A stretch of DNA of 64,000 bases from a virus, in IMG/VR virus record IMGVR_UViG_3300006754_000011, positions 10,206 to 74,205 of that record; one strand, 5' to 3'. This document shows, in pieces, positions 1 to 64,000 of the stretch. Made by a program: the position numbers and the translations under genes. Numbering within the stretch: position 1 is the stretch's first letter; every line of letters begins with the position of its first letter. The notes beneath the pieces are model-generated. The model was not told the DNA's origin. It was given only the letters and a program-made list of their open reading frames with translations, and did no database searches.

Positions 1-54
1 ATTCCTTCTCCTGATCGTCGTCCTGGTGATCGTGTAAGGAATGATCGTACAAGC

Positions 55-630
55 ATGGTCGTTCAAGCAAGTGCTGCTCGTCCTGCATATATTTATGGTG
101 CTTCTATTGCTGTCGGTCAGGATATTCCTGCTGGTGGTCTAGCAACATATCCTGCGTCTCCTGTAACCGCTGGTCTCGGCGCTACTACAGGTGAGCTTCT
201 ACTATTAGGTCCAGCCAACAGCGCTGTACCTTATGGTGTACCAACTGCACAGCTCAATGGTTTAGCTGCTGCTTCTTCTTCACTTACTGCAGCTAGTTCT
301 GCATTTGCAGAAGGTGCTGCTGATACAACCACAGGTGATGTACCTTTCTGGACAACTGTAACTTCTACCATTGCTCGCGCTGATGCTGCGAATTCAATGA
401 TGTATAAAGTGACAGCAGATACTACGATGAAAGTTTTCAACGTAGACGCTATTACTGATACTTCTGTATCTGGTGATGGTGTATACATCAGTCAGGCTGA
501 TTCAGACGCTGGACGCGCTGGATATATTCTTGGTCGTGTCAACTATCTACGTCCTGCAACCAATGTATCTTGGAATGATATTCAAGAATTCATTGACTTT
601 GCTTCTCAAGTAGGTGGAAACGACGAGTAA
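55..630 (+). CDS. Probable virion (capsid-associated) protein; may begin upstream of the window
   Basis: Ala/Thr/Gly-rich ORF followed by a strong terminator, ahead of head/neck-type genes. Confidence 0.45.
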   Translation: MVVQASAARPAYIYGASIAVGQDIPAGGLATYPASPVTAGLGATTGELLLLGPANSAVPYGVPTAQLNGLAAASSSLTAASSAFAEGAADTTTGDVPFWTTVTSTIARADAANSMMYKVTADTTMKVFNVDAITDTSVSGDGVYISQADSDAGRAGYILGRVNYLRPATNVSWNDIQEFIDFASQVGGNDE

Positions 631-647
631 TCTAGATTTATAGATTA

Positions 648-685
648 AAAAAAGAAAGACTAGTCTTAATGGCTAGTCTTTTTTA
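648..685. terminator. Intrinsic terminator, possibly bidirectional
   Basis: AAAGACTAGTC-ttaat-GGCTAGTCTTT hairpin with a T-run after and an A-run before. Confidence 0.8.
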
Positions 686-736
686 TTGCTCTAAAGATTA
701 ATCAAGGTATTGTACTAATAGTCAATTTAGATAGTA

Positions 737-1177
737 ATGCTTTACCAGTACAAGCCAACTGGGTCTCTTGTCGAGAAAATTTCTCAACATGGGGATGGAA
801 TCATAATGTGTATAGATTCGCAAGATGAAGTTCTCTATGTTGAAGAAAGTGAATTAGTTCCTCATTTAGATGCGACAAGTGACCAAGTTAAAACAGAAGA
901 ACGTCTTACAGAACAATTAAAAGCAGAAGGTGTTAATCCAGCAAAACCAACAAAAAAAGAAACTTTTCCAATTGATGTTAGATTAAATGTCAATACTGCC
1001 AGTGCAAGACAGATAGCTGATGCGTTGCCTGGTGTAGGATTAAAGACAGCCAGGGATATTAAGGACTTACAAAGTTCTATGCTTGGTGAAAAGTTCATCA
1101 AATTAGAACAGCTTAAATCTATTAAGCGTGTTGATTGGGATGAATTAATTAAAGAGAATCTTATTCGCGTTGAATAA
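737..1177 (+). CDS. Helix-hairpin-helix (ComEA-like) DNA-binding protein
   Basis: RLNVNTASARQIADALPGVGLKTARDI...LEQLKSIKRV motif. Confidence 0.75.
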   Translation: MLYQYKPTGSLVEKISQHGDGIIMCIDSQDEVLYVEESELVPHLDATSDQVKTEERLTEQLKAEGVNPAKPTKKETFPIDVRLNVNTASARQIADALPGVGLKTARDIKDLQSSMLGEKFIKLEQLKSIKRVDWDELIKENLIRVE

Positions 1178-1656
1178 TGCAACTTGATAGCTTTCTTAAG
1201 TCTAAAATTCGTTGGCATCTAGGTTATAACCAAACCTCAATACCTGCTGGCGACCTTGCAAGACTTGAAGAAGCTCTTGATAATATTCAAGATTCTTTCT
1301 GGTATTCAAAAATAACTGAACAAATTACCCGTTGTGATGAAGCTGAGAAGCGGACTGATATGACAGGTAGTGTTAATAATTGGAACACCCCAGCAGGAAG
1401 AAGAGAAAATATTGCAGGTGATGTTGACCGTACAGTTAGTACAACAGATTACAAAGATACTTTACGAGCATGGAATACAATATATTTATATGAAACAGAT
1501 CGTTTAGCACAACATTTATATGTCCCGAATTATCGAAATCCTGAACAAGCCAGATATCGTTTTGAAAGAGAAGGTGCAGAGTTTATACAAGCTCTTCCTG
1601 GTCCAGCTGATGTGGCAATAGGTACGCGAATGATGCTAGCAACATCTTCTCGATAA
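1177..1656 (+). CDS. Putative head-tail connector/neck protein
   Basis: Position, size, translational coupling (TAATG), N-terminal KIRWHLG. Confidence 0.4.
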   Translation: MQLDSFLKSKIRWHLGYNQTSIPAGDLARLEEALDNIQDSFWYSKITEQITRCDEAEKRTDMTGSVNNWNTPAGRRENIAGDVDRTVSTTDYKDTLRAWNTIYLYETDRLAQHLYVPNYRNPEQARYRFEREGAEFIQALPGPADVAIGTRMMLATSSR

Positions 1657-1697
1657 AAATATGCGTTAAAATAGTTATATAAATAGGATATTTTCTA

Positions 1698-1877
1698 ATG
1701 GCTAAAGGTAAAATGCCACCTCAGTTACTTGAATATTTTAAGAAAAAAGTATCAAAAGAGAACGGAGACAAACCAGAGACAGATGAATCTAAACGTTCAG
1801 AAGCACTGTCTAAAGCTAAAGCGAAAATAGAAGAAAAGAATTCTCAATCACGTGCTAAAAAAGAAACAACTAATTAA
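1698..1877 (+). CDS. Small basic protein (59 aa, MAKGKMPPQLLEYFKKK...), absent from the ORF track
   Basis: ATG 1698 to TAA 1877; -10-like TAAAAT at 1667. Confidence 0.6.
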   Translation: MAKGKMPPQLLEYFKKKVSKENGDKPETDESKRSEALSKAKAKIEEKNSQSRAKKETTN

Positions 1878-2028
1878 AAAGGCATTACAACAACCTGATT
1901 TATATACCTCTGCTGAATTAATCTATTTAAAACTTTGGAAAACAGAAAAAAAACGTTTGAAAAAGCTTAGAAAAGTTAAGAAGAAATCTAATTAGAGTAG
2001 AATAAATCATAGTAAAGGTAACAAAAAA

Positions 2029-2817
2029 TTGGCATCCACTTCTACGAATAAGCAACCAATGCTGCTGGATAGACCAGCAACAGAAAGTACATTGGTTACA
2101 GTTGCGTCAGGTCAACTCTTTTCAACAAGTTTAATTCCTACTGCTGTTGGTAATACAACTAAAGTTTTTGATGTAGATTCTGCATTATCAGATAGTTCTA
2201 TTAGTGGTGCATATATTGATGAAATCTGGATTCGTTATACTAAAGATGTAGCTATATTTATAGATGCACAAGGAGCAGGTGCTGCAACATATACACAAAA
2301 TAATGGCTCAGGCGGTGCAGGAAATATATTAACTGTTACTCTTGCTAACCATAATTTCAAAGTAGGTCAAAAAGTTTATTGTGATTTTACATCAGGTACT
2401 GGAGTTGACCAAACAATTACAACTACTGCAGTAACTCCAACAACTTTTACAGCTACAGCTAATAATTCAATTAATGATACAGGTAACGTTAGTGTTTATA
2501 CTCCTGTTGACATTTGTTTTTATCTATTAAATGTGGGAACCATTACTAATGTTAATCAATTCTTTCCTTTATTTATAGCGAATATAGAAGCAGTTGTTGA
2601 TGATCAAAATTATAGTTTGACTTTAAAAGAAAAACTTCCTTTTATTAATACTCCAGTTCCACATTCAGGAGATAATTTCGGAACACAATTTAATGAAGTG
2701 TCACCTAAAACACGTGGTTTAATTCTTCCAACAGGTACAGCTTTATACGCATCTGTAAGTGGAACAACTGCTTTAACTAACGGTTTCTATGTTAATGTCC
2801 AAGGTGGATATTATTAA
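2029..2817 (+). CDS. Virion structural protein with one beta-repeat (TVTLANHNFKVGQKVYCDFTSG)
   Basis: Thr-rich; repeat shared with 3027..5342. Confidence 0.5.
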   Translation: MASTSTNKQPMLLDRPATESTLVTVASGQLFSTSLIPTAVGNTTKVFDVDSALSDSSISGAYIDEIWIRYTKDVAIFIDAQGAGAATYTQNNGSGGAGNILTVTLANHNFKVGQKVYCDFTSGTGVDQTITTTAVTPTTFTATANNSINDTGNVSVYTPVDICFYLLNVGTITNVNQFFPLFIANIEAVVDDQNYSLTLKEKLPFINTPVPHSGDNFGTQFNEVSPKTRGLILPTGTALYASVSGTTALTNGFYVNVQGGYY

Positions 2818-3026
2818 ACATGGAAGAGTTAGATAAGTTTAGAAAAGAATTTGGATATGAAGATTTAACTTCTTCTTATAAAGATCCTTGTGGAGATATT
2901 GGAGTAAAAAATATGAATGCCATGAACTGGTGTAGAGCTAATGATATTGCTACAAAATGGCAACAAGGAACAAGATGGGGACCTAGGACTCAATATCCTA
3001 ATCCAGCTCAGAAACATCGTTAATAA

Positions 3027-5342
3027 ATGCCTAGGAAAACCGCAAGTTTTGGTGCATCTTTTGATACATCTTTTCAAAAAATGTCAGGTGGTTTTGATAG
3101 GGGCTTAACAGATTACAAAGAAAAGATAGCTTTTGAAGCTCTTAAACCTTATCAATTTTTTCCACCAGGTGAACAACCTGAATACAGTCCTATTCGTTTT
3201 TATGATCAAGACGGATCATGGGTTAGATGGAGACGTGGGTATGAACTTTATTGTATAACTCAAAGTTATTTAGGCTCAAGTGCTAAAGAAAGAAATAGTC
3301 GTGGAGATTTCAGAATGTATCTTACATTTGAATTATTTCCTGGTCTATTTATTCCTGCTCGAATTTTTACCTTTCCAAGTAGTGGGCCTGAATATGGAGA
3401 ATATACTGTAGGGATCAGAGATACAAATGGATTTAATTTTTATAATGTTGGATTACCTATTGATTCAGTTAGATATTTAACAGCACCTAAAGCTGCTACA
3501 TATAATAAAACTGGTACAACAGTTGTAGTTACTCTTATTGATCATGGTTTACGTGTTGGCGAAAGTGTCTATTTAGATTACACCTCTGGTACAGCAGTTG
3601 ATGAAACATTAACTATTTCTTCAGTCACTAATAATACATTTACATGTACTAGTTCTGTCTCAGTTACTACTGGTGGAAATGTGCAAGTACGTCAACAATT
3701 TGCTGATACAGCTGAAGGATTTGCAGATACCCGTTGGACAGAACAAAGAGTAACAGTACGTTTTTTACCAACACCAGTTACATTATTTAAAGGAGAACGT
3801 TTAGCAGATCGTGTCATAGAACGTGATCCTGGAATAGCTTGTACTTATTCTCAATCAACATTTACGATTACGGTTACATGTGCTTCAGCACACGGCCTAT
3901 CTACAGGCAATAAAGTTTTCCTTAACATAACCAGTGGGAATGGTATAACTAATATTTATACAATTACAGTAACAAGTGTCACACAATTTACAGTAATTTC
4001 TAGTGCCAGTACAACAACAAGTGGAGCAGGCACTGTTGATAGAAGAATTAAAGGATATGATTATAACAATTATGTAGGATATACAGTAACTGGAGTAGAT
4101 TTAACTACTAATGAAATACTATTCCAACGTGAGGATAGTTATGGAACAAAAATAGTTAGTGATAAAGCTACAACATCAGTACCCGCTCATCGAGGATTTC
4201 TTACTAGTTCTAAAAGATTTTTAACAACTGAAATTCGTTATCAATGTAATTGTCCTGACTTTATGCGGCGTAAAGATTACAATTTATATAAGAAAACGGA
4301 TGAAGAAAGATTTCCTCGTACAGGGATTAGTTCTGTAGTTCCTGGATCAAGACAAGATAAAGAAGGCGACATTATAAATACTAGAGATGATATTGGTGTT
4401 TTTAGTGACTTTGGATATTCACCTGTTAGTAATTTCTATCAAATACCAACGTATGATGATACGTCCGATTCTTCTTTCATGAGTTTACAGTACTATCAAA
4501 CACGTTGGTGCAAACATATTTATGCAGCAATGTTTTCAATAGTACATGATGAAGGTAATGAAAAATTTAGTTTAAAAGCTACTTACACACAAACAGGAAC
4601 AAATGTTACTGTTACATATATAAATCATGATCTATTAGCTAATACAAGAATAAAAATAGACTTCACTAGTGGTGATCTTATAGATGGTGAATACACAATA
4701 ACTTCAGTTATAGATGCTAATAACTTTGTTATTGTCTATCCTTATATAGGCACTTCTAGTGGTTATTGCACAATTAAGAATTTAAATATGCATGAATATG
4801 TAGGTACTTGGTTATTAGAACCTAATGATCAACCTGTCGGAGATGCCTTGAATATTTTTTATAAACGTTTTGAGAAAGAACAAGATAGAACTAAAAAAGC
4901 AGCCGAAAGAATGTCAATGATGGGCTATGGATTGCCTTGGAAAGGTAATAGAGAGATTAAAGAGGGAGCAAGTAACTTACCAGAAGAGATAGCTGAATTT
5001 AATCCAAATCTTGTCACCATGAAATTAGTTGATGCTGTTAAAAGAGAAGATAAAAAATTAACTCGCGATGGAATATTAATGAATAAAGCAGCAACAACTT
5101 TAATGACAATGCAAAAAGTTTTAAATTTAGATTTTGATTTAATTGAAGATATACGTATAGGAATGCTTACTCAGCCTTTAATTAACTATACAGACGATTT
5201 TCAATTTGGTGAAGTAGAAGGAGGTACCTATTTAAATGGAATACCTGATACAGGAAGTGGGGTCAGTAAAATGGATTGTTCAACATATAATCCTGTTGTT
5301 TTCCAAGATATGAATGTAGATTCCAATATCTATATCAACTAG
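3027..5342 (+). CDS. Large structural-like protein with three beta-repeats and a SWIM-like Zn finger
   Basis: HGL/HDL..G..V.LD.TSG repeats; YQCNCPDF...WCKHIYAA. Confidence 0.55.
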   Translation: MPRKTASFGASFDTSFQKMSGGFDRGLTDYKEKIAFEALKPYQFFPPGEQPEYSPIRFYDQDGSWVRWRRGYELYCITQSYLGSSAKERNSRGDFRMYLTFELFPGLFIPARIFTFPSSGPEYGEYTVGIRDTNGFNFYNVGLPIDSVRYLTAPKAATYNKTGTTVVVTLIDHGLRVGESVYLDYTSGTAVDETLTISSVTNNTFTCTSSVSVTTGGNVQVRQQFADTAEGFADTRWTEQRVTVRFLPTPVTLFKGERLADRVIERDPGIACTYSQSTFTITVTCASAHGLSTGNKVFLNITSGNGITNIYTITVTSVTQFTVISSASTTTSGAGTVDRRIKGYDYNNYVGYTVTGVDLTTNEILFQREDSYGTKIVSDKATTSVPAHRGFLTSSKRFLTTEIRYQCNCPDFMRRKDYNLYKKTDEERFPRTGISSVVPGSRQDKEGDIINTRDDIGVFSDFGYSPVSNFYQIPTYDDTSDSSFMSLQYYQTRWCKHIYAAMFSIVHDEGNEKFSLKATYTQTGTNVTVTYINHDLLANTRIKIDFTSGDLIDGEYTITSVIDANNFVIVYPYIGTSSGYCTIKNLNMHEYVGTWLLEPNDQPVGDALNIFYKRFEKEQDRTKKAAERMSMMGYGLPWKGNREIKEGASNLPEEIAEFNPNLVTMKLVDAVKREDKKLTRDGILMNKAATTLMTMQKVLNLDFDLIEDIRIGMLTQPLINYTDDFQFGEVEGGTYLNGIPDTGSGVSKMDCSTYNPVVFQDMNVDSNIYIN

Positions 5343-5351
5343 AAATTTGCT

Positions 5352-5780
5352 ATGACCATTCAGATTCTTAGTCGAAGATCTTCTCTCCTTAACGACAGGC
5401 CTGTACCAACTCGAATAGGAGCTGGAGAGCTTTGTGTTAATACGAATGCAAGCGATCCTGGACTTTATTTTGCAGATAATACAGCCTCTCCTAGTACAGG
5501 ATTAATTAAAGCTGGTCCTGTTCATATCGGTTCAACACAGCCAAATAATTCTCCAACAGGCTTTACTAGTTTTTCAAAAGGAGAACAATGGTTAGATACA
5601 GCCAGTACACACGTTTTAAAAATACATGATGGAACTAGTTGGCAGCTTCCAAAAGCAATAGCATCTGTAACTAGCTCAGGTTATCCTTCTAATCCTGTTA
5701 ATGGACAACTCCACTATAACGAAACAACCCCTGCTTTATATATTTATAGAACAAGTACAAGTACTTGGGTTGCTATTTAG
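5352..5780 (+). CDS. Tail fibre-related protein
   Basis: GELCVNT, GEQWLDT, PSNPVNGQLHYN motifs typical of fibre N-terminal modules. Confidence 0.55.
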   Translation: MTIQILSRRSSLLNDRPVPTRIGAGELCVNTNASDPGLYFADNTASPSTGLIKAGPVHIGSTQPNNSPTGFTSFSKGEQWLDTASTHVLKIHDGTSWQLPKAIASVTSSGYPSNPVNGQLHYNETTPALYIYRTSTSTWVAI

Positions 5781-6036
5781 ATTTTTGTGAAATGAGATAA
5801 GCATTCAAAAATTCCCAAATCTTATCTAATTTTTGATTAACACTGTTCATTTCACGGATAAGATCTTGTTTCATAACATAATCTCGAAGCATATCATCTT
5901 CGACTCGGTTAATTTTTTGTTCTAATTTATAAAAGCGTTTTTGCAATTTATCATTAAATCCATTTATAGCTCTAACAACTCCAGCAAAAGCTGCTAGAGC
6001 ACTTGTAATAGCAATAGCAATTACTTCTGGAGTCAT
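5773..6036 (-). CDS. Small membrane-anchored coiled-coil protein
   Basis: N-terminal TM helix followed by a heptad-rich region. Confidence 0.55.
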   Translation of the reverse strand: MTPEVIAIAITSALAAFAGVVRAINGFNDKLQKRFYKLEQKINRVEDDMLRDYVMKQDLIREMNSVNQKLDKIWEFLNAYLISQKSK

Positions 6037-6092
6037 TCTTTTATTCTAAAGGATTTAACAACTTAGAATAAGAAACAAGTATCGAAGATTAT

Positions 6093-6620
6093 ATGGCCTC
6101 ATACGAGCCAAATGTGGAAGGTGCAATAAATGCACTTATAGATTTAATGACCGCTAATGCGTTTACGATGACACGTAAACCATATGCAAATAATTATCGT
6201 GGATTAGTAGATGCAGTTGTTGATTTAAAAGAAGGCTTTCCTACATTTTCTCCTGTTCGTGTTGGATTTGATGCGACGACCTTTGAAGCAGTCACTAATG
6301 GGGATGCATTATATATGCGTACATCAGATGGACAAGTAGGAAAAGCAACTGCTGCTGCTGGAGGTTCAGAGGCTGCAAGTGTTGTTGGATTTGCGGATAG
6401 CACTGTTGGTTCTTCTAATACAGTCAAAGTTGTTGTTATTGGTGTTAAAACTCTTTCAGGATTAGATGCTGGAGATCTTTATTATTTATCTCCAACTACA
6501 GCAGGAGCAATGACAACAACAGCTCCTTCAGGTTCAGGACAAGCTGTTACTCGTTTAGGTGAAGCAGCGACTACTGCAGATTTTAGTATTCAAATTGAAC
6601 CACCTATACTTCTTGTCTGA
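6093..6620 (+). CDS. Virion protein, paralog of 6620..7090
   Basis: Shared GDALYMR.SDGQVGKA / GLDAGDLYYLS / RLGEA motifs. Confidence 0.55.
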   Translation: MASYEPNVEGAINALIDLMTANAFTMTRKPYANNYRGLVDAVVDLKEGFPTFSPVRVGFDATTFEAVTNGDALYMRTSDGQVGKATAAAGGSEAASVVGFADSTVGSSNTVKVVVIGVKTLSGLDAGDLYYLSPTTAGAMTTTAPSGSGQAVTRLGEAATTADFSIQIEPPILLV

Positions 6621-7090
6621 TGCCAAATCCAGGAGTTCTTGATCATGAACCATATGAATCTAATGATGTTGGCTTAATTGGCGCATTAATAGATTTAAAA
6701 GAAACAATGGCCGATAAACAGGTTTACTCTGTTGTTGGTTATCGTTCTATAGCTTTTGAAAATGTCGCTCAAGGTGAGGCACTTTATGCAAGAAGTAGTG
6801 ATGGAAAAGTAGGAAAAGCAATAGCTAATGATACTTTTGATAAAGCATTAGTAGCAGGGTTTGCTGAAACAACAAAAAGTACAGGAGAAACAGTTCAAAT
6901 TGTAGTTAGAGGTTTACTTGCAACATCAGGATTAGATCAAGGTGATGATTATTATTTATCTGCTGCTTCAGCAGGTTCTATTACAAAAACACCGCCCTCA
7001 TCTGCTAGTCAATATTTAACGCGTATTGGCGAAGCTGCAGGGTCAACTCAATTAATTATTAAGGTTGATCCTCCTGTTCTTTTACGTTAA
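6620..7090 (+). CDS. Virion protein, paralog of 6093..6620
   Basis: GEALYARSSDGKVGKA / GLDQGDDYYLS / RIGEA. Confidence 0.55.
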   Translation: MPNPGVLDHEPYESNDVGLIGALIDLKETMADKQVYSVVGYRSIAFENVAQGEALYARSSDGKVGKAIANDTFDKALVAGFAETTKSTGETVQIVVRGLLATSGLDQGDDYYLSAASAGSITKTPPSSASQYLTRIGEAAGSTQLIIKVDPPVLLR

Positions 7091-7166
7091 AAACTTTAGT
7101 CATCGTAAGATAGAAACAATGAGCAGTTCCCTATTGATAACGAACTCCAGAAGATTGGATTAAAAC

Positions 7167-9038
7167 ATGGCAACTAGAAATCCACTAATAATTGTCTCTG
7201 GATTATTCCAAGAGTTAAATACTTCATCAGACAAATTAAATTTCGCTGGAAATACTACAGCTGATCTTAGTGAAAATACTAATCTTTACTATACAAACGC
7301 TAGAGCAAGAGGCGCTGTTTCAATAACAGATAGTGGAGGTGACGGCAGTTTAGCTTATAACAGCGGTACAGGAGTTATTACATATACTGGACCATCTGCT
7401 TCAGAAGTTAGAGCACATATCAGTGTTGCATCTGGTTCAGGTCTAACTTATTCATCTGGAGAAATAGGAACAAGTGCAATTCCTAATGCTCAGTTAGCAA
7501 ATGATGATGTAACAGTTGGTAGTACAGCGATTGCTTTAGGTGCTACAGCTGGAACTATTACAGGCTTAACTTCTTTAGCATCAGGAACTTTAATAGCAGG
7601 TGTAGAAGATGCAGCAAATGCTATTGAAATTACTAGTGGAAGTATTATTTTTGAAGGATCGACTGCAGATGCTTATGAAATATCACTAACAGCAACTGAT
7701 GCATCCGGTTCAGACAAGACGATTACACTGCCTGATGCGACAGGTACAGTTGCTCTTACAAGTGATATTGTTTATCCAGTAACTACTTCTAATTCAGTTA
7801 CTCTTACTAATAAGACAATTGCTCTAGGAAGCAATACAATTTCAGGAACTACTGCACAATTCAATACTGCATTAACAGATGGAAGTTTTGTAACTTTAGC
7901 TGGATCTGAAACACTAACTAATAAAACTTTAACTTCACCAGCAATTAATTCAGGAATATTAGATGCTCCAACATTAAAAGCTACTTCCGCTACTGTTGCA
8001 GGTAAGATTTTATTTAAAGAAGGTACAGATAATGGAACAAATACAGTAACTTTACTTGGAGCTGCTGCTACTGCAGATGTAACTCTTACTCTTCCAGCAG
8101 AAACAGGAACAGTACTTTCAACAGGCTCTTCTATTGCCAATAGTAATCTTGCTAACAGTTCAGTAACAATAGGATCAACAGCTGTAAGTCTTGGAGCAAC
8201 AACAGCATCCCTTGCAGGAGTTACTTCTATAACTTCCGCTGCTGTAGTTACTGACGATGATGGATTTAGAGTTCGAGATAACTCTGACGCAACTAAACAA
8301 TTAGCTTTTGAATGCTCAGGAATTACGACTAGTACAACACGTACTATGACTATTCCTGACGCAGACGGAACGATCGCAACGCAAGCATATGTTAATGCAC
8401 AGATAACAGCAGAAGATCTTGATGTAAGCGATGGAACTACTGCTATTTCTATTGATTTAAATTCAGAAACACTAACACTTGCTGGAGGTACAGGTGTAAC
8501 AAGTACAGCAGCTACTAATACAGTTACTTTTGCAATTGACGCAACAGTTGCTACCTTGGCTGGTTCACAGACCTTAACAAATAAAACAATAACTGCACCT
8601 ACTGTTTCTTCATTAACTCTTAGTGACGCATCAATTATTTTTGAAGGTGCTACTGCGAATCTTCATGAAACAACAGTTACAGTTACTGATCCAACAGGTG
8701 ATAGAACAATCACATTGCCTGATACAACAGGTACAGTTTCTTTAATTACAGCTACAGAAACTCTTACAAATAAAACACTTACAGATCCTACAATTAATGC
8801 AGCTACAGTAACAGGAACAGTAGCTTCAACTGCCACTGTTACTGGAACATTAGACCTGACTGGATGTGTTTTAGCAGGAGCTAGTCCTTTAGTTTTTGAA
8901 GGTGCTAGTGCTAATGCTCACGAAACTACATTTGCTTTTGTAGATCCAACAGCAGATCGAACAATTACTTTCCCAGATGATTCTGGAACTATGTCAACTG
9001 AAAGTTTCGCTACTGCAATTGCAGTTGCATTAGGATAA
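7167..9038 (+). CDS. Long tail fibre-like protein with internal repeats
   Basis: Repeated TLTNKTLT and FEG.TA...ET...DPT.DRTITLPD motifs; Thr/Ala/Ser-rich. Confidence 0.75.
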   Translation: MATRNPLIIVSGLFQELNTSSDKLNFAGNTTADLSENTNLYYTNARARGAVSITDSGGDGSLAYNSGTGVITYTGPSASEVRAHISVASGSGLTYSSGEIGTSAIPNAQLANDDVTVGSTAIALGATAGTITGLTSLASGTLIAGVEDAANAIEITSGSIIFEGSTADAYEISLTATDASGSDKTITLPDATGTVALTSDIVYPVTTSNSVTLTNKTIALGSNTISGTTAQFNTALTDGSFVTLAGSETLTNKTLTSPAINSGILDAPTLKATSATVAGKILFKEGTDNGTNTVTLLGAAATADVTLTLPAETGTVLSTGSSIANSNLANSSVTIGSTAVSLGATTASLAGVTSITSAAVVTDDDGFRVRDNSDATKQLAFECSGITTSTTRTMTIPDADGTIATQAYVNAQITAEDLDVSDGTTAISIDLNSETLTLAGGTGVTSTAATNTVTFAIDATVATLAGSQTLTNKTITAPTVSSLTLSDASIIFEGATANLHETTVTVTDPTGDRTITLPDTTGTVSLITATETLTNKTLTDPTINAATVTGTVASTATVTGTLDLTGCVLAGASPLVFEGASANAHETTFAFVDPTADRTITFPDDSGTMSTESFATAIAVALG

Positions 9039-9042
9039 TCTT

Positions 9043-9447
9043 ATGGCCACCCAAGTACAATTCCGAAGAGGAACAACAGGAGAAAATGACAACTTTAAAG
9101 GAGTTGTTGGAGAAATTACTGTTGATACATCTATAAATACTGTTCGTATTCATGACGGGAGTGTTGTCGGAGGTTTCCCTTTATTACGAAATGATGGCAG
9201 TAATTGTGAACTAGCAATTGGTTCATTAACAAGTTGTGCTTTAAAATTTGCAGGAGATCCTAATACTGGAGTTATTAGACCAGGTGCTGACCAATTAGGT
9301 TTAGTTACTGGAGGAGTTGCTAGGCTTACAATAGATGCAGCAGGCGCTATTACTATTCCAGGGAATTTAAATATCTCAGGAAATCTAAGTGTAACTGGTG
9401 CCGCCAGCATCGGTGACCAACTCGCTCTTATACTCGCATTAAGCTAA
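9043..9447 (+). CDS. Tail fibre protein with Mtd-N/hyaluronidase-N-like domain
   Basis: QVQFRRGTT...GEITVDT...IHDG...GGFPL. Confidence 0.65.
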   Translation: MATQVQFRRGTTGENDNFKGVVGEITVDTSINTVRIHDGSVVGGFPLLRNDGSNCELAIGSLTSCALKFAGDPNTGVIRPGADQLGLVTGGVARLTIDAAGAITIPGNLNISGNLSVTGAASIGDQLALILALS

Positions 9448-9789
9448 ATGGCAAATACTTTCAAAATTGAAACTAAATCGAGTGTTGTAACAGATGCAGT
9501 TACCCATTCAAACTCAAATGTATTATCCGCTGGAGGGTCAGCTACATTAATTCTTTTAAGTATATTAATTTCAAATAAAACAGGTTCTAGTGTTGATGCA
9601 GATGTTTATTTAGTTACAAGTTCAGGTGATGATATTTATATCATTAAGACAGCTCCTATACCTGCGGGATCATCTCTTGAACTTATTAGCGGAAGTAAAG
9701 TAGTTATGGAATCGAGTGATATTCTACGAATACGAGCAGGAACTGCGACTTCATTAGACGCTTCTATTAGTTATCTTGAACAAACATAA
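9448..9789 (+). CDS. Small virion structural protein
   Basis: MANTFK...IKTAPIPAGSSLELISGSKVV...SISYLE, a pattern common in cyanophage fibre loci. Confidence 0.55.
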   Translation: MANTFKIETKSSVVTDAVTHSNSNVLSAGGSATLILLSILISNKTGSSVDADVYLVTSSGDDIYIIKTAPIPAGSSLELISGSKVVMESSDILRIRAGTATSLDASISYLEQT

Positions 9790-9801
9790 GGGGGACTAAT
9801 A

Positions 9802-10911
9802 ATGGCACTTACTGAAATTGATGGATCTGCTTTAGGTCCCACAGCTCAAAGAATTTTAGGAAGACGTAATTTAGTTGTTAATGGAGCTATGAATATAGCT
9901 CAACGTGCTACAACATCTACAGCTACTGGTTATCAGACAGTTGATAGATTTGCGATTCAATATGGTGGCGCAGATGAAAATCCTACACAGGCACAAGTTG
10001 ATATAACTGCTGATACAGATCCTTGGAATAAAGGGTTTAGAAAAGCTCTTAAGATTACTAATGGTGATCAAGCTAGTGGTGCCGGAGCTGCTGATTATGT
10101 AGAAATTCAATTAAAGTTAGAAGCACAAGACATAGCCAATTCTGGTTGGGAGTATACTTCAACAAGTGACTATATAACTCTTTCTTTTTGGGTAAAATCA
10201 AGCGTTGCACAAACTTTCTATGGTTACATAGACACTATAGATGGTACAGGTCAAAGATATTCCTTTTCTTTTGCTTTATCTGCTAATACTTGGACAAAAG
10301 TTATTAAGACAATCCCAGGTGCTGCTAATATCACTGTTAATAATGATAACGGTCAAGGTTTACTGATTTCATTTGTTCCTTTTTACGGTACTGATTACAC
10401 AAATAATAATACACTTGATACGTGGGCTGAAAAGGTCACTGGCAATTATTTTCCAGATCAAACATCAACATGGTGGACTACTGATAACGCAACTTTTGAA
10501 ATAACAGGAGTTCAAGTAGAAGTAGCAAACAGTGAAACAGAATTTGAACATAGATCCTATGGTGATGAATTACTCAGGTGTCAGAGGTATTATTATTGTG
10601 TTGCTAAAGGAGATAGTCAAAGTCTGGGATTAGGAATTATGTCAAGAACAATAGAAATGTACACTACAGTTTATTTCCCTGTAGTGATGAGAGCTACTCC
10701 GACATTAAGTGTTACGACAGGTACAGACTTTTATAAAATACTGAGAGACAATGCTAATGATACTTTTAACGACTTTGAGCTTGGATCTGCTACAACAAAC
10801 CTTATCGGTGAATTACTCAATGATGATGAAGTATCAGGCGCGCTGGGAGATGGGGGTTTTGTGAGAACAAATAACGCTTCATCCCATGTAGGTTTTTCAG
10901 CGGAGTTATAA
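9802..10911 (+). CDS. Tail fibre/receptor-binding protein (carbohydrate-binding-like), paralog of 27874..29046
   Basis: RNLVVNGAMNIAQR, TLSFWVKS, FEHRSYGDELLRCQRYY, terminal FSAEL. Confidence 0.75.
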   Translation: MALTEIDGSALGPTAQRILGRRNLVVNGAMNIAQRATTSTATGYQTVDRFAIQYGGADENPTQAQVDITADTDPWNKGFRKALKITNGDQASGAGAADYVEIQLKLEAQDIANSGWEYTSTSDYITLSFWVKSSVAQTFYGYIDTIDGTGQRYSFSFALSANTWTKVIKTIPGAANITVNNDNGQGLLISFVPFYGTDYTNNNTLDTWAEKVTGNYFPDQTSTWWTTDNATFEITGVQVEVANSETEFEHRSYGDELLRCQRYYYCVAKGDSQSLGLGIMSRTIEMYTTVYFPVVMRATPTLSVTTGTDFYKILRDNANDTFNDFELGSATTNLIGELLNDDEVSGALGDGGFVRTNNASSHVGFSAEL

Positions 10912-10913
10912 CT

Positions 10914-11291
10914 ATGGCATTATATAAATTAGGTAAATCATACGATGGAGAAGCTGTAAGGGTTGTGTTGAAACAGGACAACCCTAATCTAACGGTTAGC
11001 ATTCCATTCGATCCAGCAAACACATCCTATCAAGAGTACCTAGCTTGGATAGATGCAGGTAATACACCTGATCCTGCAGATAGTAATTTAGAGACTTGGG
11101 AATCTATTAGAGATAAAAGAGATCAATTATTAAAAGAATCTGATTGGACAATGACAACAGGAGCAACTATTGATCAAGCACAATGGGCTGCTTATAGAGA
11201 AAAACTTAGAGATATTCCTCAAAAGTATAGTAGTCACTCAGATGTTGTATGGCCTACACCACCTTCAACTAAAGGCCCTAATACGAAATGA
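10914..11291 (+). CDS. Tail fibre assembly chaperone-like protein
   Basis: IPFDPANTSYQEYLAW + IRDKRDQLLKESDW...WAAYREKLRDIPQ...WPTPP. Confidence 0.75.
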   Translation: MALYKLGKSYDGEAVRVVLKQDNPNLTVSIPFDPANTSYQEYLAWIDAGNTPDPADSNLETWESIRDKRDQLLKESDWTMTTGATIDQAQWAAYREKLRDIPQKYSSHSDVVWPTPPSTKGPNTK

Positions 11292-11346
11292 TTAGAGTTG
11301 TCACTTGTAAAATAAATAAAAGCAGATACTTTTTTGTTAATTAATT

Positions 11347-12753
11347 ATGGCATATATTGGAAATAACTTACAGGTTGCTTTTGAGAGTTACCAAAATATT
11401 GATGATATAAGTAGCAGTTTTGATGGTTCTACTACATCTTTTGCCTTACAAGTGGGTGGAGTTGCTCCTACTCCTTTTCCAAAATTAGAGCAAAATGTTT
11501 TAATTTCTGTAGGTGGTGTAATACAGAAGCCTGATTCTGGTGGAACTACTGGATTTAAATTTACTGGAACGAATATTGTTTTTAGTTCTGCTCCAGCAAC
11601 AAGTGAATCTTTCTTTGGTGTAATACTTGCAGGTGCTGATTATGTTAATGCAGGAACTAATTTTCCAGTAGGAGCTGTGGGTACACCCTCTGTCACCTTC
11701 AAAGATGATGAAGATACTGGTTTATACCATCCATCTGCTAATACAGTTAGTGTCACAACAGGTGGAACAGAACGTGCCACTTTTGCTTCAAACGGACGAG
11801 TTGGTATCGGAGTTACAAGTCCTAATAGAACTTTAGATATTCAGTCAGCTACAAACGATAATGGATTTTCTTTAAATTGTATAGGTACTCCTGCTAATTA
11901 TTTCTTTGATATAAGAGATGATGATTCAGTTGTTTCCCGACTTGATAATGCTGGCAACCTCGGTATTGGTGAGGGTACTCCTGATGTTAGATTGCACGTA
12001 ACTGAGACATTTAATACTGCATATACTGTTGATAATGCTACTACTGAATCAAATAATTTAGTAAAACTAGAAAATCCTAGTTCAACTGCAAACGCTTTTG
12101 CTGGAATAGCCTTCCGTACCGGTAGTGGCGCGGATATGTATTTTGGATCAATACAACAGTCTGGAAATGATGGGGACTTCTATTTTGCTAATCAGAACTC
12201 AGCTAATAAAGAACTACTAAGAATAAAATCAACTGGAGATGTAAATATAGTAGATGGAAACCTAATAATAGGAACGTCTGGTCACGGTATTGACTTTAGC
12301 GCCACTGCTGACTCTGGCGGTACAGTGGCATCGGAACTTCTTGCGGATTATGAAATTGGAACTTGGACACCTCAATTAGGTGGATCTGGTAATTCCTTTA
12401 CTTATCATGCTGATTGTGGTGGAAGTTATATCAAAGTCGGCCAATTAGTCACATTGCTAGGAGCTATAAGGCTAACTGCTAGAAGCGGCTCATCTCAGTT
12501 AACTCTCCATAATTTTCCATTTACTGTAGGAGATGTTTCAAGTGGAGACTCAAATCATGAAGGTGGTGTTGTCACACATTATACAGATAACTCTGCATCT
12601 GGTACTCATGGACCGCTAGGACATTGTACAAGTGGTTCTGGTAGCGTCTCCTTATCTCATCAACTTAGTAGTGGAAATGGTAGTGCTTTAAATGCTGACG
12701 AAATTGATACTACATTTGTTTGGCGATTTATGGTGACATATCCATCAGCCTAA
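11347..12753 (+). CDS. Tail fibre protein
   Basis: MAYIGN start, GRVGIG/GNLGIG repeats, GIDFSA...DYEIGTWTP...YIKVGQLV. Confidence 0.75.
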   Translation: MAYIGNNLQVAFESYQNIDDISSSFDGSTTSFALQVGGVAPTPFPKLEQNVLISVGGVIQKPDSGGTTGFKFTGTNIVFSSAPATSESFFGVILAGADYVNAGTNFPVGAVGTPSVTFKDDEDTGLYHPSANTVSVTTGGTERATFASNGRVGIGVTSPNRTLDIQSATNDNGFSLNCIGTPANYFFDIRDDDSVVSRLDNAGNLGIGEGTPDVRLHVTETFNTAYTVDNATTESNNLVKLENPSSTANAFAGIAFRTGSGADMYFGSIQQSGNDGDFYFANQNSANKELLRIKSTGDVNIVDGNLIIGTSGHGIDFSATADSGGTVASELLADYEIGTWTPQLGGSGNSFTYHADCGGSYIKVGQLVTLLGAIRLTARSGSSQLTLHNFPFTVGDVSSGDSNHEGGVVTHYTDNSASGTHGPLGHCTSGSGSVSLSHQLSSGNGSALNADEIDTTFVWRFMVTYPSA

Positions 12754-12817
12754 AACAGACCGTTTGCACGTCTAAAAACTACGCCATAAACCTGTTTCGT
12801 TCGGAGAACGTCCCTAA

Positions 12818-13111
12818 ATGGCAATCACAAAAACAACTGAAAACGACAAGATAGAAGTCGTTAGTAAGTGGAACATTCAAGTAAGAAAAGCAACTATCAT
12901 TAAAGAAGACGGTAAAGAACTAACTCGTACTTTTCATCGTAAGGTTTTAACACCAGGAACACTTGATGCAAGTGATAAATTAGTTGAGACAGATATCAGT
13001 GGAGAGGACAGTGATGTTCAAGCAATCTGTAATACAGCTTGGACTTCTCAAGTTAAAACAGACTTTACTGCTTTCCTAGTAGCTAATAAACCCACTCCAC
13101 CATCTAGCTAA
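12818..13111 (+). CDS. Fibre-associated small protein
   Basis: DKIEVV...IQVRKAT...FHRKVL...VQAICNTAWT family typically found after cyanophage fibres. Confidence 0.6.
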   Translation: MAITKTTENDKIEVVSKWNIQVRKATIIKEDGKELTRTFHRKVLTPGTLDASDKLVETDISGEDSDVQAICNTAWTSQVKTDFTAFLVANKPTPPSS

Positions 13112-13120
13112 TAAAAATTA

Positions 13121-13612
13121 ATGAAACCGCCTAATACGAATAACTGTTATAACTTTAGAGTTATCTCTGTTGATCGTGTTGTCGATGGCGATACCATAGA
13201 TGTAACTTTAGATTTAGGTTTTAATATTTGTAAATCTGAAAGAATTCGAGTAGCAGGAATTGATACGCCTGAAAAACGTACTCGTAATTTAGAAGAGAAA
13301 GAATTAGGTATTGATGCTACAGAATGGATTAAAGCTAAATTAGAAGGTGCAATTACTGGCGAAGAAGATTTAGTTATTAAAACTGAATTAGAAGGAGGTA
13401 TGGGTAAATATGGAAGACTTCTTGGCTGGCTTTATATAGGATATCCAAAATGTAATGCTGATTGTAATTGTGAGTGTCATCAACAAAAATCTATTAATGA
13501 ATTAATCGTTGAAGAAGGATATGCATGGGAGTATGATGGGGGCACAAAAACTAAAGACTTGGATGATTTAAGAAAGATTCGTCAATTAAAAGGTACTTTA
13601 GTTATTCCCTAA
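13121..13612 (+). CDS. Thermonuclease (SNase-like)
   Basis: RVVDGDTIDV...RVAGIDTPE...GKYGRLLG. Confidence 0.85.
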   Translation: MKPPNTNNCYNFRVISVDRVVDGDTIDVTLDLGFNICKSERIRVAGIDTPEKRTRNLEEKELGIDATEWIKAKLEGAITGEEDLVIKTELEGGMGKYGRLLGWLYIGYPKCNADCNCECHQQKSINELIVEEGYAWEYDGGTKTKDLDDLRKIRQLKGTLVIP

Positions 13613-13625
13613 TCGGAGAAATGTC

Positions 13626-13868
13626 GTGCAAAAAATTATAAATGTCATCGCAGTTTCGGCTGGTGTTGTATCTCTTGCCGTTATTGGGAGTGGTTTATAT
13701 ATATACGTACAGCGAGATAAACTCATTAATAACATCAAGTCACAAGTTATGGAAGCAGTTTCTGGATCACTTCCTTCCTTGGTTGATACAAAAATGCCTT
13801 CACTTCCTACAGCAACTGGAGGAGCTTTAATGAGTCCAGGTTTAGGTATGGGTATTCCGAAATTCTAA
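13626..13868 (+). CDS. Small membrane protein (conserved cyanophage cluster)
   Basis: N-terminal TM helix. Confidence 0.55.
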   Translation: MQKIINVIAVSAGVVSLAVIGSGLYIYVQRDKLINNIKSQVMEAVSGSLPSLVDTKMPSLPTATGGALMSPGLGMGIPKF

Positions 13869-14635
13869 TGGCTGAAATTCCTGATATTCAAATCAGGAAT
13901 GTTCATCTAAATTCAGTTCCTGATTATTTAATATATCCTCCTCATAATATTCCTGTTGCTGTACCTGTAACAGTAAAAATAGGAGTACCGATTATTGATA
14001 TGCCTGGCTGTGTTGAAGCACACGATGGCAATAGAAATTCTAGAACATTAGTTGATAATGATCCTAAAGGTTCAAGAGTATTTTGTGATGGGCATGTGCC
14101 AAGTTATCGGTCAATGGATTATGTACCTGAACAATTAGTTTATACAAAAGAAGCAGATGTTCCACCTATACAGTCTCCACCAGATGCAGGAGAAGTAGAA
14201 GCACCGAAGACTGATATTCCTGATATTCCTAAAGAAGAGGTTCCTTGTCCTGGACCTAATGCACCCCGTATAGGTGATATAGCACAGAATAAAAAAGAGA
14301 AAGTAAAAGGATTTGAATTAAATGAAGATAAAACAATTTGTATTACTTTGTATGAAGACATAGGAATAGTTCAACAATATTTACCTGCACCTCAAGTTGT
14401 AACAACTACTGCGGCAATTGCGACGGTGGCAACGACATCGGCCCTCCTAGCAAAACCTCTGGCTGATCTTCTTCTAAAGGTGGTGAAGCCTGCTGTGAAA
14501 AAGGCCATTGGAGCCATCCAAACCAAGCTCGGTCGGAAACCTCGGAAACTGACTCTTTCTGAGGTGAAATCAAATCTTTATCGAGAGAAGAGGGGTTTAC
14601 TTCCTTTGAAGGAATTGAAGAGGAAGAAGAATTAA
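13868..14635 (+). CDS. Pro-rich membrane-associated protein (conserved cyanophage cluster)
   Basis: PIIDMPGCVEAH motif, Cys pairs, C-terminal hydrophobic segment; convergent overlap with 14406..15455. Confidence 0.6.
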   Translation: MAEIPDIQIRNVHLNSVPDYLIYPPHNIPVAVPVTVKIGVPIIDMPGCVEAHDGNRNSRTLVDNDPKGSRVFCDGHVPSYRSMDYVPEQLVYTKEADVPPIQSPPDAGEVEAPKTDIPDIPKEEVPCPGPNAPRIGDIAQNKKEKVKGFELNEDKTICITLYEDIGIVQQYLPAPQVVTTTAAIATVATTSALLAKPLADLLLKVVKPAVKKAIGAIQTKLGRKPRKLTLSEVKSNLYREKRGLLPLKELKRKKN

Positions 14636-15455
14636 TTTCAGGTATTGAATGTTTATGTTGTCCTACAACTCCTGGAGGATTCACAAGAACAACATCTGAA
14701 CAAATAGCAGCATATTTAGATTTTGGATGAAACATAATTCCTGCTTTCATTAGTTCACCGCAATTTTTTAATCTTGCGATTTCAAAATCTAAGCGCTTAT
14801 TAGCAACTAATTGATTACGCATAGCAATATGAGAATCGACGCTTTGCTTACATCTATCTTGTAAACTTCCATCTAAAGGCATAGAGAAAGTAGCTGAAAT
14901 TCCCCAGTTAAAAGTAAAAGTATCTTTTTGTCCTGTTCTAGTTGGTACATAATAAAGAATTTCTCCTGGATTATTTAAGTTTCCATCATCATCAGTTGTC
15001 ATGTCGTAGACAGGCGTATCATAAAATTCTTCATTAGGAAGCTGCCAAGATTTTGTATCAGTTAAAAATGGCGTAATATTTAAAGTAGGACCCTGGCACG
15101 AGATTCCGTCCCCATAGGTATCGGTAATGTACGGTCCTTGTAATACTTGGATGGCTTGGTTGGTAACAGAGCCTGAGCTATTAGCCACAGGATTAGCAGT
15201 GGCGCTAACACCACCAACACTCTCTGCGCGTACTGGCGTGGGGAATAAAACATTCGCATTTAATAATATTAATAAAAAATATTTTACTGACTGAAGGTAC
15301 TTGTTGTATCTGTGACTGATGTTATTTCTGTCACTCTTTGAATTATTGTTTGAGTCGATAATCCTGGTTGACTTAATGTAGCAGAAAATTGCCAAGGCTG
15401 TGTTGCATCCTTTATTGAAAAGTTTGGCATTTCGTTTGCATTTAAGCTCGTCCAT
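14406..15455 (-). CDS. Secreted/outer-membrane-like protein; true start probably near 15290
   Basis: Signal-like FLLILL...PVRA, then SATANPVANSSGSVTNQAIQ...GISCQGPTL...RLDFEIARLKNCG. Confidence 0.6.
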   Translation of the reverse strand: MDELKCKRNAKLFNKGCNTALAIFCYIKSTRIIDSNNNSKSDRNNISHRYNKYLQSVKYFLLILLNANVLFPTPVRAESVGGVSATANPVANSSGSVTNQAIQVLQGPYITDTYGDGISCQGPTLNITPFLTDTKSWQLPNEEFYDTPVYDMTTDDDGNLNNPGEILYYVPTRTGQKDTFTFNWGISATFSMPLDGSLQDRCKQSVDSHIAMRNQLVANKRLDFEIARLKNCGELMKAGIMFHPKSKYAAICSDVVLVNPPGVVGQHKHSIPEINSSSSSIPSKEVNPSSLDKDLISPQKESVSEVSDRAWFGWLQWPFSQQASPPLEEDQPEVLLGGPMSLPPSQLPQ

Positions 15456-15709
15456 GTAGAAGATATTCCATTAACCGAATTAGAACTATTCGTTGCGGAC
15501 GGTACTAGACTATCTCCACTATGCTTAATATTAGTTCCTGTCACTGTATATTGCCATCCTGTTTGATAATCAATCGAATTAATTGTTTCTGTTACTTTTG
15601 AAGTCGTTTCAGTATGAGAAGTCATACTACCACTTTGAAAATTAGGAACAACAGGAACTGCATTTACAGGTGAAGCAAATAATAGTAACAACCATAAAAG
15701 TCGTTTCAT
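15284..15709 (-). CDS. Secreted beta-rich protein
   Basis: Signal peptide MKRLLWLLLLFASPVNA; VPVVPNFQSG. Confidence 0.65.
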   Translation of the reverse strand: MKRLLWLLLLFASPVNAVPVVPNFQSGSMTSHTETTSKVTETINSIDYQTGWQYTVTGTNIKHSGDSLVPSATNSSNSVNGISSTWTSLNANEMPNFSIKDATQPWQFSATLSQPGLSTQTIIQRVTEITSVTDTTSTFSQ

Positions 15710-15711
15710 TT

Positions 15712-16221
15712 CTAATCCACAGTTAGTTCACTTACAAATTGTCCAGTTGCAGTCGTACCAGCACCTCCAGCGGTAATTGTCATTACTCCTGAACTTAAAA
15801 TTGTTCCTGCAAGAGTACCTGCTACGCCACCAGATTGTGTTGTTGTTGCTCCAAATGCTGGCATATCTGCAACAACTCCAGATGTAACATCAACACCAGC
15901 TCCTATTGCTGGGACAGCATCTCCTTGAGTAAATCCTTCCGAGAATGAAAATGCAGATCCTACAGTATTTACATCATAAGTACCTGCTTTCATAGTTGCT
16001 GCTGTTGTTGCACTACCAGCTGTTAAGCCTCCAAATACATCACTATTTCCTGTTCCAACTTTTATATTTGAACCTGAAACTGTATAGGTACTTCCTATTC
16101 TTTCTGCAGCTGTTGCTGCACCGTTAACGGTTAATTGAGTGCTTGTTGATAAACGATGTACTAAATCTGCGCGAGCACTAGGCGCAACAAATAATATTAA
16201 CAGTGGTAAAAGTTTCCACAT
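15712..16221 (-). CDS. Secreted beta-rich protein
   Basis: Signal peptide ending SARA; Gly/Thr-rich. Confidence 0.65.
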   Translation of the reverse strand: MWKLLPLLILFVAPSARADLVHRLSTSTQLTVNGAATAAERIGSTYTVSGSNIKVGTGNSDVFGGLTAGSATTAATMKAGTYDVNTVGSAFSFSEGFTQGDAVPAIGAGVDVTSGVVADMPAFGATTTQSGGVAGTLAGTILSSGVMTITAGGAGTTATGQFVSELTVD

Positions 16222-16292
16222 ACTAAAAATTAATACTTACCTTTATTATAAGTTTATATGATTGTAAACTTAGAAAGTATTGCCACTATACG

Positions 16293-16754
16293 ATGGATGA
16301 AAATGTAAAAGAGACTGTAAAAGAGTCTACAAAACAATCTGAAAAGAAGAAAAGTCTTTTTGGAAAAGTAAAATCAGCACTCCTACCTGATCAAGAAGAA
16401 CAGGCTGCAATTGTCTCTACCATGGTGAGAATTGGAGTACTTGTTTGGAGTGGTGGAATTCTTACATTAAACTATGTAACGATACCTGGACTCGTACAGC
16501 AAAAAATAGATCCAACTTTCATCGCGTCGGTCTTCACTGGAGTTTTAGCCAGTTTTGGAATTCAGACAGCAAGTAAAAAAGGTGATGGAACTATGAAAAT
16601 GAATGGTGAAAGTGGACAAGTAAGTAAGAAAGATATGGAACAAATGATTGAAAAAGCTGCAGCTAATTCTTCTGTACAAACTATTAGAATTGAGCAAGCT
16701 CCTTTAGTTATTAAAGCTGAAAATCCTCAAGAGAAAGATAAATATCAAATGTAA
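16293..16754 (+). CDS. Two-TM membrane protein (conserved in cyanophages)
   Basis: VLVWSGGILTLNY...IDPTFIASVFTGVLASFG. Confidence 0.65.
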   Translation: MDENVKETVKESTKQSEKKKSLFGKVKSALLPDQEEQAAIVSTMVRIGVLVWSGGILTLNYVTIPGLVQQKIDPTFIASVFTGVLASFGIQTASKKGDGTMKMNGESGQVSKKDMEQMIEKAAANSSVQTIRIEQAPLVIKAENPQEKDKYQM

Positions 16755-17582
16755 AGCAGATCAAAGCCTAGTTTGAAGAGGATAACTGATGTAAGATTCT
16801 CATAGTTTGTCCTCTTCTTTCATGGGTCTTGATCTAGCTAATATCGGTTCTCAAGTTGATACTCAGTTATCTGATTTAACTCAGCAGATTAGAACTGCTG
16901 AAGATAGTTTAATGCGTTTAAAAGAGACTTATTTAAAAGTACAAGGAGCTAAAGAGATGCTTACTATCATTAGAGAAGAAGATAAACCAGCTGTAACCAC
17001 TCCTGAACACAGCATGGTAACTGATACAGCAGAATACATTCCAGATGGCACGGCAGACTGATGTTAACTGAATTCACTAAAGGACGTTACAAAGCTCTAG
17101 AATTACTTTCAGAGTATTTAAAAACTCCTCCACGTGAATTAAGACTCGACGCAATTTTTAGAAATATACCAGAAGAAGATCTTCGCTGGGTAACTGAACG
17201 TTTTCATTACTACGTTCTAAAATTGCTTGAAGAAGCAGAAGATAAAGTACAAAGAGAAGACTATATAAAATAGAATGATAACTTAGAGCATTCACAAAAA
17301 AAGCATTTCATCATGGCAATAGATAAAAGGATTCAGTATAGAGATGTTGTAGAAGGCTCTCCACAAGAGCGACAACTTGCTAGTGATAATTATGATGCAG
17401 GTAAAGCAAAAGAAGCAAAGACTTTTTTAGGTAATAAAGCAGAAGATATTATTCAACAGTTAAGAGACGGGCGTTTAAAAACTAATGATGCTTTTTCTGA
17501 TCGACCTAGTATGGAATTAGCTTCTAATGAAAGAAATGATAATTATCTCTAATGAATAAAGAAGAAAAATGGTTATTAAAAT

Positions 17583-18389
17583 CTAATCTGTCATCTTAAG
17601 TAAAGGCCACGATCTAAACCATTTAGTAATTATATATTTATTCCCACTGATTGGAGGTAAAGCTTCATGCAAGGTTTTATAATTTGGCCAACCATTTTTA
17701 TAAAGATTATTCCAAAAGACTGCTGTACCCTTTTTAGGTTTAATTTTTAAATTTAAATGTTTAAAATAAGTTTCTCCTCCTTCTTCAACATCATTTAAAT
17801 AAACCGTGAATGTCCATGTACGTTGACCCATCCATTCTGTATATGTTTTATATTCAGTTGTAAAGCGAGGAAAATAATCATGATGAGCTTTATAAAATTC
17901 TCCTGGTAAGTAGCGTTGAGCTTGTACCCATTCTGCGAGAAGACAGTCCAATCCCATGTAATTTGCGATTACTTCATTTAAATCTGTACCTACATCACTT
18001 AATCTGTAATCAAAACCAGATGTACTTGATGTTCTATAGTCGCTATGTACAATGTTATCGTCTTCATTTGCAACAGTAGAAGGAACTAATTCTTCACACA
18101 TTTGTTTGATTGCTATCTCACAATTTTCTTCACTAAGAAAATTATCTTGAATATAAATTTGAGTAAAAGGAAATTTAATTCTTTTTGCAGTAGATGGAAT
18201 AGCTAAATTATAAAATTTTTCATAATTAATAAATAAAGGTTTCAGATTCAAGCCTGGATCAGAAATTAATTTATTTATTTCCTTATCAGTAAGCTTATAA
18301 GCTTCTTTATATTCACGTATCAAATAAGTTTTAGTTGCTCCTGATATAGCAGCAATTAAGAAATCTTGCTTAATTGGTTCATCTATCAT
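17583..18389 (-). CDS. Prolyl 4-hydroxylase-like 2OG-Fe(II) oxygenase
   Basis: YKAHHDYF, QRTWTFTVYLNDVEEGGETYF, TLHEALP, KYIITKW. Confidence 0.9.
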   Translation of the reverse strand: MIDEPIKQDFLIAAISGATKTYLIREYKEAYKLTDKEINKLISDPGLNLKPLFINYEKFYNLAIPSTAKRIKFPFTQIYIQDNFLSEENCEIAIKQMCEELVPSTVANEDDNIVHSDYRTSSTSGFDYRLSDVGTDLNEVIANYMGLDCLLAEWVQAQRYLPGEFYKAHHDYFPRFTTEYKTYTEWMGQRTWTFTVYLNDVEEGGETYFKHLNLKIKPKKGTAVFWNNLYKNGWPNYKTLHEALPPISGNKYIITKWFRSWPLLKMTD

Positions 18390-18679
18390 TTTTTTCTGTA
18401 TCTTACTCTTAAACTATAGGAAGTAAAGAGGCAATGCAAGAATGAGCGCAGTTATCCTTACTTCTTTTATGATTTTTTATGCCATGTATCTTAGTAGCTC
18501 TTATCTATTAACACATGACTATGAAAGAGAAGAGAAGGATTTTCATTTACAAGCTTTAAAGAGGTATAAAAAAATACGAAATCAAACCTAGTGTCCACAT
18601 TGGCAGTTTTTTTATCCTTGACTTGAAATATCCTTATGGTTATTACTGTTAGGATGAGTAAATAACGACGGAAACTCAC

Positions 18680-18898
18680 TTGGCTTCCATGCTAGATCTG
18701 CCCGTTGATCAGCAATTTGCTATTCATGCAGCGGCAGTCGCAATCAAAGAACTTGATCGAGAAGAGCTAGAAGAAGCTTTTGTTGACATGCTTCACCAAA
18801 AAGCTACTGAACGTCAGATCTTTTTGAACATTTTAAAAGAACATGGTATCGATGCCGATATCAGTTTTAAATTTTTAAAAGCAAACCAGAACTCTTAA
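18680..18898 (+). CDS. nblA: NblA-like phycobilisome degradation protein
   Basis: LPVDQQFAI...LDREELEEAFVDMLHQ...ILKEHG fits the NblA two-helix pattern (LSLEQQF...). Confidence 0.55.
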   Translation: MASMLDLPVDQQFAIHAAAVAIKELDREELEEAFVDMLHQKATERQIFLNILKEHGIDADISFKFLKANQNS

Positions 18899-18902
18899 TC
18901 CA

Positions 18903-19277
18903 ATGGCAACTAGAACTATTAAAGGAACCCTAGACACTCTACAAGTGAATACTGGAAGTGAAATAACCTATAAAGGGCAGTCTTTAACAGGTAAAGGAAA
19001 ACGTGCTTTCCAAGTAAATCCAGGTGGAACAGGTAGTTTAATTGTTGATATTGATCAAAGTTCGGGTGTGTCCGAACTAGAAATTTTCCAAGAAGATGCT
19101 TATACAGGATCTGCTCGTGCTACAGGTTATCAAACCATTGCAAATATTGGAAAAGCTGGAAAAGGTAAAGGAGCTGTTGCTGTTACAGTAAGTGATGCAG
19201 CAAAGAATTATATTGTTATGCTTACTCTAAGCGGTTATTCAGAAGTTGCCTACAGCGGATCTGTCACCATCCCGTAA
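18903..19277 (+). CDS. Beta-rich hypothetical protein, possibly virion
   Basis: ORF composition. Confidence 0.45.
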   Translation: MATRTIKGTLDTLQVNTGSEITYKGQSLTGKGKRAFQVNPGGTGSLIVDIDQSSGVSELEIFQEDAYTGSARATGYQTIANIGKAGKGKGAVAVTVSDAAKNYIVMLTLSGYSEVAYSGSVTIP

Positions 19278-19974
19278 GCTCGATATTTCATATGCAAATG
19301 ATTATGCATATGATTTAATTAAATATTATGCAGTAGCCAGGACTCTTATGGGTTCTGGCCTTTATGCTTCTTATAAAGCGCATGGAGAATCTATTTGGAA
19401 GATTGGTTTTGATAGTACTGAAATAAGAAGTAAAGTAATTTCAGCACGAACTAAAGCTACTTATGAAGAAGTTGATGAACAATTAAAATTAGATCTAAAG
19501 AAATTATCATATAAAATTGCAAATTTAATTTTTTGGCCTTTGAATGCAAAAAAGAAAGCTGCAGTTTTAAGTTATGCTTTTAGTATTGGATTTCCAAAAT
19601 TTAAGAATTCTGATTTACTTGAAGTAATCAATAGAGGAGCTAAAAGAAAAGAAATTATTAAGATTTGGTCACCTTATATTAATAAAAATTGGAGACATTT
19701 AGGAGAGAATTTTTTTGATAAACGTAGATCAGAACTGAATTTATTCCTTGCTCCTGATAAAGATATTCCTACATTAGTTCCACATAAATGTAAACTTAAT
19801 CGTTGCCTCCTAAATATAGGTGATACATATAATGGCAATATAAACCAAATTAAGGCAATTAATTACTTAGAGAAAAAGCTTCTTGAATTAGATCCGTCTG
19901 GTGAGGTTCTTCGTAGGTTTTTTCGATACTGGGATCAAGTACCTGGAGGTCTGGGATCTCCACGATGTCTCTAG
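19246..19974 (+). CDS. Degenerate GH24 phage-lysozyme-like protein
   Basis: IWKIGFD, AAVLSYAFSIG, KRRSELNLF; catalytic Glu/Asp/Thr not evident. Confidence 0.6.
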   Translation: MPTADLSPSRKLDISYANDYAYDLIKYYAVARTLMGSGLYASYKAHGESIWKIGFDSTEIRSKVISARTKATYEEVDEQLKLDLKKLSYKIANLIFWPLNAKKKAAVLSYAFSIGFPKFKNSDLLEVINRGAKRKEIIKIWSPYINKNWRHLGENFFDKRRSELNLFLAPDKDIPTLVPHKCKLNRCLLNIGDTYNGNINQIKAINYLEKKLLELDPSGEVLRRFFRYWDQVPGGLGSPRCL

Positions 19975-20030
19975 TATCCTGAAGCCAATCCAGACAATTA
20001 ATAATTTTCCATTCTTCGCTATCTAGAATT

Positions 20031-20360
20031 TTATCTGCGTTCATTAAGCTCTTTCCAAATTTTTAAAAGGATTAAATAACCAATTAGATCTTGAATTACA
20101 TCCTCATCTGTTTCTAGGATATCACTTCCTTGTTTGATTCGATTTAATTTATCATCGATACGAACTAAGATCTGTTCATTGGTAGGTGCCTTACTAAATA
20201 CTCGAAGAGGTTCCAATGCAGAATTCCCGTAAGAGAGATTCTTTTCTAATAGAAGATCTCGAATATCATCACAAATCTTGGCAATTAAAAGTGCCGTCTC
20301 ATTCTTCTCATGGTTTTTCAGCACGACAAGTGAGGTGGAAGGAGCTGTTTTCTTTACCAT
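20031..20360 (-). CDS. DUF1599/nucleotide-modification-associated alpha-helical domain
   Basis: LLEKNLSYGNS...RIDDKLNRI...EDVIQDLIGYLILL. Confidence 0.7.
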   Translation of the reverse strand: MVKKTAPSTSLVVLKNHEKNETALLIAKICDDIRDLLLEKNLSYGNSALEPLRVFSKAPTNEQILVRIDDKLNRIKQGSDILETDEDVIQDLIGYLILLKIWKELNERR

Positions 20361-20624
20361 TACCGATTAGTATCGGTAGAATATTATCATGGCTAAAAAT
20401 AGATCACAAGACTACGACGTAGACCATCGTCGTGTAAATACAGAACAAGCTAGTGATAATGAATCAGGTAAAAAATTTTTAGCACAATATTTAGAATCAA
20501 AGCGAAGAAAAGATGCTTATCCAATTGGTAATGAACGAGAAAGAGATGATCGCTTTATTGTTCCAGCATTAAATCAAACAGATGGAGAAATCACTTTTAA
20601 GAATTTATTCAGAGCTACTCAAAC

Positions 20625-21254
20625 TTAATTAATTATTTTTCCAATATTAGAAAAGATCTCTCTAAATCTTTCTCCTGATTGAAAGTCTGTACGAGGTGGG
20701 GGTAAGTAAATAAAAAATCCCCATGTAAAGGGAGTTTTAAAACGATAATATTTTTTCCCTTGGATTAAATTAGCTCGTTTAGTAGGAATACATATAGGAT
20801 AATCCCACATATTTGGGCATGCTCGCATCATTTCATGGTTACAGGAAAATAATAAAGCTTCATAAACATTGCGTAGTTTCCATTCACGTTCTAAACGTTT
20901 AAACCATGCAATAGAAGGACTCATTGATCCTGTTCCACCGTGTAATCCCCAGCGCCATGTTCCTCTTTGTTTACTAAAAGAACAACGTCCGTAAGTAGGA
21001 GGGAAACAATATACTTTTCCTGTCCATGCAATATCTATATTTAAACCATCATCTTCTTTTGTATAGAAATTTTTAGCATGAATAAAATCTTTATTAGCAT
21101 GTTCAGTACTACAAGGATCTAAATCAATATGATATTCAAATAGAGCTGCTATATAAGGTAAATATTCAGCAGGTGTAATCCAATCTTCTTCTAATCTCCA
21201 AATTCTTTTTGCATTTTCAAATTTTCTACGCGATTCAGCATAGCTCTTTTTCAT
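20625..21254 (-). CDS. Phage Dam-type N6-adenine methyltransferase-like protein with altered catalytic motif
   Basis: WITP, DLDPCS, FYTKEDDGL..W.GKVYCFPPTYG. Confidence 0.7.
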   Translation of the reverse strand: MKKSYAESRRKFENAKRIWRLEEDWITPAEYLPYIAALFEYHIDLDPCSTEHANKDFIHAKNFYTKEDDGLNIDIAWTGKVYCFPPTYGRCSFSKQRGTWRWGLHGGTGSMSPSIAWFKRLEREWKLRNVYEALLFSCNHEMMRACPNMWDYPICIPTKRANLIQGKKYYRFKTPFTWGFFIYLPPPRTDFQSGERFREIFSNIGKIIN

Positions 21255-21649
21255 ATAGCACGAACTGAAACTTTCTCATCTTTGTCATAGTGGATTAAAG
21301 ATACATACTTAGGATCCTGAAGAATGAATAAAGCTTCTTTTTTAGGATCAATCGATTCAGCTTTTACAATTGCTCTACGCATTACATCAGCAAGTTCTTC
21401 CATATCTCTACTTACCATGTCACTTACAGCATTCATTAAATGGTCAACAGTTAAATAGAACATTGTATTATCTTCAGATTTAGGCGCATAGACCATTGCC
21501 CCAGGTCCTTCTGCTTTGAAAAATTTTTCATAAAATTCTGCCATATCTATTGTTACACGTTCAATAACAATATCAAGCATCTTCTGTTCTGCTTCAGAAG
21601 GATTAGCTTTTAACAGGTTGTTTAGAATCTTTTTCCTTCGGTCGCTCAT
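21251..21649 (-). CDS. Hypothetical protein
   Basis: ORF coupled to its neighbours. Confidence 0.5.
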   Translation of the reverse strand: MSDRRKKILNNLLKANPSEAEQKMLDIVIERVTIDMAEFYEKFFKAEGPGAMVYAPKSEDNTMFYLTVDHLMNAVSDMVSRDMEELADVMRRAIVKAESIDPKKEALFILQDPKYVSLIHYDKDEKVSVRAI

Positions 21650-22190
21650 GTCGAATAAAACGAGACAGATCAGAGTTTTTTAAAGTCTCATGTAGCTTAG
21701 GAAGCCCACGATATAAAACAACTGGTTTCCCAGCATTACCAATCTTTTTAACTAACTTACCATCCTGATCCCTGACTTTTATTAATTCTTCTTGTCTTAA
21801 TAAGTACTCCGCCACACAGCGATAACGCCGTTTTGAATTTAAATCGATGTCAGGAAAACGATCACAAATTGTAGCTGCTTTCATATCACTAAAAGCAATT
21901 CTGATTTGATCTGCTAGTGATAGACCTAAAACCATATCATTAGTAGATGTTTCATAAGTCTGAATTAATTCAAGATATCGTCTTAGATCAACAGTTTCAA
22001 AACTTCCTGAAGGTGGAATAAACATTTCTACTTGAATGATCAGAGAAGAAACTAGTTTTTTTCTATAATTTTTAATAGTTACACTATTGATATCAAGTTC
22101 TTTAAAACGATAACTTTTATATTTAGCTATGGGTTCTAGTTGTATATTCGTATCTTTACCCTCTGTCAACAACCAATCCACAAGTTTCAT
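21603..22190 (-). CDS. Hypothetical protein, possible C-terminal winged helix
   Basis: ORF; weak motif. Confidence 0.45.
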   Translation of the reverse strand: MKLVDWLLTEGKDTNIQLEPIAKYKSYRFKELDINSVTIKNYRKKLVSSLIIQVEMFIPPSGSFETVDLRRYLELIQTYETSTNDMVLGLSLADQIRIAFSDMKAATICDRFPDIDLNSKRRYRCVAEYLLRQEELIKVRDQDGKLVKKIGNAGKPVVLYRGLPKLHETLKNSDLSRFIRHERPKEKDSKQPVKS

Positions 22191-22960
22191 GTAGAAATAC
22201 TTTAATCTAATTATTTTAACGCTTTTTCAAAGCTTCGCACCATTGTTTTTCATGATCCATTCTTAAAACCCATTCAAGATAGTCACGTTTAGGTTCCATA
22301 TCTTTGAAATTTCCTGGCTTTGGTTTGCCTCCATAATTAGAGGCTTCCCATAATGCTTGTGCAAATTGTCTTTGACCTGGTGTAGAAAGTTCACCAAATA
22401 GAAGTTCTTCTGGCAGAGATTTTAGAAGTTTGCTAAACTCTTCACTGTCAGGTGCACACTTTTTATGATGCGTAGAACTATCACTTGGGCTGAGTTGCTT
22501 CTCGTTCTCATTATTGTTCCTAGTGGAATTTACGGACTTCATAAAGGCTATGAGTATTTAACTGATAAAATTACTATAGAGATTAACATTCATCAGAAAT
22601 AGATATGGGAAAGAAATCCCCCTCAGCACCTGTTACTTATATACAAAAAAAAGGCGCACCCATTGTTTATCAAACATATGTTCCTGATGAGCATTATGCA
22701 GAAGGTGATCGTGATACTGCAGAATTGCAATCTGAGATAAATCAAGCTAAATTAGATCTTGAAAATATTGAAGGCTTAGGTGCAGCAAGTAGAGCAAGAA
22801 TAAATAAAGAAACAGAGGATCGTTTTAAAGCAAACTATGCAGCGTCCCTTCCTGATACACGTGAAGTTCATTCTGGTTTAGTTGAGCAACCTGAATGGGA
22901 TGCGGAACCTGGTCCACGTCGTATTAGACTTGCAGGACAAAAAATTAAAAAGAAAACTTC

Positions 22961-23227
22961 TTAAGATACAGTAAGACCTATTTTTGCTTCTTCTTCTTCA
23001 TTAGGATATCTAATACCATTTTCTTCAAGCCATTCTTCATAAACAGCTGACATCACTTCATAATCTTCTGTCGGAATAACAACTACAGCTTTTTCTTCCC
23101 ATACATGGTTCGAATCAAAATTTGAAACCCAACTAATTTTTACTGTATAGTGTTCTTGCTGGTCAATAACATCATCAAGGATGCGATCTAAATCACGCTC
23201 CATCTGTTGAAGAGTTACAACCTTCAT
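22961..23227 (-). CDS. Phd/YefM antitoxin-like protein
   Basis: VVTLQQMERDLDRILDDV...AVVVIPTEDYE. Confidence 0.6.
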   Translation of the reverse strand: MKVVTLQQMERDLDRILDDVIDQQEHYTVKISWVSNFDSNHVWEEKAVVVIPTEDYEVMSAVYEEWLEENGIRYPNEEEEAKIGLTVS

Positions 23228-23266
23228 TTATTATTTGCAGATTATTTAAGATTAGCAGGATTAATA

Positions 23267-23968
23267 CTAATCACCTATTACCTTACCGAAGTTAATTGTC
23301 TCACCTACTTGACTAGTCACAGCACCCCAATCTTGAGCATCGTCAATAGAACTCATATCTAATTTTTCATCATTACCTGTAGCACTTGCATGCCAATCTG
23401 TATCATATCCTTTAATCGTGATTGAGAATTCAGTATCTAGGTATCTAAAATCATTAGTAATTACAAATATATAAACTCCAACATCTAACATTGTAGATGT
23501 GTAATCAGTAACTACAATACTTTCTTCTCCTACATCAATACTGGCTTCTGCTACTACATAACCTAAATCATTAATTGGTAGTTCTTTACGAGCCGTACCA
23601 TCTATTAATTTATAAAAAGCAATAAGAGTATTTCTATTTGTTTTTTTAGTTAAAGCAGTTTGACTATAATTTTGAACAACTTGTAAGGAGCGTTTCTTAT
23701 GTAATCTAAGTTTATAAAAAGTAGAAGTTTTTCTACTAAGTCCTCCATGAGTACCTGAAATACTTACTTCCCGAAATAAAGGAGAGAAATCGCCGAGATC
23801 AATAGGAGAATTAAGGTTATCTCCGTAACGCGGAGGTAATGGATCAGATCCAAAGTATGTTGTAGGTCCATATGCAACTGGGCCTGTACCACCTGTAGGA
23901 TATGCTTGTACTTTGCCTAAATTTACATAGCCAAGATTATTTGGAACTGTCGTTAGAAATCTTGCCAT
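23267..23968 (-). CDS. Hypothetical beta-rich protein
   Basis: ORF. Confidence 0.45.
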   Translation of the reverse strand: MARFLTTVPNNLGYVNLGKVQAYPTGGTGPVAYGPTTYFGSDPLPPRYGDNLNSPIDLGDFSPLFREVSISGTHGGLSRKTSTFYKLRLHKKRSLQVVQNYSQTALTKKTNRNTLIAFYKLIDGTARKELPINDLGYVVAEASIDVGEESIVVTDYTSTMLDVGVYIFVITNDFRYLDTEFSITIKGYDTDWHASATGNDEKLDMSSIDDAQDWGAVTSQVGETINFGKVIGD

Positions 23969-24258
23969 ATTCTTCTGCTATTCCTGTAAACAAACCGTGC
24001 ATTGGGTGATCTTCTGCATCTCTACCTAATTCTTTATATCTTTCTGCCACGATTCTAGCACGTTCTGGATAGCAACCTTCTCCTTCCATTGTTCTTATAT
24101 CAGCGTAGTTAATACTTTCTGCTAAATCTTCTAAAGCTTCTTCAGCTTCTTTACGTGTTTCATATCTTTCTGTATAAAGTGTGTCTCCATCTACACTTAT
24201 ATAACCTATATAATCAGGATTAGGAACATGCCAAGCAGTAGGAAAAACGCATTTTTCT

Positions 24259-24846
24259 TTAAAGACAACTTTTTGCGTGGTCATAAATAGTTTTCCCTTT
24301 AAGTTCTAGCTTAATGACCGAAATATTTTTCGGGTTTTTTAACTGTACTCCCATTATTCTTAGATGCAAGGGGTTACAACAAGTGAAATCACATCCTTCT
24401 TGATGAGTAATTCTTAACTTACCTGTATATCCACGCGATAGCCAGAAAGCTACACGTGCTGCTGAATGTGTTTTTGCTTTGTGAAAAGGACTGATCATAT
24501 AAGCTACTGTTTCATATTTACTTTGTCTAATTGAACCTTTCCAAGGCCAGCATTCTGTTGGTCCTTTAATTTCTATCTTGGACCAAAAAGATCTGAAATA
24601 ATAAAACATATCAATATCAAATTGTTCGATATCAATCAAACATTTTCCTTTTTTAATTTCTTCCATGCAATGTAAACACTCACAATCAGGTCCAAAATTT
24701 CCTGAATGTTTTTTACTTTTACCTTTATGCCATAAACATAATTGAGATTTCAAATCCTGTTCTTCTTTTAAGAGTTTTTGTTGTAGCATTTCATCTCCAA
24801 AAGATTCAATTAATTTTTTAGGAAGATCTGTATCAATTATCCGCAT
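24259..24846 (-). CDS. HNH/His-Cys homing-endonuclease-like protein
   Basis: FWSKIEIKGPTECWPWKG...AARVAF...HQEGCDFTCCNPLHL. Confidence 0.75.
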   Translation of the reverse strand: MRIIDTDLPKKLIESFGDEMLQQKLLKEEQDLKSQLCLWHKGKSKKHSGNFGPDCECLHCMEEIKKGKCLIDIEQFDIDMFYYFRSFWSKIEIKGPTECWPWKGSIRQSKYETVAYMISPFHKAKTHSAARVAFWLSRGYTGKLRITHQEGCDFTCCNPLHLRIMGVQLKNPKNISVIKLELKGKTIYDHAKSCL

Positions 24847-25372
24847 AATTACAGATCCTACGAACTGTGTTATAGCTTAAATTAAATTCTTTGGCAATAT
24901 CTCTATAGCAAATGTTCTTTTTATTTCTTTTATATTTCCAAACAATCTGACCAAAGATATATTTATCAATATTGATACCCTTTCTTTGCCATTTTTCAAT
25001 AGTGAAATCAATTTTATCTCCATAAAAAAGATGACGTGGATTTATACAATGGAAGTTTTTACAGCTTCCTTTTCTAATCAAGATTGTTTCTTCTTTTTCT
25101 TTAACTGGAAAGATATTATAAACAGCAAGAATTAAGGGATTAGCATTCTTTCCTTTGTAGCGTGTACAATATTGATTTGATAAAGTAAAACCTCTTTCTA
25201 ATTGACGCATACTAGCAATATCCCAGCATTGATCTGAACCGTAATACTGTTGTAATTTATTTAAAGAATTAGCAATTCTATAAATATCTTCTCCATTTAG
25301 ACCTACTTCACGAAAGATTTTCCTGACCTTTTCTACGTAGCATTCATAAACAGAAGAATCCATAGAGATCAA
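24833..25372 (-). CDS. Degenerate HNH-like protein with C-terminal HTH
   Basis: QCW...SCKNFHCINPRHLFYG...YRDIAKEFNLSYNTVRRI. Confidence 0.65.
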   Translation of the reverse strand: MISMDSSVYECYVEKVRKIFREVGLNGEDIYRIANSLNKLQQYYGSDQCWDIASMRQLERGFTLSNQYCTRYKGKNANPLILAVYNIFPVKEKEETILIRKGSCKNFHCINPRHLFYGDKIDFTIEKWQRKGINIDKYIFGQIVWKYKRNKKNICYRDIAKEFNLSYNTVRRICNYADN

Positions 25373-25662
25373 TCATAGTCCATTTAGTCTAACTGTTAGC
25401 TCCTTCACAACCCAAACTCGTGATAGAACGTAACCCTTCTATTAATTACCTATGAACTAACTTGTGGTTATGAATTACACAGACCCTCTCTGTATCCTTC
25501 AAAACCACAAGCCATTTCCTAGGGAATTTTTTTCTTTTCTCTTTTCAAACGAATGTGTTCTGCATGAAGACACAATCGATTGCAGTACAAGGGTTTGTAG
25601 TTTCCTGCACAACCCAACCTGAACGATGCTGCTGTTAAAATTGAAGAAAATAAAGATAAAAT

Positions 25663-26298
25663 ATGTCAGCACGATATGGACTTCGCTCTCTTTTAAGAGA
25701 TCTTCATCAACGTCGGGTGAGAAGTGATGTTCTTTCTCAAACAGCTGTAGAGACAGGTAAAAGAGGTTTCTTTCCTGAATTTGGTTTTGGAGAAGCAGCA
25801 AGAGGTCTTCTTGGTATGGATTTAGATCAAGCTGATCAACTTGATCCTACTTTTCAAACTAATTTACAAGAACGTATAAAGCGTGTTCTTCCAAGTAGTA
25901 ATCCTTATGTAGGAACATTAGGAACAGATGAAGCTGGAGATCCATACAATTTTCCTGATACTAAACAAGAACGAACTGGTCAATATGTAGATAAGACACC
26001 CCTAGAAGCTCCTTGGTCATCAGGAGGAGACCAAGCTGTTCCTGTAACAACATCAACACCAGTCACACCAGCAACAGAAACTCCTACTAGTACTTCAGAT
26101 AAAGTTGATAACTTCTTAAATAAAAACGACGCTAGAACGCAATGGCTACAGGATACTTCTAGGAGTCCAGCTGCTAGAGCTAAAACACATGGTAAACCTA
26201 CATGGTCAGATGAAGAAAGATGGCAGATACATTTAAAAAATCAACAATGGAGAAAAAATAAAGGACGTAATTTCACTCATGGTGAATTTCTTAGTTAG
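25663..26298 (+). CDS. Disordered hypothetical protein, first of a cluster of low-complexity + strand genes (to 27850)
   Basis: ORF; Pro/Thr/Gln/Gly-rich. Confidence 0.5.
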   Translation: MSARYGLRSLLRDLHQRRVRSDVLSQTAVETGKRGFFPEFGFGEAARGLLGMDLDQADQLDPTFQTNLQERIKRVLPSSNPYVGTLGTDEAGDPYNFPDTKQERTGQYVDKTPLEAPWSSGGDQAVPVTTSTPVTPATETPTSTSDKVDNFLNKNDARTQWLQDTSRSPAARAKTHGKPTWSDEERWQIHLKNQQWRKNKGRNFTHGEFLS

Positions 26299-26781
26299 AT
26301 AGTTATAGCTTTATAATTAGTAAGGGTAAGTAAAATAAAATGAATCCAAATTATTCAAATGTAACTCCACTCAATGCTGATGGTTCTATTGATCATCGAG
26401 TAGGAGATGTAGGAGCAAAAGCAGCTGCATTAGCTGCGTTAGGAATTTCTCCTTTACATGGTACTCAAGTCCCTACACAAGCTAATTACTTTACTCAACA
26501 ACCTACTCAACAACAAGGAGAGGTACGTTATTAATGCCTGGATTTGATGATAGTGCTTTGATGAATGAACCTACCAGTAGACAACGTAGTTTACCTGGGG
26601 GTTATTCCAATCAAGGTGAAATGGTAAGTGCTCCTTATCAAGGAAAATCTAAAAAAAGACAGGTGTATAACACCAATCCTGAAAACACAATTTCTCAGAT
26701 GGCCGATAAAGATCTTGATCAAAACATTGGTATTCGAGATCGTGTCGACAACTTTATCCAAGATATGGAGGAAAATTAATC

Positions 26782-27210
26782 ATGGGCAAACGTAAAGGAA
26801 AATCTTTGAAATTTGGAGGTTTAATAGGAGGAGCAGTAGGAGCAGCAGCTAAACAAGGACGAAGAATGGCAGGAATGTTCAGTCCAATGGGCGTACTTAC
26901 AGGTGGAATACTTGGAGGTATGTATGGAAAAGGCAGATCTCGTGCTAAACCTGGCATGGGAATGGGAGAAGATAAACCAATCGTAAATGTTGATAGAGGA
27001 CCTTGGGGAGGACGACGAGGAGGAAGACGAGGAGGCGGTGGAGGACAGCGAGGCCAATGGGTTAATAACGAAACTGGAGATGCTTGGCTAAGTAAAGGTA
27101 GAGGAGATCTTGCACCAGGCCGTCGTTCAGGCCAGGGAGATAAACCCGAAGATTGGTCAGATGATCCAAGATTAGATCAATATAGTTTTAAACCTAAATA
27201 TAGAAGGTAG
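26782..27210 (+). CDS. Gly/Arg (RGG)-rich protein
   Basis: GGRRGGRRGGGGG tract. Confidence 0.55.
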   Translation: MGKRKGKSLKFGGLIGGAVGAAAKQGRRMAGMFSPMGVLTGGILGGMYGKGRSRAKPGMGMGEDKPIVNVDRGPWGGRRGGRRGGGGGQRGQWVNNETGDAWLSKGRGDLAPGRRSGQGDKPEDWSDDPRLDQYSFKPKYRR

Positions 27211-27873
27211 AAGAAGTTCCTATAACTCGTAATGAATTCTTATGCACAATGGTTTCAAATACCTAGAGGTAATAGGGGAACTCAATCTCGTTTTAATCCA
27301 GGAGTTCCTCGATTAGCAAACCATCCTGTTGCACCTTATCAAGGACCTTGGGGTAGATCTGTAGAACCTACCGAACCTAGACATCCTCATGAGCCTACTG
27401 AACCTATACACCCACATGAACCAGTTAATGATAAAACAACTAAAGGATCTATTAGAAGTAAAATTGGTACGTTTTTAAGTAAAGGTGGTCATGTATAAAA
27501 GAAATACAGGGAGGTTAAAATAACTAGTAATGGATAATGATTTTCCGACTGTAATGGCTAATGAACCTGTTGGTTTTCTCCAACAATACTTACGTGGAAA
27601 AAATATGTATAGTCAGAGTGGCACTGCTATACCTGATTTTTCTACTGAAACTGGATATGAACAAGATAGAGGAGGTCCCTTAATTTCTCAAACTAGTTTT
27701 GATATTAATAAAAGAGGAGGGTCTTTAGGAGGACGTTCAGGAGAACAACTATTAAGAATTCATGATTCAAGTATTGATAATCAACAGCTTCAGAAAGAAT
27801 TAAAATTACGTCAACTTTTACCAACTGGACTTCAATTACCCACTGTATAATTAAATATAGGAGTTTTTTATAG

Positions 27874-29046
27874 ATGTCACAAACAAAAGCACAATTACTT
27901 AGCGGAACTTCTGCTCAAGATTTAACAGTTGATAATATTAGTGCAGCAACTTTTAACCAAGGTGGATTAGCAACTAAAAATTTATTTATTAATGGAGCTT
28001 GTGTCGTAGCACAAAGAAGCACTGCGGCTTCAGGTAGTAATGGTTTTAATACTCTTGATAGACTTTATTTTGAGACTGGTGGTAATGATGAAGCTGCAAC
28101 ACTTCAACAAGTAGATGTAGCTAGTGGTACAACACCTTATACATTAGGATTTAGGAAGTGTGCAAAGATACTTAATGGTAATCAAACAGGTGGAGCAGGT
28201 GCATCAGATACGGTTGAATTTAATTATAGTTTTGAGGCACAAGATTTAGCTACTTCTGGATGGAATTATAAATCTGCTTCAAGTTATGTAACATTTTCTT
28301 TTTGGGTTAAATCTAGTGTTGCTCAAAATTTCTATGGATATTTTAGAGCCAGAGATGGTTCTGCACAAATGTATTCATTTGATACTGGATCTTTAAGTGC
28401 AGATACTTGGACAAAAGTAACAAAAACTATACCTGGAGATTCAAACCTTACATTTGATAATGATAATGGGAACGGTTTAACAATTACATTTGATGGTTAC
28501 CGAGGAACAAGTGCTGGTGGAAACGGTGCAACTTTGCATACATGGTTTGCAGAAGATAACGCAACTAGAACACCAGCTCAAACAACTACTTGGTATACCA
28601 CTAATGATTCAACATTAGAATTTACAGGTATGCAATTAGAAGTAGGAGATACTGCAAGTTCATTTAATCATAGATCGTATGGTGATGAATTAGCTAGGTG
28701 TCAGAGGTATTTTTGGCAAGCTACAAAACAAGGATCTACAGGTGAAGTTACAAATAAACCAGTATGTATGGCAACTTATACTTCATCAAGTGAGATAAGA
28801 GGAGTAATCGACTTTCCTGTAGAAATGAGATCAGAACCTACTCTTAGTTCCAATGATAATAGTAATAGTTGGTATATAAATGCTGGTTCTGGTGGTGATA
28901 CGTTTAATGACTTTGCCTTATACAGTGCTACTTCAAAACGTGCAATTGTTAAGAATAGTGCTGATGTTAGTGGTACAGCAGGTGCCTGTGGGATGATTGC
29001 CCAAGAAACAGGGGATTCATCACTTTCTTTTAGTGCGGAGCTTTAA
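27874..29046 (+). CDS. Tail fibre/receptor-binding protein, paralog of 9802..10911
   Basis: KNLFINGA, FSFWVKSSVAQ, HRSYGDELARCQRYF, FSAEL. Confidence 0.75.
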   Translation: MSQTKAQLLSGTSAQDLTVDNISAATFNQGGLATKNLFINGACVVAQRSTAASGSNGFNTLDRLYFETGGNDEAATLQQVDVASGTTPYTLGFRKCAKILNGNQTGGAGASDTVEFNYSFEAQDLATSGWNYKSASSYVTFSFWVKSSVAQNFYGYFRARDGSAQMYSFDTGSLSADTWTKVTKTIPGDSNLTFDNDNGNGLTITFDGYRGTSAGGNGATLHTWFAEDNATRTPAQTTTWYTTNDSTLEFTGMQLEVGDTASSFNHRSYGDELARCQRYFWQATKQGSTGEVTNKPVCMATYTSSSEIRGVIDFPVEMRSEPTLSSNDNSNSWYINAGSGGDTFNDFALYSATSKRAIVKNSADVSGTAGACGMIAQETGDSSLSFSAEL

Positions 29047-29048
29047 CT

Positions 29049-29222
29049 ATGGCTGATTACAAACTTATTTCTGATAGAGGTTCAACTAGTGGAATTATCA
29101 AAAAAACTAAGGATATACCTGCTAATACATCAGTTAATATCCCTATAGCTTTAGATAACACAGACTACCAAGAGTACCTTAAGTGGGTAGCAGCAGGTAA
29201 CACACCTGATCCTGCTGATTAG
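29049..29222 (+). CDS. Small fibre-associated protein (57 aa), homologous to the N-half of 10914..11291; absent from the ORF track
   Basis: MADYKL...IPIALDNTDYQEYLKWVAAGNTPDPAD. Confidence 0.75.
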   Translation: MADYKLISDRGSTSGIIKKTKDIPANTSVNIPIALDNTDYQEYLKWVAAGNTPDPAD

Positions 29223-29256
29223 TCCGTTTAAAATGAATTTATTACTGAGAATTTAA

Positions 29257-30645
29257 ATGCCATACATAGGACGAGATCTTGTAAGAGGACAAAATCGAGA
29301 AATCGATGATATTTCCAGTAGTTTTAATGGAAGTACAACTGCTTTTACATTACAAACAGCTAGCGTAAATACATCAGCAGGAAGTGCTAATCAGCTTTTT
29401 GTATGCTTGGGTGGTGTTATGCAAAACCCAAATACTGATTATACAGTTGATGCAAGTACAATTACATTTACAACTGCTCCTGCAAGTGGATTAACTTTTT
29501 GGGCATTAATACAAGGTGATGCAGTTGATATAAATACTGCAGCTGACGGCAGTATTACTACTATTAAATTAGGTGCAGACGCTGTAACAGGTGCTAAGAT
29601 TGCAAATGATGCAGTTGGTTCTGAACATATAGAAGTATTAGACGGTAATCTACAATTTGGAGATAGTGTTAAAGCTTTATTTGGTACAGGAAATGATCTA
29701 GAAATTTACCATTCAGGATCTAATTCATTTATAGATGAAGTTGGTACTGGAAATTTACTTATACGAGCTGCTGAAGAAGTACAGATTAAAGATTCAGATA
29801 GTAGTGAAGCTATGGGAATCTTTAAAAAGAATGGACCCGTAGAACTATATGAAGATGGAAATAAGAAGTTTGAAACCAGAAGTAATGGATTTATGTCCCA
29901 AGGAGCTGATGCAGTTTATATATGTGCAGGATCAACTAATGCTGGAGGTGCTGGGATACTACTAGATGGAGATTCTAATGGTGATTTCTCTGGTGCTGAT
30001 TACGCTCATATCGTACATAATACAACTGGAGATATAGAAATTGCTGCAAGAAGACCTTCAGGTGGAAATGCAGCAGTTATTATCAAGGCTTATGATGGCA
30101 CAGCTGATTCCTTAGGTACTGCTTGTGTAGCTGCTCATGATGCTATTTGGTCTTATCATGCATTTTATCCTTGGACTGACGGTAACCGTGACCTTGGTTA
30201 TAGTGGTAGAAGATGGGAGGATATATACGCTACTAACTCTACTATCCAAACATCTGATAGAAATACGAAAGATAACATCACTAATACTGATTTAGGATTA
30301 CCATTTATCAATAAACTAACACCTAAATCCTATAAATTTAAAGGTAAAACAAGAACTCATTACGGTTTAATTGCTCAAGATGTTGAGACTGTTTTATCAG
30401 ATATAAGTAAGCCGACTTCTGGTTTTGCTGGCTTTATTAAAGCAGATGTACCAGTTGACTATTATACAGAGTATGATGACTCTATACCAGAAGGTAAGAG
30501 TATTGGTGACGTTAAAAACGCTGCACATACAACCTATGGTTTAAGATATAGTGAATTCATAGCACCGCTTATTAAAGCAGTACAAGAACTTTCAACAGAA
30601 GTCGAAACCCTTAAAACAAAAGTAGCAGCACTGGAGGCAGCTTAA
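29257..30645 (+). CDS. Tail fibre with C-terminal peptidase S74 intramolecular chaperone
   Basis: SDRNTKDNI...HYGLIAQDVE...GLRYSEFIAPLIKAVQEL; N-terminus similar to 11347..12753. Confidence 0.85.
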   Translation: MPYIGRDLVRGQNREIDDISSSFNGSTTAFTLQTASVNTSAGSANQLFVCLGGVMQNPNTDYTVDASTITFTTAPASGLTFWALIQGDAVDINTAADGSITTIKLGADAVTGAKIANDAVGSEHIEVLDGNLQFGDSVKALFGTGNDLEIYHSGSNSFIDEVGTGNLLIRAAEEVQIKDSDSSEAMGIFKKNGPVELYEDGNKKFETRSNGFMSQGADAVYICAGSTNAGGAGILLDGDSNGDFSGADYAHIVHNTTGDIEIAARRPSGGNAAVIIKAYDGTADSLGTACVAAHDAIWSYHAFYPWTDGNRDLGYSGRRWEDIYATNSTIQTSDRNTKDNITNTDLGLPFINKLTPKSYKFKGKTRTHYGLIAQDVETVLSDISKPTSGFAGFIKADVPVDYYTEYDDSIPEGKSIGDVKNAAHTTYGLRYSEFIAPLIKAVQELSTEVETLKTKVAALEAA

Positions 30646-31619
30646 ATGGCTAAGTATGATGAATTAAAAGCAGGTTAATTTTTTAATTTTGGATAATATA
30701 CCAATAGATGAATGGAAGAAAATAAGGGATAAGATGCATGAGTCTCATCCTGATGATGAAGATCGTCCTCGTTTATCTATAGACATAAAAGATCCTCCTA
30801 AAGAGGAGGATACAAAAGAGTCTAAATAAGATTAAGTAATATCTTTAAAAAGCTTGTCAGCCTAGTACGCTACCTAGAGCGCCCTGTGCTATTCCTCTTC
30901 CTGTATCACCTCTAGGGTCACGTGCATCTAGATCCCAAGGCTTACCTTGTTCTTGACCTAGCCAACTTCCAGCACCACTTGATTGTTGTTGTGGGGCTAA
31001 GCCTTGTTGACCTAATTGTGCAGGTTCATTTCCAGCTTCTGCTCCTCTAAGTGCATCACTATATTTTTTAAGGTGTAGTAAAGCTGCCCCAGGGTTAAAC
31101 ATTATTTTTTGATTGAAATACTTTTTCTTACTTTACGACAGCTAAATCAATCTTTCACTGTGTAGTAAGCAGCACCTCCTATTGCAACGCTAATCATTAT
31201 GAGCATAGTTATAATAGAAAGCATTAGATTAATCTGTATTTTTTTAAATATACTTCAGATATTTTAATTAGTTTGTACAGCTTATTACAAAATGAATGAT
31301 TTTTTAGAAGTAATCCTATGGAGTTATTGCACAGGATTAGCTATAGTTTTACTTTATAAGTTTATTCAAGACACTGAAAATTAATGTTCCATTAAAATAT
31401 GATTTATTGTATTGGGATGTTCATGAATGAACCTAACTGATTCTATAGCTACTTGACGAGCTTCATAACAGTCCTTTGCATAAGCGCAAATCGCTTGTTT
31501 ATGATGTTGAGAATCGTAATAACAGACTGTATAGTGCTTCATTCTCCTGGCACAAATACTTATCTACATTATAGTAGGTAAAAGATATAAAAATTTTATA
31601 AATATCAAAGAAAGCAAAT

Positions 31620-31646
31620 AAAAAACCCCTCTTTTTAGGAGGGGTT
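31620..31646 (-). terminator. psbA terminator
   Basis: AACCCCTC/GAGGGGTT hairpin with a T-run on the - strand. Confidence 0.75.
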
Positions 31647-31671
31647 AGTGAGATATCTCTAAGAGAATTAT

Positions 31672-32760
31672 TTACCCAATAGCAGGTGCTAATAGAGCAA
31701 TAGGGGTAGATTCAGTGCTTGCTAAATCAAGAGGGAAATTATGAGCATTACGCTCATGCATTACCTCCATTCCTAAGTTCGCTCTATTGAGGACATCAGC
31801 CCAAGTAGGAACTACTTTTCCATCAGCAGAAAGAATTGATTGATTAAAATTAAAACCATTCAAGTTAAAAGCCATTGTGCATACCCCCATTGAGGTAAAC
31901 CAAATAGCTACTACAGGAAAGACAGCAAGAAAGAAATGAAGTGAACGGCTATTATTGAACGAAGCATATTGGAAGATCAAACGACCGAAGTAGCCATGAG
32001 CTGCGACGATATTGTAAGTTTCTTCCTCTTGTCCAAATTTATATCCGTAGTTCTGAGATTCAGTTTCAGTTGTTTCTCTAATGAGTGATGATGTAACCAA
32101 GGAACCGTGCATAGCAGAGAACAAAGAACCTCCAAACATTCCCGCAACTCCCAACATATGGAAAGGATGCATAAGGATATTATGTTCCGCCTGAAAGACA
32201 AACATAAAGTTGAACGTTCCCGATATCCCCAATGGCATACCGTCAGACAAACTTCCTTGTCCGAACGGATAAATGAGGAAGACCGCAAAGGCCGCTGATA
32301 CTGGTGCAGAATAAGCAACACAAATCCAGGGACGCATCCCTAGTCGATAGCTAAGTTCCCATTGTCGTCCCATGTAAGCAGAGATACCAATGAGGAAGTG
32401 GAAGATGATAAGTTGATACGGTCCACCGTTGTAGAGCCATTCATCAATTGTCGCAGCTTCCCATATTGGGTAAAAATGCATTCCGATTGCGTTTGAGCTA
32501 GGGACGATTGCTCCTGAGATGATGTTGTTTCCATAGAGAAGGGATCCAGCAATAGGCTCACGAATCCCATCAATATCGACGGGTGGAGCAGCTATAAACG
32601 CAATTATGAAACAGGTGGCAGCAGTTAAGAGACAAGGAATCATTAATACACCAAACCAGCCTACATAGAGGCGGTTATTTGTTGATGTAGTCCAGTCACA
32701 AAACTCTGTCCACCCATTTAACATAGCGCCAGAATTACGCTGAGTAAGAGTGGAAGCCAT
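31672..32760 (-). CDS. psbA: Photosystem II D1 protein
   Basis: [41 protein letters not shown]; Mn-cluster ligands intact. Confidence 0.99.
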
Positions 32761-32864
32761 TAGTCCGATAAAAGTTTCTTTTATAAGAAAAAATAAAAAT
32801 GATGAGCAGTAAATTGCCCATCATCGTATTAATTTTAACAGAATTGTTTGGCTATCAAGACATT

Positions 32865-35483
32865 CTATTCTGACTCTTTTCCCTCAGGCAAAATCGTTGC
32901 AAACTCTTTATATTTAATATCAGATTTACGTATTGCCAAACCTTTAAATAGTGGCATTCCTTTACGAGTAAAAGTAAATATATCTGTAAGAGCAAGTTGA
33001 CTCTTACAACAATCCATTAATAAAGCAATGAATCTTTTTTGACCAACAGCTTTAGATCCAGTTGCTTCACAATGCTCACAATAGCTGGGATAAAGATGAA
33101 AACTGCTATTGAAATATCTTTCAGACATTTCTTTATTTGTATTAGGAATTTTCTTTCCTACAGCAACGACATTATCTTTATCGAGAACAATTTCTGATTG
33201 GAGCCATTCAATTAAATTGTTACTTGTAACCATAATATTATTACGTACTTTCTTTAAAGAAGGAGCTGCTTCATAAGTATCTAAAAGATAATAACGCATT
33301 TCTTTTTCATCTATTTGTAAAATCCAGTTCACTAATCCAGGTAAATAATCCTTCCATAAGCCTGCTACACGACCTTTACTAATTTTTATCATGTCTTTTG
33401 CTTCAGAATTTTTCTTATATAATTTACGATTGAATTCAATTGTTAAACGTCTACGAATCAAACCACTGGTGTTATCTGTTGTTTGTATAGGCTCATTAGC
33501 TGCAACCATAACCATGCCTGTATAAACAAAAGGTTCACCTATGTTTTTCATCTTTTCTTCATATCGAAGATTATCTCCTCCTGTTAAAGCTTTAAAGACT
33601 TGAGCAGAACCTCCATAGCGTTCTGAATCATTAATTAAAGTCATTCTTTTACCTTTAATTGAAGCTAATTCAAAACGAGATTGTTCAAGTTGATTGAGTG
33701 TAGTACTGGCATAATTGCCTGCTCCAACTAAAGCACAACAGAGATTTGCAAAGGTAGATTTACCTCGTCCACCTGGGCCTACAATTTCTAAAAATCTTTG
33801 TAATTCATGCCCATGTCCTACAAGACAAGCTCTTAACCAAGCTCTAAGAACTTGTACTCTAGATTCATCTCCGTATTGAGTACGTTGAATCCATTCAGTA
33901 ATAGGACCAGGATTAATTTCTGGATTGTATTTGAAATCTAATCCCCAAGTAATATAATCTTCTTTATTATGTTCAGAGAAATCACCTGTAGCAACTTCTA
34001 GTACTCCATTAAGAAATACAATTTTATCTGTACCATCATTCCAATAGACTCTAGATATCTTTTGTTTTAAAAGTTCTACTACATCAGAAACTAAATTTGC
34101 ACTAAATCCTGCAGGAGTATAAGAACGATTCGTAGTTAATTCATCTTGAATAATATGATGAAATTCTTTTCTATAGTCCTCTCTACGCCAGAAACCACGA
34201 TTAGGCATGTAATACATAAAAGTATCAAAGCGTGGATCAAAACACCAACCGATACTCAAAGCCCATTCTTGAAGATATTCTGCAATAGTAGAAGAAGGAG
34301 GATTCCTTACTTTGTTATCACCACTTTTTGTACCACGCTTGCTTACTTTTCTGGTTGTAAAAGGAATATTAATATCATCATTTAAAAGCGCTTCAACACC
34401 ACCTTCACTTTGAACAGTTGAAAGTAAATGATCTAATAATTCAGGTTCAACTTCTTGTTGACGTTCTTCTACTTTTTTACTGAGTTCTTCAAAAGACATG
34501 GCTGTATAGCCTCCCATATCCACCCAACCATCTTCTTTTGCCATTGCTTTTAATGTATGTAAGCCTCTCCCATCTACTGGTGTAGGCCCTCCTGGAAGGC
34601 GTTCAAAACTTTCCCATTTCTCTTGACAAACACCTGATTCAAATGATTTAGATTTGGTAGACCATTCAAGCCAGGCGCCTAATAATTTTTCATTTGTTTG
34701 GTGTAAAGCCATTCCAACAGCTAACCATTCTTCATAATCATTACAACGTTCTAGACTTAAATGTTCTAAATATTCACAAGCTTCTTCAATAATTGCTTCT
34801 TCTTTATATGAGCTATCTTGATCATAAGAAAGATGAATATTTTGAGAGATAAATGGTGAAGGTTTACTTGTTACTCGGCGATATTTTGAAGAGGGATAAG
34901 CATTAGAGATAGCTGTATATAACCACTCTGGCATATCAGGTAAGCTATCAATATATTCAAAACCACCATGAGAAGTTGTTTTATATCCTTCTGTATCAGG
35001 ATGTGCACCCATGAGTGCACCTTGACGTGAACGCCAAAGAATTTCCCAAGGTGCTTTATCTACTTTAATTGTTGCTCTATCAGGTAATTGTTGAATTCTT
35101 TTATTTGGAATACGAAAAAGTAATCTAAATTTTCCTTTCTTTCCACTTGTAATAGTTAGAGTAGATGGAAAAATAGAATGAATAGGACCTCCACCTAGCT
35201 TTTCAATTTCAGGTATAGCTTCTTCTCCATCAATATCAACAAAAATCAAACCATATGTATTACAAAATTGACCACATAATAGACCAACACCAGTTGCTCT
35301 TCCTTCTTCTAATTCCCTTTCAATTTGTGAAACAGTAAAAGGATTCTTAGTCCAACCAGGAATATAAGCTTTTTTACCTTGTAAGGGAGTTAGGGGCCAG
35401 TCAGTAGAGACTAAAGACAGGTTTATCTCACCTGAACTAAGAGGTTTTTGAGAGGGTGGTTGATCAGGAAACGTAGTGCTCAT
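32865..35483 (-). CDS. Bifunctional primase-polymerase + PriCT-2 + D5/SF3 helicase
   Basis: FVDIDG, YEEWLAVGMALH...WLEWS, Walker A GPGGRGKST. Confidence 0.9.
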   Translation of the reverse strand: MSTTFPDQPPSQKPLSSGEINLSLVSTDWPLTPLQGKKAYIPGWTKNPFTVSQIERELEEGRATGVGLLCGQFCNTYGLIFVDIDGEEAIPEIEKLGGGPIHSIFPSTLTITSGKKGKFRLLFRIPNKRIQQLPDRATIKVDKAPWEILWRSRQGALMGAHPDTEGYKTTSHGGFEYIDSLPDMPEWLYTAISNAYPSSKYRRVTSKPSPFISQNIHLSYDQDSSYKEEAIIEEACEYLEHLSLERCNDYEEWLAVGMALHQTNEKLLGAWLEWSTKSKSFESGVCQEKWESFERLPGGPTPVDGRGLHTLKAMAKEDGWVDMGGYTAMSFEELSKKVEERQQEVEPELLDHLLSTVQSEGGVEALLNDDINIPFTTRKVSKRGTKSGDNKVRNPPSSTIAEYLQEWALSIGWCFDPRFDTFMYYMPNRGFWRREDYRKEFHHIIQDELTTNRSYTPAGFSANLVSDVVELLKQKISRVYWNDGTDKIVFLNGVLEVATGDFSEHNKEDYITWGLDFKYNPEINPGPITEWIQRTQYGDESRVQVLRAWLRACLVGHGHELQRFLEIVGPGGRGKSTFANLCCALVGAGNYASTTLNQLEQSRFELASIKGKRMTLINDSERYGGSAQVFKALTGGDNLRYEEKMKNIGEPFVYTGMVMVAANEPIQTTDNTSGLIRRRLTIEFNRKLYKKNSEAKDMIKISKGRVAGLWKDYLPGLVNWILQIDEKEMRYYLLDTYEAAPSLKKVRNNIMVTSNNLIEWLQSEIVLDKDNVVAVGKKIPNTNKEMSERYFNSSFHLYPSYCEHCEATGSKAVGQKRFIALLMDCCKSQLALTDIFTFTRKGMPLFKGLAIRKSDIKYKEFATILPEGKESE

Positions 35484-35598
35484 CTAGTTATTTCGACTTA
35501 GGTATAAACCAGCATCCCAGCCTACCTCGTTTTGGAGATAAAGGTAGTGATTAGCTGAACAGTTATAGAAATAATGTAGACGGAATAGACCTGTCCTT

Positions 35599-36099
35599 TT
35601 AGGCTTTTGTAAGTTCATGATCCCAAGGATTAAGCAATAAAGAAACTCTGGTGCCTTTAAAATCTTTTACTGTATGAAATTTATCAGAAGAAAAAATAAC
35701 TAATCTATTTGTTTTTGGAGTAACTATAAAGTCATCTTCAATAACAAGTTGTCCTCCAATTAAATCATTAACTTCTAGATAATAAGCTGTAGAGCATATA
35801 GGATGTTTTAGTATTTTTTCTTTTTCATAAAGAACTTCATCTTTATCATAGTGCCAATCTACTTTTGTATTATTTTGATCCCAAAATTCATATCCAACAA
35901 TACCAGTTAAGTCAACACAAGTTGATGTTATTCGTAGAATGCTATGACAAAAATCAGCATATAAATGTTCATCTTCTAAAGCATACCAAGTTAAATTTGG
36001 AAGAGGCTCTTTAATAAGTTTAGTTATCTCAGGAGATACTTCTTCAAACACGTCATCAATTACTATTAATGATTGTTGATTTGCTTGAGAAAATTTCAT
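35599..36099 (-). CDS. 2OG-Fe(II) oxygenase
   Basis: WHYDKDE, GGQL, PKTNRLVIF..FHTV, RVSL. Confidence 0.8.
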   Translation of the reverse strand: MKFSQANQQSLIVIDDVFEEVSPEITKLIKEPLPNLTWYALEDEHLYADFCHSILRITSTCVDLTGIVGYEFWDQNNTKVDWHYDKDEVLYEKEKILKHPICSTAYYLEVNDLIGGQLVIEDDFIVTPKTNRLVIFSSDKFHTVKDFKGTRVSLLLNPWDHELTKA

Positions 36100-37010
36100 T
36101 CAGTTTCTTTATCTAAATCAACAGCTTCCATTTCAATTTCAGGAAGTTTGTAAAATTCTTCATAGTATTTATTGACAGTCTGTAACCATTTTTCTTTATA
36201 CTTTTCAATTGTTCTTTCTTGAATTGCAAAGACTTGAGGACGCTGTATCGTAGCAACAAGAATCATATGTATATCTGGTTTGATACCGATAGTATGTTCG
36301 ATTGCTAAATGATAAGCAGCCAATTGCATACAACATTTTTGATACTTAACGAAGCCAGCACGCCGCATTCCGTATTCATTTTTAGGTGTATCAGGACCTG
36401 GCCATTTACCATAGTACAACCCATTAGAAGTTTTTAAATCACCTAGAACAGTTTTACCTTTATAAGTAGCAATAATATCTGGAGCACCTGCCCAGCCATA
36501 ATTAGTATTATCTTCTACTCCAGGATGCCATACACGGCTAATACCATCACCTCCGATTGTCCAAGCAAAGTCATCACTGATTGGATTCTCTGCCCAGATA
36601 ATGTCTTCAAATTTATCTAATTTTTCAGGTAGACCTTTCCAAAAAGGATCAACGATTTCATCTTCAGGAAACTCACGTTCACCTAAAAGATAATGCTCCA
36701 TGCGACTATGTACAGCTGTTCCGCGTGCAGCTGCTTCTTCTCGTTTACCAGGATTTTTTTTATTCCATCTTTCAAGAGAAGCTTTATTTCCTTGAGTAGC
36801 TGAAAGAATCGTGGTTACAGAAGGCAGTGCTCCATAGGGAGTTTTATAGTGTCTAGATCCATCAATACTGAGTCTTGTATCACCTAAAGACTTGTAATTC
36901 ACGTACTGGGAAAAATCATTTTTCCTAGAGTACGTTGTATAAACTTTCGATCTATCTATTACTTTGTTAATGACTTCTACATCAATTGTTGATGTCGATG
37001 CTTTAGACAT
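36096..37010 (-). CDS. PD-(D/E)XK exonuclease
   Basis: LPSVTTIL, RGTAVH, AGAPD...DLKTS...QLAAY. Confidence 0.85.
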   Translation of the reverse strand: MSKASTSTIDVEVINKVIDRSKVYTTYSRKNDFSQYVNYKSLGDTRLSIDGSRHYKTPYGALPSVTTILSATQGNKASLERWNKKNPGKREEAAARGTAVHSRMEHYLLGEREFPEDEIVDPFWKGLPEKLDKFEDIIWAENPISDDFAWTIGGDGISRVWHPGVEDNTNYGWAGAPDIIATYKGKTVLGDLKTSNGLYYGKWPGPDTPKNEYGMRRAGFVKYQKCCMQLAAYHLAIEHTIGIKPDIHMILVATIQRPQVFAIQERTIEKYKEKWLQTVNKYYEEFYKLPEIEMEAVDLDKETE

Positions 37011-37101
37011 GATTTATCCCATCTCGATAAAGGATAGCAATAAAAAACCCCACCGAACCACCAGTGAGGTAAATCATGCAGACTTTTGGTCCAACTAGAT
37101 C

Positions 37102-37293
37102 TTACAGGATTCCTGGAATCAATTGTCCAGTTGTTACATAAGCTCCTAATGCTGCAACAAAACCAATCATGGCCCAACGACCATTAGCTTTTTCAGCAGC
37201 TTCTACATAGGAAATTTCTCCTTTCATTACAGCAATCTGTGGTTCTTTTGCGTATATGTTTTGATGGCCACCAGATTCATTAGTAATAGTCAT
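37102..37293 (-). CDS. hli: High-light inducible protein
   Basis: AEKANGRWAMIGFVAALGAY..TGQLIPG. Confidence 0.95.
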   Translation of the reverse strand: MTITNESGGHQNIYAKEPQIAVMKGEISYVEAAEKANGRWAMIGFVAALGAYVTTGQLIPGIL

Positions 37294-37356
37294 CTTTATT
37301 AGAAGAATTTATACCTATATTCTATATGTAGATTTGTTAAGTCTAGGTATTTATGC

Positions 37357-37647
37357 CTATTTGGAGATCTTATAGAATGTATATTTCAAAAATAATTCTT
37401 CTTCTGCTTTTATAGTTTGGATAGTTCTTATAAAATAATAGCCATCCTCATAATATTTAATGCAGTTAGGCTTTTCAGAATGGTTGATAAATCCTCCTAA
37501 AGGAGAACGATAGATAATGTCATCTATTACTAAATGAGACATGCCTAAATCAGTACCGATAGGGATCTCTGTCTTAGCAAAAACGCCTTGACCTGCTATT
37601 GGACTGTCTTTAATGTGAAGACTTTTAGGTAGTGCTTGGTAAGTCAT
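37357..37647 (-). CDS. SET-domain protein
   Basis: GQGVFAK...GFINHSEKPN...EELFLKY. Confidence 0.85.
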   Translation of the reverse strand: MTYQALPKSLHIKDSPIAGQGVFAKTEIPIGTDLGMSHLVIDDIIYRSPLGGFINHSEKPNCIKYYEDGYYFIRTIQTIKAEEELFLKYTFYKISK

Positions 37648-37707
37648 AATAAAAAAACCTCACTATAAAGATAGCGAGGCTTAATTATATCTTCTTAACT
37701 AATTATC

Positions 37708-38076
37708 TTAGAAAGAATACTTTGCTCCAAGTTTTGTGGACCAATCTTTGTCATCATCTGAATCTTCAGGAGTAACAACAGCTACTTCACCATAGATTCC
37801 GAGTCTTTCTGTAGCAGCGATGTTAGCACCTACTTTACCAGATAACCTGGTATCAGAGTCTTCACCATCTTCAGCTACAACAGCTGGACCGCCTTGAGCA
37901 TACCAATCAACACTACCAACTTTATCTTCATATCCTAGATGAAAATCGGTTGTACGATTCTCATACTGATCGCCAGTGTAAGAAGCATTGGATTCAATGT
38001 TGGCATAAAAGCCACCAGCAAAAGCAGCAGGAGCGGCGAAAGCAGCTGCAGTTGCTAAAAGAATAGGTTTAATCAT
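37708..38076 (-). CDS. Small outer-membrane beta-barrel-like protein
   Basis: Signal peptide; amphipathic strands; C-terminal KLGAKYSF. Confidence 0.7.
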   Translation of the reverse strand: MIKPILLATAAAFAAPAAFAGGFYANIESNASYTGDQYENRTTDFHLGYEDKVGSVDWYAQGGPAVVAEDGEDSDTRLSGKVGANIAATERLGIYGEVAVVTPEDSDDDKDWSTKLGAKYSF

Positions 38077-38473
38077 TTTTGTTCTATTAATAGAAAAAGG
38101 CCACCGCTATTATAGAAGTAATAGTAGTTAATAAATACCTAGTAGAAGTGACACCCTGTAAGTTGTCAGTCACTTTCAACTTCAGGAGGACGTTCATTAA
38201 AACAACCTTCTACATTAGAAGCAAATGTCATTGATTGATACTGTCCTACATGCTGTTGTATCTTGCTATAAATTTCAAAACTACTTTTAACTGCATCATC
38301 TGTACTCAACATAAATTTAGAATTAGCAAGCAATCCTGCAGTGATAATGCAGACACCCAACTCTTGTGGATGGTTCATGAATGAACGAAGTGACCGTCCA
38401 TTATCAGTGAAGGATGCTAAGAGATAAGCTATATCCATCATTGGATTTGGTTGATCAGGATTTTGTGTTGTCA

Positions 38474-38740
38474 CTAATAGTCTTCCTCGCTAGTAATACT
38501 GTACAGGGCTACATAATCTTTTTTTATAATAGTCTTAATCAATCCTTCGGCTTTTAATGCTGAAAGCCTACGGCTAACTGTGCGGTGGTTACGATCAAAT
38601 TTCCTAGCGATAACAGTAATAGGAAGAAGAACCAGCTTTCTATCTTCAAAAACAGTTGATTCTTCTAGGAGATATTCATAGATACTCCAAGCAAGATCAT
38701 CCATCAGATTATTCTTTTCAATACTCTTCACACCCAGCAC
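38474..38740 (-). CDS. Winged HTH DNA-binding protein
   Basis: ITVIARKFDRNHRTVSRRLSALKAEGLI. Confidence 0.7.
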   Translation of the reverse strand: MLGVKSIEKNNLMDDLAWSIYEYLLEESTVFEDRKLVLLPITVIARKFDRNHRTVSRRLSALKAEGLIKTIIKKDYVALYSITSEEDY

Positions 38741-39550
38741 GGTTTTAATTACGTAGTTGATTCTACGATATTATCTTTGTTCTCCTTCCAATGCAAAACA
38801 GATTTTTTTGCATTCTCTAAATCCATTCCCCAACAGGGTTCAAAGTCTTCTCGACGTGGATATCGATAAAGAATTTGTCCTGTATTTCCATGTTTTAAAA
38901 CTCTAATTTTATAACCTTCAAATTCAATTGCTTCCTTTTCTTCAGAAGGTTTTCCTTTGTATCGAAACTTCCTAGCGTTACGAGACATATGAAAGATGCA
39001 GTTATCTCTCTAAGCTACCAAGCATACATCTAAGATTTGACTTGATTCTCAATAAATTCTTTTGCTTTCTCAATATCGTTAAAGAATTGACAAGTACCTG
39101 AGTAACATCCCAGATAACGTTCAAAAGTTTTTTTACCACCTGTTAAGGGATAAGTATGAATAGTTCCTCCATTACTAGTAGTTTCAATTAGAAGAGGTTT
39201 GACAGACATGTTAATCGATAGTTAGTTTCATTTTAATTAGAATTAATCAAGATAAGGCATATATATTTCAAGTTGTTCTATTGCTTCTTTAATATCTTTT
39301 TTAGCTTGTTCATATCCTTTTATCCATTCTTCATTACAAGACGGATCTCCAAGGTAATTAATAAGATGTAATCCCATACGTTGGTTCACTCTATTTTTAA
39401 GACCACGAACATCCATTCTTGAATCCGATTTTCCTATTGAAGTAGACATTAATAATGATAAGAGATCTGTTCTTAAAAGATGAGAAAATATAATACTCCC
39501 TTACAAAAAAGTAAGGGAGTATAGGGGATCCAAGATTATTAAACCATATT

Positions 39551-40150
39551 TCATACGCTTGTCAATCGCTCACGTCTTTTAAAACTGAAACGGTAAGATT
39601 CTCTAAGTTCTGCTGTTACAGGAACATTAATTTCTTTTTGTTTCAAATTTTTACGTAAACGATCTTTATCTGGAACTTGTTCCTCTTTAACTTCTAGAAC
39701 TTGATCATCTTTTAAACGACTAATTGTTGTCGTCTTTTTAAGACCATACTCTTGGATTTCTTTATCTTCCCACTGCTCAAAATTATCAATTAACTTTGAT
39801 TGTGTTTTAGCAACAGTTGCTTGATATTTATTACCAGTAGGTGAGTTAGTTATTAACTCTTGCTGGTATGCATACTTAATAATATCAGTAAGCAATTTTT
39901 TGTTGCGTTCCCAAGCTTCCTTAGCTCTTTTAATTTCCTTCATCTCCTTATCAAGAAGATCAATACGAGTTTCACATTCCTTAATGTAATGACAAATCCC
40001 ATCGAACTTACTTGCTTGACGGGACACTAGATCATGAAGAACTTGTTCAAATTGTTTATGTTCATCTTCAGTGATCTCAGGCATCTCTTTTAAGAAAGAG
40101 AGATGATCAACATCTCGTGAGAGTTGAATGAAAGAAGTTTTGTCTGACAT
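39551..40150 (-). CDS. Siphovirus Gp157-like coiled-coil protein
   Basis: KFDGICHYIK...EMKEIKR...PDKDRLRK..K...AEL. Confidence 0.6.
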   Translation of the reverse strand: MSDKTSFIQLSRDVDHLSFLKEMPEITEDEHKQFEQVLHDLVSRQASKFDGICHYIKECETRIDLLDKEMKEIKRAKEAWERNKKLLTDIIKYAYQQELITNSPTGNKYQATVAKTQSKLIDNFEQWEDKEIQEYGLKKTTTISRLKDDQVLEVKEEQVPDKDRLRKNLKQKEINVPVTAELRESYRFSFKRRERLTSV

Positions 40151-40174
40151 GATTTTAAAAGTGAAAGGATTAAA

Positions 40175-41035
40175 TTAATGAGAAGAACTGTTCATAACAC
40201 TGGCAATAGCTTCTGAATAAGGGTGTATTTTATATCCATGATTCAAAGCGCCTGTTAATACTTGCCAACAGGAACCAGTTGGTATGCCTGCTGAATCATA
40301 AATTGGTTTCTTTCTCCAACCATTTATAGGTAACCATTGTGAATTAGTCTTAAGACCATTTTCGGAAACTCGATAAAGAATTTCTCCTTTACGATAGTCG
40401 TAATGGTAAGCACAAATTTTTGAATTAAATTTACCAGCCAACTTTTGTTGTGCTGCAAAGCTTGTAGCTTTTAATTCAATATTGTAGTTATACCATTGAA
40501 GATGTTTACAAAGAGGAGTGAATTTAATAGAAGTAAATTCCTCAAATTCTTTTGTTAACTCAGCTTTGTTCTCATACATTTGATGCCAAGAACCACAAGT
40601 ACAAGTTTGTTCTTTTTGCTTGACATAGTAAACACGTTTAGTACCTTCTTTATCTACAGAAACTTGAGGTGAACGTCCAATTTGAAAAGCTAAAGCTTCT
40701 ACAACTGTACTTGCTCCTTTGTAATTCAAAGTAGCAACAGGTTCACCCTGGTAAGGACCAGTAAGAAAATATTCTCTCCAAATTTTGTGAGAGAAATAAG
40801 AAGGGACACGTGTTCGATGTGCCCAGAAATTTTCTAGAACTGCTTTACGTTTAACAACGAGCTGTTTTTCTTGTAGTTGAATAAGTACATTCTCATTTTC
40901 TAAGCTAATAAAATCAATATCAGTAGCTTGAATATCTTTATACTTATTATCTGCTGCATGAAGAACATCTACGATACGACGACGACCGTAGATCATCTGT
41001 TGACAGTCACTTAAGACTGTCTGAACAATAGTCAT
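40175..41035 (-). CDS. SWIM Zn-finger protein
   Basis: YYV...TCTCGSW...LCKHL. Confidence 0.65.
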   Translation of the reverse strand: MTIVQTVLSDCQQMIYGRRRIVDVLHAADNKYKDIQATDIDFISLENENVLIQLQEKQLVVKRKAVLENFWAHRTRVPSYFSHKIWREYFLTGPYQGEPVATLNYKGASTVVEALAFQIGRSPQVSVDKEGTKRVYYVKQKEQTCTCGSWHQMYENKAELTKEFEEFTSIKFTPLCKHLQWYNYNIELKATSFAAQQKLAGKFNSKICAYHYDYRKGEILYRVSENGLKTNSQWLPINGWRKKPIYDSAGIPTGSCWQVLTGALNHGYKIHPYSEAIASVMNSSSH

Positions 41036-41058
41036 AATGGTGTTGGTGAAAGTGCAAA

Positions 41059-41086
41059 GGATGCTTTTAAAGTCTTCCCAGGACTA
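41059..41086 (-). repeat. Leader pseudoknot copy 1
   Basis: AGUC-CUGGGAA-GACU-UUAAAAGC-AUCC. Confidence 0.6.
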
Positions 41087-41097
41087 GTGATTACATT

Positions 41098-41232
41098 CTA
41101 TTTACCTTGGCCACGATAAGGCTTTTTTCTTTTCACTTTGTAAGATCCTCTTTTTCTTCTTCCATCTCCAATAGAAGTTAACTTAGGCTTTGCTTCTGTA
41201 ACTAAAGATGAAGTTAAACTTTTTTTGTACAT
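41098..41232 (-). CDS. Small basic protein ending KKPYRGQGK (44 aa), absent from the ORF track
   Basis: Clean ORF; YRGQG C-terminus common in marine phages. Confidence 0.65.
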   Translation of the reverse strand: MYKKSLTSSLVTEAKPKLTSIGDGRRKRGSYKVKRKKPYRGQGK

Positions 41233-41270
41233 TACTTTGTAAACGATCTTTCAATTGTAAAACAAGTAAT

Positions 41271-41297
41271 AAAAAAGCCAGGTATTACCCTGGCCTT
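41271..41297 (-). terminator. Intrinsic terminator after 41318..42349
   Basis: GCCAGG/CCTGGC stem with a T-run on the - strand. Confidence 0.75.
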
Positions 41298-41317
41298 TAT
41301 TAGATTTTAGAACGAAG

Positions 41318-42349
41318 TTAGAAAGGAATCTCTCCTGTTTCAGGATCACGTTCTCCAATAACACGTTCAGCAGGAGGAAGAGCAGCAGTTCCTTGAGGCT
41401 TAAGTGCAGGAACACCTTCGGCAATTCCATAAGCACCAGCAAGTTTTGCAGCTTCCTGTCTGCTATGTCTATTGATATAGTCACCTAAGAAGTCGTCTTT
41501 TAACTGTTTCCAAGTTTCAGGTCTTAATTCATCTGGAATAGTCAGTTTAAGTAATGCCTTTTCAGCAGTTTCTTGATCAGAATATTCAGGAAGTTTTACA
41601 TCCTTTATAGAACAAACTTCATTTTTATAATGACCTTTAACTTCTGCAATTAATTCTGGTGAGAAAACACAGAGAGATTTAAAACGATTATCAAATTTAA
41701 CTCCAGCATCCATACCAAGAGCTGTGCTTAAACACTTCTCCATTTTTGTATAGAAATCTTTGAGTTTATTTGATAGATCTACACTGACTAAACCTTTTAC
41801 AGTTAAGACAATAGGTACTTCATGTGCAGGAGTATTGTCTTTTGTAAGAACATTAACTAGATATTTAACTCTAGTTGAGAAACGCCTAGGAGACTTATCT
41901 CTTTCAGCTTTTTCTTGATCTTCCTTAAAGGCTTCTTGAATATGCTCCATTGAAAAATCTCCAACAATAATGTTTTTAGATTTTCCAGTTTTTGGATCAA
42001 TAATAGAATCATCTACTACTAAGATTTCAGAAGTATGAATGATTTGAAGACGAGGTTCTATAAAGCAATGCATTCTTTCTTTAGCTCTACCTCTAAAGGT
42101 ATGAACATGATTAAAAAGAACACTTCCTTCTTCAAAATCTTTTGCAGTAGCAGTCCATTTACAAGTTGCCCAGTTATCTTCTTTAACACCGAAGTAGGCA
42201 GTACCTTCTCGGTCATCAACGAGAGGTTGTAGTGTTCCTAATCCTTGAATACCTGTGATGTATTCAGGATCTTTAAAGATGGCAAAGGAATCAAAACTAC
42301 GTGTACTTAACGCAGTTTTAGCAGGCTTAGAAGGCGACATAGTAGGCAT
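41318..42349 (-). CDS. Putative ssDNA-binding/recombination protein (resembles cyanobacterial DUF5895)
   Basis: PRLQII, N.PAHEVPIVLTVKG, acidic tail DPETGEIPF. Confidence 0.5.
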   Translation of the reverse strand: MPTMSPSKPAKTALSTRSFDSFAIFKDPEYITGIQGLGTLQPLVDDREGTAYFGVKEDNWATCKWTATAKDFEEGSVLFNHVHTFRGRAKERMHCFIEPRLQIIHTSEILVVDDSIIDPKTGKSKNIIVGDFSMEHIQEAFKEDQEKAERDKSPRRFSTRVKYLVNVLTKDNTPAHEVPIVLTVKGLVSVDLSNKLKDFYTKMEKCLSTALGMDAGVKFDNRFKSLCVFSPELIAEVKGHYKNEVCSIKDVKLPEYSDQETAEKALLKLTIPDELRPETWKQLKDDFLGDYINRHSRQEAAKLAGAYGIAEGVPALKPQGTAALPPAERVIGERDPETGEIPF

Positions 42350-42444
42350 TGTTAGATGCGGTAAATGTGTGACAGGTCCTCAATGCAGGAGTTGCACCCA
42401 CACAAGACAAGCTTGGTGCTGACTTGAGGTAGTTAAGAGCCTAC

Positions 42445-43191
42445 CTAGAAGGGAAGCTCTTCCTCACCTTTTGTTTTCATAGTTGATGATTCTTTATCTT
42501 CCTTAATAGTTGATTGATAAGGTTCAATTACAACGGGTTGAGGTGCTTCATATTTTTTTCCATTTGTTACAACTCTTGTTTCAGTATCAGGGTTTTCAAC
42601 TTTCTTTTTACCGAAGAATTGATAGAGACCAGCACGAGTTCTAATACTGTAACCGCCTCGTCTTTGTCCTTCAGCACTTTGCCAAGTTGAATAACGAAGA
42701 CTACCTTCCATAATCATTTGTCTTCCTTTATGTCCTAACATATCAATTCGTTTTGCATCATCTTCCCAAGCTTCTATTCTAAAACTTAAGCTATCATTCC
42801 AATCATGATTAAGTAAAGGTTGTGCAGGCGCGTTAGACATAACTGTAAACTTAAGTAAATTAGACAGAGGTTGTTCTTTAGCTTTCACATAACCACCTCC
42901 TAGTGTTACTTTATTCAATGTCAAACTACCCGGTACAATTTGAATTTCAGAATTAGGTACGAAATACATTTTATAATCTTGGCGACTTGGATAAAGACGA
43001 CCATTCAGTAATAGTCTTACTCCAGGTGCAAAAGAATTTAATATATCTCCAGCAGCTTTATTTGGTACGACATAAAGAGGAACGTCAGCACTTTTAGTAC
43101 CTATTTTTGGTAGATTAATATGTAGAAAGCGTAAGCCACTGTCACTAGTGAACTCACCTTGATAGATGCCAACGCCAACAAAAGTGTTCAT
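42445..43191 (-). CDS. Tandem OB-fold SSB-like protein
   Basis: LNKVTLGG...KGRQMIMEGSLRYSTWQ...; C-terminal EEELPF. Confidence 0.7.
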   Translation of the reverse strand: MNTFVGVGIYQGEFTSDSGLRFLHINLPKIGTKSADVPLYVVPNKAAGDILNSFAPGVRLLLNGRLYPSRQDYKMYFVPNSEIQIVPGSLTLNKVTLGGGYVKAKEQPLSNLLKFTVMSNAPAQPLLNHDWNDSLSFRIEAWEDDAKRIDMLGHKGRQMIMEGSLRYSTWQSAEGQRRGGYSIRTRAGLYQFFGKKKVENPDTETRVVTNGKKYEAPQPVVIEPYQSTIKEDKESSTMKTKGEEELPF

Positions 43192-43432
43192 GATTTGATT
43201 GTGATTTGATTTGGGGTACTGTAGAAAGCATTGTCAAGCCTGTCTAATATAACTTCTTCTACTGCAATCTGTCTGTGTATTAATAAATCAATTAACACAC
43301 AGAGGTCATCACTCATGGCATTTAATTCTTTTGTATCAAAATCTTTAAGAGATTTCTTAAGTAATTCTTTTAAATGACGGAAGTCAGTGACAGGTTTCAT
43401 TGTGCTTTTAAAAATAGGATTACTCTATGCTT

Positions 43433-43657
43433 TCACTCTAATATGTCAAGCAATTTATCTATAATCTTTTGAATAATGCTTACATCAATGTCCATAAAGG
43501 GTGGAATGATTCCTAAAACTCTTAATAATCCGTCAATAAATGCAGCCATAATAATAAACCCTAAAGCCATGCTTATCAGGGTTGCATTACGATTATGCTT
43601 GGCCATTGCGAAATCAATAGCCTCTTTAATCATTTCATCAACTTCTTGTCGATTCAT
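43433..43657 (-). CDS. Small membrane protein of cyanobacterial/cyanophage type
   Basis: HNRNATLISM..GF...DGLLR.LGIIPPFM.ID. Confidence 0.6.
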   Translation of the reverse strand: MNRQEVDEMIKEAIDFAMAKHNRNATLISMALGFIIMAAFIDGLLRVLGIIPPFMDIDVSIIQKIIDKLLDILE

Positions 43658-44380
43658 CTTAGTTTTTACTAAAGAATCTTTGATTTAGAATACAACTAAT
43701 AGTTATTTTAAGTTGATGAGGTTTGCGGGACAAGGGCTTGTTGCTCAACCGAAATGGGATCATAATCCTGTTATGGATGAAATACCTCGTTGGCATAATC
43801 CAAAAACAGGTAAATTAGAACCTATCAATCCTCCAGAGACAGGTCATGGATGGCCTGATAGAGGAGGTGGAGCAGTACATGGATCTAGAATAATGAAACC
43901 TATAGGTACTGAGCATCCGCTTGATCAACCAACTGGTTTAGATCCTTATCAAGATATGAATAATGTAGAAGTTGCAGGTTTACCTGAAGCTCTTACTGAA
44001 TGGATAACAGGAACAACACGTTTTCCTGGAGCCAAAACAGTTGATTCTTGGTTAGATAGAAAAAGAAGTAGGGGATTAGAGTTACCTGATGTAACTAGCG
44101 GCACTACTTTTAATTTAAGAGGTGGCAATAGCCTTCTTCAGCCACCGTATTAACTATGACAGTTTTAGATTCGCCTCCTGATTGGCGACCAAAAATTCCA
44201 ACAAGAGTTTTTAAAAGAACATGGGATGTGATAGGTTTAAATTACTAAGGTAAAAAATCAGTAGGCCCAATTCCTTCAATTCCTCTATGATTGGGACGAG
44301 AGTTTTCATGTATCATTCTCATTACAAGAATGATACATAATGCAATAAAAATTGCAGCTAAAATACAAATTGTTAGTAAC

Positions 44381-46231
44381 TTAATGGGTTTCCATCCAAT
44401 TATTTCCTATCCTAGCTTCACCTGTTAAGGGACATTTCAGTTTGAAATATTCACCAGATTTTCTAAAAGAATCGATTGCAAGTTCTTTAAAAATTTCAGT
44501 ATGGTGAGGACGGACTAAAGCTTGAACTTCATCGTGGACGTGAGCAACAAAGCCCCAGTCTTCTCCAAACTTTAAACCTTTATTTTCTAAATCATCATAA
44601 AGAATCGTAGTAGCTTTCTTAACTGTGATAGCTCCAGTTGATTGAAGTAATTGATTTAAAGCAGAATGTTTTGATCTGATTTGTAGATGTCTACCATCAA
44701 TACCTTTTAGATAGTTACGATCTCTTAAAGCAACATCAATATTATCTTTTAACTTTTTAATAGCTGGAAGATTTTTATAAAAGGTATCAATAGTTTGTTT
44801 ACCTTTACGGTACTGTTGATCTTCAGTACCCTTTGGCATAATTATTGAACCTGTTTTCTTACCTCCTCCGCCATAAAGAATGCAATAAATCAGACGCTTA
44901 CTAAGATCTCTAGTAGCTTTCTCTATAGGTTTATCCTGTTCTTGTATACCAAAGAGACATGCATTATGGAAATGAATATCACGATCTGGATTACTAACTA
45001 GTGCTGCATATTCACCTCCATCATAATAAGCAAGCCATGCACCAAGTGCACGAAGTTCAAGCCCAGAAGCATCAGCTCCGACTAACTTCCAGCCCTCTGG
45101 AGCATAGAAGAGAGCACGGCACTCAGCACCGTAAGGGTGCCCAACGCTAGGAATTTGCGCTGTATTCGGACGTTTGTGACTACATCGTCCACTGATTGCC
45201 GCGTTGGTGATAACTTCACCATGTATTTTGCCATCATGGTATCGATCACAGTGTTTAAGCCATGCCTCTTTCCCTTCCGCAATTTGACCTATCCTTTTAT
45301 TTAGAAGTTGATATTCAGCTAGTAGTTTAGCTTCGGGATATTTAGTTCCAAGTTTTTCAAGAACATCATCATCTACTTTTGGAGAACCTTTTTCTGTTGA
45401 TTCAAAAGTTATTTCAGGATACTTTTCTTTCAAACGTTCAGATGTTTGTTGTCTTGAAGCTGGATTAAAATTAGTTACTTTAGTTTTTAATTTTCTTCCA
45501 GTTTTTTCTGACCACCTTTCTTTTTCAATTGGAGGAAATGTATCTTGAAGATTGGTTTCTAATTCAGATCGTCTTACTTTTAAATCATTAACTAATGCAT
45601 AAGCAGATTTTGAATTAAAAGGGAAACCAAAACGTTCTTGTAAAGAAATAACTTTAGCGAATTCATGTTCTAATTTCAATGCTCGTTTATCCATTTCTTG
45701 AGCACGAAAATACTCATATAATTTATGTGTAACTAGAACATCTTGTTCACAGTATTCTTGCATACTTAAAGACCAAGATTCCCAGACGTCTTTAACATCT
45801 AATTCTTTTTTTGCTTCTTCTTTAAATGCAATTTTTTGTGTACCTAAACGTTCTCCCCATGCAGCTAAAGAATGTCTTCCTTTATATTTAGAATCAATAT
45901 GAGTCCATTTAGTATAGTCAAAACTTTCTAGTTCTGGTGCCCATAGACGGCTAGTAATTAGTGTATCAAAAACTAAACAATTTTTTTTCAGTTTAAAGAA
46001 TTTGGGGTATAGTTTTTCTAAAACAGGGATATCATATTTAATAACGTTATGACCAACTAATAGATGTGCTGAATTAAGAATAGAAATTCCAGTTTCAATT
46101 GGAGCATAACCTTCTTGATCACAACAACTAATAAATGTTCCATCATTAATATTTCGAAGAACTAAAGAATGAATAGTACTTACTGTATCTAGTAAGCCAT
46201 TTGTTTCTAAATCAAAAATGTAAGAATTCAT
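44381..46231 (-). CDS. T7-like family A DNA polymerase with 3'-5' exonuclease
   Basis: FDLETNG (ExoI), GHNVIKYD, YCEQDV, GADASGLELR (motif A), KRLIYCILYG (motif B, Tyr at the 762-equivalent), HVHDE (motif C). Confidence 0.95.
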   Translation of the reverse strand: MNSYIFDLETNGLLDTVSTIHSLVLRNINDGTFISCCDQEGYAPIETGISILNSAHLLVGHNVIKYDIPVLEKLYPKFFKLKKNCLVFDTLITSRLWAPELESFDYTKWTHIDSKYKGRHSLAAWGERLGTQKIAFKEEAKKELDVKDVWESWSLSMQEYCEQDVLVTHKLYEYFRAQEMDKRALKLEHEFAKVISLQERFGFPFNSKSAYALVNDLKVRRSELETNLQDTFPPIEKERWSEKTGRKLKTKVTNFNPASRQQTSERLKEKYPEITFESTEKGSPKVDDDVLEKLGTKYPEAKLLAEYQLLNKRIGQIAEGKEAWLKHCDRYHDGKIHGEVITNAAISGRCSHKRPNTAQIPSVGHPYGAECRALFYAPEGWKLVGADASGLELRALGAWLAYYDGGEYAALVSNPDRDIHFHNACLFGIQEQDKPIEKATRDLSKRLIYCILYGGGGKKTGSIIMPKGTEDQQYRKGKQTIDTFYKNLPAIKKLKDNIDVALRDRNYLKGIDGRHLQIRSKHSALNQLLQSTGAITVKKATTILYDDLENKGLKFGEDWGFVAHVHDEVQALVRPHHTEIFKELAIDSFRKSGEYFKLKCPLTGEARIGNNWMETH

Positions 46232-48292
46232 TTTAGAAATTTGTTATACAACCGAGCAACATTAATAATTTGTAATTCTGGAAAGGAAGGATCAAAGTTT
46301 ACAATTCTTTCTTGTACTGTTTTAGCAGCAGTAATAGTATTGAAACACATTGAATTGTTTAATATTTTTGAATTAAATATTTCAGATAAGATAAAACCAT
46401 CTTTATCTTTATTAATGCAAACGACTTTATCTAACTCTGGAGTAGAGAGTGTATATCCGCGTTGCATATCACTGCCTCGGTGCTTCATTGCTGGGAACCT
46501 TATGCATGATGTACATATCTAAAGCAATGTGGAGTAATAAAGGAGCCATTAACATTGCTTTCTTTGGTAGCCCACCGAAGAAACTTTCTAACTTGTCATT
46601 GAGATCACTTCTTTCTAACTCACGAAATTCAATTGAGAACATCTGTGCTAAACCTATTAAGAAATCTTCGAGTTCCTCATCTTGATTTTTAAGACGTTCA
46701 ATCAGTTCCCATAATTCGGGATCATTTTGAATCATCTGAATTAATTCATACATAATGACTTATCGTGTACGCCGCAAGCTTATCAGTACTACATTCAAAA
46801 TCAACAGTACTTTATGTAAGCTCTTTATTGAACCTTGGGGAATATCTCAAAAGAATTTTTGGGTATGGAATGTAGGTTTTGTAATAGGAAAATCAAACCG
46901 ACAACTCAATGATTGGTATACAGAACGTAGAAATAAGAGAGCAAGAAGTATTACTGAAAAAGTTATAGGAAAAGAAGGAGTAACAACCATTACTCAAGGG
47001 TGGAAAAGAGTTTTAAAATACCGTTGGTTAATTCCACCAGGAGATACCATTTGTCTTGACTGTACAAGTGGAGATCCAGATAAACAATTTAGAGCTTGGA
47101 ATTTCTTAAAAAGACATCATCATGATTGGGAGGTCGATGAAGTAAAGAAAGAATTTTATTGGACTAGACCTCCTTATCCTAGAGATCCTGTTTGGGATAC
47201 ATCAATAATTATTCCTCGGATTCCGAAGGATCCTTTGGGATCAATTTCGGATCAGGATTACTTTGATTGTTTTGATGCTCTTCCAAAAGATCGACATAGG
47301 GCCATATCCAAGAATCAAAATAATCGAGAATAAAATTTGTTTCTACTCGATAGCTTAAAGTTCCTAAAATTCCTTTAAGGATCTGTTTAGAGTCTTTGTT
47401 TCCTTCTACAGATTGCTCTAATAATTCTTCTAGAATTGCGCGTAACCAGCGGTGGGGATCTTCTCTTGGATCAAGATAGTTAGTAGTCATTTTCTTCTAA
47501 GAAGATAGAAGCTACTATAAATAATATATTAATTAGAACTAAATAACCAGCTGGATGGTAAAAATTAAATAAGAAAAATAAATTAGATACTATCCAAACT
47601 GTTGAGATTATGAGTGTGTATTTAATGGGCATGTTTACCTATAGTATGGAACGAAGAAAGGTGAAGAAGAACAACGTCAACCTTTCTTAATAGAGGGAGT
47701 CATAGTTTTTGTTGTTTCCTATGACTAGTAAGGAAGCTCCTATTCATTAGAGAAATCCTGAGTAGGAGACCCCTCTGCTTCTGTAAAATAAGGAATTACA
47801 TCTAATTTTTTACAGATTTCTATATATGTTTTTTGTTCAGGCTCTGTAAATTCATAATACATTTCTTCCAAACAATGAATAATTAAAGAACGTTGTTGTC
47901 TAGTAAAAAAATCTTTCATAGGATTTAAGATAATGGATCATCATAAATAGAAGTACCATCTGGATAGTAATGTCCTTCTTCTGGTACTAAACCGATACTC
48001 CATTCAAAGGTAATCCTATTATCACTATAGAAAGTAGAATCTTTATGAGAGCCATCTGTAAATCCTGCATCAAGCTGTTGTTGTATATGATAGAGAACAT
48101 CATGATATTCTTCAATAGCAGGAGCATCAATTTGAATTCGGAGACGATGTTGCATGGCTAAGGAATCGAAGACAAATCAGATTAAATCTGAATGGTATTA
48201 TTTTTTTTGGGCAATCATGGCAGCCAGTGTTGTTATAGGACAGATCTATGTAGGAACTGGCTATCGTGAAATGAATAATACTATTGAAGAGT

Positions 48293-49216
48293 TTATTCAA
48301 TGTTCTGTTTCGAAAGATAAGAATCGACAGTATTTGTAATCATTTCATACGTATCAAAAATACGTTTTCCTGAATTAGCAATCTCTTCTAGAACGTCATC
48401 AGTTGCCGTATTGTGATGAACGATGTACTCAAAAGAACGCTTACCAATATCAATATTGTAATGAGAACAGACCAGATAAGCTACTGATTCTGCTTCAAGT
48501 TCTTTAATAGACCCTGGAGTATTAATACGATATTCGTGACCATTGTGCAGAATTGCGTGGCCAAGCTCATGAGACATAACACTAAACGTTGTGGCAGCAT
48601 TAAGTCCTTTAACCAATTTGATTTTGCTTGCTGTTTGTTCATCACCTGTAAACCAACATTGACCTAATGCAGCTCCCATTTCTTCTTTAGAGACATCTAC
48701 TTGGACCGCAAGCTTACGTTTCGATGCTACTTGGCATAAACCATTAAAGAGGTCTGGAGATATGTCAGCTTCGATTTGATCCAGCATTGATGAAGTATCT
48801 GGTTCACTAATAGGTTCACCTTCTGTTTGATGGTGATCAAAGACATGAGCTGTCTTAAATCGGTAAGGCTTTCTAATAGGATTCCCTTCATCATTGAATA
48901 AAGGATTACCTGTATCATCAGTAACGGTATACATAACTGGTGCAAGGATATGGATACTTTTTTCGCCCTTTCTAACAGTGCGATTAAATTTAGTTTTCCA
49001 TGTTTTAAAACCAGCAACGAGAGAACTAATTCCATAGCCTCGTCTTTGTTGTTCTAAAGCAATTAAGAAACGATTATTAAAACTGTAATGATGTATCTTC
49101 CTCATTGTATTAAGAAAGCCTGCCCAATCTTTATCATTAAGAATTTGTTGGACACCTTCCTTTAAAGATCCCAAGAGTTCTTCTGGAATCTTTGAGAGTT
49201 TTGTTTCCGTAGTCAT
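48293..49216 (-). CDS. ArdC-like ssDNA-binding domain + HExxH metallopeptidase-like domain
   Basis: HHYSFNN..LI, VAGFKTWK..RTVRKGEK, VFD..QTEG, HELGH...ELEAESVAYLVC. Confidence 0.8.
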   Translation of the reverse strand: MTTETKLSKIPEELLGSLKEGVQQILNDKDWAGFLNTMRKIHHYSFNNRFLIALEQQRRGYGISSLVAGFKTWKTKFNRTVRKGEKSIHILAPVMYTVTDDTGNPLFNDEGNPIRKPYRFKTAHVFDHHQTEGEPISEPDTSSMLDQIEADISPDLFNGLCQVASKRKLAVQVDVSKEEMGAALGQCWFTGDEQTASKIKLVKGLNAATTFSVMSHELGHAILHNGHEYRINTPGSIKELEAESVAYLVCSHYNIDIGKRSFEYIVHHNTATDDVLEEIANSGKRIFDTYEMITNTVDSYLSKQNIE

Positions 49217-51591
49217 AAAACTTTTTTAAAAGGACAGCAATTTTATAAAGAAAATTTAGTGAGCTAAACCTTCTCATTATTAAACTTACTTTTTAACTTT
49301 GTAATAATTTTGATCTTCTCGATTTAAAAGTCTACAAAGAGAAAAAGCATCCAAGCCAGAATCAAGAGCTACAAAAGCACTCTTTGATTTATCAAAGATA
49401 GTTAAATGATACTGGCCATTCTCATCGAGTAATAGGTTATAAAGTTTAACTACATTTAATTGATGTGGTTCAGTAGTAGTCATTTGTTAATCATCCAATT
49501 CTTTAATGAGTTTTTTTAAAGCTTGATCAAGTTTTTTACCTAATCGTTTCAGGTTTTCAATTTGATCTGGAATAGACATTGACATGTAAAATTCCAACTC
49601 TTCTTCATAAGTTTTTTCAGGCATTAATTTCTATCCGATTCAGCTTTCTCTATTTTCGCATCTAGAAGACGTTGATCTCTATCAGAGATATCCGCTTCAT
49701 GTAATGCATAAAGAAGTCTAGACTGAAGCTCATAACATTCAGCCCTCCAAACAAGACTGCCATTACGATTAGCTTGTTTAATTTGTTTTTCAGCTAAGTC
49801 GCTAAGTCTATAAAGTTCTGAGAAAGACATTTCAACATTAACTTTTTTCATTAGCCTTTTTTAATAGTGGTGAGCTTTAAATACTTTTCATAAAGTTCTC
49901 CCATCTTTGGTTCAGTTTTAGATGATTTCCACATCTGGCGTAAGATTAGTTCGAAATCATCTATTGGAATGACTACTGAAAGAGAACCGTTCATGTAAGG
50001 TTCAGTCATTAAATTTCCTCAAATGTTTGATCGCCATCAATGGCATATTTATTTTCAAGTTCTCTCCTGAATTCTTCTTGTCTCTCTTCATAATGAGGAT
50101 CAAGTTTATTCAGAAAATCTTTGAACATAAAATCAGTTATTGGTTTTCCGTTGAGAATCATGGATAAGCTCCTGTACTTTTTGTTGACATTCTTCAATTG
50201 CTTCGTCACTTAAATGAGAAGCAAAAGAATTAATCAGCTCAGTACATTCATTAGCCTTTTCATCAGTCGAAGCTGTGATATAAAGAACTAATGCTTTAAC
50301 TAGAGCTGTGCGGAATTCTGCTTCTGATTGAGAAACAGTTTTGTAAGGATCAGTGGATTGAATAAATCTTTGGTGGATGGTAGACATTAGTAATTACAGA
50401 TAGTTGAATGTAATTTTTTTGTATCCTGATAGTACAAATCAACATCACATTTACATGATTTAGATACATGGTGAGCTGTATCTATAGCAACGTCATAAGG
50501 CATTGTTCCATTTTCTTTAGGAACATTCTTACAACGAAGATCAAGATAGTGAGAAGATTTTAATTTCATAATTAAGAATGCAAAAGTTGGTGTTGATTCC
50601 AAGCATTTTCATACCTTTCATTAGAGGTATGACCTAAGTAAGCATTGTTTAGATCAGCATCAGTAGGCTCCCAATAAATGATCTCTTCAAGACGCTCAAT
50701 GATTTCTTCAATCATTTCTCTATGTTCTGGAAAGAGCTGTTCGTCTTGCATATCTCTTTTATCTTCTCTCTTTAACATGAGCTGAAGATCTTTATTCATA
50801 GCCTCAAGAATAGTTAGTTCACTCATTAGGATTCCTCCTTCAATGTATCTACACATTCACTTTGACATTCCTTATCATCAGGAGTACAAGTGGTAATACA
50901 TTGGAAATAATCTTCTACTGGATCTTCATCATCCCATTCATCTTTAATAAATAACTTAGAAGCTTCTAGTTCTGCGTGGTTTTTAAGATGAACACAGAAA
51001 GTAATAAACATATTAAATTCTTTAGGATTCTTAAAATCCTTTTGATTTAATTCATAAAGTTTCCAACCTCGTCCTTTAGTTCTAAAAGTTCCATCAGAAC
51101 AATCATCCATATAACGTAACATTTTCAATGCACGAAATGCATAAAGAGCTGGTGGATGAGAAGGAATAAAAGAATGTTTCATAAGATTGTTTAAGATTTG
51201 TGACCTTTAGGAAATCCGTGCAAGTGAATACTTTTTTGTTCACTTAAAGAATAAACATGACATGTATAAATAGCAGCACTTCTTAAAGGTTCATTAGGCT
51301 CTAGTCCAGTAACTCTTCTGAATGTTTTTTCATCTTTACCTGCTGTGCAATAGTAGCCATAAAGGTTTAACCAAGAATCATCTAACTCAGCATTATCTAA
51401 TGCTTCAGCACGTGTTTCTAGTTTTTCAGAATGATAAACATCCATATCAAAAGTAGCTGTACCTAAGTGTCTAGGTTGATCTCCAATAGATTCAGGATCT
51501 TGAAAGTCTACAGGTTCGTTATATTTTATATAACGCAGTACTTCCCAATAAGCTTTTCCTAAATGTTCATCAAAAGTCATAATTAAAATTT

Positions 51592-51634
51592 GTAACAGGG
51601 TGTACTACACAAACTTGTCCTTTAGGTTTATAAT
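51592..51634 (+). promoter_or_regulatory. NtcA-type promoter: GTA-N8-TAC (51592-51605), 23 nt, TATAAT (51629-51634)
   Basis: Near-canonical spacing of NtcA-activated promoters (GTA-N8-TAC-N22-TAN3T). Confidence 0.5.
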
Positions 51635-51658
51635 ACTTTTGTAGCAACCGCTACTAAA

Positions 51659-51718
51659 CGTTCACCTTATGTAATATAAGGCGCAGTTCGACTCAAGCCA
51701 AGGAACGGGGACTTGAGC
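51659..51718 (+). ncRNA. Glutamine-II (Downstream-peptide) riboswitch
   Basis: CGTTCA-[CCTTAT/ATAAGG hairpin]-CGCAGTTCGA-CTCAAG...GGAACGGG-CTTGAG pseudoknot, directly upstream of a DUF4278 gene. Confidence 0.85.
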
Positions 51719-51736
51719 ATTTATCGGACTAAGATC

Positions 51737-51895
51737 ATGAATTCACTTCTTACTTATCGCGGAGTTAAGTACTCTAAGCACGACGTTCAGAAAGCTGTTG
51801 CAAAAAATGCAGAAGAGCTTTCACAAACTAAATCCCCGTTGGTTTACAGACGTATTAATTATCGTCCAGAAATCACAGTAACAAAGACTAAGTAA
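51737..51895 (+). CDS. DUF4278 small protein
   Basis: LTYRGVKY...LVYRRINY; ATG 51737 follows the riboswitch. Confidence 0.8.
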   Translation: MNSLLTYRGVKYSKHDVQKAVAKNAEELSQTKSPLVYRRINYRPEITVTKTK

Positions 51896-52168
51896 AGTCT
51901 TTTAAACTAAAGGCAGTTGTTCTTTCTACATGGAAGATAAATCGCCTATCTATGATTTAAATCTGGAAGATTTTATGAGGTACTTCGATCCAGGAGATCC
52001 GTATCATCTTTCAGGTTTAAAAGAATTACAAGACAACATACCGAAGCGTCTTCTACGTAGCGATGCTGAATGGTTTAAGACGTGGAGCCAATCTGGCAAA
52101 CGTGCAGATCCTTATTATCAGAATTCAATACCACAATATTTTTGGCCTTATAAAGAGAGCCAGTTTTA

Positions 52169-52519
52169 TTAAGTTAATACAAAATAAGAACATTCTTCTG
52201 CATCTAATTCAGGGATGTCTAGCCGACAAGAATTACCATAATAATGTGTGCATTGATGACAAGATTTTTTAGACTTTAAACTAAGACTGTTTTTTATTTT
52301 AGTAATAATTTTTTTATTACTTAGATACTCTTCATATTCATCTGCAGTTATCTCATAAGTAGTAGCTTTGTATCCACACTGATTACAACGTTTTCTTCTA
52401 CGTCTTAAGAAAGTCTTTGAGTTCCCATGGTTATTACCTCCTGAAGGACGTGATTCTATAACCTGAAATGTTTTTTCAGAGCACTTAGGACACTTACTAG
52501 GTTCTCTTATAAAAGCCAT
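52169..52519 (-). CDS. NrdR-like Zn-ribbon protein
   Basis: KCPKC...VIESR...RRRRKRCNQCGYKATTYE. Confidence 0.75.
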   Translation of the reverse strand: MAFIREPSKCPKCSEKTFQVIESRPSGGNNHGNSKTFLRRRRKRCNQCGYKATTYEITADEYEEYLSNKKIITKIKNSLSLKSKKSCHQCTHYYGNSCRLDIPELDAEECSYFVLT

Positions 52520-52877
52520 TTAATCATTGTTCTCTAACTAACATGTGCTGAACATAAATCTCAGTACTCTTAAAACCATCTCTCAATACTTTGTAATGGA
52601 AACGAGTCGATCCTTTTTTATCAGGAATGTTTTTAGAAGGAATGAATCCATCTTCAAGATCTTCAACAATAACTCCTTTCCATGCGCCTTTACCAATAAT
52701 ACTTAAGCCTTCTTCTCCTGCGAATTGGTTCGTATTCTTTTTAATGACACGATCTCCTTTCTTATATTTAGGAGTTGGCGGACCTTTTCTAGTAGCCATG
52801 TAGTACTTTTTAAAAAGATTGACAACTTCTTTACCATATCTTATTGAGGAGATACGGCTAAAGATTTAAGTAGTTTC

Positions 52878-52906
52878 TTTACAAATCATCTCATTATGCT
52901 TACAAT
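52878..52906 (+). promoter_or_regulatory. Sigma70-type promoter TTTACA-N17-TACAAT
   Basis: -35 at 52878-52883, -10 at 52901-52906, no downstream ORF. Confidence 0.7.
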
Positions 52907-52911
52907 AAAAT

Positions 52912-52958
52912 GTGTGCAAAGGATCGTGGGTTGAGGGTGGTGCCTTAACCCTTTTTTT
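52912..52958 (+). ncRNA. Candidate ~47-nt trans-acting sRNA (seed GUGUGCAAAGGAUC)
   Basis: Promoter, 16-nt unpaired 5' end, 9-bp GGGUUGAGG/CCUUAACCC stem and U7; seed complementary to about 9 early-gene leaders. Confidence 0.7.
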
Positions 52959-53292
52959 ATGCATATATTCAAGACTGGTAGCGGGCGTGAATTTATGTGT
53001 AATTCTGTTTGTATCCAGATGAACCTTACTACTCATCTTACAAATAAAAATATTAATTTTTTATACTTTTATTCTTCAGAGAAGTAATAAAGTTTTTTTA
53101 GATATTCATTATAACCAAGAGTAAAACATTCAGTAAAAAATTCACTGGCTGCCATATCTTTTTTAATTAATGTATGTGCTTTTAAATCTTTAATGAAGCA
53201 ATTGATTTCATTTGCTTCTTTTTCTCCACCAATTGGAAGAACTATCTGATAACGTGACTCAACCATAAAAGGTTTCAGCTTCCTTAGATAGT

Positions 53293-53562
53293 CTACTCTG
53301 CTTTAGATGTAAGATCATTCAACATCAGGAATCGCTTAACTTCTTGATTAGGAGCTTCAATTAGTTTATTAATAGTCTTTAACTTCTTTTCAGCAGTTAA
53401 AGCTCGTTCACTCCAGTAAGCAAGAAGTTGATTGGTACTTCCTAGTTCAGTTTCAAGAGCTGTTTGAAATAAAGATGAAGGACTTATATCAAGGTCAGAT
53501 TCTTTCCACCTGGTAAAGAGTTCATCAGGCACGCTGACGCTAACAACTTGAGCCACTCGCAA
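53293..53562 (-). CDS. Ribbon-helix-helix protein
   Basis: VVSVSVPDELFTRWK...ISPSSLFQTAL. Confidence 0.6.
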   Translation of the reverse strand: MRVAQVVSVSVPDELFTRWKESDLDISPSSLFQTALETELGSTNQLLAYWSERALTAEKKLKTINKLIEAPNQEVKRFLMLNDLTSKAE

Positions 53563-54635
53563 CCATTAAAGAGATGCACTTAAAATAACATGGATAGCTT
53601 ATGTAAGCCATATTCATTTTTTAATAACTTTATGAAATTCTTTTTCAAGACTTTCAATTGTTTTAGTAACTGGATAGGGTTCAGTTACGATTACGTTTTC
53701 TTTAGGAAGAAGTGCTCGCATTGAGTTTGCATACTCTTCTGCTTCCTCTATGTAAGGAAAGAATGGAGTATAAAGCTTTGTATCTCCTTCTGTTTCTATC
53801 CTAACGAAAACACAATACGAAACGTTGTTCTCATTGGTAATAAACATAAGTAGTACTTAGACGATAGGGATAGGACCAGACTTATAAAATAGATCAGGAT
53901 GAGCCTGAACAGCCAAGTCAGCTTCATGATAGTCCCTTACTACCTTGATGACTTCATTTTTGCCATTAGCACATTTCATCATGATGGTCCACACCAACAC
54001 GATGGGGTGTTCATTTGTAGTATTCATCATTTTCACCAAGTAATTTATTATGCAGTATATAAATCTATCCTTATGCAACATGTCTGTATCAAGATAGATA
54101 CGACCAATAGTTTAGAGAATTTGTGTGCCTCATTGAACTTTTTAGATTTTAAAATCTTTTGAAAGTCTTAAACATCTTTGGAACTCTCTCAATCAATCTG
54201 GCAATTTGCCAGGACTTTAAGCCTTTGATAGAGCGTAATTTATAAACTTTATCAAGACTTAATAGGATCACAAGCACAGAAAGTACATCATAAGATGCAT
54301 AGATGTATTTTTTAGTACGCTTATATCCTTTTGTGAATTTCATGATAGAAGACTGCCGATAGTTTCAAGTGTTATGTCGAAACGATTTAAATACTTTTCA
54401 GCATCATCTTCGTCACCTCCATGCATTTCAAGAACATCTTTAATTAGAAGTTTTGGATCAGGAGTATATCCTTTATGTTTGTAAACTTCTGAAATATAAG
54501 ACTCTCTTAAATGTGCAAGTGCAAATTCTTTAAGAGTTTCTTGATCCCATTGTTCAACAACCTCATGCGTAAAAGCATTCCAAAGCTTCTCTACCTTGTC
54601 GGGAGTCAATATATTCATGGCTTAGACCTTTAGCC

Positions 54636-55031
54636 TTAGCCTCCATCTATTTGGCAGCCAAGCATAGCGCCTGCGGCACCTCCTGCTGGTACTGCCCACC
54701 ATCTATCTTTGCCACGTGTTCCTGACATTGTGAGACCTGCTCCTAGCAGTCCTCCAATAACAGTACCTTCAGAGCAATCATTATCATCTACCTCTTTTAT
54801 TCTGTGAGGATGAGAATAGATAGCTGTTGGTCTAGAAGTTGTACAAGGAACTTCAACAGTTTCATCCCAGGCTTTTACATAGCCAGGAGAATTTCTAGTG
54901 CCAGGTACATATTCTTCTCTGTATTCATTACGAGTACATGTTTGAGAAGATGAATAACCTGGTTGATACTCTGCAGCTAAAGTTGGTGTTGCTGTAAACA
55001 GAGTAATAAGAGCTGTGCAAAAGAGTTTCAT
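54636..55031 (-). CDS. Secreted glycine-zipper protein
   Basis: Signal peptide; DDNDCSEGTVIGGLLGAG...GAAGAMLGCQIDGG. Confidence 0.7.
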   Translation of the reverse strand: MKLFCTALITLFTATPTLAAEYQPGYSSSQTCTRNEYREEYVPGTRNSPGYVKAWDETVEVPCTTSRPTAIYSHPHRIKEVDDNDCSEGTVIGGLLGAGLTMSGTRGKDRWWAVPAGGAAGAMLGCQIDGG

Positions 55032-57837
55032 TTCATTCTTTTAAATTGGGAATTCGTTCAAATTTTTCATTAACACACGAATCACAGATTACTCCGTGGC
55101 CTGAAAAGTAATGAACATGATGTGGTTCAGAACAATCTGGGCATGTTACTAAGCGTACTCCTTCAGGAGGATACCGGCCTTCTGTTTTTTCATCGAGAAC
55201 TGTAGTAGCAAACGTGGAGGTAATCATAATTCATGACATACATTCCACTCTAAATCTAGAGTATTTAAATAATTTAAAAATTGATTTGAATCTTTAGGAT
55301 CAATTCCATCTTGATGTGGAATGCTTACTGTTGTCCAACATTCTGCAGGACCATACTCTTCTGGTGAAGCTTGGTCAGGAGGATTATAGACAGCAGGATG
55401 AATAACTATTTGGTCTTCTACGATAGCAGTTATTTCATAAATACATTCGTCATTATCAAGAAGAATATCATCATAGGATTCAACAGATAAGATAGACATT
55501 TTTCTTAAGAGTTAGTGAATTTAAAATAGATCTATGAATATTAATCTAGGCCGAAGTGAGAAGTAGTTACAGTAGTCATCGTTTAGCTGGTGGTAATTCT
55601 TTACAATCAGGTGTTCCAATGTCACCTTTGACAAGACCAGGTGCCTTTGGAGAATTTGCTAATGCACTTAATCGAGTGGGCAAAATAAATTTTCCAAAGG
55701 GAGAACAATTTTTAAAACAAACTATTGATACACATAAAGGTCCAATAGTCATGACAATGGCTGAAATGTTTGCTAGACCTGGACAACAAGCAGCAGAACT
55801 TATTCAAAGAGTAGCAACTACTTTGAATGTTGCTAATGCACCTAATAAACCACATAATTTAATTACAGTTAACCCTCAAGTTTTAAGTGGATTACAGAAT
55901 CTAGGAAGAAATCTTAAAGGTATTGCAGCAGTTGATTTTGATTGGCATCCTTCATTAGGATATAAACCAATGGAAGGACCACCTGGTGGATTTGGTAGAG
56001 CTGATACTTCAAAAATTACTAGAGCAGTAGAAGATGCATTTCATAATAAAATCGTACCTGTTGTTCAACATTTAAATCCAGGTAAAACTGTTTGGTTACA
56101 AAATGATCCAACTACATTAAGCAGAGCTAAGCTTTATTCATCAGATTATTTACCACATGGTCGTGCCATGGGTCCATTAGATCCTACAGGTATGCAACAT
56201 AGTTTAATTTTACCTTCAGGACGAACACAAGGAATAGAACTTTTAGGAGGTCCTATACCTTCTAATCTTGCTGCATTTTTATCTAAAGAAGTTTAAAACC
56301 ACTTAGATTTTTTAACAGGATTCTTAATCGTTGAAGTAGAAGTTGTCGCTACTTTATTAGCAGGAGAACGATGATACATTTTTCTATCGAAATGTAAATC
56401 GATTCGTTTCTTACCCCAGTAAAGAGCAACAATCCAAAGAGTAAAGAGGAAGCCCTCTAAATAACTCATTGAATTCCAAGCATCAGTGGCTGCTTCCATA
56501 GTTATCCTCTACTTTGTTGATGGTAACATAAAGTTTTTCTGGTCTTTCTTCAGGAAAGAATTGATCAAAGACAGGACATAACCAGATTTCCATTTCTAGA
56601 TCTTCAGGATCTTCTATATCATCTGGAATATCTACTGGAAAATAGATACTGCCATCATCTTCTGCTCTTACATAGTAAAGAGTCAGATCATTCTTATCAC
56701 CAGACCATTTCTTACTACTAAAGATTACTTCAATTTTAGATACAGATTGATCTTTATATTTACGTTCAAGTAATTTATTAATTAATTTAGTAGCTGCTGG
56801 CATTAATGGTTCATCTTTTATAAGAGAACTATCTTCAAATGTGTAATCAAAGCACCAAAGATCACCTCCTTCTTCAAAGGCATGATGTTGTGGTGTACAA
56901 ATAACAGAGAACATTAAAAGGTCAGACATAAGGTTTATAGAAAAACGCGACAGAAAATAATTCCATCGCGTTTATTTAAAGATTACAATTCATCAAGTCT
57001 ACCGATCAAAAAATCTTCAGGTCGTTTAGAAAAAGTTTCTTCAACACCTGTCCAATCTTCTGGATCAGTTTCCATCATCAACCTTCGCTGTTCTTCAACA
57101 GCGTCAGCTGCTATGAAATTTAGATCTTGTTCATAGTCTTTAAAGTAAGAGCTACACACAGTTGAAGTCATTTTACTAAGTCCTTGGCCATTTTATAAGC
57201 AGTATTCTTTATCTCAGTTTCGTAAGAAGTAACAGGAGTTTTAACTTCATGTTCTCTTTCTAATTGAGATAAAACATCTGTATAAAAAGGAGTACCTGGA
57301 CCATAACGTTCAACTGTATATTCTGGGAACGCTTTTATAATGCGTTCTTTATTTTCTGAACTTGCATAAGCAAGTGTTTGAGATAACGCTTTAACAAAGG
57401 AGCCACCAAAGGTAGCCATACCTTCTCGCATTCGTAACATCTCTTCAGAATTCATTGGTGTGATAGCAAAGGAATAGTAGTGGACTTACACCTCCTAACC
57501 AGAAATGGATGTAGGGATGCCACTCACTATTAAGGATGATTAATTGTATTTTTAAGGAATATATATAGCAAGATAACTACACATATCCAAACAATAAAAC
57601 TAGTCATAATTAATCCCAGATGTTAAAGACATCTGCTTCACCTACACGATAACTATCTACTTGAGTAGTAGACTTGTTACCAATGATATGAAAAACTTTA
57701 GAGGCTGCTAATCTAAATGCATGAACAGTAAGTTGTCCAAGAGCTGATCTATTGCTAGATTCAATTCTTACTGGATCAGTACTGCCAAGATTACCGCCAA
57801 TAGGATCGTAAGTCATAATTAAATAGCAAAGGATTAA

Positions 57838-57867
57838 TAAGACTTTTAAAGTCATTCTTCAGGACTA
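57838..57867 (-). repeat. Leader pseudoknot copy 2
   Basis: AGUC-CUGAAGAAU-GACU-UUAAAAG-UCUU. Confidence 0.65.
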
Positions 57868-57978
57868 TTCGGTTGTCACTCCCTTTTAGGTGTAACAACT
57901 ATAGCGAATCGTGGATACCGAAGCTCTTACTTCGGTTCTCCTCGTTTTAAAATGTTATAAATCAAGTAAGAATGTATT

Positions 57979-58398
57979 ATGAACTCTAAAAAACTGAAGA
58001 CAATGATTACTCTTCCGTATCAGTCAGCCTTTGATATGCTTGACAGACTTGAACAACAGTTTTCTACTGTTGCAGGTATTCCTTCTGCTGAAATCTTAGA
58101 AGATCAAGACTTATACATAATCAGATTGGAATTACCTGGAGCTGATAAGGAATCTATAGATATTAAAGCTACAGATCGTACTTTAATTGTCACAGCTAAT
58201 CGAAAGATTATAGATGATCCAAAGAAAGTAACAAAAGTAGTTAATGAGTTTCGTTATGAATCTTGGAAAAGAATGTTTACCTTCTCTAATAATTTAGATA
58301 GAGATAAACTTGAAGCTAATTACAAAGATGGAATCTTAGAAATTAAAGCTAACAAAACAGAGGCTCATACATCTGTTACTGTCAATGTAAATGATTAA
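57979..58398 (+). CDS. Small heat-shock protein Hsp20
   Basis: IRLELPGADKESIDI...EFRY..WKR.F...EANYKDGILEI. Confidence 0.9.
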   Translation: MNSKKLKTMITLPYQSAFDMLDRLEQQFSTVAGIPSAEILEDQDLYIIRLELPGADKESIDIKATDRTLIVTANRKIIDDPKKVTKVVNEFRYESWKRMFTFSNNLDRDKLEANYKDGILEIKANKTEAHTSVTVNVND

Positions 58399-58695
58399 TA
58401 GCCATAGCCACTATCATTATCATCATCATTTCCTAGGATTAAAATCCAAAGCCAGATTAATCCTAGGACTAACATTAAACTTTCAAATAGCGGAGTAGAA
58501 AGCATTAAAGATAAGCCTTAGAGATGTTGGTAGCGAAACCAATAAGAGTGACACCAGCTGCTAGTACTGCTGCAGCACCTATCACCCATTTCTCTACCAC
58601 TTTTAAACGTTCTCTTAATTCTTCTTGCTTTTCTTCAAGACGTTCAATCTTGAGTTGCATGACAGTAATTTTTGTCTCTTGTGTTGCGTCAAGAC

Positions 58696-59394
58696 CTAGC
58701 TCTGACATGTTAAAGGAATCCATTGATCTGGATTAATTATACACATTTCATTATCCATTTCTAGGTTTGCTTTACCTGTCACAATAATGTCATAGATAAT
58801 TGAATATCTATTTATTGATCCACGATACAAATTAACTTCATGTTCTACACTGGAAGGAAAAATAATTAGTTGATTTGTAACAGGAGTATATTCTCCTGAA
58901 TCATATGATAAATATAATTGTTCTTCAAGATGCGGAGCTAGTGGGATATAACGTATAGGATGAGTCGGTGAAGCATGTAATTTTAATTCACCTCCTGTAT
59001 TTTCATTGGGATCTGTTTGTAAATAAAAGACCACACTTAAATGTGAATTCGGATGAGTATGTTTCTCAATAGTATTGACATCTATTGCTGTTCTTTGAGT
59101 AGGATCACAAACTACAGGCCAAGATTTTGATGCAAAGAGATCAAGAGTATTGATATTAATACCAAATTCTTTTAGATACTGATAACAATGTTTAGCAATC
59201 TCTTTATTTAACCAGGTAAACTCTTTATCTTTAGAGATTTGAAAAGCATTAACAGTATCTCCCGTTATGCTGTACATACTTTCATTACTTTTAATAAACT
59301 CTTCTACATAGTCGAGCATTCCTTGACGCTCTTCATCAGAAGGGTTTAAGTATTCAGTATATATAGCAGTAGGAAACCAGAGATCTATTGTCAT
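58696..59394 (-). CDS. 2OG-Fe(II) oxygenase (TIGR02466-like)
   Basis: WFPTAIY, HTHPNSHLSVVFY, LIIFPSSVEHEV, RYSI. Confidence 0.85.
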   Translation of the reverse strand: MTIDLWFPTAIYTEYLNPSDEERQGMLDYVEEFIKSNESMYSITGDTVNAFQISKDKEFTWLNKEIAKHCYQYLKEFGININTLDLFASKSWPVVCDPTQRTAIDVNTIEKHTHPNSHLSVVFYLQTDPNENTGGELKLHASPTHPIRYIPLAPHLEEQLYLSYDSGEYTPVTNQLIIFPSSVEHEVNLYRGSINRYSIIYDIIVTGKANLEMDNEMCIINPDQWIPLTCQS

Positions 59395-60943
59395 TTAATA
59401 TATCTCTAAGATTTTATTAGGACTTTATATTCGTGTTTTAATTTACCTTCTTTATAAACATGAGCTTTAGTTATGTATCTATCACTCATTATGCGAGCAA
59501 AGTGTTGGCATACATGTCCATTCTTAAAGTAAAAATGAGTTGTCATGTTATCAAACTTACATGACCATTTGCCTTCATCCTCTTTACAACGTTTCTTAAT
59601 AGTGAGAGCAATTTTCTTATCTAATTCTTTATTGACTTCTCTAGAGTTATAGAATGTTAATGGATAATAATTAGCCATTAGGTAACCTCCTCTTGTAGGG
59701 TTGTGCAATCAATTCGTTCATCATCCTGATAACAAATAATTTTCTTATACTTATCTTCTCTTTGCTCCATATAATTACGAGCAAGTAAAGGATTGATAGA
59801 TACTTTGGCATAATATTCAAAATCAATATCATAGCCACTATCATTATGGTTTAAAAAGAGAGAAATATAACAACCTTCAACAGGAACTTGTACAGAATGC
59901 TTAACTTGCGTTAAATACTTAGTTGCATGTTCTTTAATCATATTGTGAGTACAAATTGTACCTGGATTAACAATTTTTAAGAAACCTATTGTAGCGTCAA
60001 GTTCATAGTCATCCCAATGAATTGTTGGTTGATGTGCTGTTGTAATTGGAAGCATGAATTAATTTCCTATATATAAGGTAAATAACGCGAGCGTTAAAAT
60101 TATAGACGATGATTCCATGAATGCTCTTAATGTTAACTTTGCTGTAGTCATCAGAATAAAATGCAGTCAGAGAAGACTGCAGAGAATCTAATCGATTCAG
60201 TGCAATCATCAAGTATCTTTAACATATTGGAATGATTAAGACAACATAAAAAAACCAGAGAAGTTTTACCTCCTCTGGCCTTATTGTTATAGAGAACTAG
60301 CTAATCTCCAGAGTCTGAAGCTTAACTTTAGTATCCTCTATAAATTTGGAAACTTTAGGTGCAACATATGCATAAAGTTTCTTGCCGTCCTCCATTAAGT
60401 TATTCCATTCTTTGGTATGTTCATCAGTTCTTAACCTGAAATCACTTTCATAGCTAAGACGAGACTTACCAAACAAAGGAATCATCTGTGGAGTACCTTC
60501 TTTGAGAGAAGAGATGTGCTCTTCTAAGCTGGTAATCTTGGCTTCTAAAGTTGCCTTCTCTTGATCAGTCATTACTTTCTGTTCTTCCATCAATAGATTT
60601 AAACGCTCATTCGTAGAATAAGCCATAGATAACTCAGCAGCTTGCGAAGCTAGTGCTTGTTCTCTTTCTATTATGGTAGAGGAGATTGTTTTGAATGATT
60701 TATAAAAAGACTCTTTAGAACCTCTCTTGTACTCAGCAAGTAAATTTAACTGAGCAGGAGTCATGTTACTAACATCATCTTCGATAACTTCAGCAACCTC
60801 TGAGTTAATTTCTAACTGTTCGGTAGCTGTAGGAACTTCAGTAGTGACATTAGTTTCCATAGCCACGATTGGCATAGAAGAAGCTTGTCTTCTAGCTCTC
60901 TTAGAGGTGTTACGTCTAGACATAAATCTAGTGCAAGGGACAA

Positions 60944-60970
60944 GAGCCTTTTAAAGACGTACTCAGGTCA
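60944..60970 (-). repeat. Leader pseudoknot copy 3
   Basis: GAC-CUGAGUAC-GUC-UUUAAAAG-GCUC. Confidence 0.7.
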
Positions 60971-61022
60971 AAAGTTGAGGGAGGAATTGCACCTCCCCAA
61001 GGTCACTAGACTCAACTCACTA

Positions 61023-61394
61023 CTAAGAAGTAGCTACAACTTCCTTGTTGCTTTCAGCTTCAACACGTTGTGCTCGGCTGGCTTCACCAAGTCTTACGGT
61101 TATAGGACTGTCAGTTAAGACAACCTCCATACGACTGCGACGCTCACCATTCTCTGTTTCCCAAGTCTTATAAAGAAGCCTATAAGTTACAGAGATAGTG
61201 TCGCCTTGGTTGTAGCGACTAAGGATGTTGTTACCAATACCGTTGTACGCGGTAAGAGGTATGGCAGAATCTTCATCAGAACTGCCAACAGGCTTCACTC
61301 GAAACTCTGTTACTGTAAAGGAACCTTTAGGATTCCTCTGAGCAATACGAGAGACGATAGTGCCTGTGATACCACCGAAGTTGGTAGGATTCAT
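61023..61394 (-). CDS. ssb: Single-stranded DNA-binding protein (start at 61394, after GGAG)
   Basis: GDTISVTYRLLYKTWETENGERRSRMEV; OB-fold pattern. Confidence 0.7.
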   Translation of the reverse strand: MNPTNFGGITGTIVSRIAQRNPKGSFTVTEFRVKPVGSSDEDSAIPLTAYNGIGNNILSRYNQGDTISVTYRLLYKTWETENGERRSRMEVVLTDSPITVRLGEASRAQRVEAESNKEVVATS

Positions 61395-61420
61395 GGATAA
61401 ACTCCATAAGGTGTACAAAG

Positions 61421-61447
61421 GAATAGTTTTGTGACTTATTCAGGTCA
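61421..61447 (-). repeat. Leader pseudoknot copy 4
   Basis: UGAC-CUGAAUAA-GUCA-CAAAAC-UAUUC. Confidence 0.7.
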
Positions 61448-62054
61448 ATGCCATGCCAGGGGATTTGATCCCCCAGCTCATGCTTATGACATGGCAGCTT
61501 TAGTGCATGAATGTTTTTCATAGCAATCTCTCATCTGTTCAAGAAATTCTTTAACAGATGTATCTGGAACAACAGTAGAAACATCTTCTGTCTTCCAGTA
61601 AGGATTACCTTCAGAATCAATCATCTGAACTTGATATTCAAGAGCGTGTAATTGCCTACCTGGTAGATAAGCAACACGATCAAATTCTGGGCTTAAAGGA
61701 TAAGTCCAAGGTTGAATACGTGGCATTGTAATAATGCAAAGGACAAGGGAATGAATCCCTCAGTCTGCCTAAGAAAAGGCAGAGGGAGAGAGTCAGTTAG
61801 TTGAGTAACCTTTCTCTTGGCAGAACCTCATGTGCCTATCATGTTGTTCTGGAGACCAGTCTTGAGTGAGACATTGCATTCTCGAAAAGTAATTGAAGGA
61901 AGTAATTGTCACTAAAGGATAAGTAATTCCAACAGTTAATATGAAAGTACAAGTCGCAAGAAAGGCTTTTGTGTGGTAGTCCATAGTGTTAATACGAATG
62001 ATTAAGAAAAAATAAAGACCAGAAGATATAACTCCTGGTCTAAATCTTGTCTGC

Positions 62055-62288
62055 TTAGTTGTTAACTAGACCTCTAAGACTTAAATCAATGCTCTCGCAT
62101 TTCTTGTAGCCTTTGTTGTCTATTAAACTCTTTACAGACTTCCGAATCACTGCGATTGGAGCACTCAACATGGTGTAACGACTGCAACCATTAGCAGGAT
62201 CAACATGCAATAGTTCAGCCATATCACCATGTACATTCACGAGATAAGCATCATGAATGTTCTTTTGATATTGAAAAGAAGCCCACAT
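62055..62288 (-). CDS. Hypothetical early protein (start MWASFQ at 62288)
   Basis: ATG 8 nt downstream of the shared leader motif. Confidence 0.5.
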   Translation of the reverse strand: MWASFQYQKNIHDAYLVNVHGDMAELLHVDPANGCSRYTMLSAPIAVIRKSVKSLIDNKGYKKCESIDLSLRGLVNN

Positions 62289-62718
62289 GGTGGTAAGTGC
62301 GAAGGACACAGGGAAGAACCCTGTAGGAAATCCACCTCCCAAGAAGGGAGGAAGGACTAAGTACAGAGATCACTTGGTCTCTACAAATTCAACGAAATCA
62401 CTTACATCAACTTCGACTTTGCTGACAGGAGAAGGTACAACCTCAAGTTTCTTGGGTTCTACTTTCTTGGCAGCGCGAGGCTTTCTAGTAGCTTTCGCTT
62501 TAGTTGTAGATTTAGTTACCTCTATTGCATCAGGTCTTATCCACTCAGCAAGTTGAACTCTTGCTTCGTCGGTCTTAGCTCTTATTGCGGTACGTAGCTT
62601 AGATTTCTCATCGGTGGTAGCACCAAGGAAACTCAAGACTCCAGTACCAGCAACAAGTCCAGTGCCGAGGAGTAAGACAGCTTGATTACCTTTCATGGTA
62701 GAAAGTGCAAAGGATAAC

Positions 62719-62745
62719 GAATAGTTTTAAGACATATTCAGGTCA
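62719..62745 (-). repeat. Leader pseudoknot copy 5
   Basis: GAC-CUGAAUAU-GUC-UUAAAAC-UAUUC. Confidence 0.7.
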
Positions 62746-63129
62746 AAACCGAGGGTGAGGAATTGAACCTCTCCAACACATATAAAATGTGTTCCATCAT
62801 CTCGGCTCGATTTATCGTCTCGATAGACGACACCTGTTGGTGCTAAGAGAGGATGTGGACTGTATAGACTGACCTGCTGCAGACAGGCCAGCCACGAGGA
62901 ACCATCTCGCAACATTTACGACTACTTGGTTAGGTAGAAGGCAGAGAACGACTCTGCATATTTAGCCACCAGGCGTTACCTGGCTCTGGTGAGGACCACT
63001 CACACATTTCCGACCTGCTGGTTAGACAGGAAGGCTACGTTTAACGTCCAGCTTGACGCGAATGATAGATATAAAGAAAGCTATGTTTAACGTCAGGGAC
63101 AGCTCGACGGACGAATAAATGAAGCATTT

Positions 63130-63156
63130 AGCAGTTTAAAGACATGCTTAGGTCTT
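63130..63156 (-). repeat. Leader pseudoknot copy 6
   Basis: AAGAC-CUAAGCAU-GUCUU-UAAAC-UGCU. Confidence 0.7.
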
Positions 63157-63165
63157 GAGCTATTG

Positions 63166-63333
63166 CTAGCTCAGTGAAGCTTGGAACTCTGCTAATTCAT
63201 CGTGTGGGAAATCTGAACAGACTTCACCACCCGAATCCTTAGCAAAGGACTCAGCTTCCACTAGAGAATTAAATTCCCTAGTGTCAGGACACATACGTCC
63301 ACCGCGGTCGACGTAGAAATCCACATAAAACAT
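63166..63333 (-). CDS. Small acidic protein (55 aa, MFYVDFYVDRGG...), absent from the ORF track
   Basis: GGAGG SD 6 nt upstream of the ATG; clean ORF. Confidence 0.65.
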   Translation of the reverse strand: MFYVDFYVDRGGRMCPDTREFNSLVEAESFAKDSGGEVCSDFPHDELAEFQASLS

Positions 63334-63379
63334 GGATAACCTCCATGAGTGCGGTGCTCATCTCCGCTGGGAGCTGACG

Positions 63380-63406
63380 AAATAGTTTAAAGACATACTT
63401 AGGTCT
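63380..63406 (-). repeat. Leader pseudoknot copy 7
   Basis: AGAC-CUAAGUAU-GUCU-UUAAAC-UAUUU. Confidence 0.7.
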
Positions 63407-63461
63407 ATAAATACCGAGGGAGCGGAATCGAACCTCTCCTACACCATCTCAGTGAAAACAC

Positions 63462-63486
63462 ACAGTTTAAAGACATGTTTAGGTCT
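63462..63486 (-). repeat. Leader pseudoknot copy 8
   Basis: AGAC-CUAAACAU-GUCU-UUAAAC-UGU. Confidence 0.65.
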
Positions 63487-63704
63487 AAATACTATGCGGG
63501 TTAATAACCCTAGATATACTTATATAAGTTAAAGAAGTGTCTTCTAGACTGAGTAATTCAGTTTTCCACAAGCTCTGCCGGAGTACAAGACCTTGTAAGG
63601 CGACTCATCTTCTGACGGCCCCGTCCCATATAAGGAGCGGGAACGGTTAAAAAGGAGGGAAAATAGGGGAAAACGGGTATAAATACCTTGTTTATGCCTA
63701 TTTC

Positions 63705-63735
63705 ACACTAAAAAAGGGGGATCAAAGCCCCCTCT
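63705..63735 (-). terminator. Terminator-like direct repeat, copy A
   Basis: AGAGGGGG-CTTTGAT-CCCCC-T-run-AGTGT. Confidence 0.7.
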
Positions 63736-63736
63736 C

Positions 63737-63901
63737 TTAGGTTTGTTGCTCTACATCGAAGGATTTTATATCTGCTGGAACTAGATACTCATCCATGTCT
63801 GCAAGGTGCAGCCATTTCCAGGCAGCCTCTTCTGATTCAAAGAAAGGACCGAAGGGAAGCCTATCGTCAGATGTAAGTGCAACTGGTGTAAACGTAGTCA
63901 T
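63737..63901 (-). CDS. Small protein (54 aa, MTTFTPVALT...), absent from the ORF track
   Basis: Clean ORF between two repeated terminator-like hairpins. Confidence 0.6.
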   Translation of the reverse strand: MTTFTPVALTSDDRLPFGPFFESEEAAWKWLHLADMDEYLVPADIKSFDVEQQT

Positions 63902-63918
63902 AATTAAAATAAATAATT

Positions 63919-63950
63919 ACACTAAAAAAGGGGGACCGAAGCCCCCCTCT
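63919..63950 (-). terminator. Terminator-like direct repeat, copy B
   Basis: AGAGGGGGG-CTTCGGT-CCCCC-T-run-AGTGT. Confidence 0.7.
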
Positions 63951-64000
63951 TTAATGACCTTCATTAACTATCGAACCCGAAGGACATAGTTATGTAAAGA

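Follow-up and report, generated by a model that had tools for sequence, protein, structure and literature searches.

A repeated small pseudoknot in the window

The window, a stretch of 64,000 nucleotides from a virus record of IMG/VR, carries a short repeat in eight places, all on the minus strand. The question raised by this locus is what the repeat is and what it does beside phage genes. An earlier note described it as a cis RNA module present in several copies, each a small H-type pseudoknot whose linker is rich in A, and the results below support this description. All eight repeats are present where the note placed them. GACCTRANNNNGTCTTTAAAC matches six sites with three or fewer mismatches, while 0.35 matches are expected by chance and none of 100 shuffles reaches six. 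The covariance-model scores of the copies range from 42.8 down to 19.8 bits, and no other site in the window exceeds 12.2 bits. The copies are as follows.

63460..63486, minus strand: pseudoknot copy 1, AGAC-CU-AAACA-U-GUCU-UUAAAC-UGUGU; 41.8 bits.
63380..63406, minus strand: pseudoknot copy 2, stem 2 AAGUA/UAUUU; 42.7 bits; start of a 55-aa ORF 46 nt downstream.
63130..63155, minus strand: pseudoknot copy 3, stem 2 AGCA/UGCU; 42.8 bits; 11 nt past the stop codon of ORF 63166-63333.
63078..63109, minus strand: probable variant copy, CGUC/GACG hairpin and UUAAAC, loop and tail pairing over up to 7 bp; found by eye, unscored by the model.
63033..63058, minus strand: probable variant copy, CGUC-AA-GCUG-GACG-UUAAACG-UAGC; found by eye, unscored by the model.
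62719..62744, minus strand: pseudoknot copy 4, stem 2 GAAUA/UAUUC; 40.3 bits; ATG of a 108-aa ORF 22 nt downstream.
61421..61447, minus strand: pseudoknot copy 5, linker ACAAAAC; 32.7 bits; stem-2 tail overlapping the word UCCUUUGUAC.
60944..60969, minus strand: pseudoknot copy 6, linker UUUAAAAG, stem 2 GAGU/GCUC; 35.3 bits; ATG of a 208-aa ORF 20 nt downstream.
57839..57865, minus strand: pseudoknot copy 7, stem 1 flipped (GUC/GAC), stem 2 AAGA/UCUU; 28.3 bits; ATG 22 nt downstream.
41059..41084, minus strand: pseudoknot copy 8, the weakest, stem 1 flipped, stem 2 GGA/UCC alone (3 bp) across a 10-nt linker; 19.8 bits, E 0.05; ATG of a 286-aa ORF about 23 nt downstream.

The flip of stem 1 from GAC/GUC to GUC/GAC, noted earlier for two copies, is seen at 57839 and 41059, and the loop-tail pairings are all in the sequence (GAAUA/UAUUC twice, AGCA/UGCU, AAGUA/UAUUU, ACA/UGU, GAGU/GCUC, AAGA/UCUU, GGA/UCC). 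A common stem-2 register holds in five of the eight copies; those at 60944, 57839 and 41059 need a linker longer by 1-3 nt (UUUAAAAG and the like). Words like UCCUUUGCAC come after five copies; at 61421 and 41059 they overlap the stem-2 tail. The proposal that sRNA binding to this word competes with folding applies to two copies at most. Copy 1 is followed by a tRNA-like element and then by copy 2, and the gene next after copy 5 codes for an SSB-like protein, a borderline assignment.

Fold and covariation

The eight window copies by themselves are thin evidence for a fold, because two of them are near-identical. The predicted fold is established through related sequences outside the window. 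The family motif is (A)GAC-CU-RAGCA-N-GUC(U)-UUAAAC-UGCUY, and each copy, judged from its sequence, is a self-folding H-type RNA pseudoknot of 26-27 nt on the sense strand. The two stems measure 3-4 bp (stem 1) and 4-5 bp (stem 2); the CU loop crosses stem 2, and the linker ending in AAAC probably occupies the stem-1 minor groove. G.U pairs are frequent in the stems; the motif is read on the sense strand because the other strand would turn them into C.A mismatches.

Both interleaved stems are supported by covariation in the larger sets. In an alignment of 90 sequences, pairing is kept in 95% of cells and four of the five stem-2 pairs are changed on both sides; none of 500 shuffles reaches any of these measures. 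Stem 1 was tested by scans of IMG/VR, in which the compensated flip was compared with two uncompensated forms. The compensated GUC..GAC form occurs at 130 unique sites, 121 of which have a stem 2 of at least 4 bp, whereas GUC..GUC and GAC..GAC occur at 17 and 12 sites, respectively, none with an intact stem 2. The fourth stem-1 pair, unconstrained in the search patterns, is CG in 47, UA in 29, UG in 14, AU in 11 and GC in 7 of the 130, which none of 5000 shuffles reaches.

All window copies and more than 200 relatives have either GAC/GUC or GUC/GAC as stem 1, closed by a C-G pair. The flipped form, most often CGUC/GACG, is as common as the unflipped one. The loop and linker are nearly invariant across phyla, the linker (UUAAAC or WWAAAC) changing only at its first two positions, and the single junction nucleotide varies (A, U or C). 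The stems are AU-rich and the same in phages of thermophiles (D6E, A403).

The topology and the A-rich linker resemble the preQ1-I aptamer (RF00522), which is likewise a roughly 30-nt pseudoknot whose 3' linker is A-rich, and ribozymes are found in similar slots beside phage tRNAs. The motif could thus be a small ligand-sensing riboswitch or a self-cleaving ribozyme, though we consider this very unlikely. The variable junction nucleotide leaves no obvious pocket and no conserved base to pair with a ligand, the downstream genes share no function and no link to queuosine genes, and no expression platform is seen (T only 37-48% at the four positions after the tail). The RF00522 covariance model gives no match at E up to 10 in the 1-kb and 161-nt stretches, and no other Rfam family matches either, in line with the earlier note's remark that the preQ1-I consensus is lacking. 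At 27 nt, the motif cannot accommodate the helices that known ribozyme classes require, and an HDV-like fold would not fit either, as the note also stated. The same low T content, with no immediate U tract, excludes an intrinsic terminator, and no copy coincides with a terminator-like site of the early region.

Spread among phages and hosts

The family comprises more than 220 viral loci in IMG/VR and about 30 prophage sites in bacterial genomes. Cultured phages carrying it infect Firmicutes, Actinobacteria, Cyanobacteria, alpha- and epsilon-proteobacteria and Bacteroidota, and the carriers are as different as temperate siphophages, crAss-like phages and cyanophages. None of 5,426 E. coli genomes contains the family. 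Rfam 15 has no matching family, and the motif is among the most widespread uncatalogued phage RNA motifs.

The motif is specific neither to early-region leaders nor to the window phage. In five Firmicute siphophages it precedes the scaffold and major capsid genes, which require high output; elsewhere it precedes integrases, separates tRNAs and sits within operons. In phage Cr-LKS4, three copies separate g80-g83, 3' of a TTGACA-N17-TATATT promoter, and are therefore inside a transcript.

Position along the transcript

The position of the motif relative to its neighbours should be noted. Its orientation is that of the flanking genes in all 13 annotated phage examples, and the upstream ORF is never overlapped. 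From the upstream stop codon to the first G there is a hard floor of 6 nt: the distance is 6 nt in 26, 7 nt in 16 and 8 nt in 11 of 102 cases (53/102 at 6-8 nt), and shorter than 6 nt in only three. To the next start codon the floor is near 20 nt, with a peak at 20-31 nt, and many copies lie 60-300 nt before it; this distance is more variable in annotated phages. Beside tRNAs the gaps are only 1-5 nt, and 1-3 nt after tRNA 3' ends. The 10-12 nt 3' of the knot are G-poor (11% G). About half of the downstream leaders are without an SD-like sequence, and the median distance in these is 29 nt.

A location 20-40 nt before genes and around small early genes would also suit a DNA-level element, either a phage promoter or the edge at which mobile gene cassettes recombine. 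Phages of the T4 type have promoter/stem-loop cassettes, and one record annotates the site as a predicted promoter. Two interleaved covarying helices that tolerate G.U, however, point to RNA. There is no -35 or -10 signal at a fixed distance and no upstream information content beyond position -1, so that a sigma-70 or phage-RNAP promoter was rejected; moreover, copies lie inside an operon with a sigma-70-type promoter, upstream ORFs are left intact, and the transcription machinery of the hosts is very different. We regard a DNA-level role as the least probable of all.

The placement is tightest on the upstream side, which may mean that the knot caps the gene before it, protecting or marking the 3' end of the upstream unit as a 3'-to-5' exonuclease block or processing site, rather than acting on downstream RNA. 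The motif sits as close to the upstream gene end as a ribosome's geometry permits, and a 3'-end role fits this equally well. The copies just past tRNA 3' ends, the window copies 2-8 nt past closed hairpins and the looser distance to the next start agree with such a cap. However, in the integrase leaders of Weissella prophages the motif is 38 nt 5' of the start codon, a cap makes little sense on a tRNA still awaiting 3' trimming, and coremin-type knots resist approach from the 5' side (PMC6546385). Genome compaction alone would also give a pile-up at minimum distance on both sides. This role is unlikely on balance.

The spacings equal a ribosome footprint on both sides. The knot might therefore be directed at ribosomes, either as an insulator against post-termination sliding or as a dock for the 30S subunit about 20-30 nt before the start in SD-less leaders. 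The frequency and spacing of such leaders and the G-poor stretch after the knot are consistent with this. Coremin itself stops scanning ribosomes, and its Watson-Crick form gives about 30% frameshifting without a second hairpin (PMC10520033, PMC10321173). Between tRNA genes, however, there are no ribosomes to act on, and many copies lie as far as 60-300 nt from the next start codon; a ribosome-directed role is likewise improbable.

A proposed roadblock in polycistronic phage RNA

We propose, with a probability of roughly 0.4, that the motif folds on its own into a roadblock, marks divisions within polycistronic phage RNA and protects what lies downstream from 5'-end-dependent decay. The knot would be just too far 3' for a ribosome that terminates upstream to reach it and just clear of the site where the next ribosome binds to initiate, and would therefore stay folded. 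We infer that it most likely acts as a mechanical roadblock to 5'-to-3' machines, as coremin Xrn1-resistant RNAs do, so that the cistron or tRNA downstream would be protected and every early gene would have its own stabilised 5' boundary.

In hosts that encode it, such as the cyanobacterial host of the window phage, the blocked enzyme would be the RNase J exonuclease; in the others it would be RNase E or RNase Y as it tracks from the 5' end. A 5'-exonuclease block had already been suggested, and it gains support from the hairpin and UUAAAC linker in common with coremin (PMC6546385, PMC10321173). RNase J as the sole target does not stand, because the enzyme is found in only 8 of 15 motif-bearing host genomes and in 8 of 14 controls; by itself it cannot explain the motif. 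Of the seven hosts negative for RNase J, five encode RNase Y and the other two, both MAGs, encode neither enzyme. Bacterial RNase J1 is blocked by a flaviviral xrRNA, and such blocks are therefore not enzyme-specific (PMC5760640).

The weak stems, unchanged in the thermophile phages, hint that the knot is stabilised by a partner and is not passive. The motif may accordingly be bound by, or act as a decoy for, a conserved factor of the host or phage (for example an RNA polymerase modifier acting in antitermination, an RNase or a defence nuclease), and tRNA-processing enzymes might free it as a small RNA. The near-invariant loop and linker, the many copies per genome and early expression in the window phage would fit this, tRNAs flanking at 1-5 nt would permit excision by RNase Z and RNase P, and the absence from E. 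coli prophages suggests dependence on a host factor. Nevertheless, no protein co-occurs across such different phages, the boxA-like UCUUUAA is lost in the equally common flipped form, and coremin works without protein. We think such a factor rather improbable.

If the roadblock exists, phages have a compact, portable device for choosing which parts of a message survive. It would explain the differing levels of capsid, early-gene and tRNA segments from one transcript, extend exonuclease-resistant RNAs from eukaryotic RNA viruses to bacteria, and provide synthetic biology with a 27-nt stabiliser. Even without a function, the motif merits an Rfam family, which would better the annotation of phage genomes.

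Comparison with known pseudoknots

Luteovirus and enamovirus -1 frameshifting pseudoknots, such as that of BWYV (28 nt, H-type), share size and topology with the phage knot, and likewise have 2 nt in loop 1, a single nucleotide at the junction and an A-rich loop that occupies the stem-1 minor groove. They differ in lying 3' of a slippery site in an overlap, whereas the phage knots are intergenic after stop codons and have AU-rich stems. A frameshift stimulator, which has to be 5-9 nt after a slippery heptamer in overlapping ORFs, was rejected, since the motif is at least 6 nt past stops, intergenic and also between tRNAs.

The most similar known RNA is coremin (xrRNA_C), CGUC-[CGAA]-GACG-UUAAAC-UAC, in which A15-A17 and C18 are essential and U13U14 can be changed (PMC6546385). 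It was described by Dilweg, Gultyaev and Olsthoorn in BNYVV, cucumoviruses and other RNA viruses (PMC6546385, PMC10520033). The phage motif has the same hairpin (3-4 bp, within the 3-5 bp of coremin; PMC6546385) with a pyrimidine-purine closing pair, a pyrimidine-first loop, the same U-U-A-A-A-C spacer with AAA and C constrained and UU tolerant, contacts of loop nucleotides with the bases right after the linker, and tandem copies. The loop differs, being 8 nt (C-U-R-A-N-N-A-H) instead of YGAD (4 nt) or YGNNAD (6 nt); it begins with Y, but U takes the place of G at the second position. The phage loop and tail form a 4-5-bp Watson-Crick helix, where the coremin loop contacts CUAC in a non-canonical way. 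The phage motif is carried by dsDNA phages, whose bacterial hosts have no Xrn1, and its copies lie between cistrons rather than in 3' UTRs. A second hairpin, strictly required for the Xrn1 resistance of coremin, is missing from the phage copies (37 of 201 have a candidate of 4 bp or more no further than 3 nt from the tail, compared with 45-53 at control offsets), which argues against the roadblock.

The Watson-Crick form of coremin (xrRNA_WCC), known from a selection experiment and two RNA viruses, shares the hairpin and linker with the phage motif (PMC10321173). In both, the loop pairs with the bases that follow AAA to form an antiparallel Watson-Crick stem 2, which in the phage motif shows compensatory changes at four positions. 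Stem 2 of xrRNA_WCC has 3 bp against 5 bp in the phage motif, and its bridging nucleotide is a required G in place of CU. It resists Xrn1, for which the second hairpin is still required, and stalls ribosomes even without that hairpin (PMC10321173).

These likenesses suggest, tentatively and at clearly less than even odds, that the motif, carried by phages of most bacterial phyla, is the prokaryotic counterpart of eukaryotic viral xrRNAs, a 27-nt protein-independent knot of the coremin sequence family that would set segment-wise mRNA stability by stopping RNase J or 5'-tethered endonucleases. It would then be the first natural xrRNA in the bacterial world, a fold common to dsDNA phages and RNA viruses of plants and fungi. 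What is new, on the sequence evidence, is a motif in no RNA catalogue that is widespread in phages; what is known is the coremin fold, which it closely resembles.

Copies of the pseudoknot in the window

The window takes up the final 64 kb of a viral contig 74.2 kb long. Besides psbA, its genes include those for tail fibres, a primase, and a family A DNA polymerase; together with the glutamine-II riboswitch listed below, they identify the virus as a marine cyanophage. The nearest cultured relative by polymerase is Synechococcus phage S-EIV1, which is distant (~43% identity). ARAGORN finds no tRNAs in the window. Minus-strand genes occupy 31–64 kb, and the motif copies are bunched at the far right end, which is the start of this block.

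The earlier note had described eight minus-strand copies of a ~27-nt H-type pseudoknot, in which stem 1 closes a loop that pairs with the 3′ tail as stem 2, and all eight are confirmed (lower coordinates 63460, 63380, 63130, 62719, 61421, 60944, 57839, and 41059, hereafter copies 1–8). A pattern search allowing up to three mismatches recovers six of them against 0.35 expected, and a covariance model scores the eight at 19.8–42.8 bits versus 12.2 bits or less for any other site in the window. Six copies have GAC/GUC as stem 1 and two have the flipped GUC/GAC, and every loop–tail complement that had been proposed is present in the sequence. Three copies (60944, 57839, and 41059) have a longer linker, UUUAAAAG, and the copy at 41059 is weak. 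Two probable variant copies are additional to the eight.

Features in the window
51656–51717, plus strand: glutamine-II riboswitch aptamer scoring 73.8 bits, embedded in the early block of minus-strand genes
63078–63109, minus strand: probable variant copy with CGUC/GACG hairpin and UUAAAC
63033–63058, minus strand: probable variant copy with CGUC/GACG hairpin and UUAAAC

A candidate at 58053–58078 (minus strand) was set aside, being antisense to a plus-strand ORF and found by a loose search that gives ~4 matches per shuffled genome. A possible divergent copy at 12757–12783 (plus strand) consists of AGAC, a 9-nt loop, GUCU, and then AAAAAC; it is uncertain, with loop–tail pairing of 3 bp at most, and begins only 4 nt past the stop of a tail-fibre gene ending at 12753. 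The gene downstream of copy 5 (61023–61406, minus strand) is borderline SSB-like (PF00436, 25.5 bits versus a cut-off of 26). This arrangement recalls the T4 gene 32 leader pseudoknot, but applies to only one of the eight copies.

Covariation in relatives

An IMG/VR scan with a pattern leaving four loop positions and the entire tail free detects at least 102 loci on very diverse contigs. Among the matches listed, all five tail bases are complementary to the loop in 74 of 86 distinct sites, with pairs such as GAGCA/UGCUC, AAGCA/UGCUU, GAGUA/UACUC, GAUCA/UGAUC, and GAUUA/UAAU. In a 90-sequence alignment, 95% of cells are paired and both sides change in four of the five stem-2 pairs, while shuffles and slid registers come nowhere near the real pairing.

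Stem 1 was tested by three further IMG/VR scans. The compensated flip, GUC..GAC, occurs at 130 or more unique sites, with stem 2 intact in at least 121, whereas none of the single-sided GUC..GUC (17 sites) and GAC..GAC (12 sites) matches has an intact stem 2. The fourth stem-1 pair was unconstrained in every search pattern. Among the 130 matches listed, 108 have C-G, U-A, U·G, A-U, or G-C there (111 if every standard pair type is counted), a level reached by 0 of 5000 shuffles. CAC/GUG (roseophage SIO1) and UGAC/GUCA (Ma-LMM01) are further natural variants. The frequent G·U pairs fix the sense strand and indicate RNA.

No Rfam 15 family corresponds to the motif at either gathering or E-value thresholds in the window or in the Weissella, S. 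aureus-phage-like, and tRNA-array loci. Literature searches with the motif sequence string return primers only, and nothing specific was found on phage pseudoknot motifs. The RNA pseudoknot family is real, strongly supported, and uncatalogued, and the structural reading of the earlier note is right, being backed by the covarying stem 2 and the compensated stem-1 flip. In phage D6E of a thermophile (1195–1240), a post-knot GGACAA is complementary to UUGUCC, formed by the 5′ flank and stem 1, so that stem 1 could face competition from an alternative helix.

Host and phage range

The motif is found in cultured phages of Lactobacillus, Staphylococcus, Streptococcus, Clostridium, Bacillus, Geobacillus, Anoxybacillus, and Moorella, in phages of Mycobacterium and Arthrobacter, in those of Microcystis, Nostoc, Planktothrix, Cylindrospermopsis, Acaryochloris, and Synechococcus, and in those of Roseobacter-group bacteria, Paracoccus, and Moraxella. 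Further carriers are crAss-like phages. No enteric or Pseudomonas phage is among the carriers found, and 5,426 complete E. coli genomes contain no copy, the sole match being marginal and in a plasmid ORF. BLAST matches in ICP1 and other Vibrio sequences are partial and within coding regions, and were treated as chance.

Scanning 185,579 species genomes gives 68 sites, ~30 of which have an intact stem 2 and look like prophages. In several Weissella species, for example, the knot lies in a conserved ~80-nt leader 5′ of prophage tyrosine-integrase genes, with up to six copies per genome.

Position relative to genes and ribosomes

All 13 annotated examples are intergenic and in the same orientation as the neighbouring genes. 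In Cr-LKS4, three copies lie between four consecutive small genes downstream of a TTGACA-N17-TATATT promoter, and are therefore internal to the transcript. In five Firmicute siphophages, the scaffold and major capsid genes have a copy ahead of them. In tRNA arrays, copies sit 1–3 nt past one tRNA and 1–5 nt ahead of the next.

The distances to the flanking codons should be noted. Where a long ORF lies upstream (102 sites), the spacing between stop codon and first G is never 0–1 nt; values under 6 nt occur at just three sites, against 26, 16, and 11 sites with 6, 7, and 8 nt, respectively. Judging from established ribosome geometry, a stop codon in the A site would place the knot's first paired base at the opening of the mRNA entry channel, at about +12 to +13. 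On the downstream side, few start codons lie within 20 nt of the knot, and their number peaks at 20–31 nt, where an initiating 30S subunit has its 5′ edge; copies 4, 6, 7, and 8 follow this rule (20–23 nt). The 12 nt 3′ of the knot are G-poor (11% G). The spacing on both sides shows that the knot is held clear of ribosomes, which fits an RNA structure needing to stay folded and counts against a DNA signal. An element acting at the DNA level is highly improbable.

Elements adjacent to the knots

Y-shaped elements occur immediately upstream (2–8 nt) of four copies. Each consists of a closing stem of 6–9 bp plus two hairpins, one small and one GC-rich, the latter with a 7-nt loop that is T-loop-like (UUCGAUU, UUCAAUU, or UGCAAUU). 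Both ARAGORN and the Rfam tRNA model reject them as tRNAs. They have no U tract, in contrast to the true terminators of the region. The stretch 57600–64000 is enriched in terminator-like hairpins bearing U tracts (10 on both strands versus 3.6 expected), and none there coincides with a knot.

Elements near the knots
60973–61017, minus strand: Y-shaped element
61449–61496, minus strand: Y-shaped element
62748–62806, minus strand: Y-shaped element
63413–63453, minus strand: Y-shaped element
63920–63956, minus strand: terminator-like hairpin with U tract
63717–63732, minus strand: terminator-like hairpin with U tract
62016–62041, minus strand: terminator-like hairpin with U tract
60251–60282, minus strand: terminator-like hairpin with U tract
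60162–60181, minus strand: terminator-like hairpin with U tract

The word UCCUUUGCAC, with up to one mismatch, occurs 11 times on the minus strand of the window against 3.8 expected (sites include 41052, 52914, 60931, 61413, 61734, 62297, and 62705), mostly 7–16 nt before minus-strand start codons. Five knot copies have it downstream, and in two it overlaps with the tail strand of stem 2. Competition between sRNA binding and folding, as suggested earlier, is possible for these two, but not for the other copies.

Possible function

Among the functions first proposed, the 5′-exonuclease block is the best-supported reading and our current best guess, with a probability of about 0.4. The knot would act as a self-contained roadblock between cistrons, shielding the downstream RNA from decay entering at the 5′ side. 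Cleavage between a Y-shaped hairpin and the following knot would leave both products protected, the upstream one at its 3′ end and the downstream one at its 5′ end. Placement fits two other readings almost as well: a cap protecting 3′ ends, which we consider unlikely, and a ribosome-directed insulator, to which we give a similarly low weight.

RNase J as the sole target is not supported, since it is encoded in 8/15 motif-bearing host genomes versus 8/14 controls, the same rate. RNase Y is present in five of the seven motif-bearing host genomes without RNase J; one or the other is found in 13/15, though the background for the union is likewise high. Both RNase J and RNase E are present in the cyanobacterial host of the window phage. 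Such blocks are not enzyme-specific, since bacterial RNase J1 is stopped by a flaviviral xrRNA (PMC5760640).

Even thermophile phages have AU-rich stems, which may indicate that a partner stabilises the fold. A role in binding or decoying a factor is rather improbable, and a riboswitch or ribozyme very unlikely.

Comparison with known elements

Several assignments were rejected. The resemblance of UCUUUAA to a boxA (NusB–NusE) site is lost in the equally common flipped form; a MotA box or sigma-70 promoter was dropped as no elements lie at a fixed distance; and stop-codon readthrough was dropped as the next in-frame stop lies inside the motif in S. aureus phages.

The closest likeness is to coremin, an Xrn1-resistant RNA of BNYVV, cucumoviruses, and other RNA viruses. 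The BNYVV element consists of C1 G2 U3 C4, the loop CGAA, and G9 A10 C11 G12, followed by U13 U14 A15 A16 A17 C18 U19 A20 C21 and a second hairpin; A15–A17 and C18 are unchangeable, U13U14 can be changed, and the closing pair must be pyrimidine–purine (PMC6546385). A Watson–Crick coremin with a 3-bp stem 2 is Xrn1-resistant, and ribosome stalling persists without the second hairpin (PMC10321173). Phages, bacteria, and RNase J go unmentioned in these papers. In its common flipped form, the phage motif is CGUC, loop CUGAGCAU, GACG, UUAAAC, and UGCUC, with hairpin, linker, and tolerance pattern all the same as in coremin. However, its loop is 8 nt long, its stem 2 has 5 bp, and a second hairpin is missing; for these reasons we place it outside coremin itself, as a variant of the coremin kind.

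Follow-up and report, generated by a model that had tools for sequence, protein, structure and literature searches.

The c4 RNA of phages P1 and P7 and the CI RNA of satellite P4 are phage immunity RNAs that pair with repeated sites before their own early ribosome-binding sites; they are cut from the leader of the operon they control, act at two sites on one transcript, belong to temperate elements, and trigger termination (reviewed in PMC12197685). RybB, OmrA/B, and MicC are host-encoded, Hfq-dependent sRNAs that combine a 5′ seed with a Rho-independent terminator and have many host mRNA targets, near the ribosome-binding region. The main photosynthetic bacteria of the ocean lose a large share of their cells to cyanophages, whose gene timing has, to our knowledge, so far been explained only by promoters and T4-type proteins. 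In phage T4, the early protein RegA recognises loose AU-rich sites close to the start codons of numerous early mRNAs and shuts off their translation as a class (PMC3014915). The sar RNA of P22 is small, runs against the flow of an early operon, and is fully antisense to the ant ribosome-binding site, and CfrI, about 225 nt long, is a cis-antisense RNA at psbA in the lytic cyanophage S-PM2 (PMC12197685). For cyanophages, a recent review of phage sRNAs gives only cis elements and CfrI (PMC12197685).

The locus described here lies in a window of 64,000 nt that forms the right-hand part of a 74,205-bp virus record and has a GC content of 36%. On the minus strand of the window lie psbA and the genes for a primase and a family-A DNA polymerase, and on the plus strand lie tail genes; these genes, together with a glutamine-II riboswitch, identify the virus as a cyanophage. 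Among isolated phages, Synechococcus phage S-EIV1 is the nearest, its primase being just 35% identical. The riboswitch (73.8 bits, 51656-51717 (+)) is preceded by a promoter-like TACACA-N17-TATAAT and followed by a 60-aa ORF, and this plus-strand unit (51606-51895) sits inside the minus-strand early region. A preliminary description of this DNA had called the region otherwise minus-strand, but it also contains the riboswitch and its ORF at 51656-51895 (+). Gene starts were called by a simple script, and the comparison of the small RNA took in six related lineages (seven sequences counting the window).

Anatomy and conservation of the small RNA locus

The elements first described at 52878-52958 (+), namely TTTACA-N17-TACAAT, a free seed, a 9-bp stem, and U7, are all present. 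By sequence and consensus scan, the −35 hexamer TTTACA occupies 52878-52883 (+) and, after a 17-nt spacer, the −10 hexamer TACAAT occupies 52901-52906 (+). The start site is inferred to lie 6-8 nt past the −10 hexamer, which puts the predicted 5′ end and the single-stranded seed, GUGUGCAAAGGAU, at 52912-52924 (+). The intrinsic terminator follows at 52928-52958 (+); its 9-bp stem (arms GGGUUGAGG and CCUUAACCC, 52928-52936 and 52943-52951 (+), with one G·U pair) encloses the loop GUGGUG and leads into U7 at 52952-52958. The hairpin folds with −15.4 kcal/mol, leaves the seed unpaired, and is among the best terminators of the 50-64 kb region. The promoter scores 10/12 in the consensus scan, but promoter-like sites in the same region are at chance density (41 found against 46 expected from shuffled DNA), and the promoter call therefore rests on conservation and not on the scan. 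The predicted RNA is about 45 nt long in the window and 65-85 nt in relatives.

Three metagenome contigs spanning the locus (L123, L124, and L126) were retrieved through homologues of the 91-aa neighbour, the neighbouring protein being 68-71% identical, and relatives of the primase led to phage records that are whole or large: G002 (86 kb), G003/G004/G005, and G006 (84 kb, with terminal repeats). Primase identity to the window is 74% for G004 (with G003 and G005) and 60% for G006. In L123, L124, L126, and G002, both hexamers and the 17-nt spacing are unchanged while the spacer sequence has diverged, the seed begins 6-7 nt past the −10 hexamer, and all 13 seed nucleotides are identical to those of the window. 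The 8-nt core of the seed, GUGCAAAG, is identical in all seven sequences; in G004 and G006, it lies between other hairpins, with a terminator present and GAUAAU or UAAAAU upstream (the G006 RNA reads GUGUGUGUGCAAAGCAAC). The stretch between seed and terminator is variable: 3 nt in the window, a UUUUCC-GUGGU-GGGAAAA hairpin in L123-L126, and a longer AU-rich hairpin in G002. An MAFFT alignment of all the homologues misplaces the seeds. In the six homologues that were folded, either the MFE or the centroid structure leaves the seed free (centroid for G002 and G006); the folds of L123 and L126 draw CAAAGGAU as paired with bases past the U-run, which would be absent from the terminated RNA.

Despite differing stem sequences, the terminator helix is fully paired on the seed-sense strand in seven of seven sequences. 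Positions 4-6 from the loop show compensatory changes (AU/GU/CG, UA/UG/CG, and UA/UG/CG/GC), and each copy has one or two G·U pairs, which on the opposite strand are A·C mismatches. The loop GUGGUG and its closing pairs (GG:CC) are invariant in five of the seven sequences, the loop being GGUGGUAG in G004 and AGUAGUG in G006. A second hairpin in relatives (L123: 1150-1170, L126: 2140-2160) has the loop GUGGU and so repeats that of the terminator, which suggests, from sequence, that the loop itself may be functional. Just beyond the terminator, the block TATATTCAAnnCTGGnnGCG at 52959-52990 (+) is shared by L123-L126 and G002, whereas G004 and G006 do not conserve it; it is not coding, since the variable T-run would break the frame.

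The absence of any ORF, as originally reported, is not strictly right: mechanical ORFs of 36 aa on the plus strand (52912-53022) and 56 aa on the minus strand (52866-53036) cross the locus, although both are lost in relatives. The T-run is 7, 8, or, in a near-identical strain, 9 nt long, and the locus in relatives carries indels of 19-49 nt that are not multiples of three; a coding frame is thereby excluded, and a peptide gene or a minus-strand ORF was rejected as an explanation of the locus. The conserved hexamers (where recognisable) around a diverged spacer, the invariant core, the compensatory stem, and the strand-specific G·U pairs, seen across six lineages, bear out the original assignment of a small RNA gene to the plus strand, and we regard such a gene as very probably real on this comparative evidence.

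As originally stated, the RNA does not correspond to a described element in Rfam: at gathering score, Rfam 15 matches only the glutamine-II riboswitch in the window and leaves the sRNA unmatched, and a permissive scan of 52700-53150 gave Virus_CITE_4 as the best hit, at 17.8 bits against a threshold of 40. A blastn search of the locus against isolated phages had no match. A 14-mer scan of viral contigs returned chance matches only, mostly to a terminase KCAKDP coding motif, and a pattern search for TACAAT plus seed returned zero. Patterns of seed, gap, and loop gave 2 viral and 15 genome matches, all of them chance hits in unrelated DNA at no more than the expected count, with no cyanobacterial copy. 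In the distant isolate S-EIV1, the seed and box words are absent from either strand beyond one chance 8-mer copy, and the viral-contig search with the 91-aa neighbour found no relative.

Upstream, the RNA converges with the end of an operon that includes a conserved 89-aa gene at 53293-53562 (−), a synteny recovered by tblastn in G002, G004, and G006; in all four genomes (G000, G002, G004, and G006), the RNA points at this operon end, and the 89-aa protein is 62-68% identical. The protein (VSVSVPDELF...SPSSLFQTALE) begins β-α-α and by eye resembles a ribbon-helix-helix repressor; Pfam and PHROG searches with it gave no match, and its AlphaFold model has a pLDDT of 43. On the other side, a divergent promoter-like TTTGCA-N16-CATAAT at 52893-52920 (−) overlaps the sRNA promoter and has its −35 hexamer inside the seed complement; judged by sequence, it is probably the promoter of the 91-aa gene at 52524-52799. 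TTTGCA-N16/17-CATAAT is kept in L123 and L124, with TACAAT in L126. G002 has neither the 91-aa gene nor its minus-strand promoter, yet it keeps the seed and the plus-strand promoter. No conserved minus-strand ORF or start codon lies opposite the sRNA or after the local copy of the box in any lineage examined, so this copy is not a leader box. With no minus-strand ORF downstream and with the seed kept in G002, the conservation of the locus is best explained by the plus-strand RNA itself. Two genes downstream of the sRNA, at 52169-52519 (−), a 116-aa protein has an NrdR-like zinc ribbon (PF22811, 36 bits).

The box in the early leaders

The complement of the seed is a box, (A/G)UCCUUUGC(AC), found upstream of the AUG in minus-strand early leaders, at a distance of 7-8 nt in six of them and of 10-18 nt in three. 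The recurrence of the seed word on the plus strand, noted from the outset, is seen in GCAAAGGA, which has eight copies on that strand and one on the other, and the nine sites originally listed were all found. The AUG-near boxes, all on the minus strand, are AUCCUUUGCAC at 62705-62715 (8 nt before the AUG of a 108-aa gene starting at 62696; predicted duplex −17.6 kcal/mol), GUCCUUCGCAC at 62297-62307 (8 nt before AUG 62288 of a 77-aa gene; −13.7), GUCCUUUGCAU at 61734-61744 (7 nt before AUG 61726; −15.9), GUCCCUUGCAC at 60931-60941 (7 nt before AUG 60923; −13.7), AUCCUUUGCUA at 57824-57834 (7 nt before AUG 57816; −13.5), and UUCCUUUGCUA at 57464-57474 (8 nt before AUG 57455; −15.0). Two boxes on the same strand lie further from the AUG. 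That of the ssb-like gene, UCCUUUGUACAC at 61411-61422 (tabulated form UUCCUUUGUAC), lies about 16-18 nt before AUG 61394, with a GGAG ribosome-binding site in between (−18.7), and a further copy of AUCCUUUGCAC at 41052-41062 lies 16 nt before AUG 41035 of a 286-aa gene (−18.2). A weak box-like site, AUCCUUUCAC at 40161-40170 (−), stands 10 nt before the adjoining Gp157-like gene (start 40150; −10.9); it is not conserved in G002, G004, or G006, and it is probably not a target of the sRNA.

The names first attached to these genes need some revision. The 286-aa protein, labelled SWIM, has no Pfam or PHROG match. The ssb label comes close, with SSB at 25.7 bits and thus just under the Pfam cut-off of 26, while the Gp157 label falls further short (24.2 bits against a cut-off of 28.6); the site before the Gp157-like gene does exist, but it is weak and unconserved as a target.

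The box is enriched close to starts. The pattern TCC[CT]T[TC]GC has 12 copies in the genome, of which seven lie 9-18 nt before a start on the same strand where 0.28 would be expected (p=2.5e-9); a count of box words by strand and distance to starts was one of the checks proposed at the outset, and it came out in favour of the box. A looser box pattern set against a liberal background (any ATG-ORF of at least 40 codons) still gives start-proximal enrichment, at p=0.009. Duplex prediction, another of these checks, gave a mixed answer: 8-9 leaders reach −13.5 to −18.7 kcal/mol where the others stand near −9, but 84 sites genome-wide are at −13 kcal/mol or below when G·U is allowed. Moreover, nine leaders were also reached by 5 of 400 shuffled seeds and by 4 of 600 random genomic 16-mers. 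Since about 1% of such controls match the leader count and the genome-wide sites are so many, duplex energy alone is unspecific, and the statistical case therefore rests on the position of the box word, not on energy. The boxes before the starts at 60923 and 62288 have U-to-C changes facing A residues of the seed, and the predicted accessibility of the boxes in folded leaders is only average (0.41-0.75).

Both the sRNA and the boxes are present in G000, G002, G004, and G006. A further relative, G001 (ssb 84% identical), ends short of the sRNA locus and contributes leaders. In orthologous leaders of G001 and G002, the core is kept as (U/C)C(C/U)UUUGC and the spacing stays at 7-8 nt, while the flanks and the bases between box and AUG differ. 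The box of the ssb-like leader is kept in G001, G002, and G004, that before 61726 in G001, and that before 57816 in G001 and G002; the orthologues of the 60923 leader read GUCCUUUGC in both G001 and G002, those of the 57455 leader CCCUUUGCUA (G001) and UUCUUUGUUA (G002), and those of the 41035 leader AUCUUUUGCAC (G002) and UUGUUUUGCAC (G006). At the orthologues of the 62696 leader in G001 and G002, the boxes are degenerate (AUCCUUCACAC and GUUCUUUACAU) with the spacing unchanged. The start-proximal word in G006 is CUUUGCA[CA], with 7 of 13 copies near ATG-ORFs (p=4e-5), and it complements the part of the seed that G006 retains.

Covariation of seed and target in relatives, which had been proposed as a check, was found at some leaders and not at others. 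The G004 seed, which continues ...GGACAGU, forms 15 contiguous pairs with its own ssb leader, ACUGUCCUUUGUACA, where foreign seeds form 13 at most. In G006, where the seed has GCAA in place of the GGAU found elsewhere, the orthologue of the 41035 leader (UUGUUUUGCAC) makes 11 pairs with its own seed against 8 with other seeds; the change from GGA to GCA in the seed is matched by UCC to UGU in this leader. On the other hand, no more than 7 contiguous pairs join the ssb leader of G006 to the G006 seed, the G004 orthologue of the 41035 leader pairs no better with its own seed than with foreign ones, and the 62696 orthologues of G001 and G002 have the degenerate boxes described above. Each lineage-specific extension is by itself marginal, at about 5-10% after allowing for the number of leaders. 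We consider these sequence comparisons suggestive of seed and box changing together, in part, between lineages.

The boxes belong to leaders of unusual architecture. Where the box is at −9/−10, the leader has no Shine-Dalgarno (SD) sequence, while three of the four distal-box leaders carry GGAG. The spacing of 7-8 nt to the AUG is fixed; as occlusion by the sRNA would need no fixed spacing, this suggests that the box itself also takes part in initiation. On the minus strand, a leader cassette recurs in eight copies (60960-63490, 57840-57870, and 41060-41090), each with a tRNA T-arm-like hairpin of the GGUUCGAUUCC type and an acceptor-like stem, then CCUGAAUAnGUCUUUAAAAC and a tail (UAUUC); several of the boxes follow. 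The loop and the tail change jointly between copies (GAAUA/UAUUC, AGACA/UGUC, and GAGUA/GCUC), and CCUGAAUAnGUCUUUAAAAC with its tail fits a small H-type pseudoknot. The cassette, which had no match in an Rfam search, might be an mRNA processing or ribosome-recruiting module. A reading of box and cassette as a promoter was rejected, because the supposed −10 changes in step with the 'loop' before it, as expected of an RNA pseudoknot, and because an AUG comes 7-8 nt later. In several box leaders (60900-62700 (−)), the AUG lies within a small hairpin right after the box (CUAGA-uuuAUG-UCUAG at 60923, GCAUU-auuac-AAUGC at 61726, and AUGGA-guuua-UCCAUG at ssb). CACCA or ACCAC occurs within −20..−1 of 3 of 9 box leaders compared to 1 of 123 other genes (p=9e-4), so a second contact of the sRNA with leaders is possible; CACCAC-type words before starts are not enriched genome-wide in any of four genomes.

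A proposed role in early-gene control

Because the free 5′ stretch of the RNA mirrors a box upstream of about eight start codons, it probably controls the translation of these early genes jointly. On balance, we lean towards a stand-alone, trans-acting sRNA (52912-52958 (+)) that would pair with about eight of the phage's own early leaders and turn them down together. The RNA would be transcribed from its own σ70-type promoter and ended by the intrinsic terminator, and its unpaired 5′ stretch, GUGUGCAAAGGAU, would pair with (A/G)UCCUUUGC(AC) in about eight minus-strand early leaders, those of the ssb-like and 286-aa genes included. The duplex would cover about −9 to −20 from the AUG, within the 30S footprint of mostly SD-less or SD-poor leaders, and would hinder 30S binding; given this position and the lack of SD sequences, the duplex most likely keeps ribosomes off and lowers the early genes together. 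Such an RNA could serve as a shared off-switch that accumulates alongside its targets. That it is transcribed, that it pairs in vivo, that it represses its targets and does not activate or stabilise them, and when it acts are all inferences. The trans-acting sRNA at early leaders that was proposed at the outset thus fares well in the comparison as regards the gene and the shared box, and silencing seems the most economical reading, with some backing from the lineage-specific gains in pairing of G004 and G006; the Gp157-like gene probably drops out as a target.

The strict spacing suggests that the box could be a landing signal in its own right, which the sRNA would mask. We put forward tentatively, and as a doubtful rather than a probable extension, that the box, fixed at 9-10 nt before the AUG, is a phage-specific, SD-independent ribosome-landing signal and the last module of a cassette of T-arm-like hairpin, pseudoknot, and box, that the sRNA is its dedicated anti-signal, and that seed and boxes co-evolve. 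If this holds, the early class as a whole would be switched off (or on) at once by an all-RNA circuit, belonging to a clade of marine cyanophages distantly related to S-EIV1.

A real RNA with a local role is rather unlikely in our view. The RNA would then counter read-through transcripts from the upstream operon (the 89-aa and 65-aa genes) in antisense or convergent fashion, or compete with the divergent promoter of the 91-aa gene; its effects in trans would be incidental, and it would match leaders only because the locus contains a further copy of a box with a different function, such as an SD-less recognition signal for ribosomes or a protein. The convergence with the same operon end in G000, G002, G004, and G006 and the overlapping minus-strand promoter conserved in L123-L126 (TTTGCA-N16/17-CATAAT, or TACAAT in L126) would both be expected of a local function, and another purpose for the box would account for its fixed spacing, for the lack of a ribosome-binding site at AUG-near boxes when three of four distal ones have GGAG, and for those orthologous boxes that lose complementarity while keeping position. 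It accounts poorly for a local box after which no lineage has a minus-strand ORF, and for G002, where seed and plus-strand promoter persist without the 91-aa gene and its promoter. Nor would a −35 hexamer need all 13 seed nucleotides to be invariant in five sequences, and the lineage-specific extensions of pairing involve leaders that are distant.

The invariance of the GUGGUG loop and its GG:CC closing pairs in five of seven sequences, the second hairpin of L123-L126 with its GUGGU loop, and the CACCA/ACCAC words in three of nine box leaders against 1 of 123 others (p=9e-4) could also point to a real RNA whose main partner lies elsewhere, be it the mRNAs of the host or some protein or RNA specific for the terminator loop, GGGUGGUGCC, with the 5′ stretch secondary. 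We find this quite improbable, since the loop differs in G004 and G006 and since CACCAC-type words are unenriched before starts in four genomes. We give almost no credence to the absence of any RNA gene, that is, to a promoter-like site that happens to stand by a plus-strand terminator or to a short peptide gene running through the hairpin. Promoter-like sites are indeed at chance density in this AT-rich DNA, the 36-aa plus-strand ORF exists, and L123 has an SD-like AAAGGA before a GUG ORF. However, four further sequences conserve the hexamers while the spacer has diverged, there is no upstream plus-strand gene for the terminator to end, and T-runs of 7, 8, and 9 together with the 19-49-nt indels break every frame. 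We therefore retain the trans-acting RNA as the preferred reading of the locus.

Comparison with described regulatory RNAs

If our preferred reading is correct, cyanophages would gain their first described sRNA that acts in trans on several targets; this RNA would parallel the RegA protein and would illustrate the control of SD-poor leaders in these hosts. The seed/box pairs of six lineages constitute ready, natural 'compensatory mutants'.

RegA resembles the proposed system in that one product acts against a class of early genes; the proposed repressor here, however, is an RNA and would recognise a defined box by base pairing. The sRNA shares with CfrI its origin as a non-coding RNA of a cyanophage, but CfrI has no multi-target seed. 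Like sar, the RNA of the window runs against operon flow, and the P22 operon also holds small repressor genes; the repressor-like fold of the 89-aa neighbour is a candidate by eye. Unlike sar, it has no start codon opposite it. Assignment to the cis-antisense RNAs of the sar/OOP type was rejected, as the sRNA would overlap only read-through RNA of the upstream operon.

By prediction, the locus has the architecture of 5′-seed sRNAs, with its own promoter, a single-stranded and conserved seed, a terminator, and several complements in start regions. It resembles RybB and its kind in being stand-alone, with a seed at the 5′ end, a Rho-independent terminator, and several predicted start-region sites, and it differs from them in being phage-encoded and in having phage leaders as its predicted targets. 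With the c4 and CI RNAs, the candidate shares repeated complementary sites (the boxes of 8-9 leaders) in the phage's own early genes. Its own promoter, its place on the strand opposite to its targets, and the lack of any match in Rfam, the C4 family included, exclude it from their type. Where those RNAs are cut from the leader of the operon they control, the sRNA of the window has its own promoter and terminator, a 5′-terminal seed, and complementary boxes in about eight dispersed leaders.

Follow-up and report, generated by a model that had tools for sequence, protein, structure and literature searches.

A 64,000 nt window (the whole stretch of DNA analysed) from an uncultured cyanophage carries, in its early-gene cluster, four minus-strand elements that are anticodon-less tRNA mimics; in each, the acceptor stem is stacked onto a T arm that ends in a true T-loop. 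E1 (63413–63453) has a 6 bp acceptor stem (ACUGAG/CUCGGU), an 8 nt linker (GG included), a 7 bp T stem with one mismatch and the canonical, G–C-closed T-loop UUCGAUU. E2 (about 62747–62807) combines a 6–7 bp acceptor stem (GCCGAG/CUCGGU) with a 7 bp T stem containing an A·A mismatch and the T-loop UUCAAUU, and its linker carries an extra 7 bp hairpin in the MFE fold. The acceptor stem of E3 (61449–61496) is of 7 bp (UGCCAUG/CAUGGCA), followed by a T stem of 5–7 bp with the T-loop AUCAAAU; in E4 (60973–61017), a 7 bp acceptor stem (AGUUGAG/CUCAACU) and a 5 bp T stem form a 12 bp stack with the T-loop UGCAAUU. Acceptor stem and T arm both appear in the MFE fold of every one of the four. The acceptor stems, of 6–7 bp, directly adjoin the T stem, and the coaxial stack measures 12–14 bp, not always the canonical 12. 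All of the stems and loops quoted in the first-pass annotation were confirmed on the minus-strand sequence, as was its observation that a D arm, a proper anticodon arm and CCA are absent from the four.

According to a covariance model, the mimics of the window are confined to the early-gene cluster and lie on its coding strand, as they do in a complete 86 kb relative with four matches inside 1.7 kb. Of the four, three are linked to the end of an ORF, and one extends over a stop codon; the stop of an upstream 80-residue ORF lies within the E3 linker, and E4 starts at the last base of the UAG-UAG-UGA triple stop of an SSB-like gene. Among the mimic copies, upstream stops begin 1–9 nt before the 5′ acceptor strand or, for L133:1648 and copies of the E3 type, 2–10 nt into the element.

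A 26 nt pseudoknot follows each of the four mimics, as first proposed, at a measured distance of 1–7 nt (2–7 nt in the original claim). PK5 (63380–63406; minus strand, as are all the knots described here), about 6–7 nt after E1, is built from a P1 stem AGAC/GUCU, a UUAAAC linker and a tail that pairs with the loop. PK3 (62718–62744) lies 2–3 nt after E2 and heads a 108-residue ORF, PK2 (61421–61447) lies 1–2 nt after E3 and heads the SSB-like gene, and PK1 (60944–60969), the loop/tail pairing of which was read from the sequence, lies 3 nt after E4 and heads a 208-residue ORF. Two of the six pseudoknots in the window are preceded by plain hairpins, not mimics: PK4 (63130–63155), directly before which stands a GCAA-loop hairpin enclosing the stop codon of a 55-residue ORF, and PK6 (63460–63486), which has its hairpin 11 nt upstream and ends 6 nt before E1. 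E1 is thus bracketed by PK6 and PK5, as are real tRNAs beside the knot elsewhere. Plain hairpins also occur 3′ of the mimic in some relatives and, together with those before PK4 and PK6, indicate that a simple structure can substitute on either side. Mimic and pseudoknot, two parts of the three-part cassette that had been suggested, are real, but plain hairpins can replace either part, so that the tripartite order is not obligatory.

The pseudoknot itself is genuine, in line with the earlier assignment: its loop and tail covary across more than 150 instances, collected by loose motif scans of IMG/VR from among the matches listed. In the literature, the sequence of the knot matched nothing but unrelated primers. 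A reading of the knot as a promoter, with TAAACT as the −10 element, and of the mimics as terminators was rejected; the promoter is contradicted by the loop/tail covariation and by a TTGACC-to-TAAACT spacing of only 12 nt, although on geometry alone transcription may start near the knot. A sigma-70 consensus scan of the gene-bearing mimic stretch gave one minus-strand match (63089–63062), in a pseudoknot-variant region, and its match total was no higher than in shuffles. A search of the contig for a T7-type RNA polymerase gave no match, and the controls were likewise unmatched. Among the sequencing runs listed as containing the window sequence, there are three of DNA type, from one study, and none of RNA.

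Several scans point to an excess of such elements. The pattern GGNNCRANNCC occurs 12 times in the window against 3.4 expected, and an acceptor-plus-T-arm scanner gave seven matches against about one in shuffles (shuffle maximum four). An initial covariance model, fitted too closely to particular sequences, failed to detect E1 and E2, and two iterations followed. A version built without E1 and E2 of the window still recovers E2 (22.9 bits, E = 0.0017) and E1 (15.5 bits, E = 0.26). The final model gives 41.7, 41.4, 54.9 and 59.9 bits for E1 to E4, scores that are partly circular because all four copies are in the model seed, and the next best match in the 64 kb reaches 13 bits. The motif count and the scanner also yielded a possible fifth mimic, E5 (42378–42429, minus strand), with a 6 bp acceptor stem, a 6 bp T stem and the loop UGCAACU, located between ssb and the next gene and with no pseudoknot after it. 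E5 is 93% conserved in G001 while its upstream flank diverges; it is the weaker candidate, since the covariance model does not detect it.

The elements share with tRNA the T arm, that is, the G53–C61 closure and U54-U55-C56-R57-A58 loop on an acceptor stem. They lack the cloverleaf as defined by RF00005 or ARAGORN, with D and anticodon arms and a 7 nt anticodon loop, and linkers between acceptor strand and T arm run down to 7–8 nt. ARAGORN found no tRNA genes in the window, as had been expected, and none in the relatives L008 and L133; it reported no tmRNA in the window. The tRNA-like domain of tmRNA also consists of an acceptor stem and T arm without an anticodon arm but differs in being formed by the two ends of one RNA, with a CCA end, G3·U70 alanine identity, SmpB binding and an associated tag reading frame; G3·U70 and CCA are absent from every mimic copy. 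Compared with Rfam, the window gave no family matches under the gathering threshold, and the region 59500–64000 gave none with E ≤ 10 either, tRNA and C4 included. The comparison with the C4 antisense model (RF01695) proposed in the first-pass annotation therefore came to nothing, and the C4 architecture differs from that of the window mimics. C4 of P1/P7 is itself a phage RNA freed from a precursor by RNase P. Nor do the elements resemble intrinsic terminators, GC-rich hairpins followed by at least five U: their trailers contain 0–4 U, with four U after E2 and E4 and no U tract after E1 and E3, and a terminator scan of the region called sites at 62041–62016 and 60282–60251 and none at the four mimics. 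A DNA search of the window region against a phage database found no match.

About 15 related marine contigs (L007, L008, L130–L142) carry the mimics at syntenic sites. Counted over 27 distinct copies, pairing holds in 95.3% of pair cells and ten of 12 pairs have changed on both sides, compared with about 50% paired and 0–4 such pairs in slid controls. E1 orthologues with compensatory changes are found in L131, L133, L138 and L140, and the E3 acceptor stem UGCCAUG/CAUGGCA has become UACCAAG/CUUGGUA in L134. In the T-loop and its closure, G53, C56, A58, U60 and C61 never vary and a purine always stands at position 57, while position 54 allows U or A and position 55 allows U or G. Linker length varies from 7 to 33 nt, with hairpins gained or lost (that of E2 is replaced or deleted in L133 and L008, with acceptor and T arm kept), which argues for selection on the acceptor/T core only. 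The conservation and covariation sought by the first-pass annotation are thus present, and the objection it had allowed for, a lack of conservation in relatives, fails. The mimics are absent from the more distant relatives L009 and L143–L148 (52–59% identity in the SSB-like protein), and in L009 a terminator-like ordinary hairpin stands 3′ of the SSB-like gene instead. S-EIVl has neither mimics nor tRNAs, and knot variants are present in it. The closest cultured relative by DNA polymerase shows 43–46% identity.

Real tRNAs occupy the same setting in other phages. The pseudoknot is present in at least hundreds of unrelated phage contigs (IMG/VR, among the matches listed). The distance from a tRNA end to the knot is 0–5 nt in 34 of 40 pairs, a range limited by the search pattern, and that from the knot to the next tRNA start, a side for which the search did not select, is 0–5 nt in 39 of 41 pairs. 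CCA is encoded in just four of the 40 knot-adjacent tRNAs. Judged by this sequence register, the mimics take the place of a tRNA relative to the knot, and the occurrence of CCA-less real tRNAs there fits the mimics being handled like tRNAs. Since real tRNA genes stand beside the knot in many phages, the mimics probably mark, in the long early message, cut sites for host tRNA-processing enzymes.

The closest published analogue of the mimics is found in the t-elements of plant mitochondria, on which Hanic-Joyce is said to have reported in 1990. These are non-canonical tRNA-like structures in mRNAs, located at gene ends and in some cases reaching into the reading frame (PMC1920247); RNase Z and/or RNase P are taken to cut at them and so to generate mRNA 5′ and 3′ ends (Forner et al., 2007; PMC1920247). 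GGTTCRANYCC has served as a probe for finding them (PMC1920247). The phage elements, too, have a non-canonical tRNA-like fold carrying this motif within an mRNA, and their T-loop conservation matches both the tRNA T-loop and the probe: E1 (GGTTCGATTCC) and E2 (GGTTCAATTCC) match it exactly, and E3, E4 and E5 are each one position off. Unlike the t-elements, which are organellar, few per genome and have experimentally mapped ends, the phage mimics are known here from sequence alone, cluster in an early operon, consist of the acceptor and T arm only and are followed by a pseudoknot. In mitochondrial tRNA punctuation, and in mascRNA at the 3′ ends of MALAT1 and MEN-β, RNase P and RNase Z cuts likewise define the ends of neighbouring RNAs; the tRNAs and mascRNA involved are complete cloverleaves, and mascRNA receives CCA, with a triple helix protecting the RNA upstream of it. 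The putative protective structure of the phage, the pseudoknot, lies instead downstream of the mimic. A relative of this pseudoknot, not of the mimic, is the coremin or xrRNA-C element of plant RNA viruses (GUCCGAAGACGUUAAACUAC; PMC10520033), with which it shares a short GUC/GAC-type hairpin, a Y-G-A-like loop start, a UUAAAC spacer and a second pairing; a knot variant of the window (63058–63034) has GACGUUAAAC in common with coremin. The phage knot differs in being an H-type knot with clear covariation, closed by base pairs between the hairpin loop and the 3′ tail, and its putative target is bacterial RNase J rather than Xrn1.

We infer that the mimics may act as signals for host tRNA-processing enzymes, chiefly RNase Z, that split an early polycistronic RNA, a proposal whose chances we consider evenly balanced. 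RNase Z, RNase P and RNase E are all present in cyanobacteria, alongside an essential RNase J that has 5′–3′ exonuclease activity (PMC10989914). In favour of this reading, the mimics encode no CCA and have trailers rich in U. The minihelix would be recognized in the early transcript by the host tRNA 3′-processing machinery, and RNase Z, acting on a CCA-less substrate, would cut beyond the discriminator position, within the short spacer rich in U. A compact tRNA-like 3′ cap would then remain on the upstream cistron, and the downstream cistron would start with the coremin-like pseudoknot, which could block 5′-to-3′ decay by RNase J or 5′-end-dependent RNase E. RNase P may also cut on the 5′ side. 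Since stops abut or lie inside the elements, such a cut would yield mRNAs with no stop codon or next to none; with its stop severed or crowded, the upstream message would be inactivated, not matured. Of the processing by tRNA enzymes envisaged originally, the structures and their conservation stand, and a constructive RNase P cut is doubtful.

An unlikely but still appreciable alternative is that the mimics are 3′-end caps or protein-binding handles, which would stabilize the upstream cistron against 3′ exonucleases or bind a protein that reads the T-loop, for example the CCA-adding enzyme, TruB/TrmA, EF-Tu or one encoded by the phage, with no cleavage by tRNA enzymes and with RNase E cutting the spacer. 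Plain hairpins in the equivalent place before PK4 and PK6 and the ordinary hairpin of the distant relative L009 agree with this, as do stops that abut or enter the element, the arrangement expected of a 3′-terminal structure, and mimic-to-knot spacers that are short, single-stranded and AU-rich. A mere clamp, however, needs neither the five invariant T-arm nucleotides of the 27 variants nor a register shared with real tRNAs by the knot. An AU-rich spacer suits RNase E even without tRNA recognition, and counts against the RNase Z reading.

We regard as improbable a role as decoy or anti-defence RNAs, small anticodon-less molecules released to titrate a host or competitor factor directed at the acceptor/T region of tRNAs, for example a tRNA-sensing defence or a toxin acting on the acceptor stem. 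The elements are early and multi-copy, have a true T-loop and no decoding capacity, and E1 is knot-bracketed exactly like an excisable tRNA. The acceptor sequences nevertheless differ and covary freely among copies, so no single tRNA identity is mimicked; the ties to ORF ends and the overlapped stop codon also speak against a decoy, and a partner gene is not evident. Slightly less probable again is that the mimic-plus-knot units are DNA-level module boundaries, recombination sites that shuffle early gene cassettes, with RNA structure secondary. In L132 and L135, one extra small gene lies between two copies of the E3 type, both with a knot after them, and the same E3 sequence is entered by three different upstream genes, its UAA serving as their stop. 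Compensatory changes keep pairing and not sequence, whereas sites of DNA homology need no pairing. This reading can coexist with processing by tRNA enzymes. A reading of the elements as tRNA genes in decay or as intrinsic terminators is very improbable and disfavoured, their tRNA-like T arms and the four U after E2 and E4 being outweighed by compensatory change that maintains structure across relatives with no erosion, by the missing U tracts and terminator calls and by the failure of ARAGORN and Rfam to find a tRNA.

Cleavage of the mimics by host tRNA enzymes, if it occurs, would mean that early operons of phages follow the processing logic of mitochondrial genomes, and minimal signals of 41–61 nt could then make transcript boundaries predictable from sequence alone. 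The compact elements are possible synthetic operon insulators for cyanobacteria. The combination of mimic and coremin-like knot is a testable candidate for an exonuclease-resistant RNA against bacterial RNase J; to our knowledge, no exonuclease-resistant RNA acting against this enzyme has been described. More tentatively, and with the balance tipped against it, a two-part RNA punctuation may operate in phages of many hosts, in which a tRNA or, in this cyanophage lineage, a pared-down mimic directs an RNase Z/P cut of polycistronic RNA and the knot protects the 5′ end so created against RNase J or RNase E. Such a system, if real, would be a prokaryotic counterpart of both mitochondrial tRNA punctuation and viral xrRNAs.

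The source contig is a viral record of 74.2 kb from IMG/VR, with an estimated completeness of 87%, of which bases 10206–74205 form the window. Its genes include psbA and those for a family A DNA polymerase, a primase-helicase and tail fibres; with a glutamine-II riboswitch, detected in the window with Rfam, they identify the source as an uncultured cyanophage. The closest cultured relatives by polymerase, the Roseobacter CRP phages and Synechococcus phage S-EIVl, share only 43–46% identity with it. The tRNA mimics are located in the final 3.3 kb of the window, a stretch with minus-strand coding, among small ORFs of 54–208 residues, one of them an SSB-like gene, in a run that looks like an early gene cluster. 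Intrinsic terminators lie within the cluster at 62041–62016 and 60282–60251, and a near-identical pair (G5–6 stem and U6) flanks a 54-residue ORF upstream of it (63705–63956, minus strand, at the contig end). A sigma-70 consensus scan returned a single minus-strand match in this stretch (63089–63062, within the region of pseudoknot variants) and eight matches in total versus 10.0 in shuffled sequence, the scan being weak for cyanobacterial promoters with a −10 element only. Two other repeated minus-strand features were observed. A conserved UCCUUUGCAC-like box (62717–62700, 61746–61733 and 60943–60930) precedes by 7–16 nt several early start codons that have no Shine–Dalgarno sequence, and a hairpin, CAUGGAG-N-UUAUCCAUG (63347–63331 and 61410–61392), contains the GGAG and AUG of two early genes, a 55-residue ORF and the SSB-like gene, and may occlude their start sites.

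The first-pass annotation had described four minus-strand elements with an acceptor stem and a T-loop, and inspection of the sequence confirmed their positions, stems and loops (E1, 63453–63413; E2, 62806–62748; E3, 61496–61449; E4, 61017–60973). Minimum free-energy folds stack the closing stem on the hairpin with the 7-nt loop in each of the four, with the loop closed by a G–C pair and a helical stack of 12–14 bp, not uniformly 12. As expected for mimics, ARAGORN called no tRNA in the window, and each element ends 1–7 nt before a pseudoknot. An Rfam search of the mimic region gave no match, even at E ≤ 10. The T-loop word GGNNCRANNCC is enriched in the window (12 observed, 3.4 expected), and a purpose-written scanner for an acceptor stem plus T arm found seven matches, compared with about one in shuffled sequence. 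Five of the seven are intergenic and on the minus strand: E1–E4 and a fifth (E5, 42429–42378) between ssb and the following gene. E5 is 93% conserved in the 86-kb relative G001 (locus L287, ∼1500–1590), where its upstream flank has diverged; no pseudoknot was found 3′ of it and the covariance model described below misses it.

Alignment of the SSB-like protein yielded three viral and 19 metagenomic loci for comparison. Every locus with 76% protein identity or more whose sequence extends over the flanks in question carries the elements at matching positions, with many compensatory changes, the conservation and covariation looked for in homologous phages. In unfitted sequence, UGCCAUG/CAUGGCA, the acceptor of E3, is replaced by UACCAAG/CUUGGUA in L134, and ACUGAG/CUCGGU, that of E1, by GCUGAG/CUCAGC in L140; T stems change from GGAGAGG/CCUCACC to GGAAGGG/CCCUUCC. 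Between the 5′ acceptor strand and the T arm lie 7–33 nt, depending on the copy, with a hairpin gained or lost. A covariance model seeded from one architectural class and iterated twice gave 27 distinct copies, with standard pairs in 95.3% of pair cells and both-side changes in ten of 12 pairs, counts that are biased towards the structure because the alignment was fitted to the model and paralogous sites were mixed; sliding the 3′ partners by 1–3 columns reduced pairing to ∼50% and double changes to 0–4, and another such comparison had a similar outcome. Within the T-loop, G53, C56, A58, U60 and C61 never vary, position 57 is a purine in every copy, and positions 54 and 55 are restricted to U/A and U/G, respectively; at the sequence level, the conserved positions are the tRNA T-loop signature. 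The complete 86-kb relative G001 has four model matches on one strand within 1.7 kb. The model found no mimics in more distant relatives (52–59% identity in the SSB-like protein) or in S-EIVl; in L009, a terminator-like hairpin follows the SSB-like gene in place of the mimic. In each of two loci (L132:50–408 and L135:3066–3479), one extra gene of 60–74 residues that is not present in the window lies between two E3-type mimics, both of which have a pseudoknot of their own.

The 26-nt motif 3′ of the mimics has six copies in the window, all on the minus strand between 60944 and 63486. A 3–4-bp GAC/GUC stem closes an 8-nt loop; after a UAAAC-type linker come 4–6 nt that pair with the loop. This loop–tail pairing covaries among the window copies (AGCA/UGCU, ACA/UGU, AAUA/UAUU) and, in unrelated viral contigs, over more than 150 instances (GAGCA/UGCUC, GAGUA/UACUC, GAUGA/UCAUC, GAACA/UGUUC), identifying the motif as an RNA pseudoknot rather than a promoter. 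It has no Rfam match. Hundreds of unrelated viral contigs carry it, among them records of prophage size that derive from isolate genomes, and it usually lies just 3′ of a stop codon or hairpin and either 20–40 nt 5′ of a start codon or directly 5′ of a tRNA. Coremin, an Xrn1-resistant motif of plant viruses with the published sequence GUCCGAAGACGUUAAACUAC (PMC10520033), shares with it the GUC/GAC stem, a Y-G-A-type loop start and a UUAAAC spacer, and GACGUUAAAC is common to coremin and the window variant at 63058–63034; judged from these shared motifs, the resemblance to the coremin xrRNA is real. That variant is one of two in tandem (63034–63058 and ∼63080–63109, minus strand; CGUC/GACG stem, UUAAAC linker). 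The stretch around the two is largely non-coding, and after them comes a GC-richer block of ∼220 nt (63030–62810) with no convincing ORF. S-EIVl carries minus-strand variants between minus-strand genes (42988–43013, 33576–33603, 30488–30514 and 29145–29170; UGUC/GACA or CGUC/GACG stems), yet neither tRNA mimics nor tRNA genes were found in it.

Searching IMG/VR for T-loops with the pseudoknot in the next 10–22 nt gave 62 matches: 40 are ARAGORN-called tRNAs, two are G001 mimics, and the others are mostly tRNA-like structures or tRNAs with inserts. Taking all loci with the pseudoknot together, it starts 0–5 nt after the tRNA in 34 of 40 pairs, a range partly set by the search pattern, and the next tRNA starts 0–5 nt after the pseudoknot in 39 of 41, a side on which the search made no selection. 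In locus L020 it fills the entire spacer between tRNA-Ile and tRNA-Thr, and E1 is flanked by a pseudoknot on each side, like the bracketed tRNAs. CCA is encoded in only four of the 40 tRNAs. Judged by this spacing and the rarity of CCA, the window mimics sit beside the pseudoknot as real tRNAs do, in the same position and register and likewise without CCA. ARAGORN did not call a further set of tRNA-like genes with a pseudoknot 3′ of them (L237, L275, L238, L255, L254, L261 and L285); several resemble tRNAs, of the tRNA-Ile(UAU) type or others, that carry a large insert within the anticodon region or close to it.

RNase P and RNase Z need no more than an acceptor stem plus T arm to recognise a substrate. 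Cyanobacteria possess RNase Z, RNase P, RNase E and an essential RNase J, which degrades RNAs lacking a 5′ triphosphate in the 5′-to-3′ direction (PMC10989914). In plant mitochondria, mapped mRNA ends have been associated in vivo with t-elements, which mimic part of a tRNA (PMC1920247). On the preferred interpretation, RNase Z would cleave 3′ of the mimic, in the U-rich spacer. The upstream cistron would then end in a structured 3′ terminus, and the downstream cistron would start with a pseudoknot-capped 5′-monophosphate end. Plain hairpins stand in for the mimic before two window pseudoknots and, in relatives, for the pseudoknot after some mimics, so part of the function is simply that of a structured boundary. 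Cleavage of the AU-rich spacer by RNase E is a live alternative. The proposal that host tRNA-processing enzymes cut the early transcript fits less well for its RNase P half, given stop codons near or inside the elements. The first stop codon starts 8 nt 5′ of nearly all E4-type copies (2 nt in L135:3905), starts 1–4 nt 5′ of E1-type copies or overlaps them, and in E3-type copies is a UAA in the linker, 9–10 nt past the 5′ end of the element, for three different upstream genes. An RNase P cut on the 5′ side would thus leave stop-less or nearly stop-less messages. Such a cut could act as a decay step, by analogy with plant ccmC and nad6, which have gene-internal transcript ends (PMC1920247).

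A limited literature search found no description of acceptor/T-arm minihelices punctuating phage operons, nor of a minihelix paired with a coremin-like pseudoknot. Both haloarchaea and mammalian long non-coding RNAs have tRNA-like processing signals, and Escherichia coli RNase P cleaves some operon mRNAs. Such signals are also known in plant mitochondria (PMC1920247). The doubled E3-type units, together with the three upstream genes that share one E3 sequence and its UAA, suggest that the mimic-plus-pseudoknot units are also recombination boundaries of early gene cassettes.
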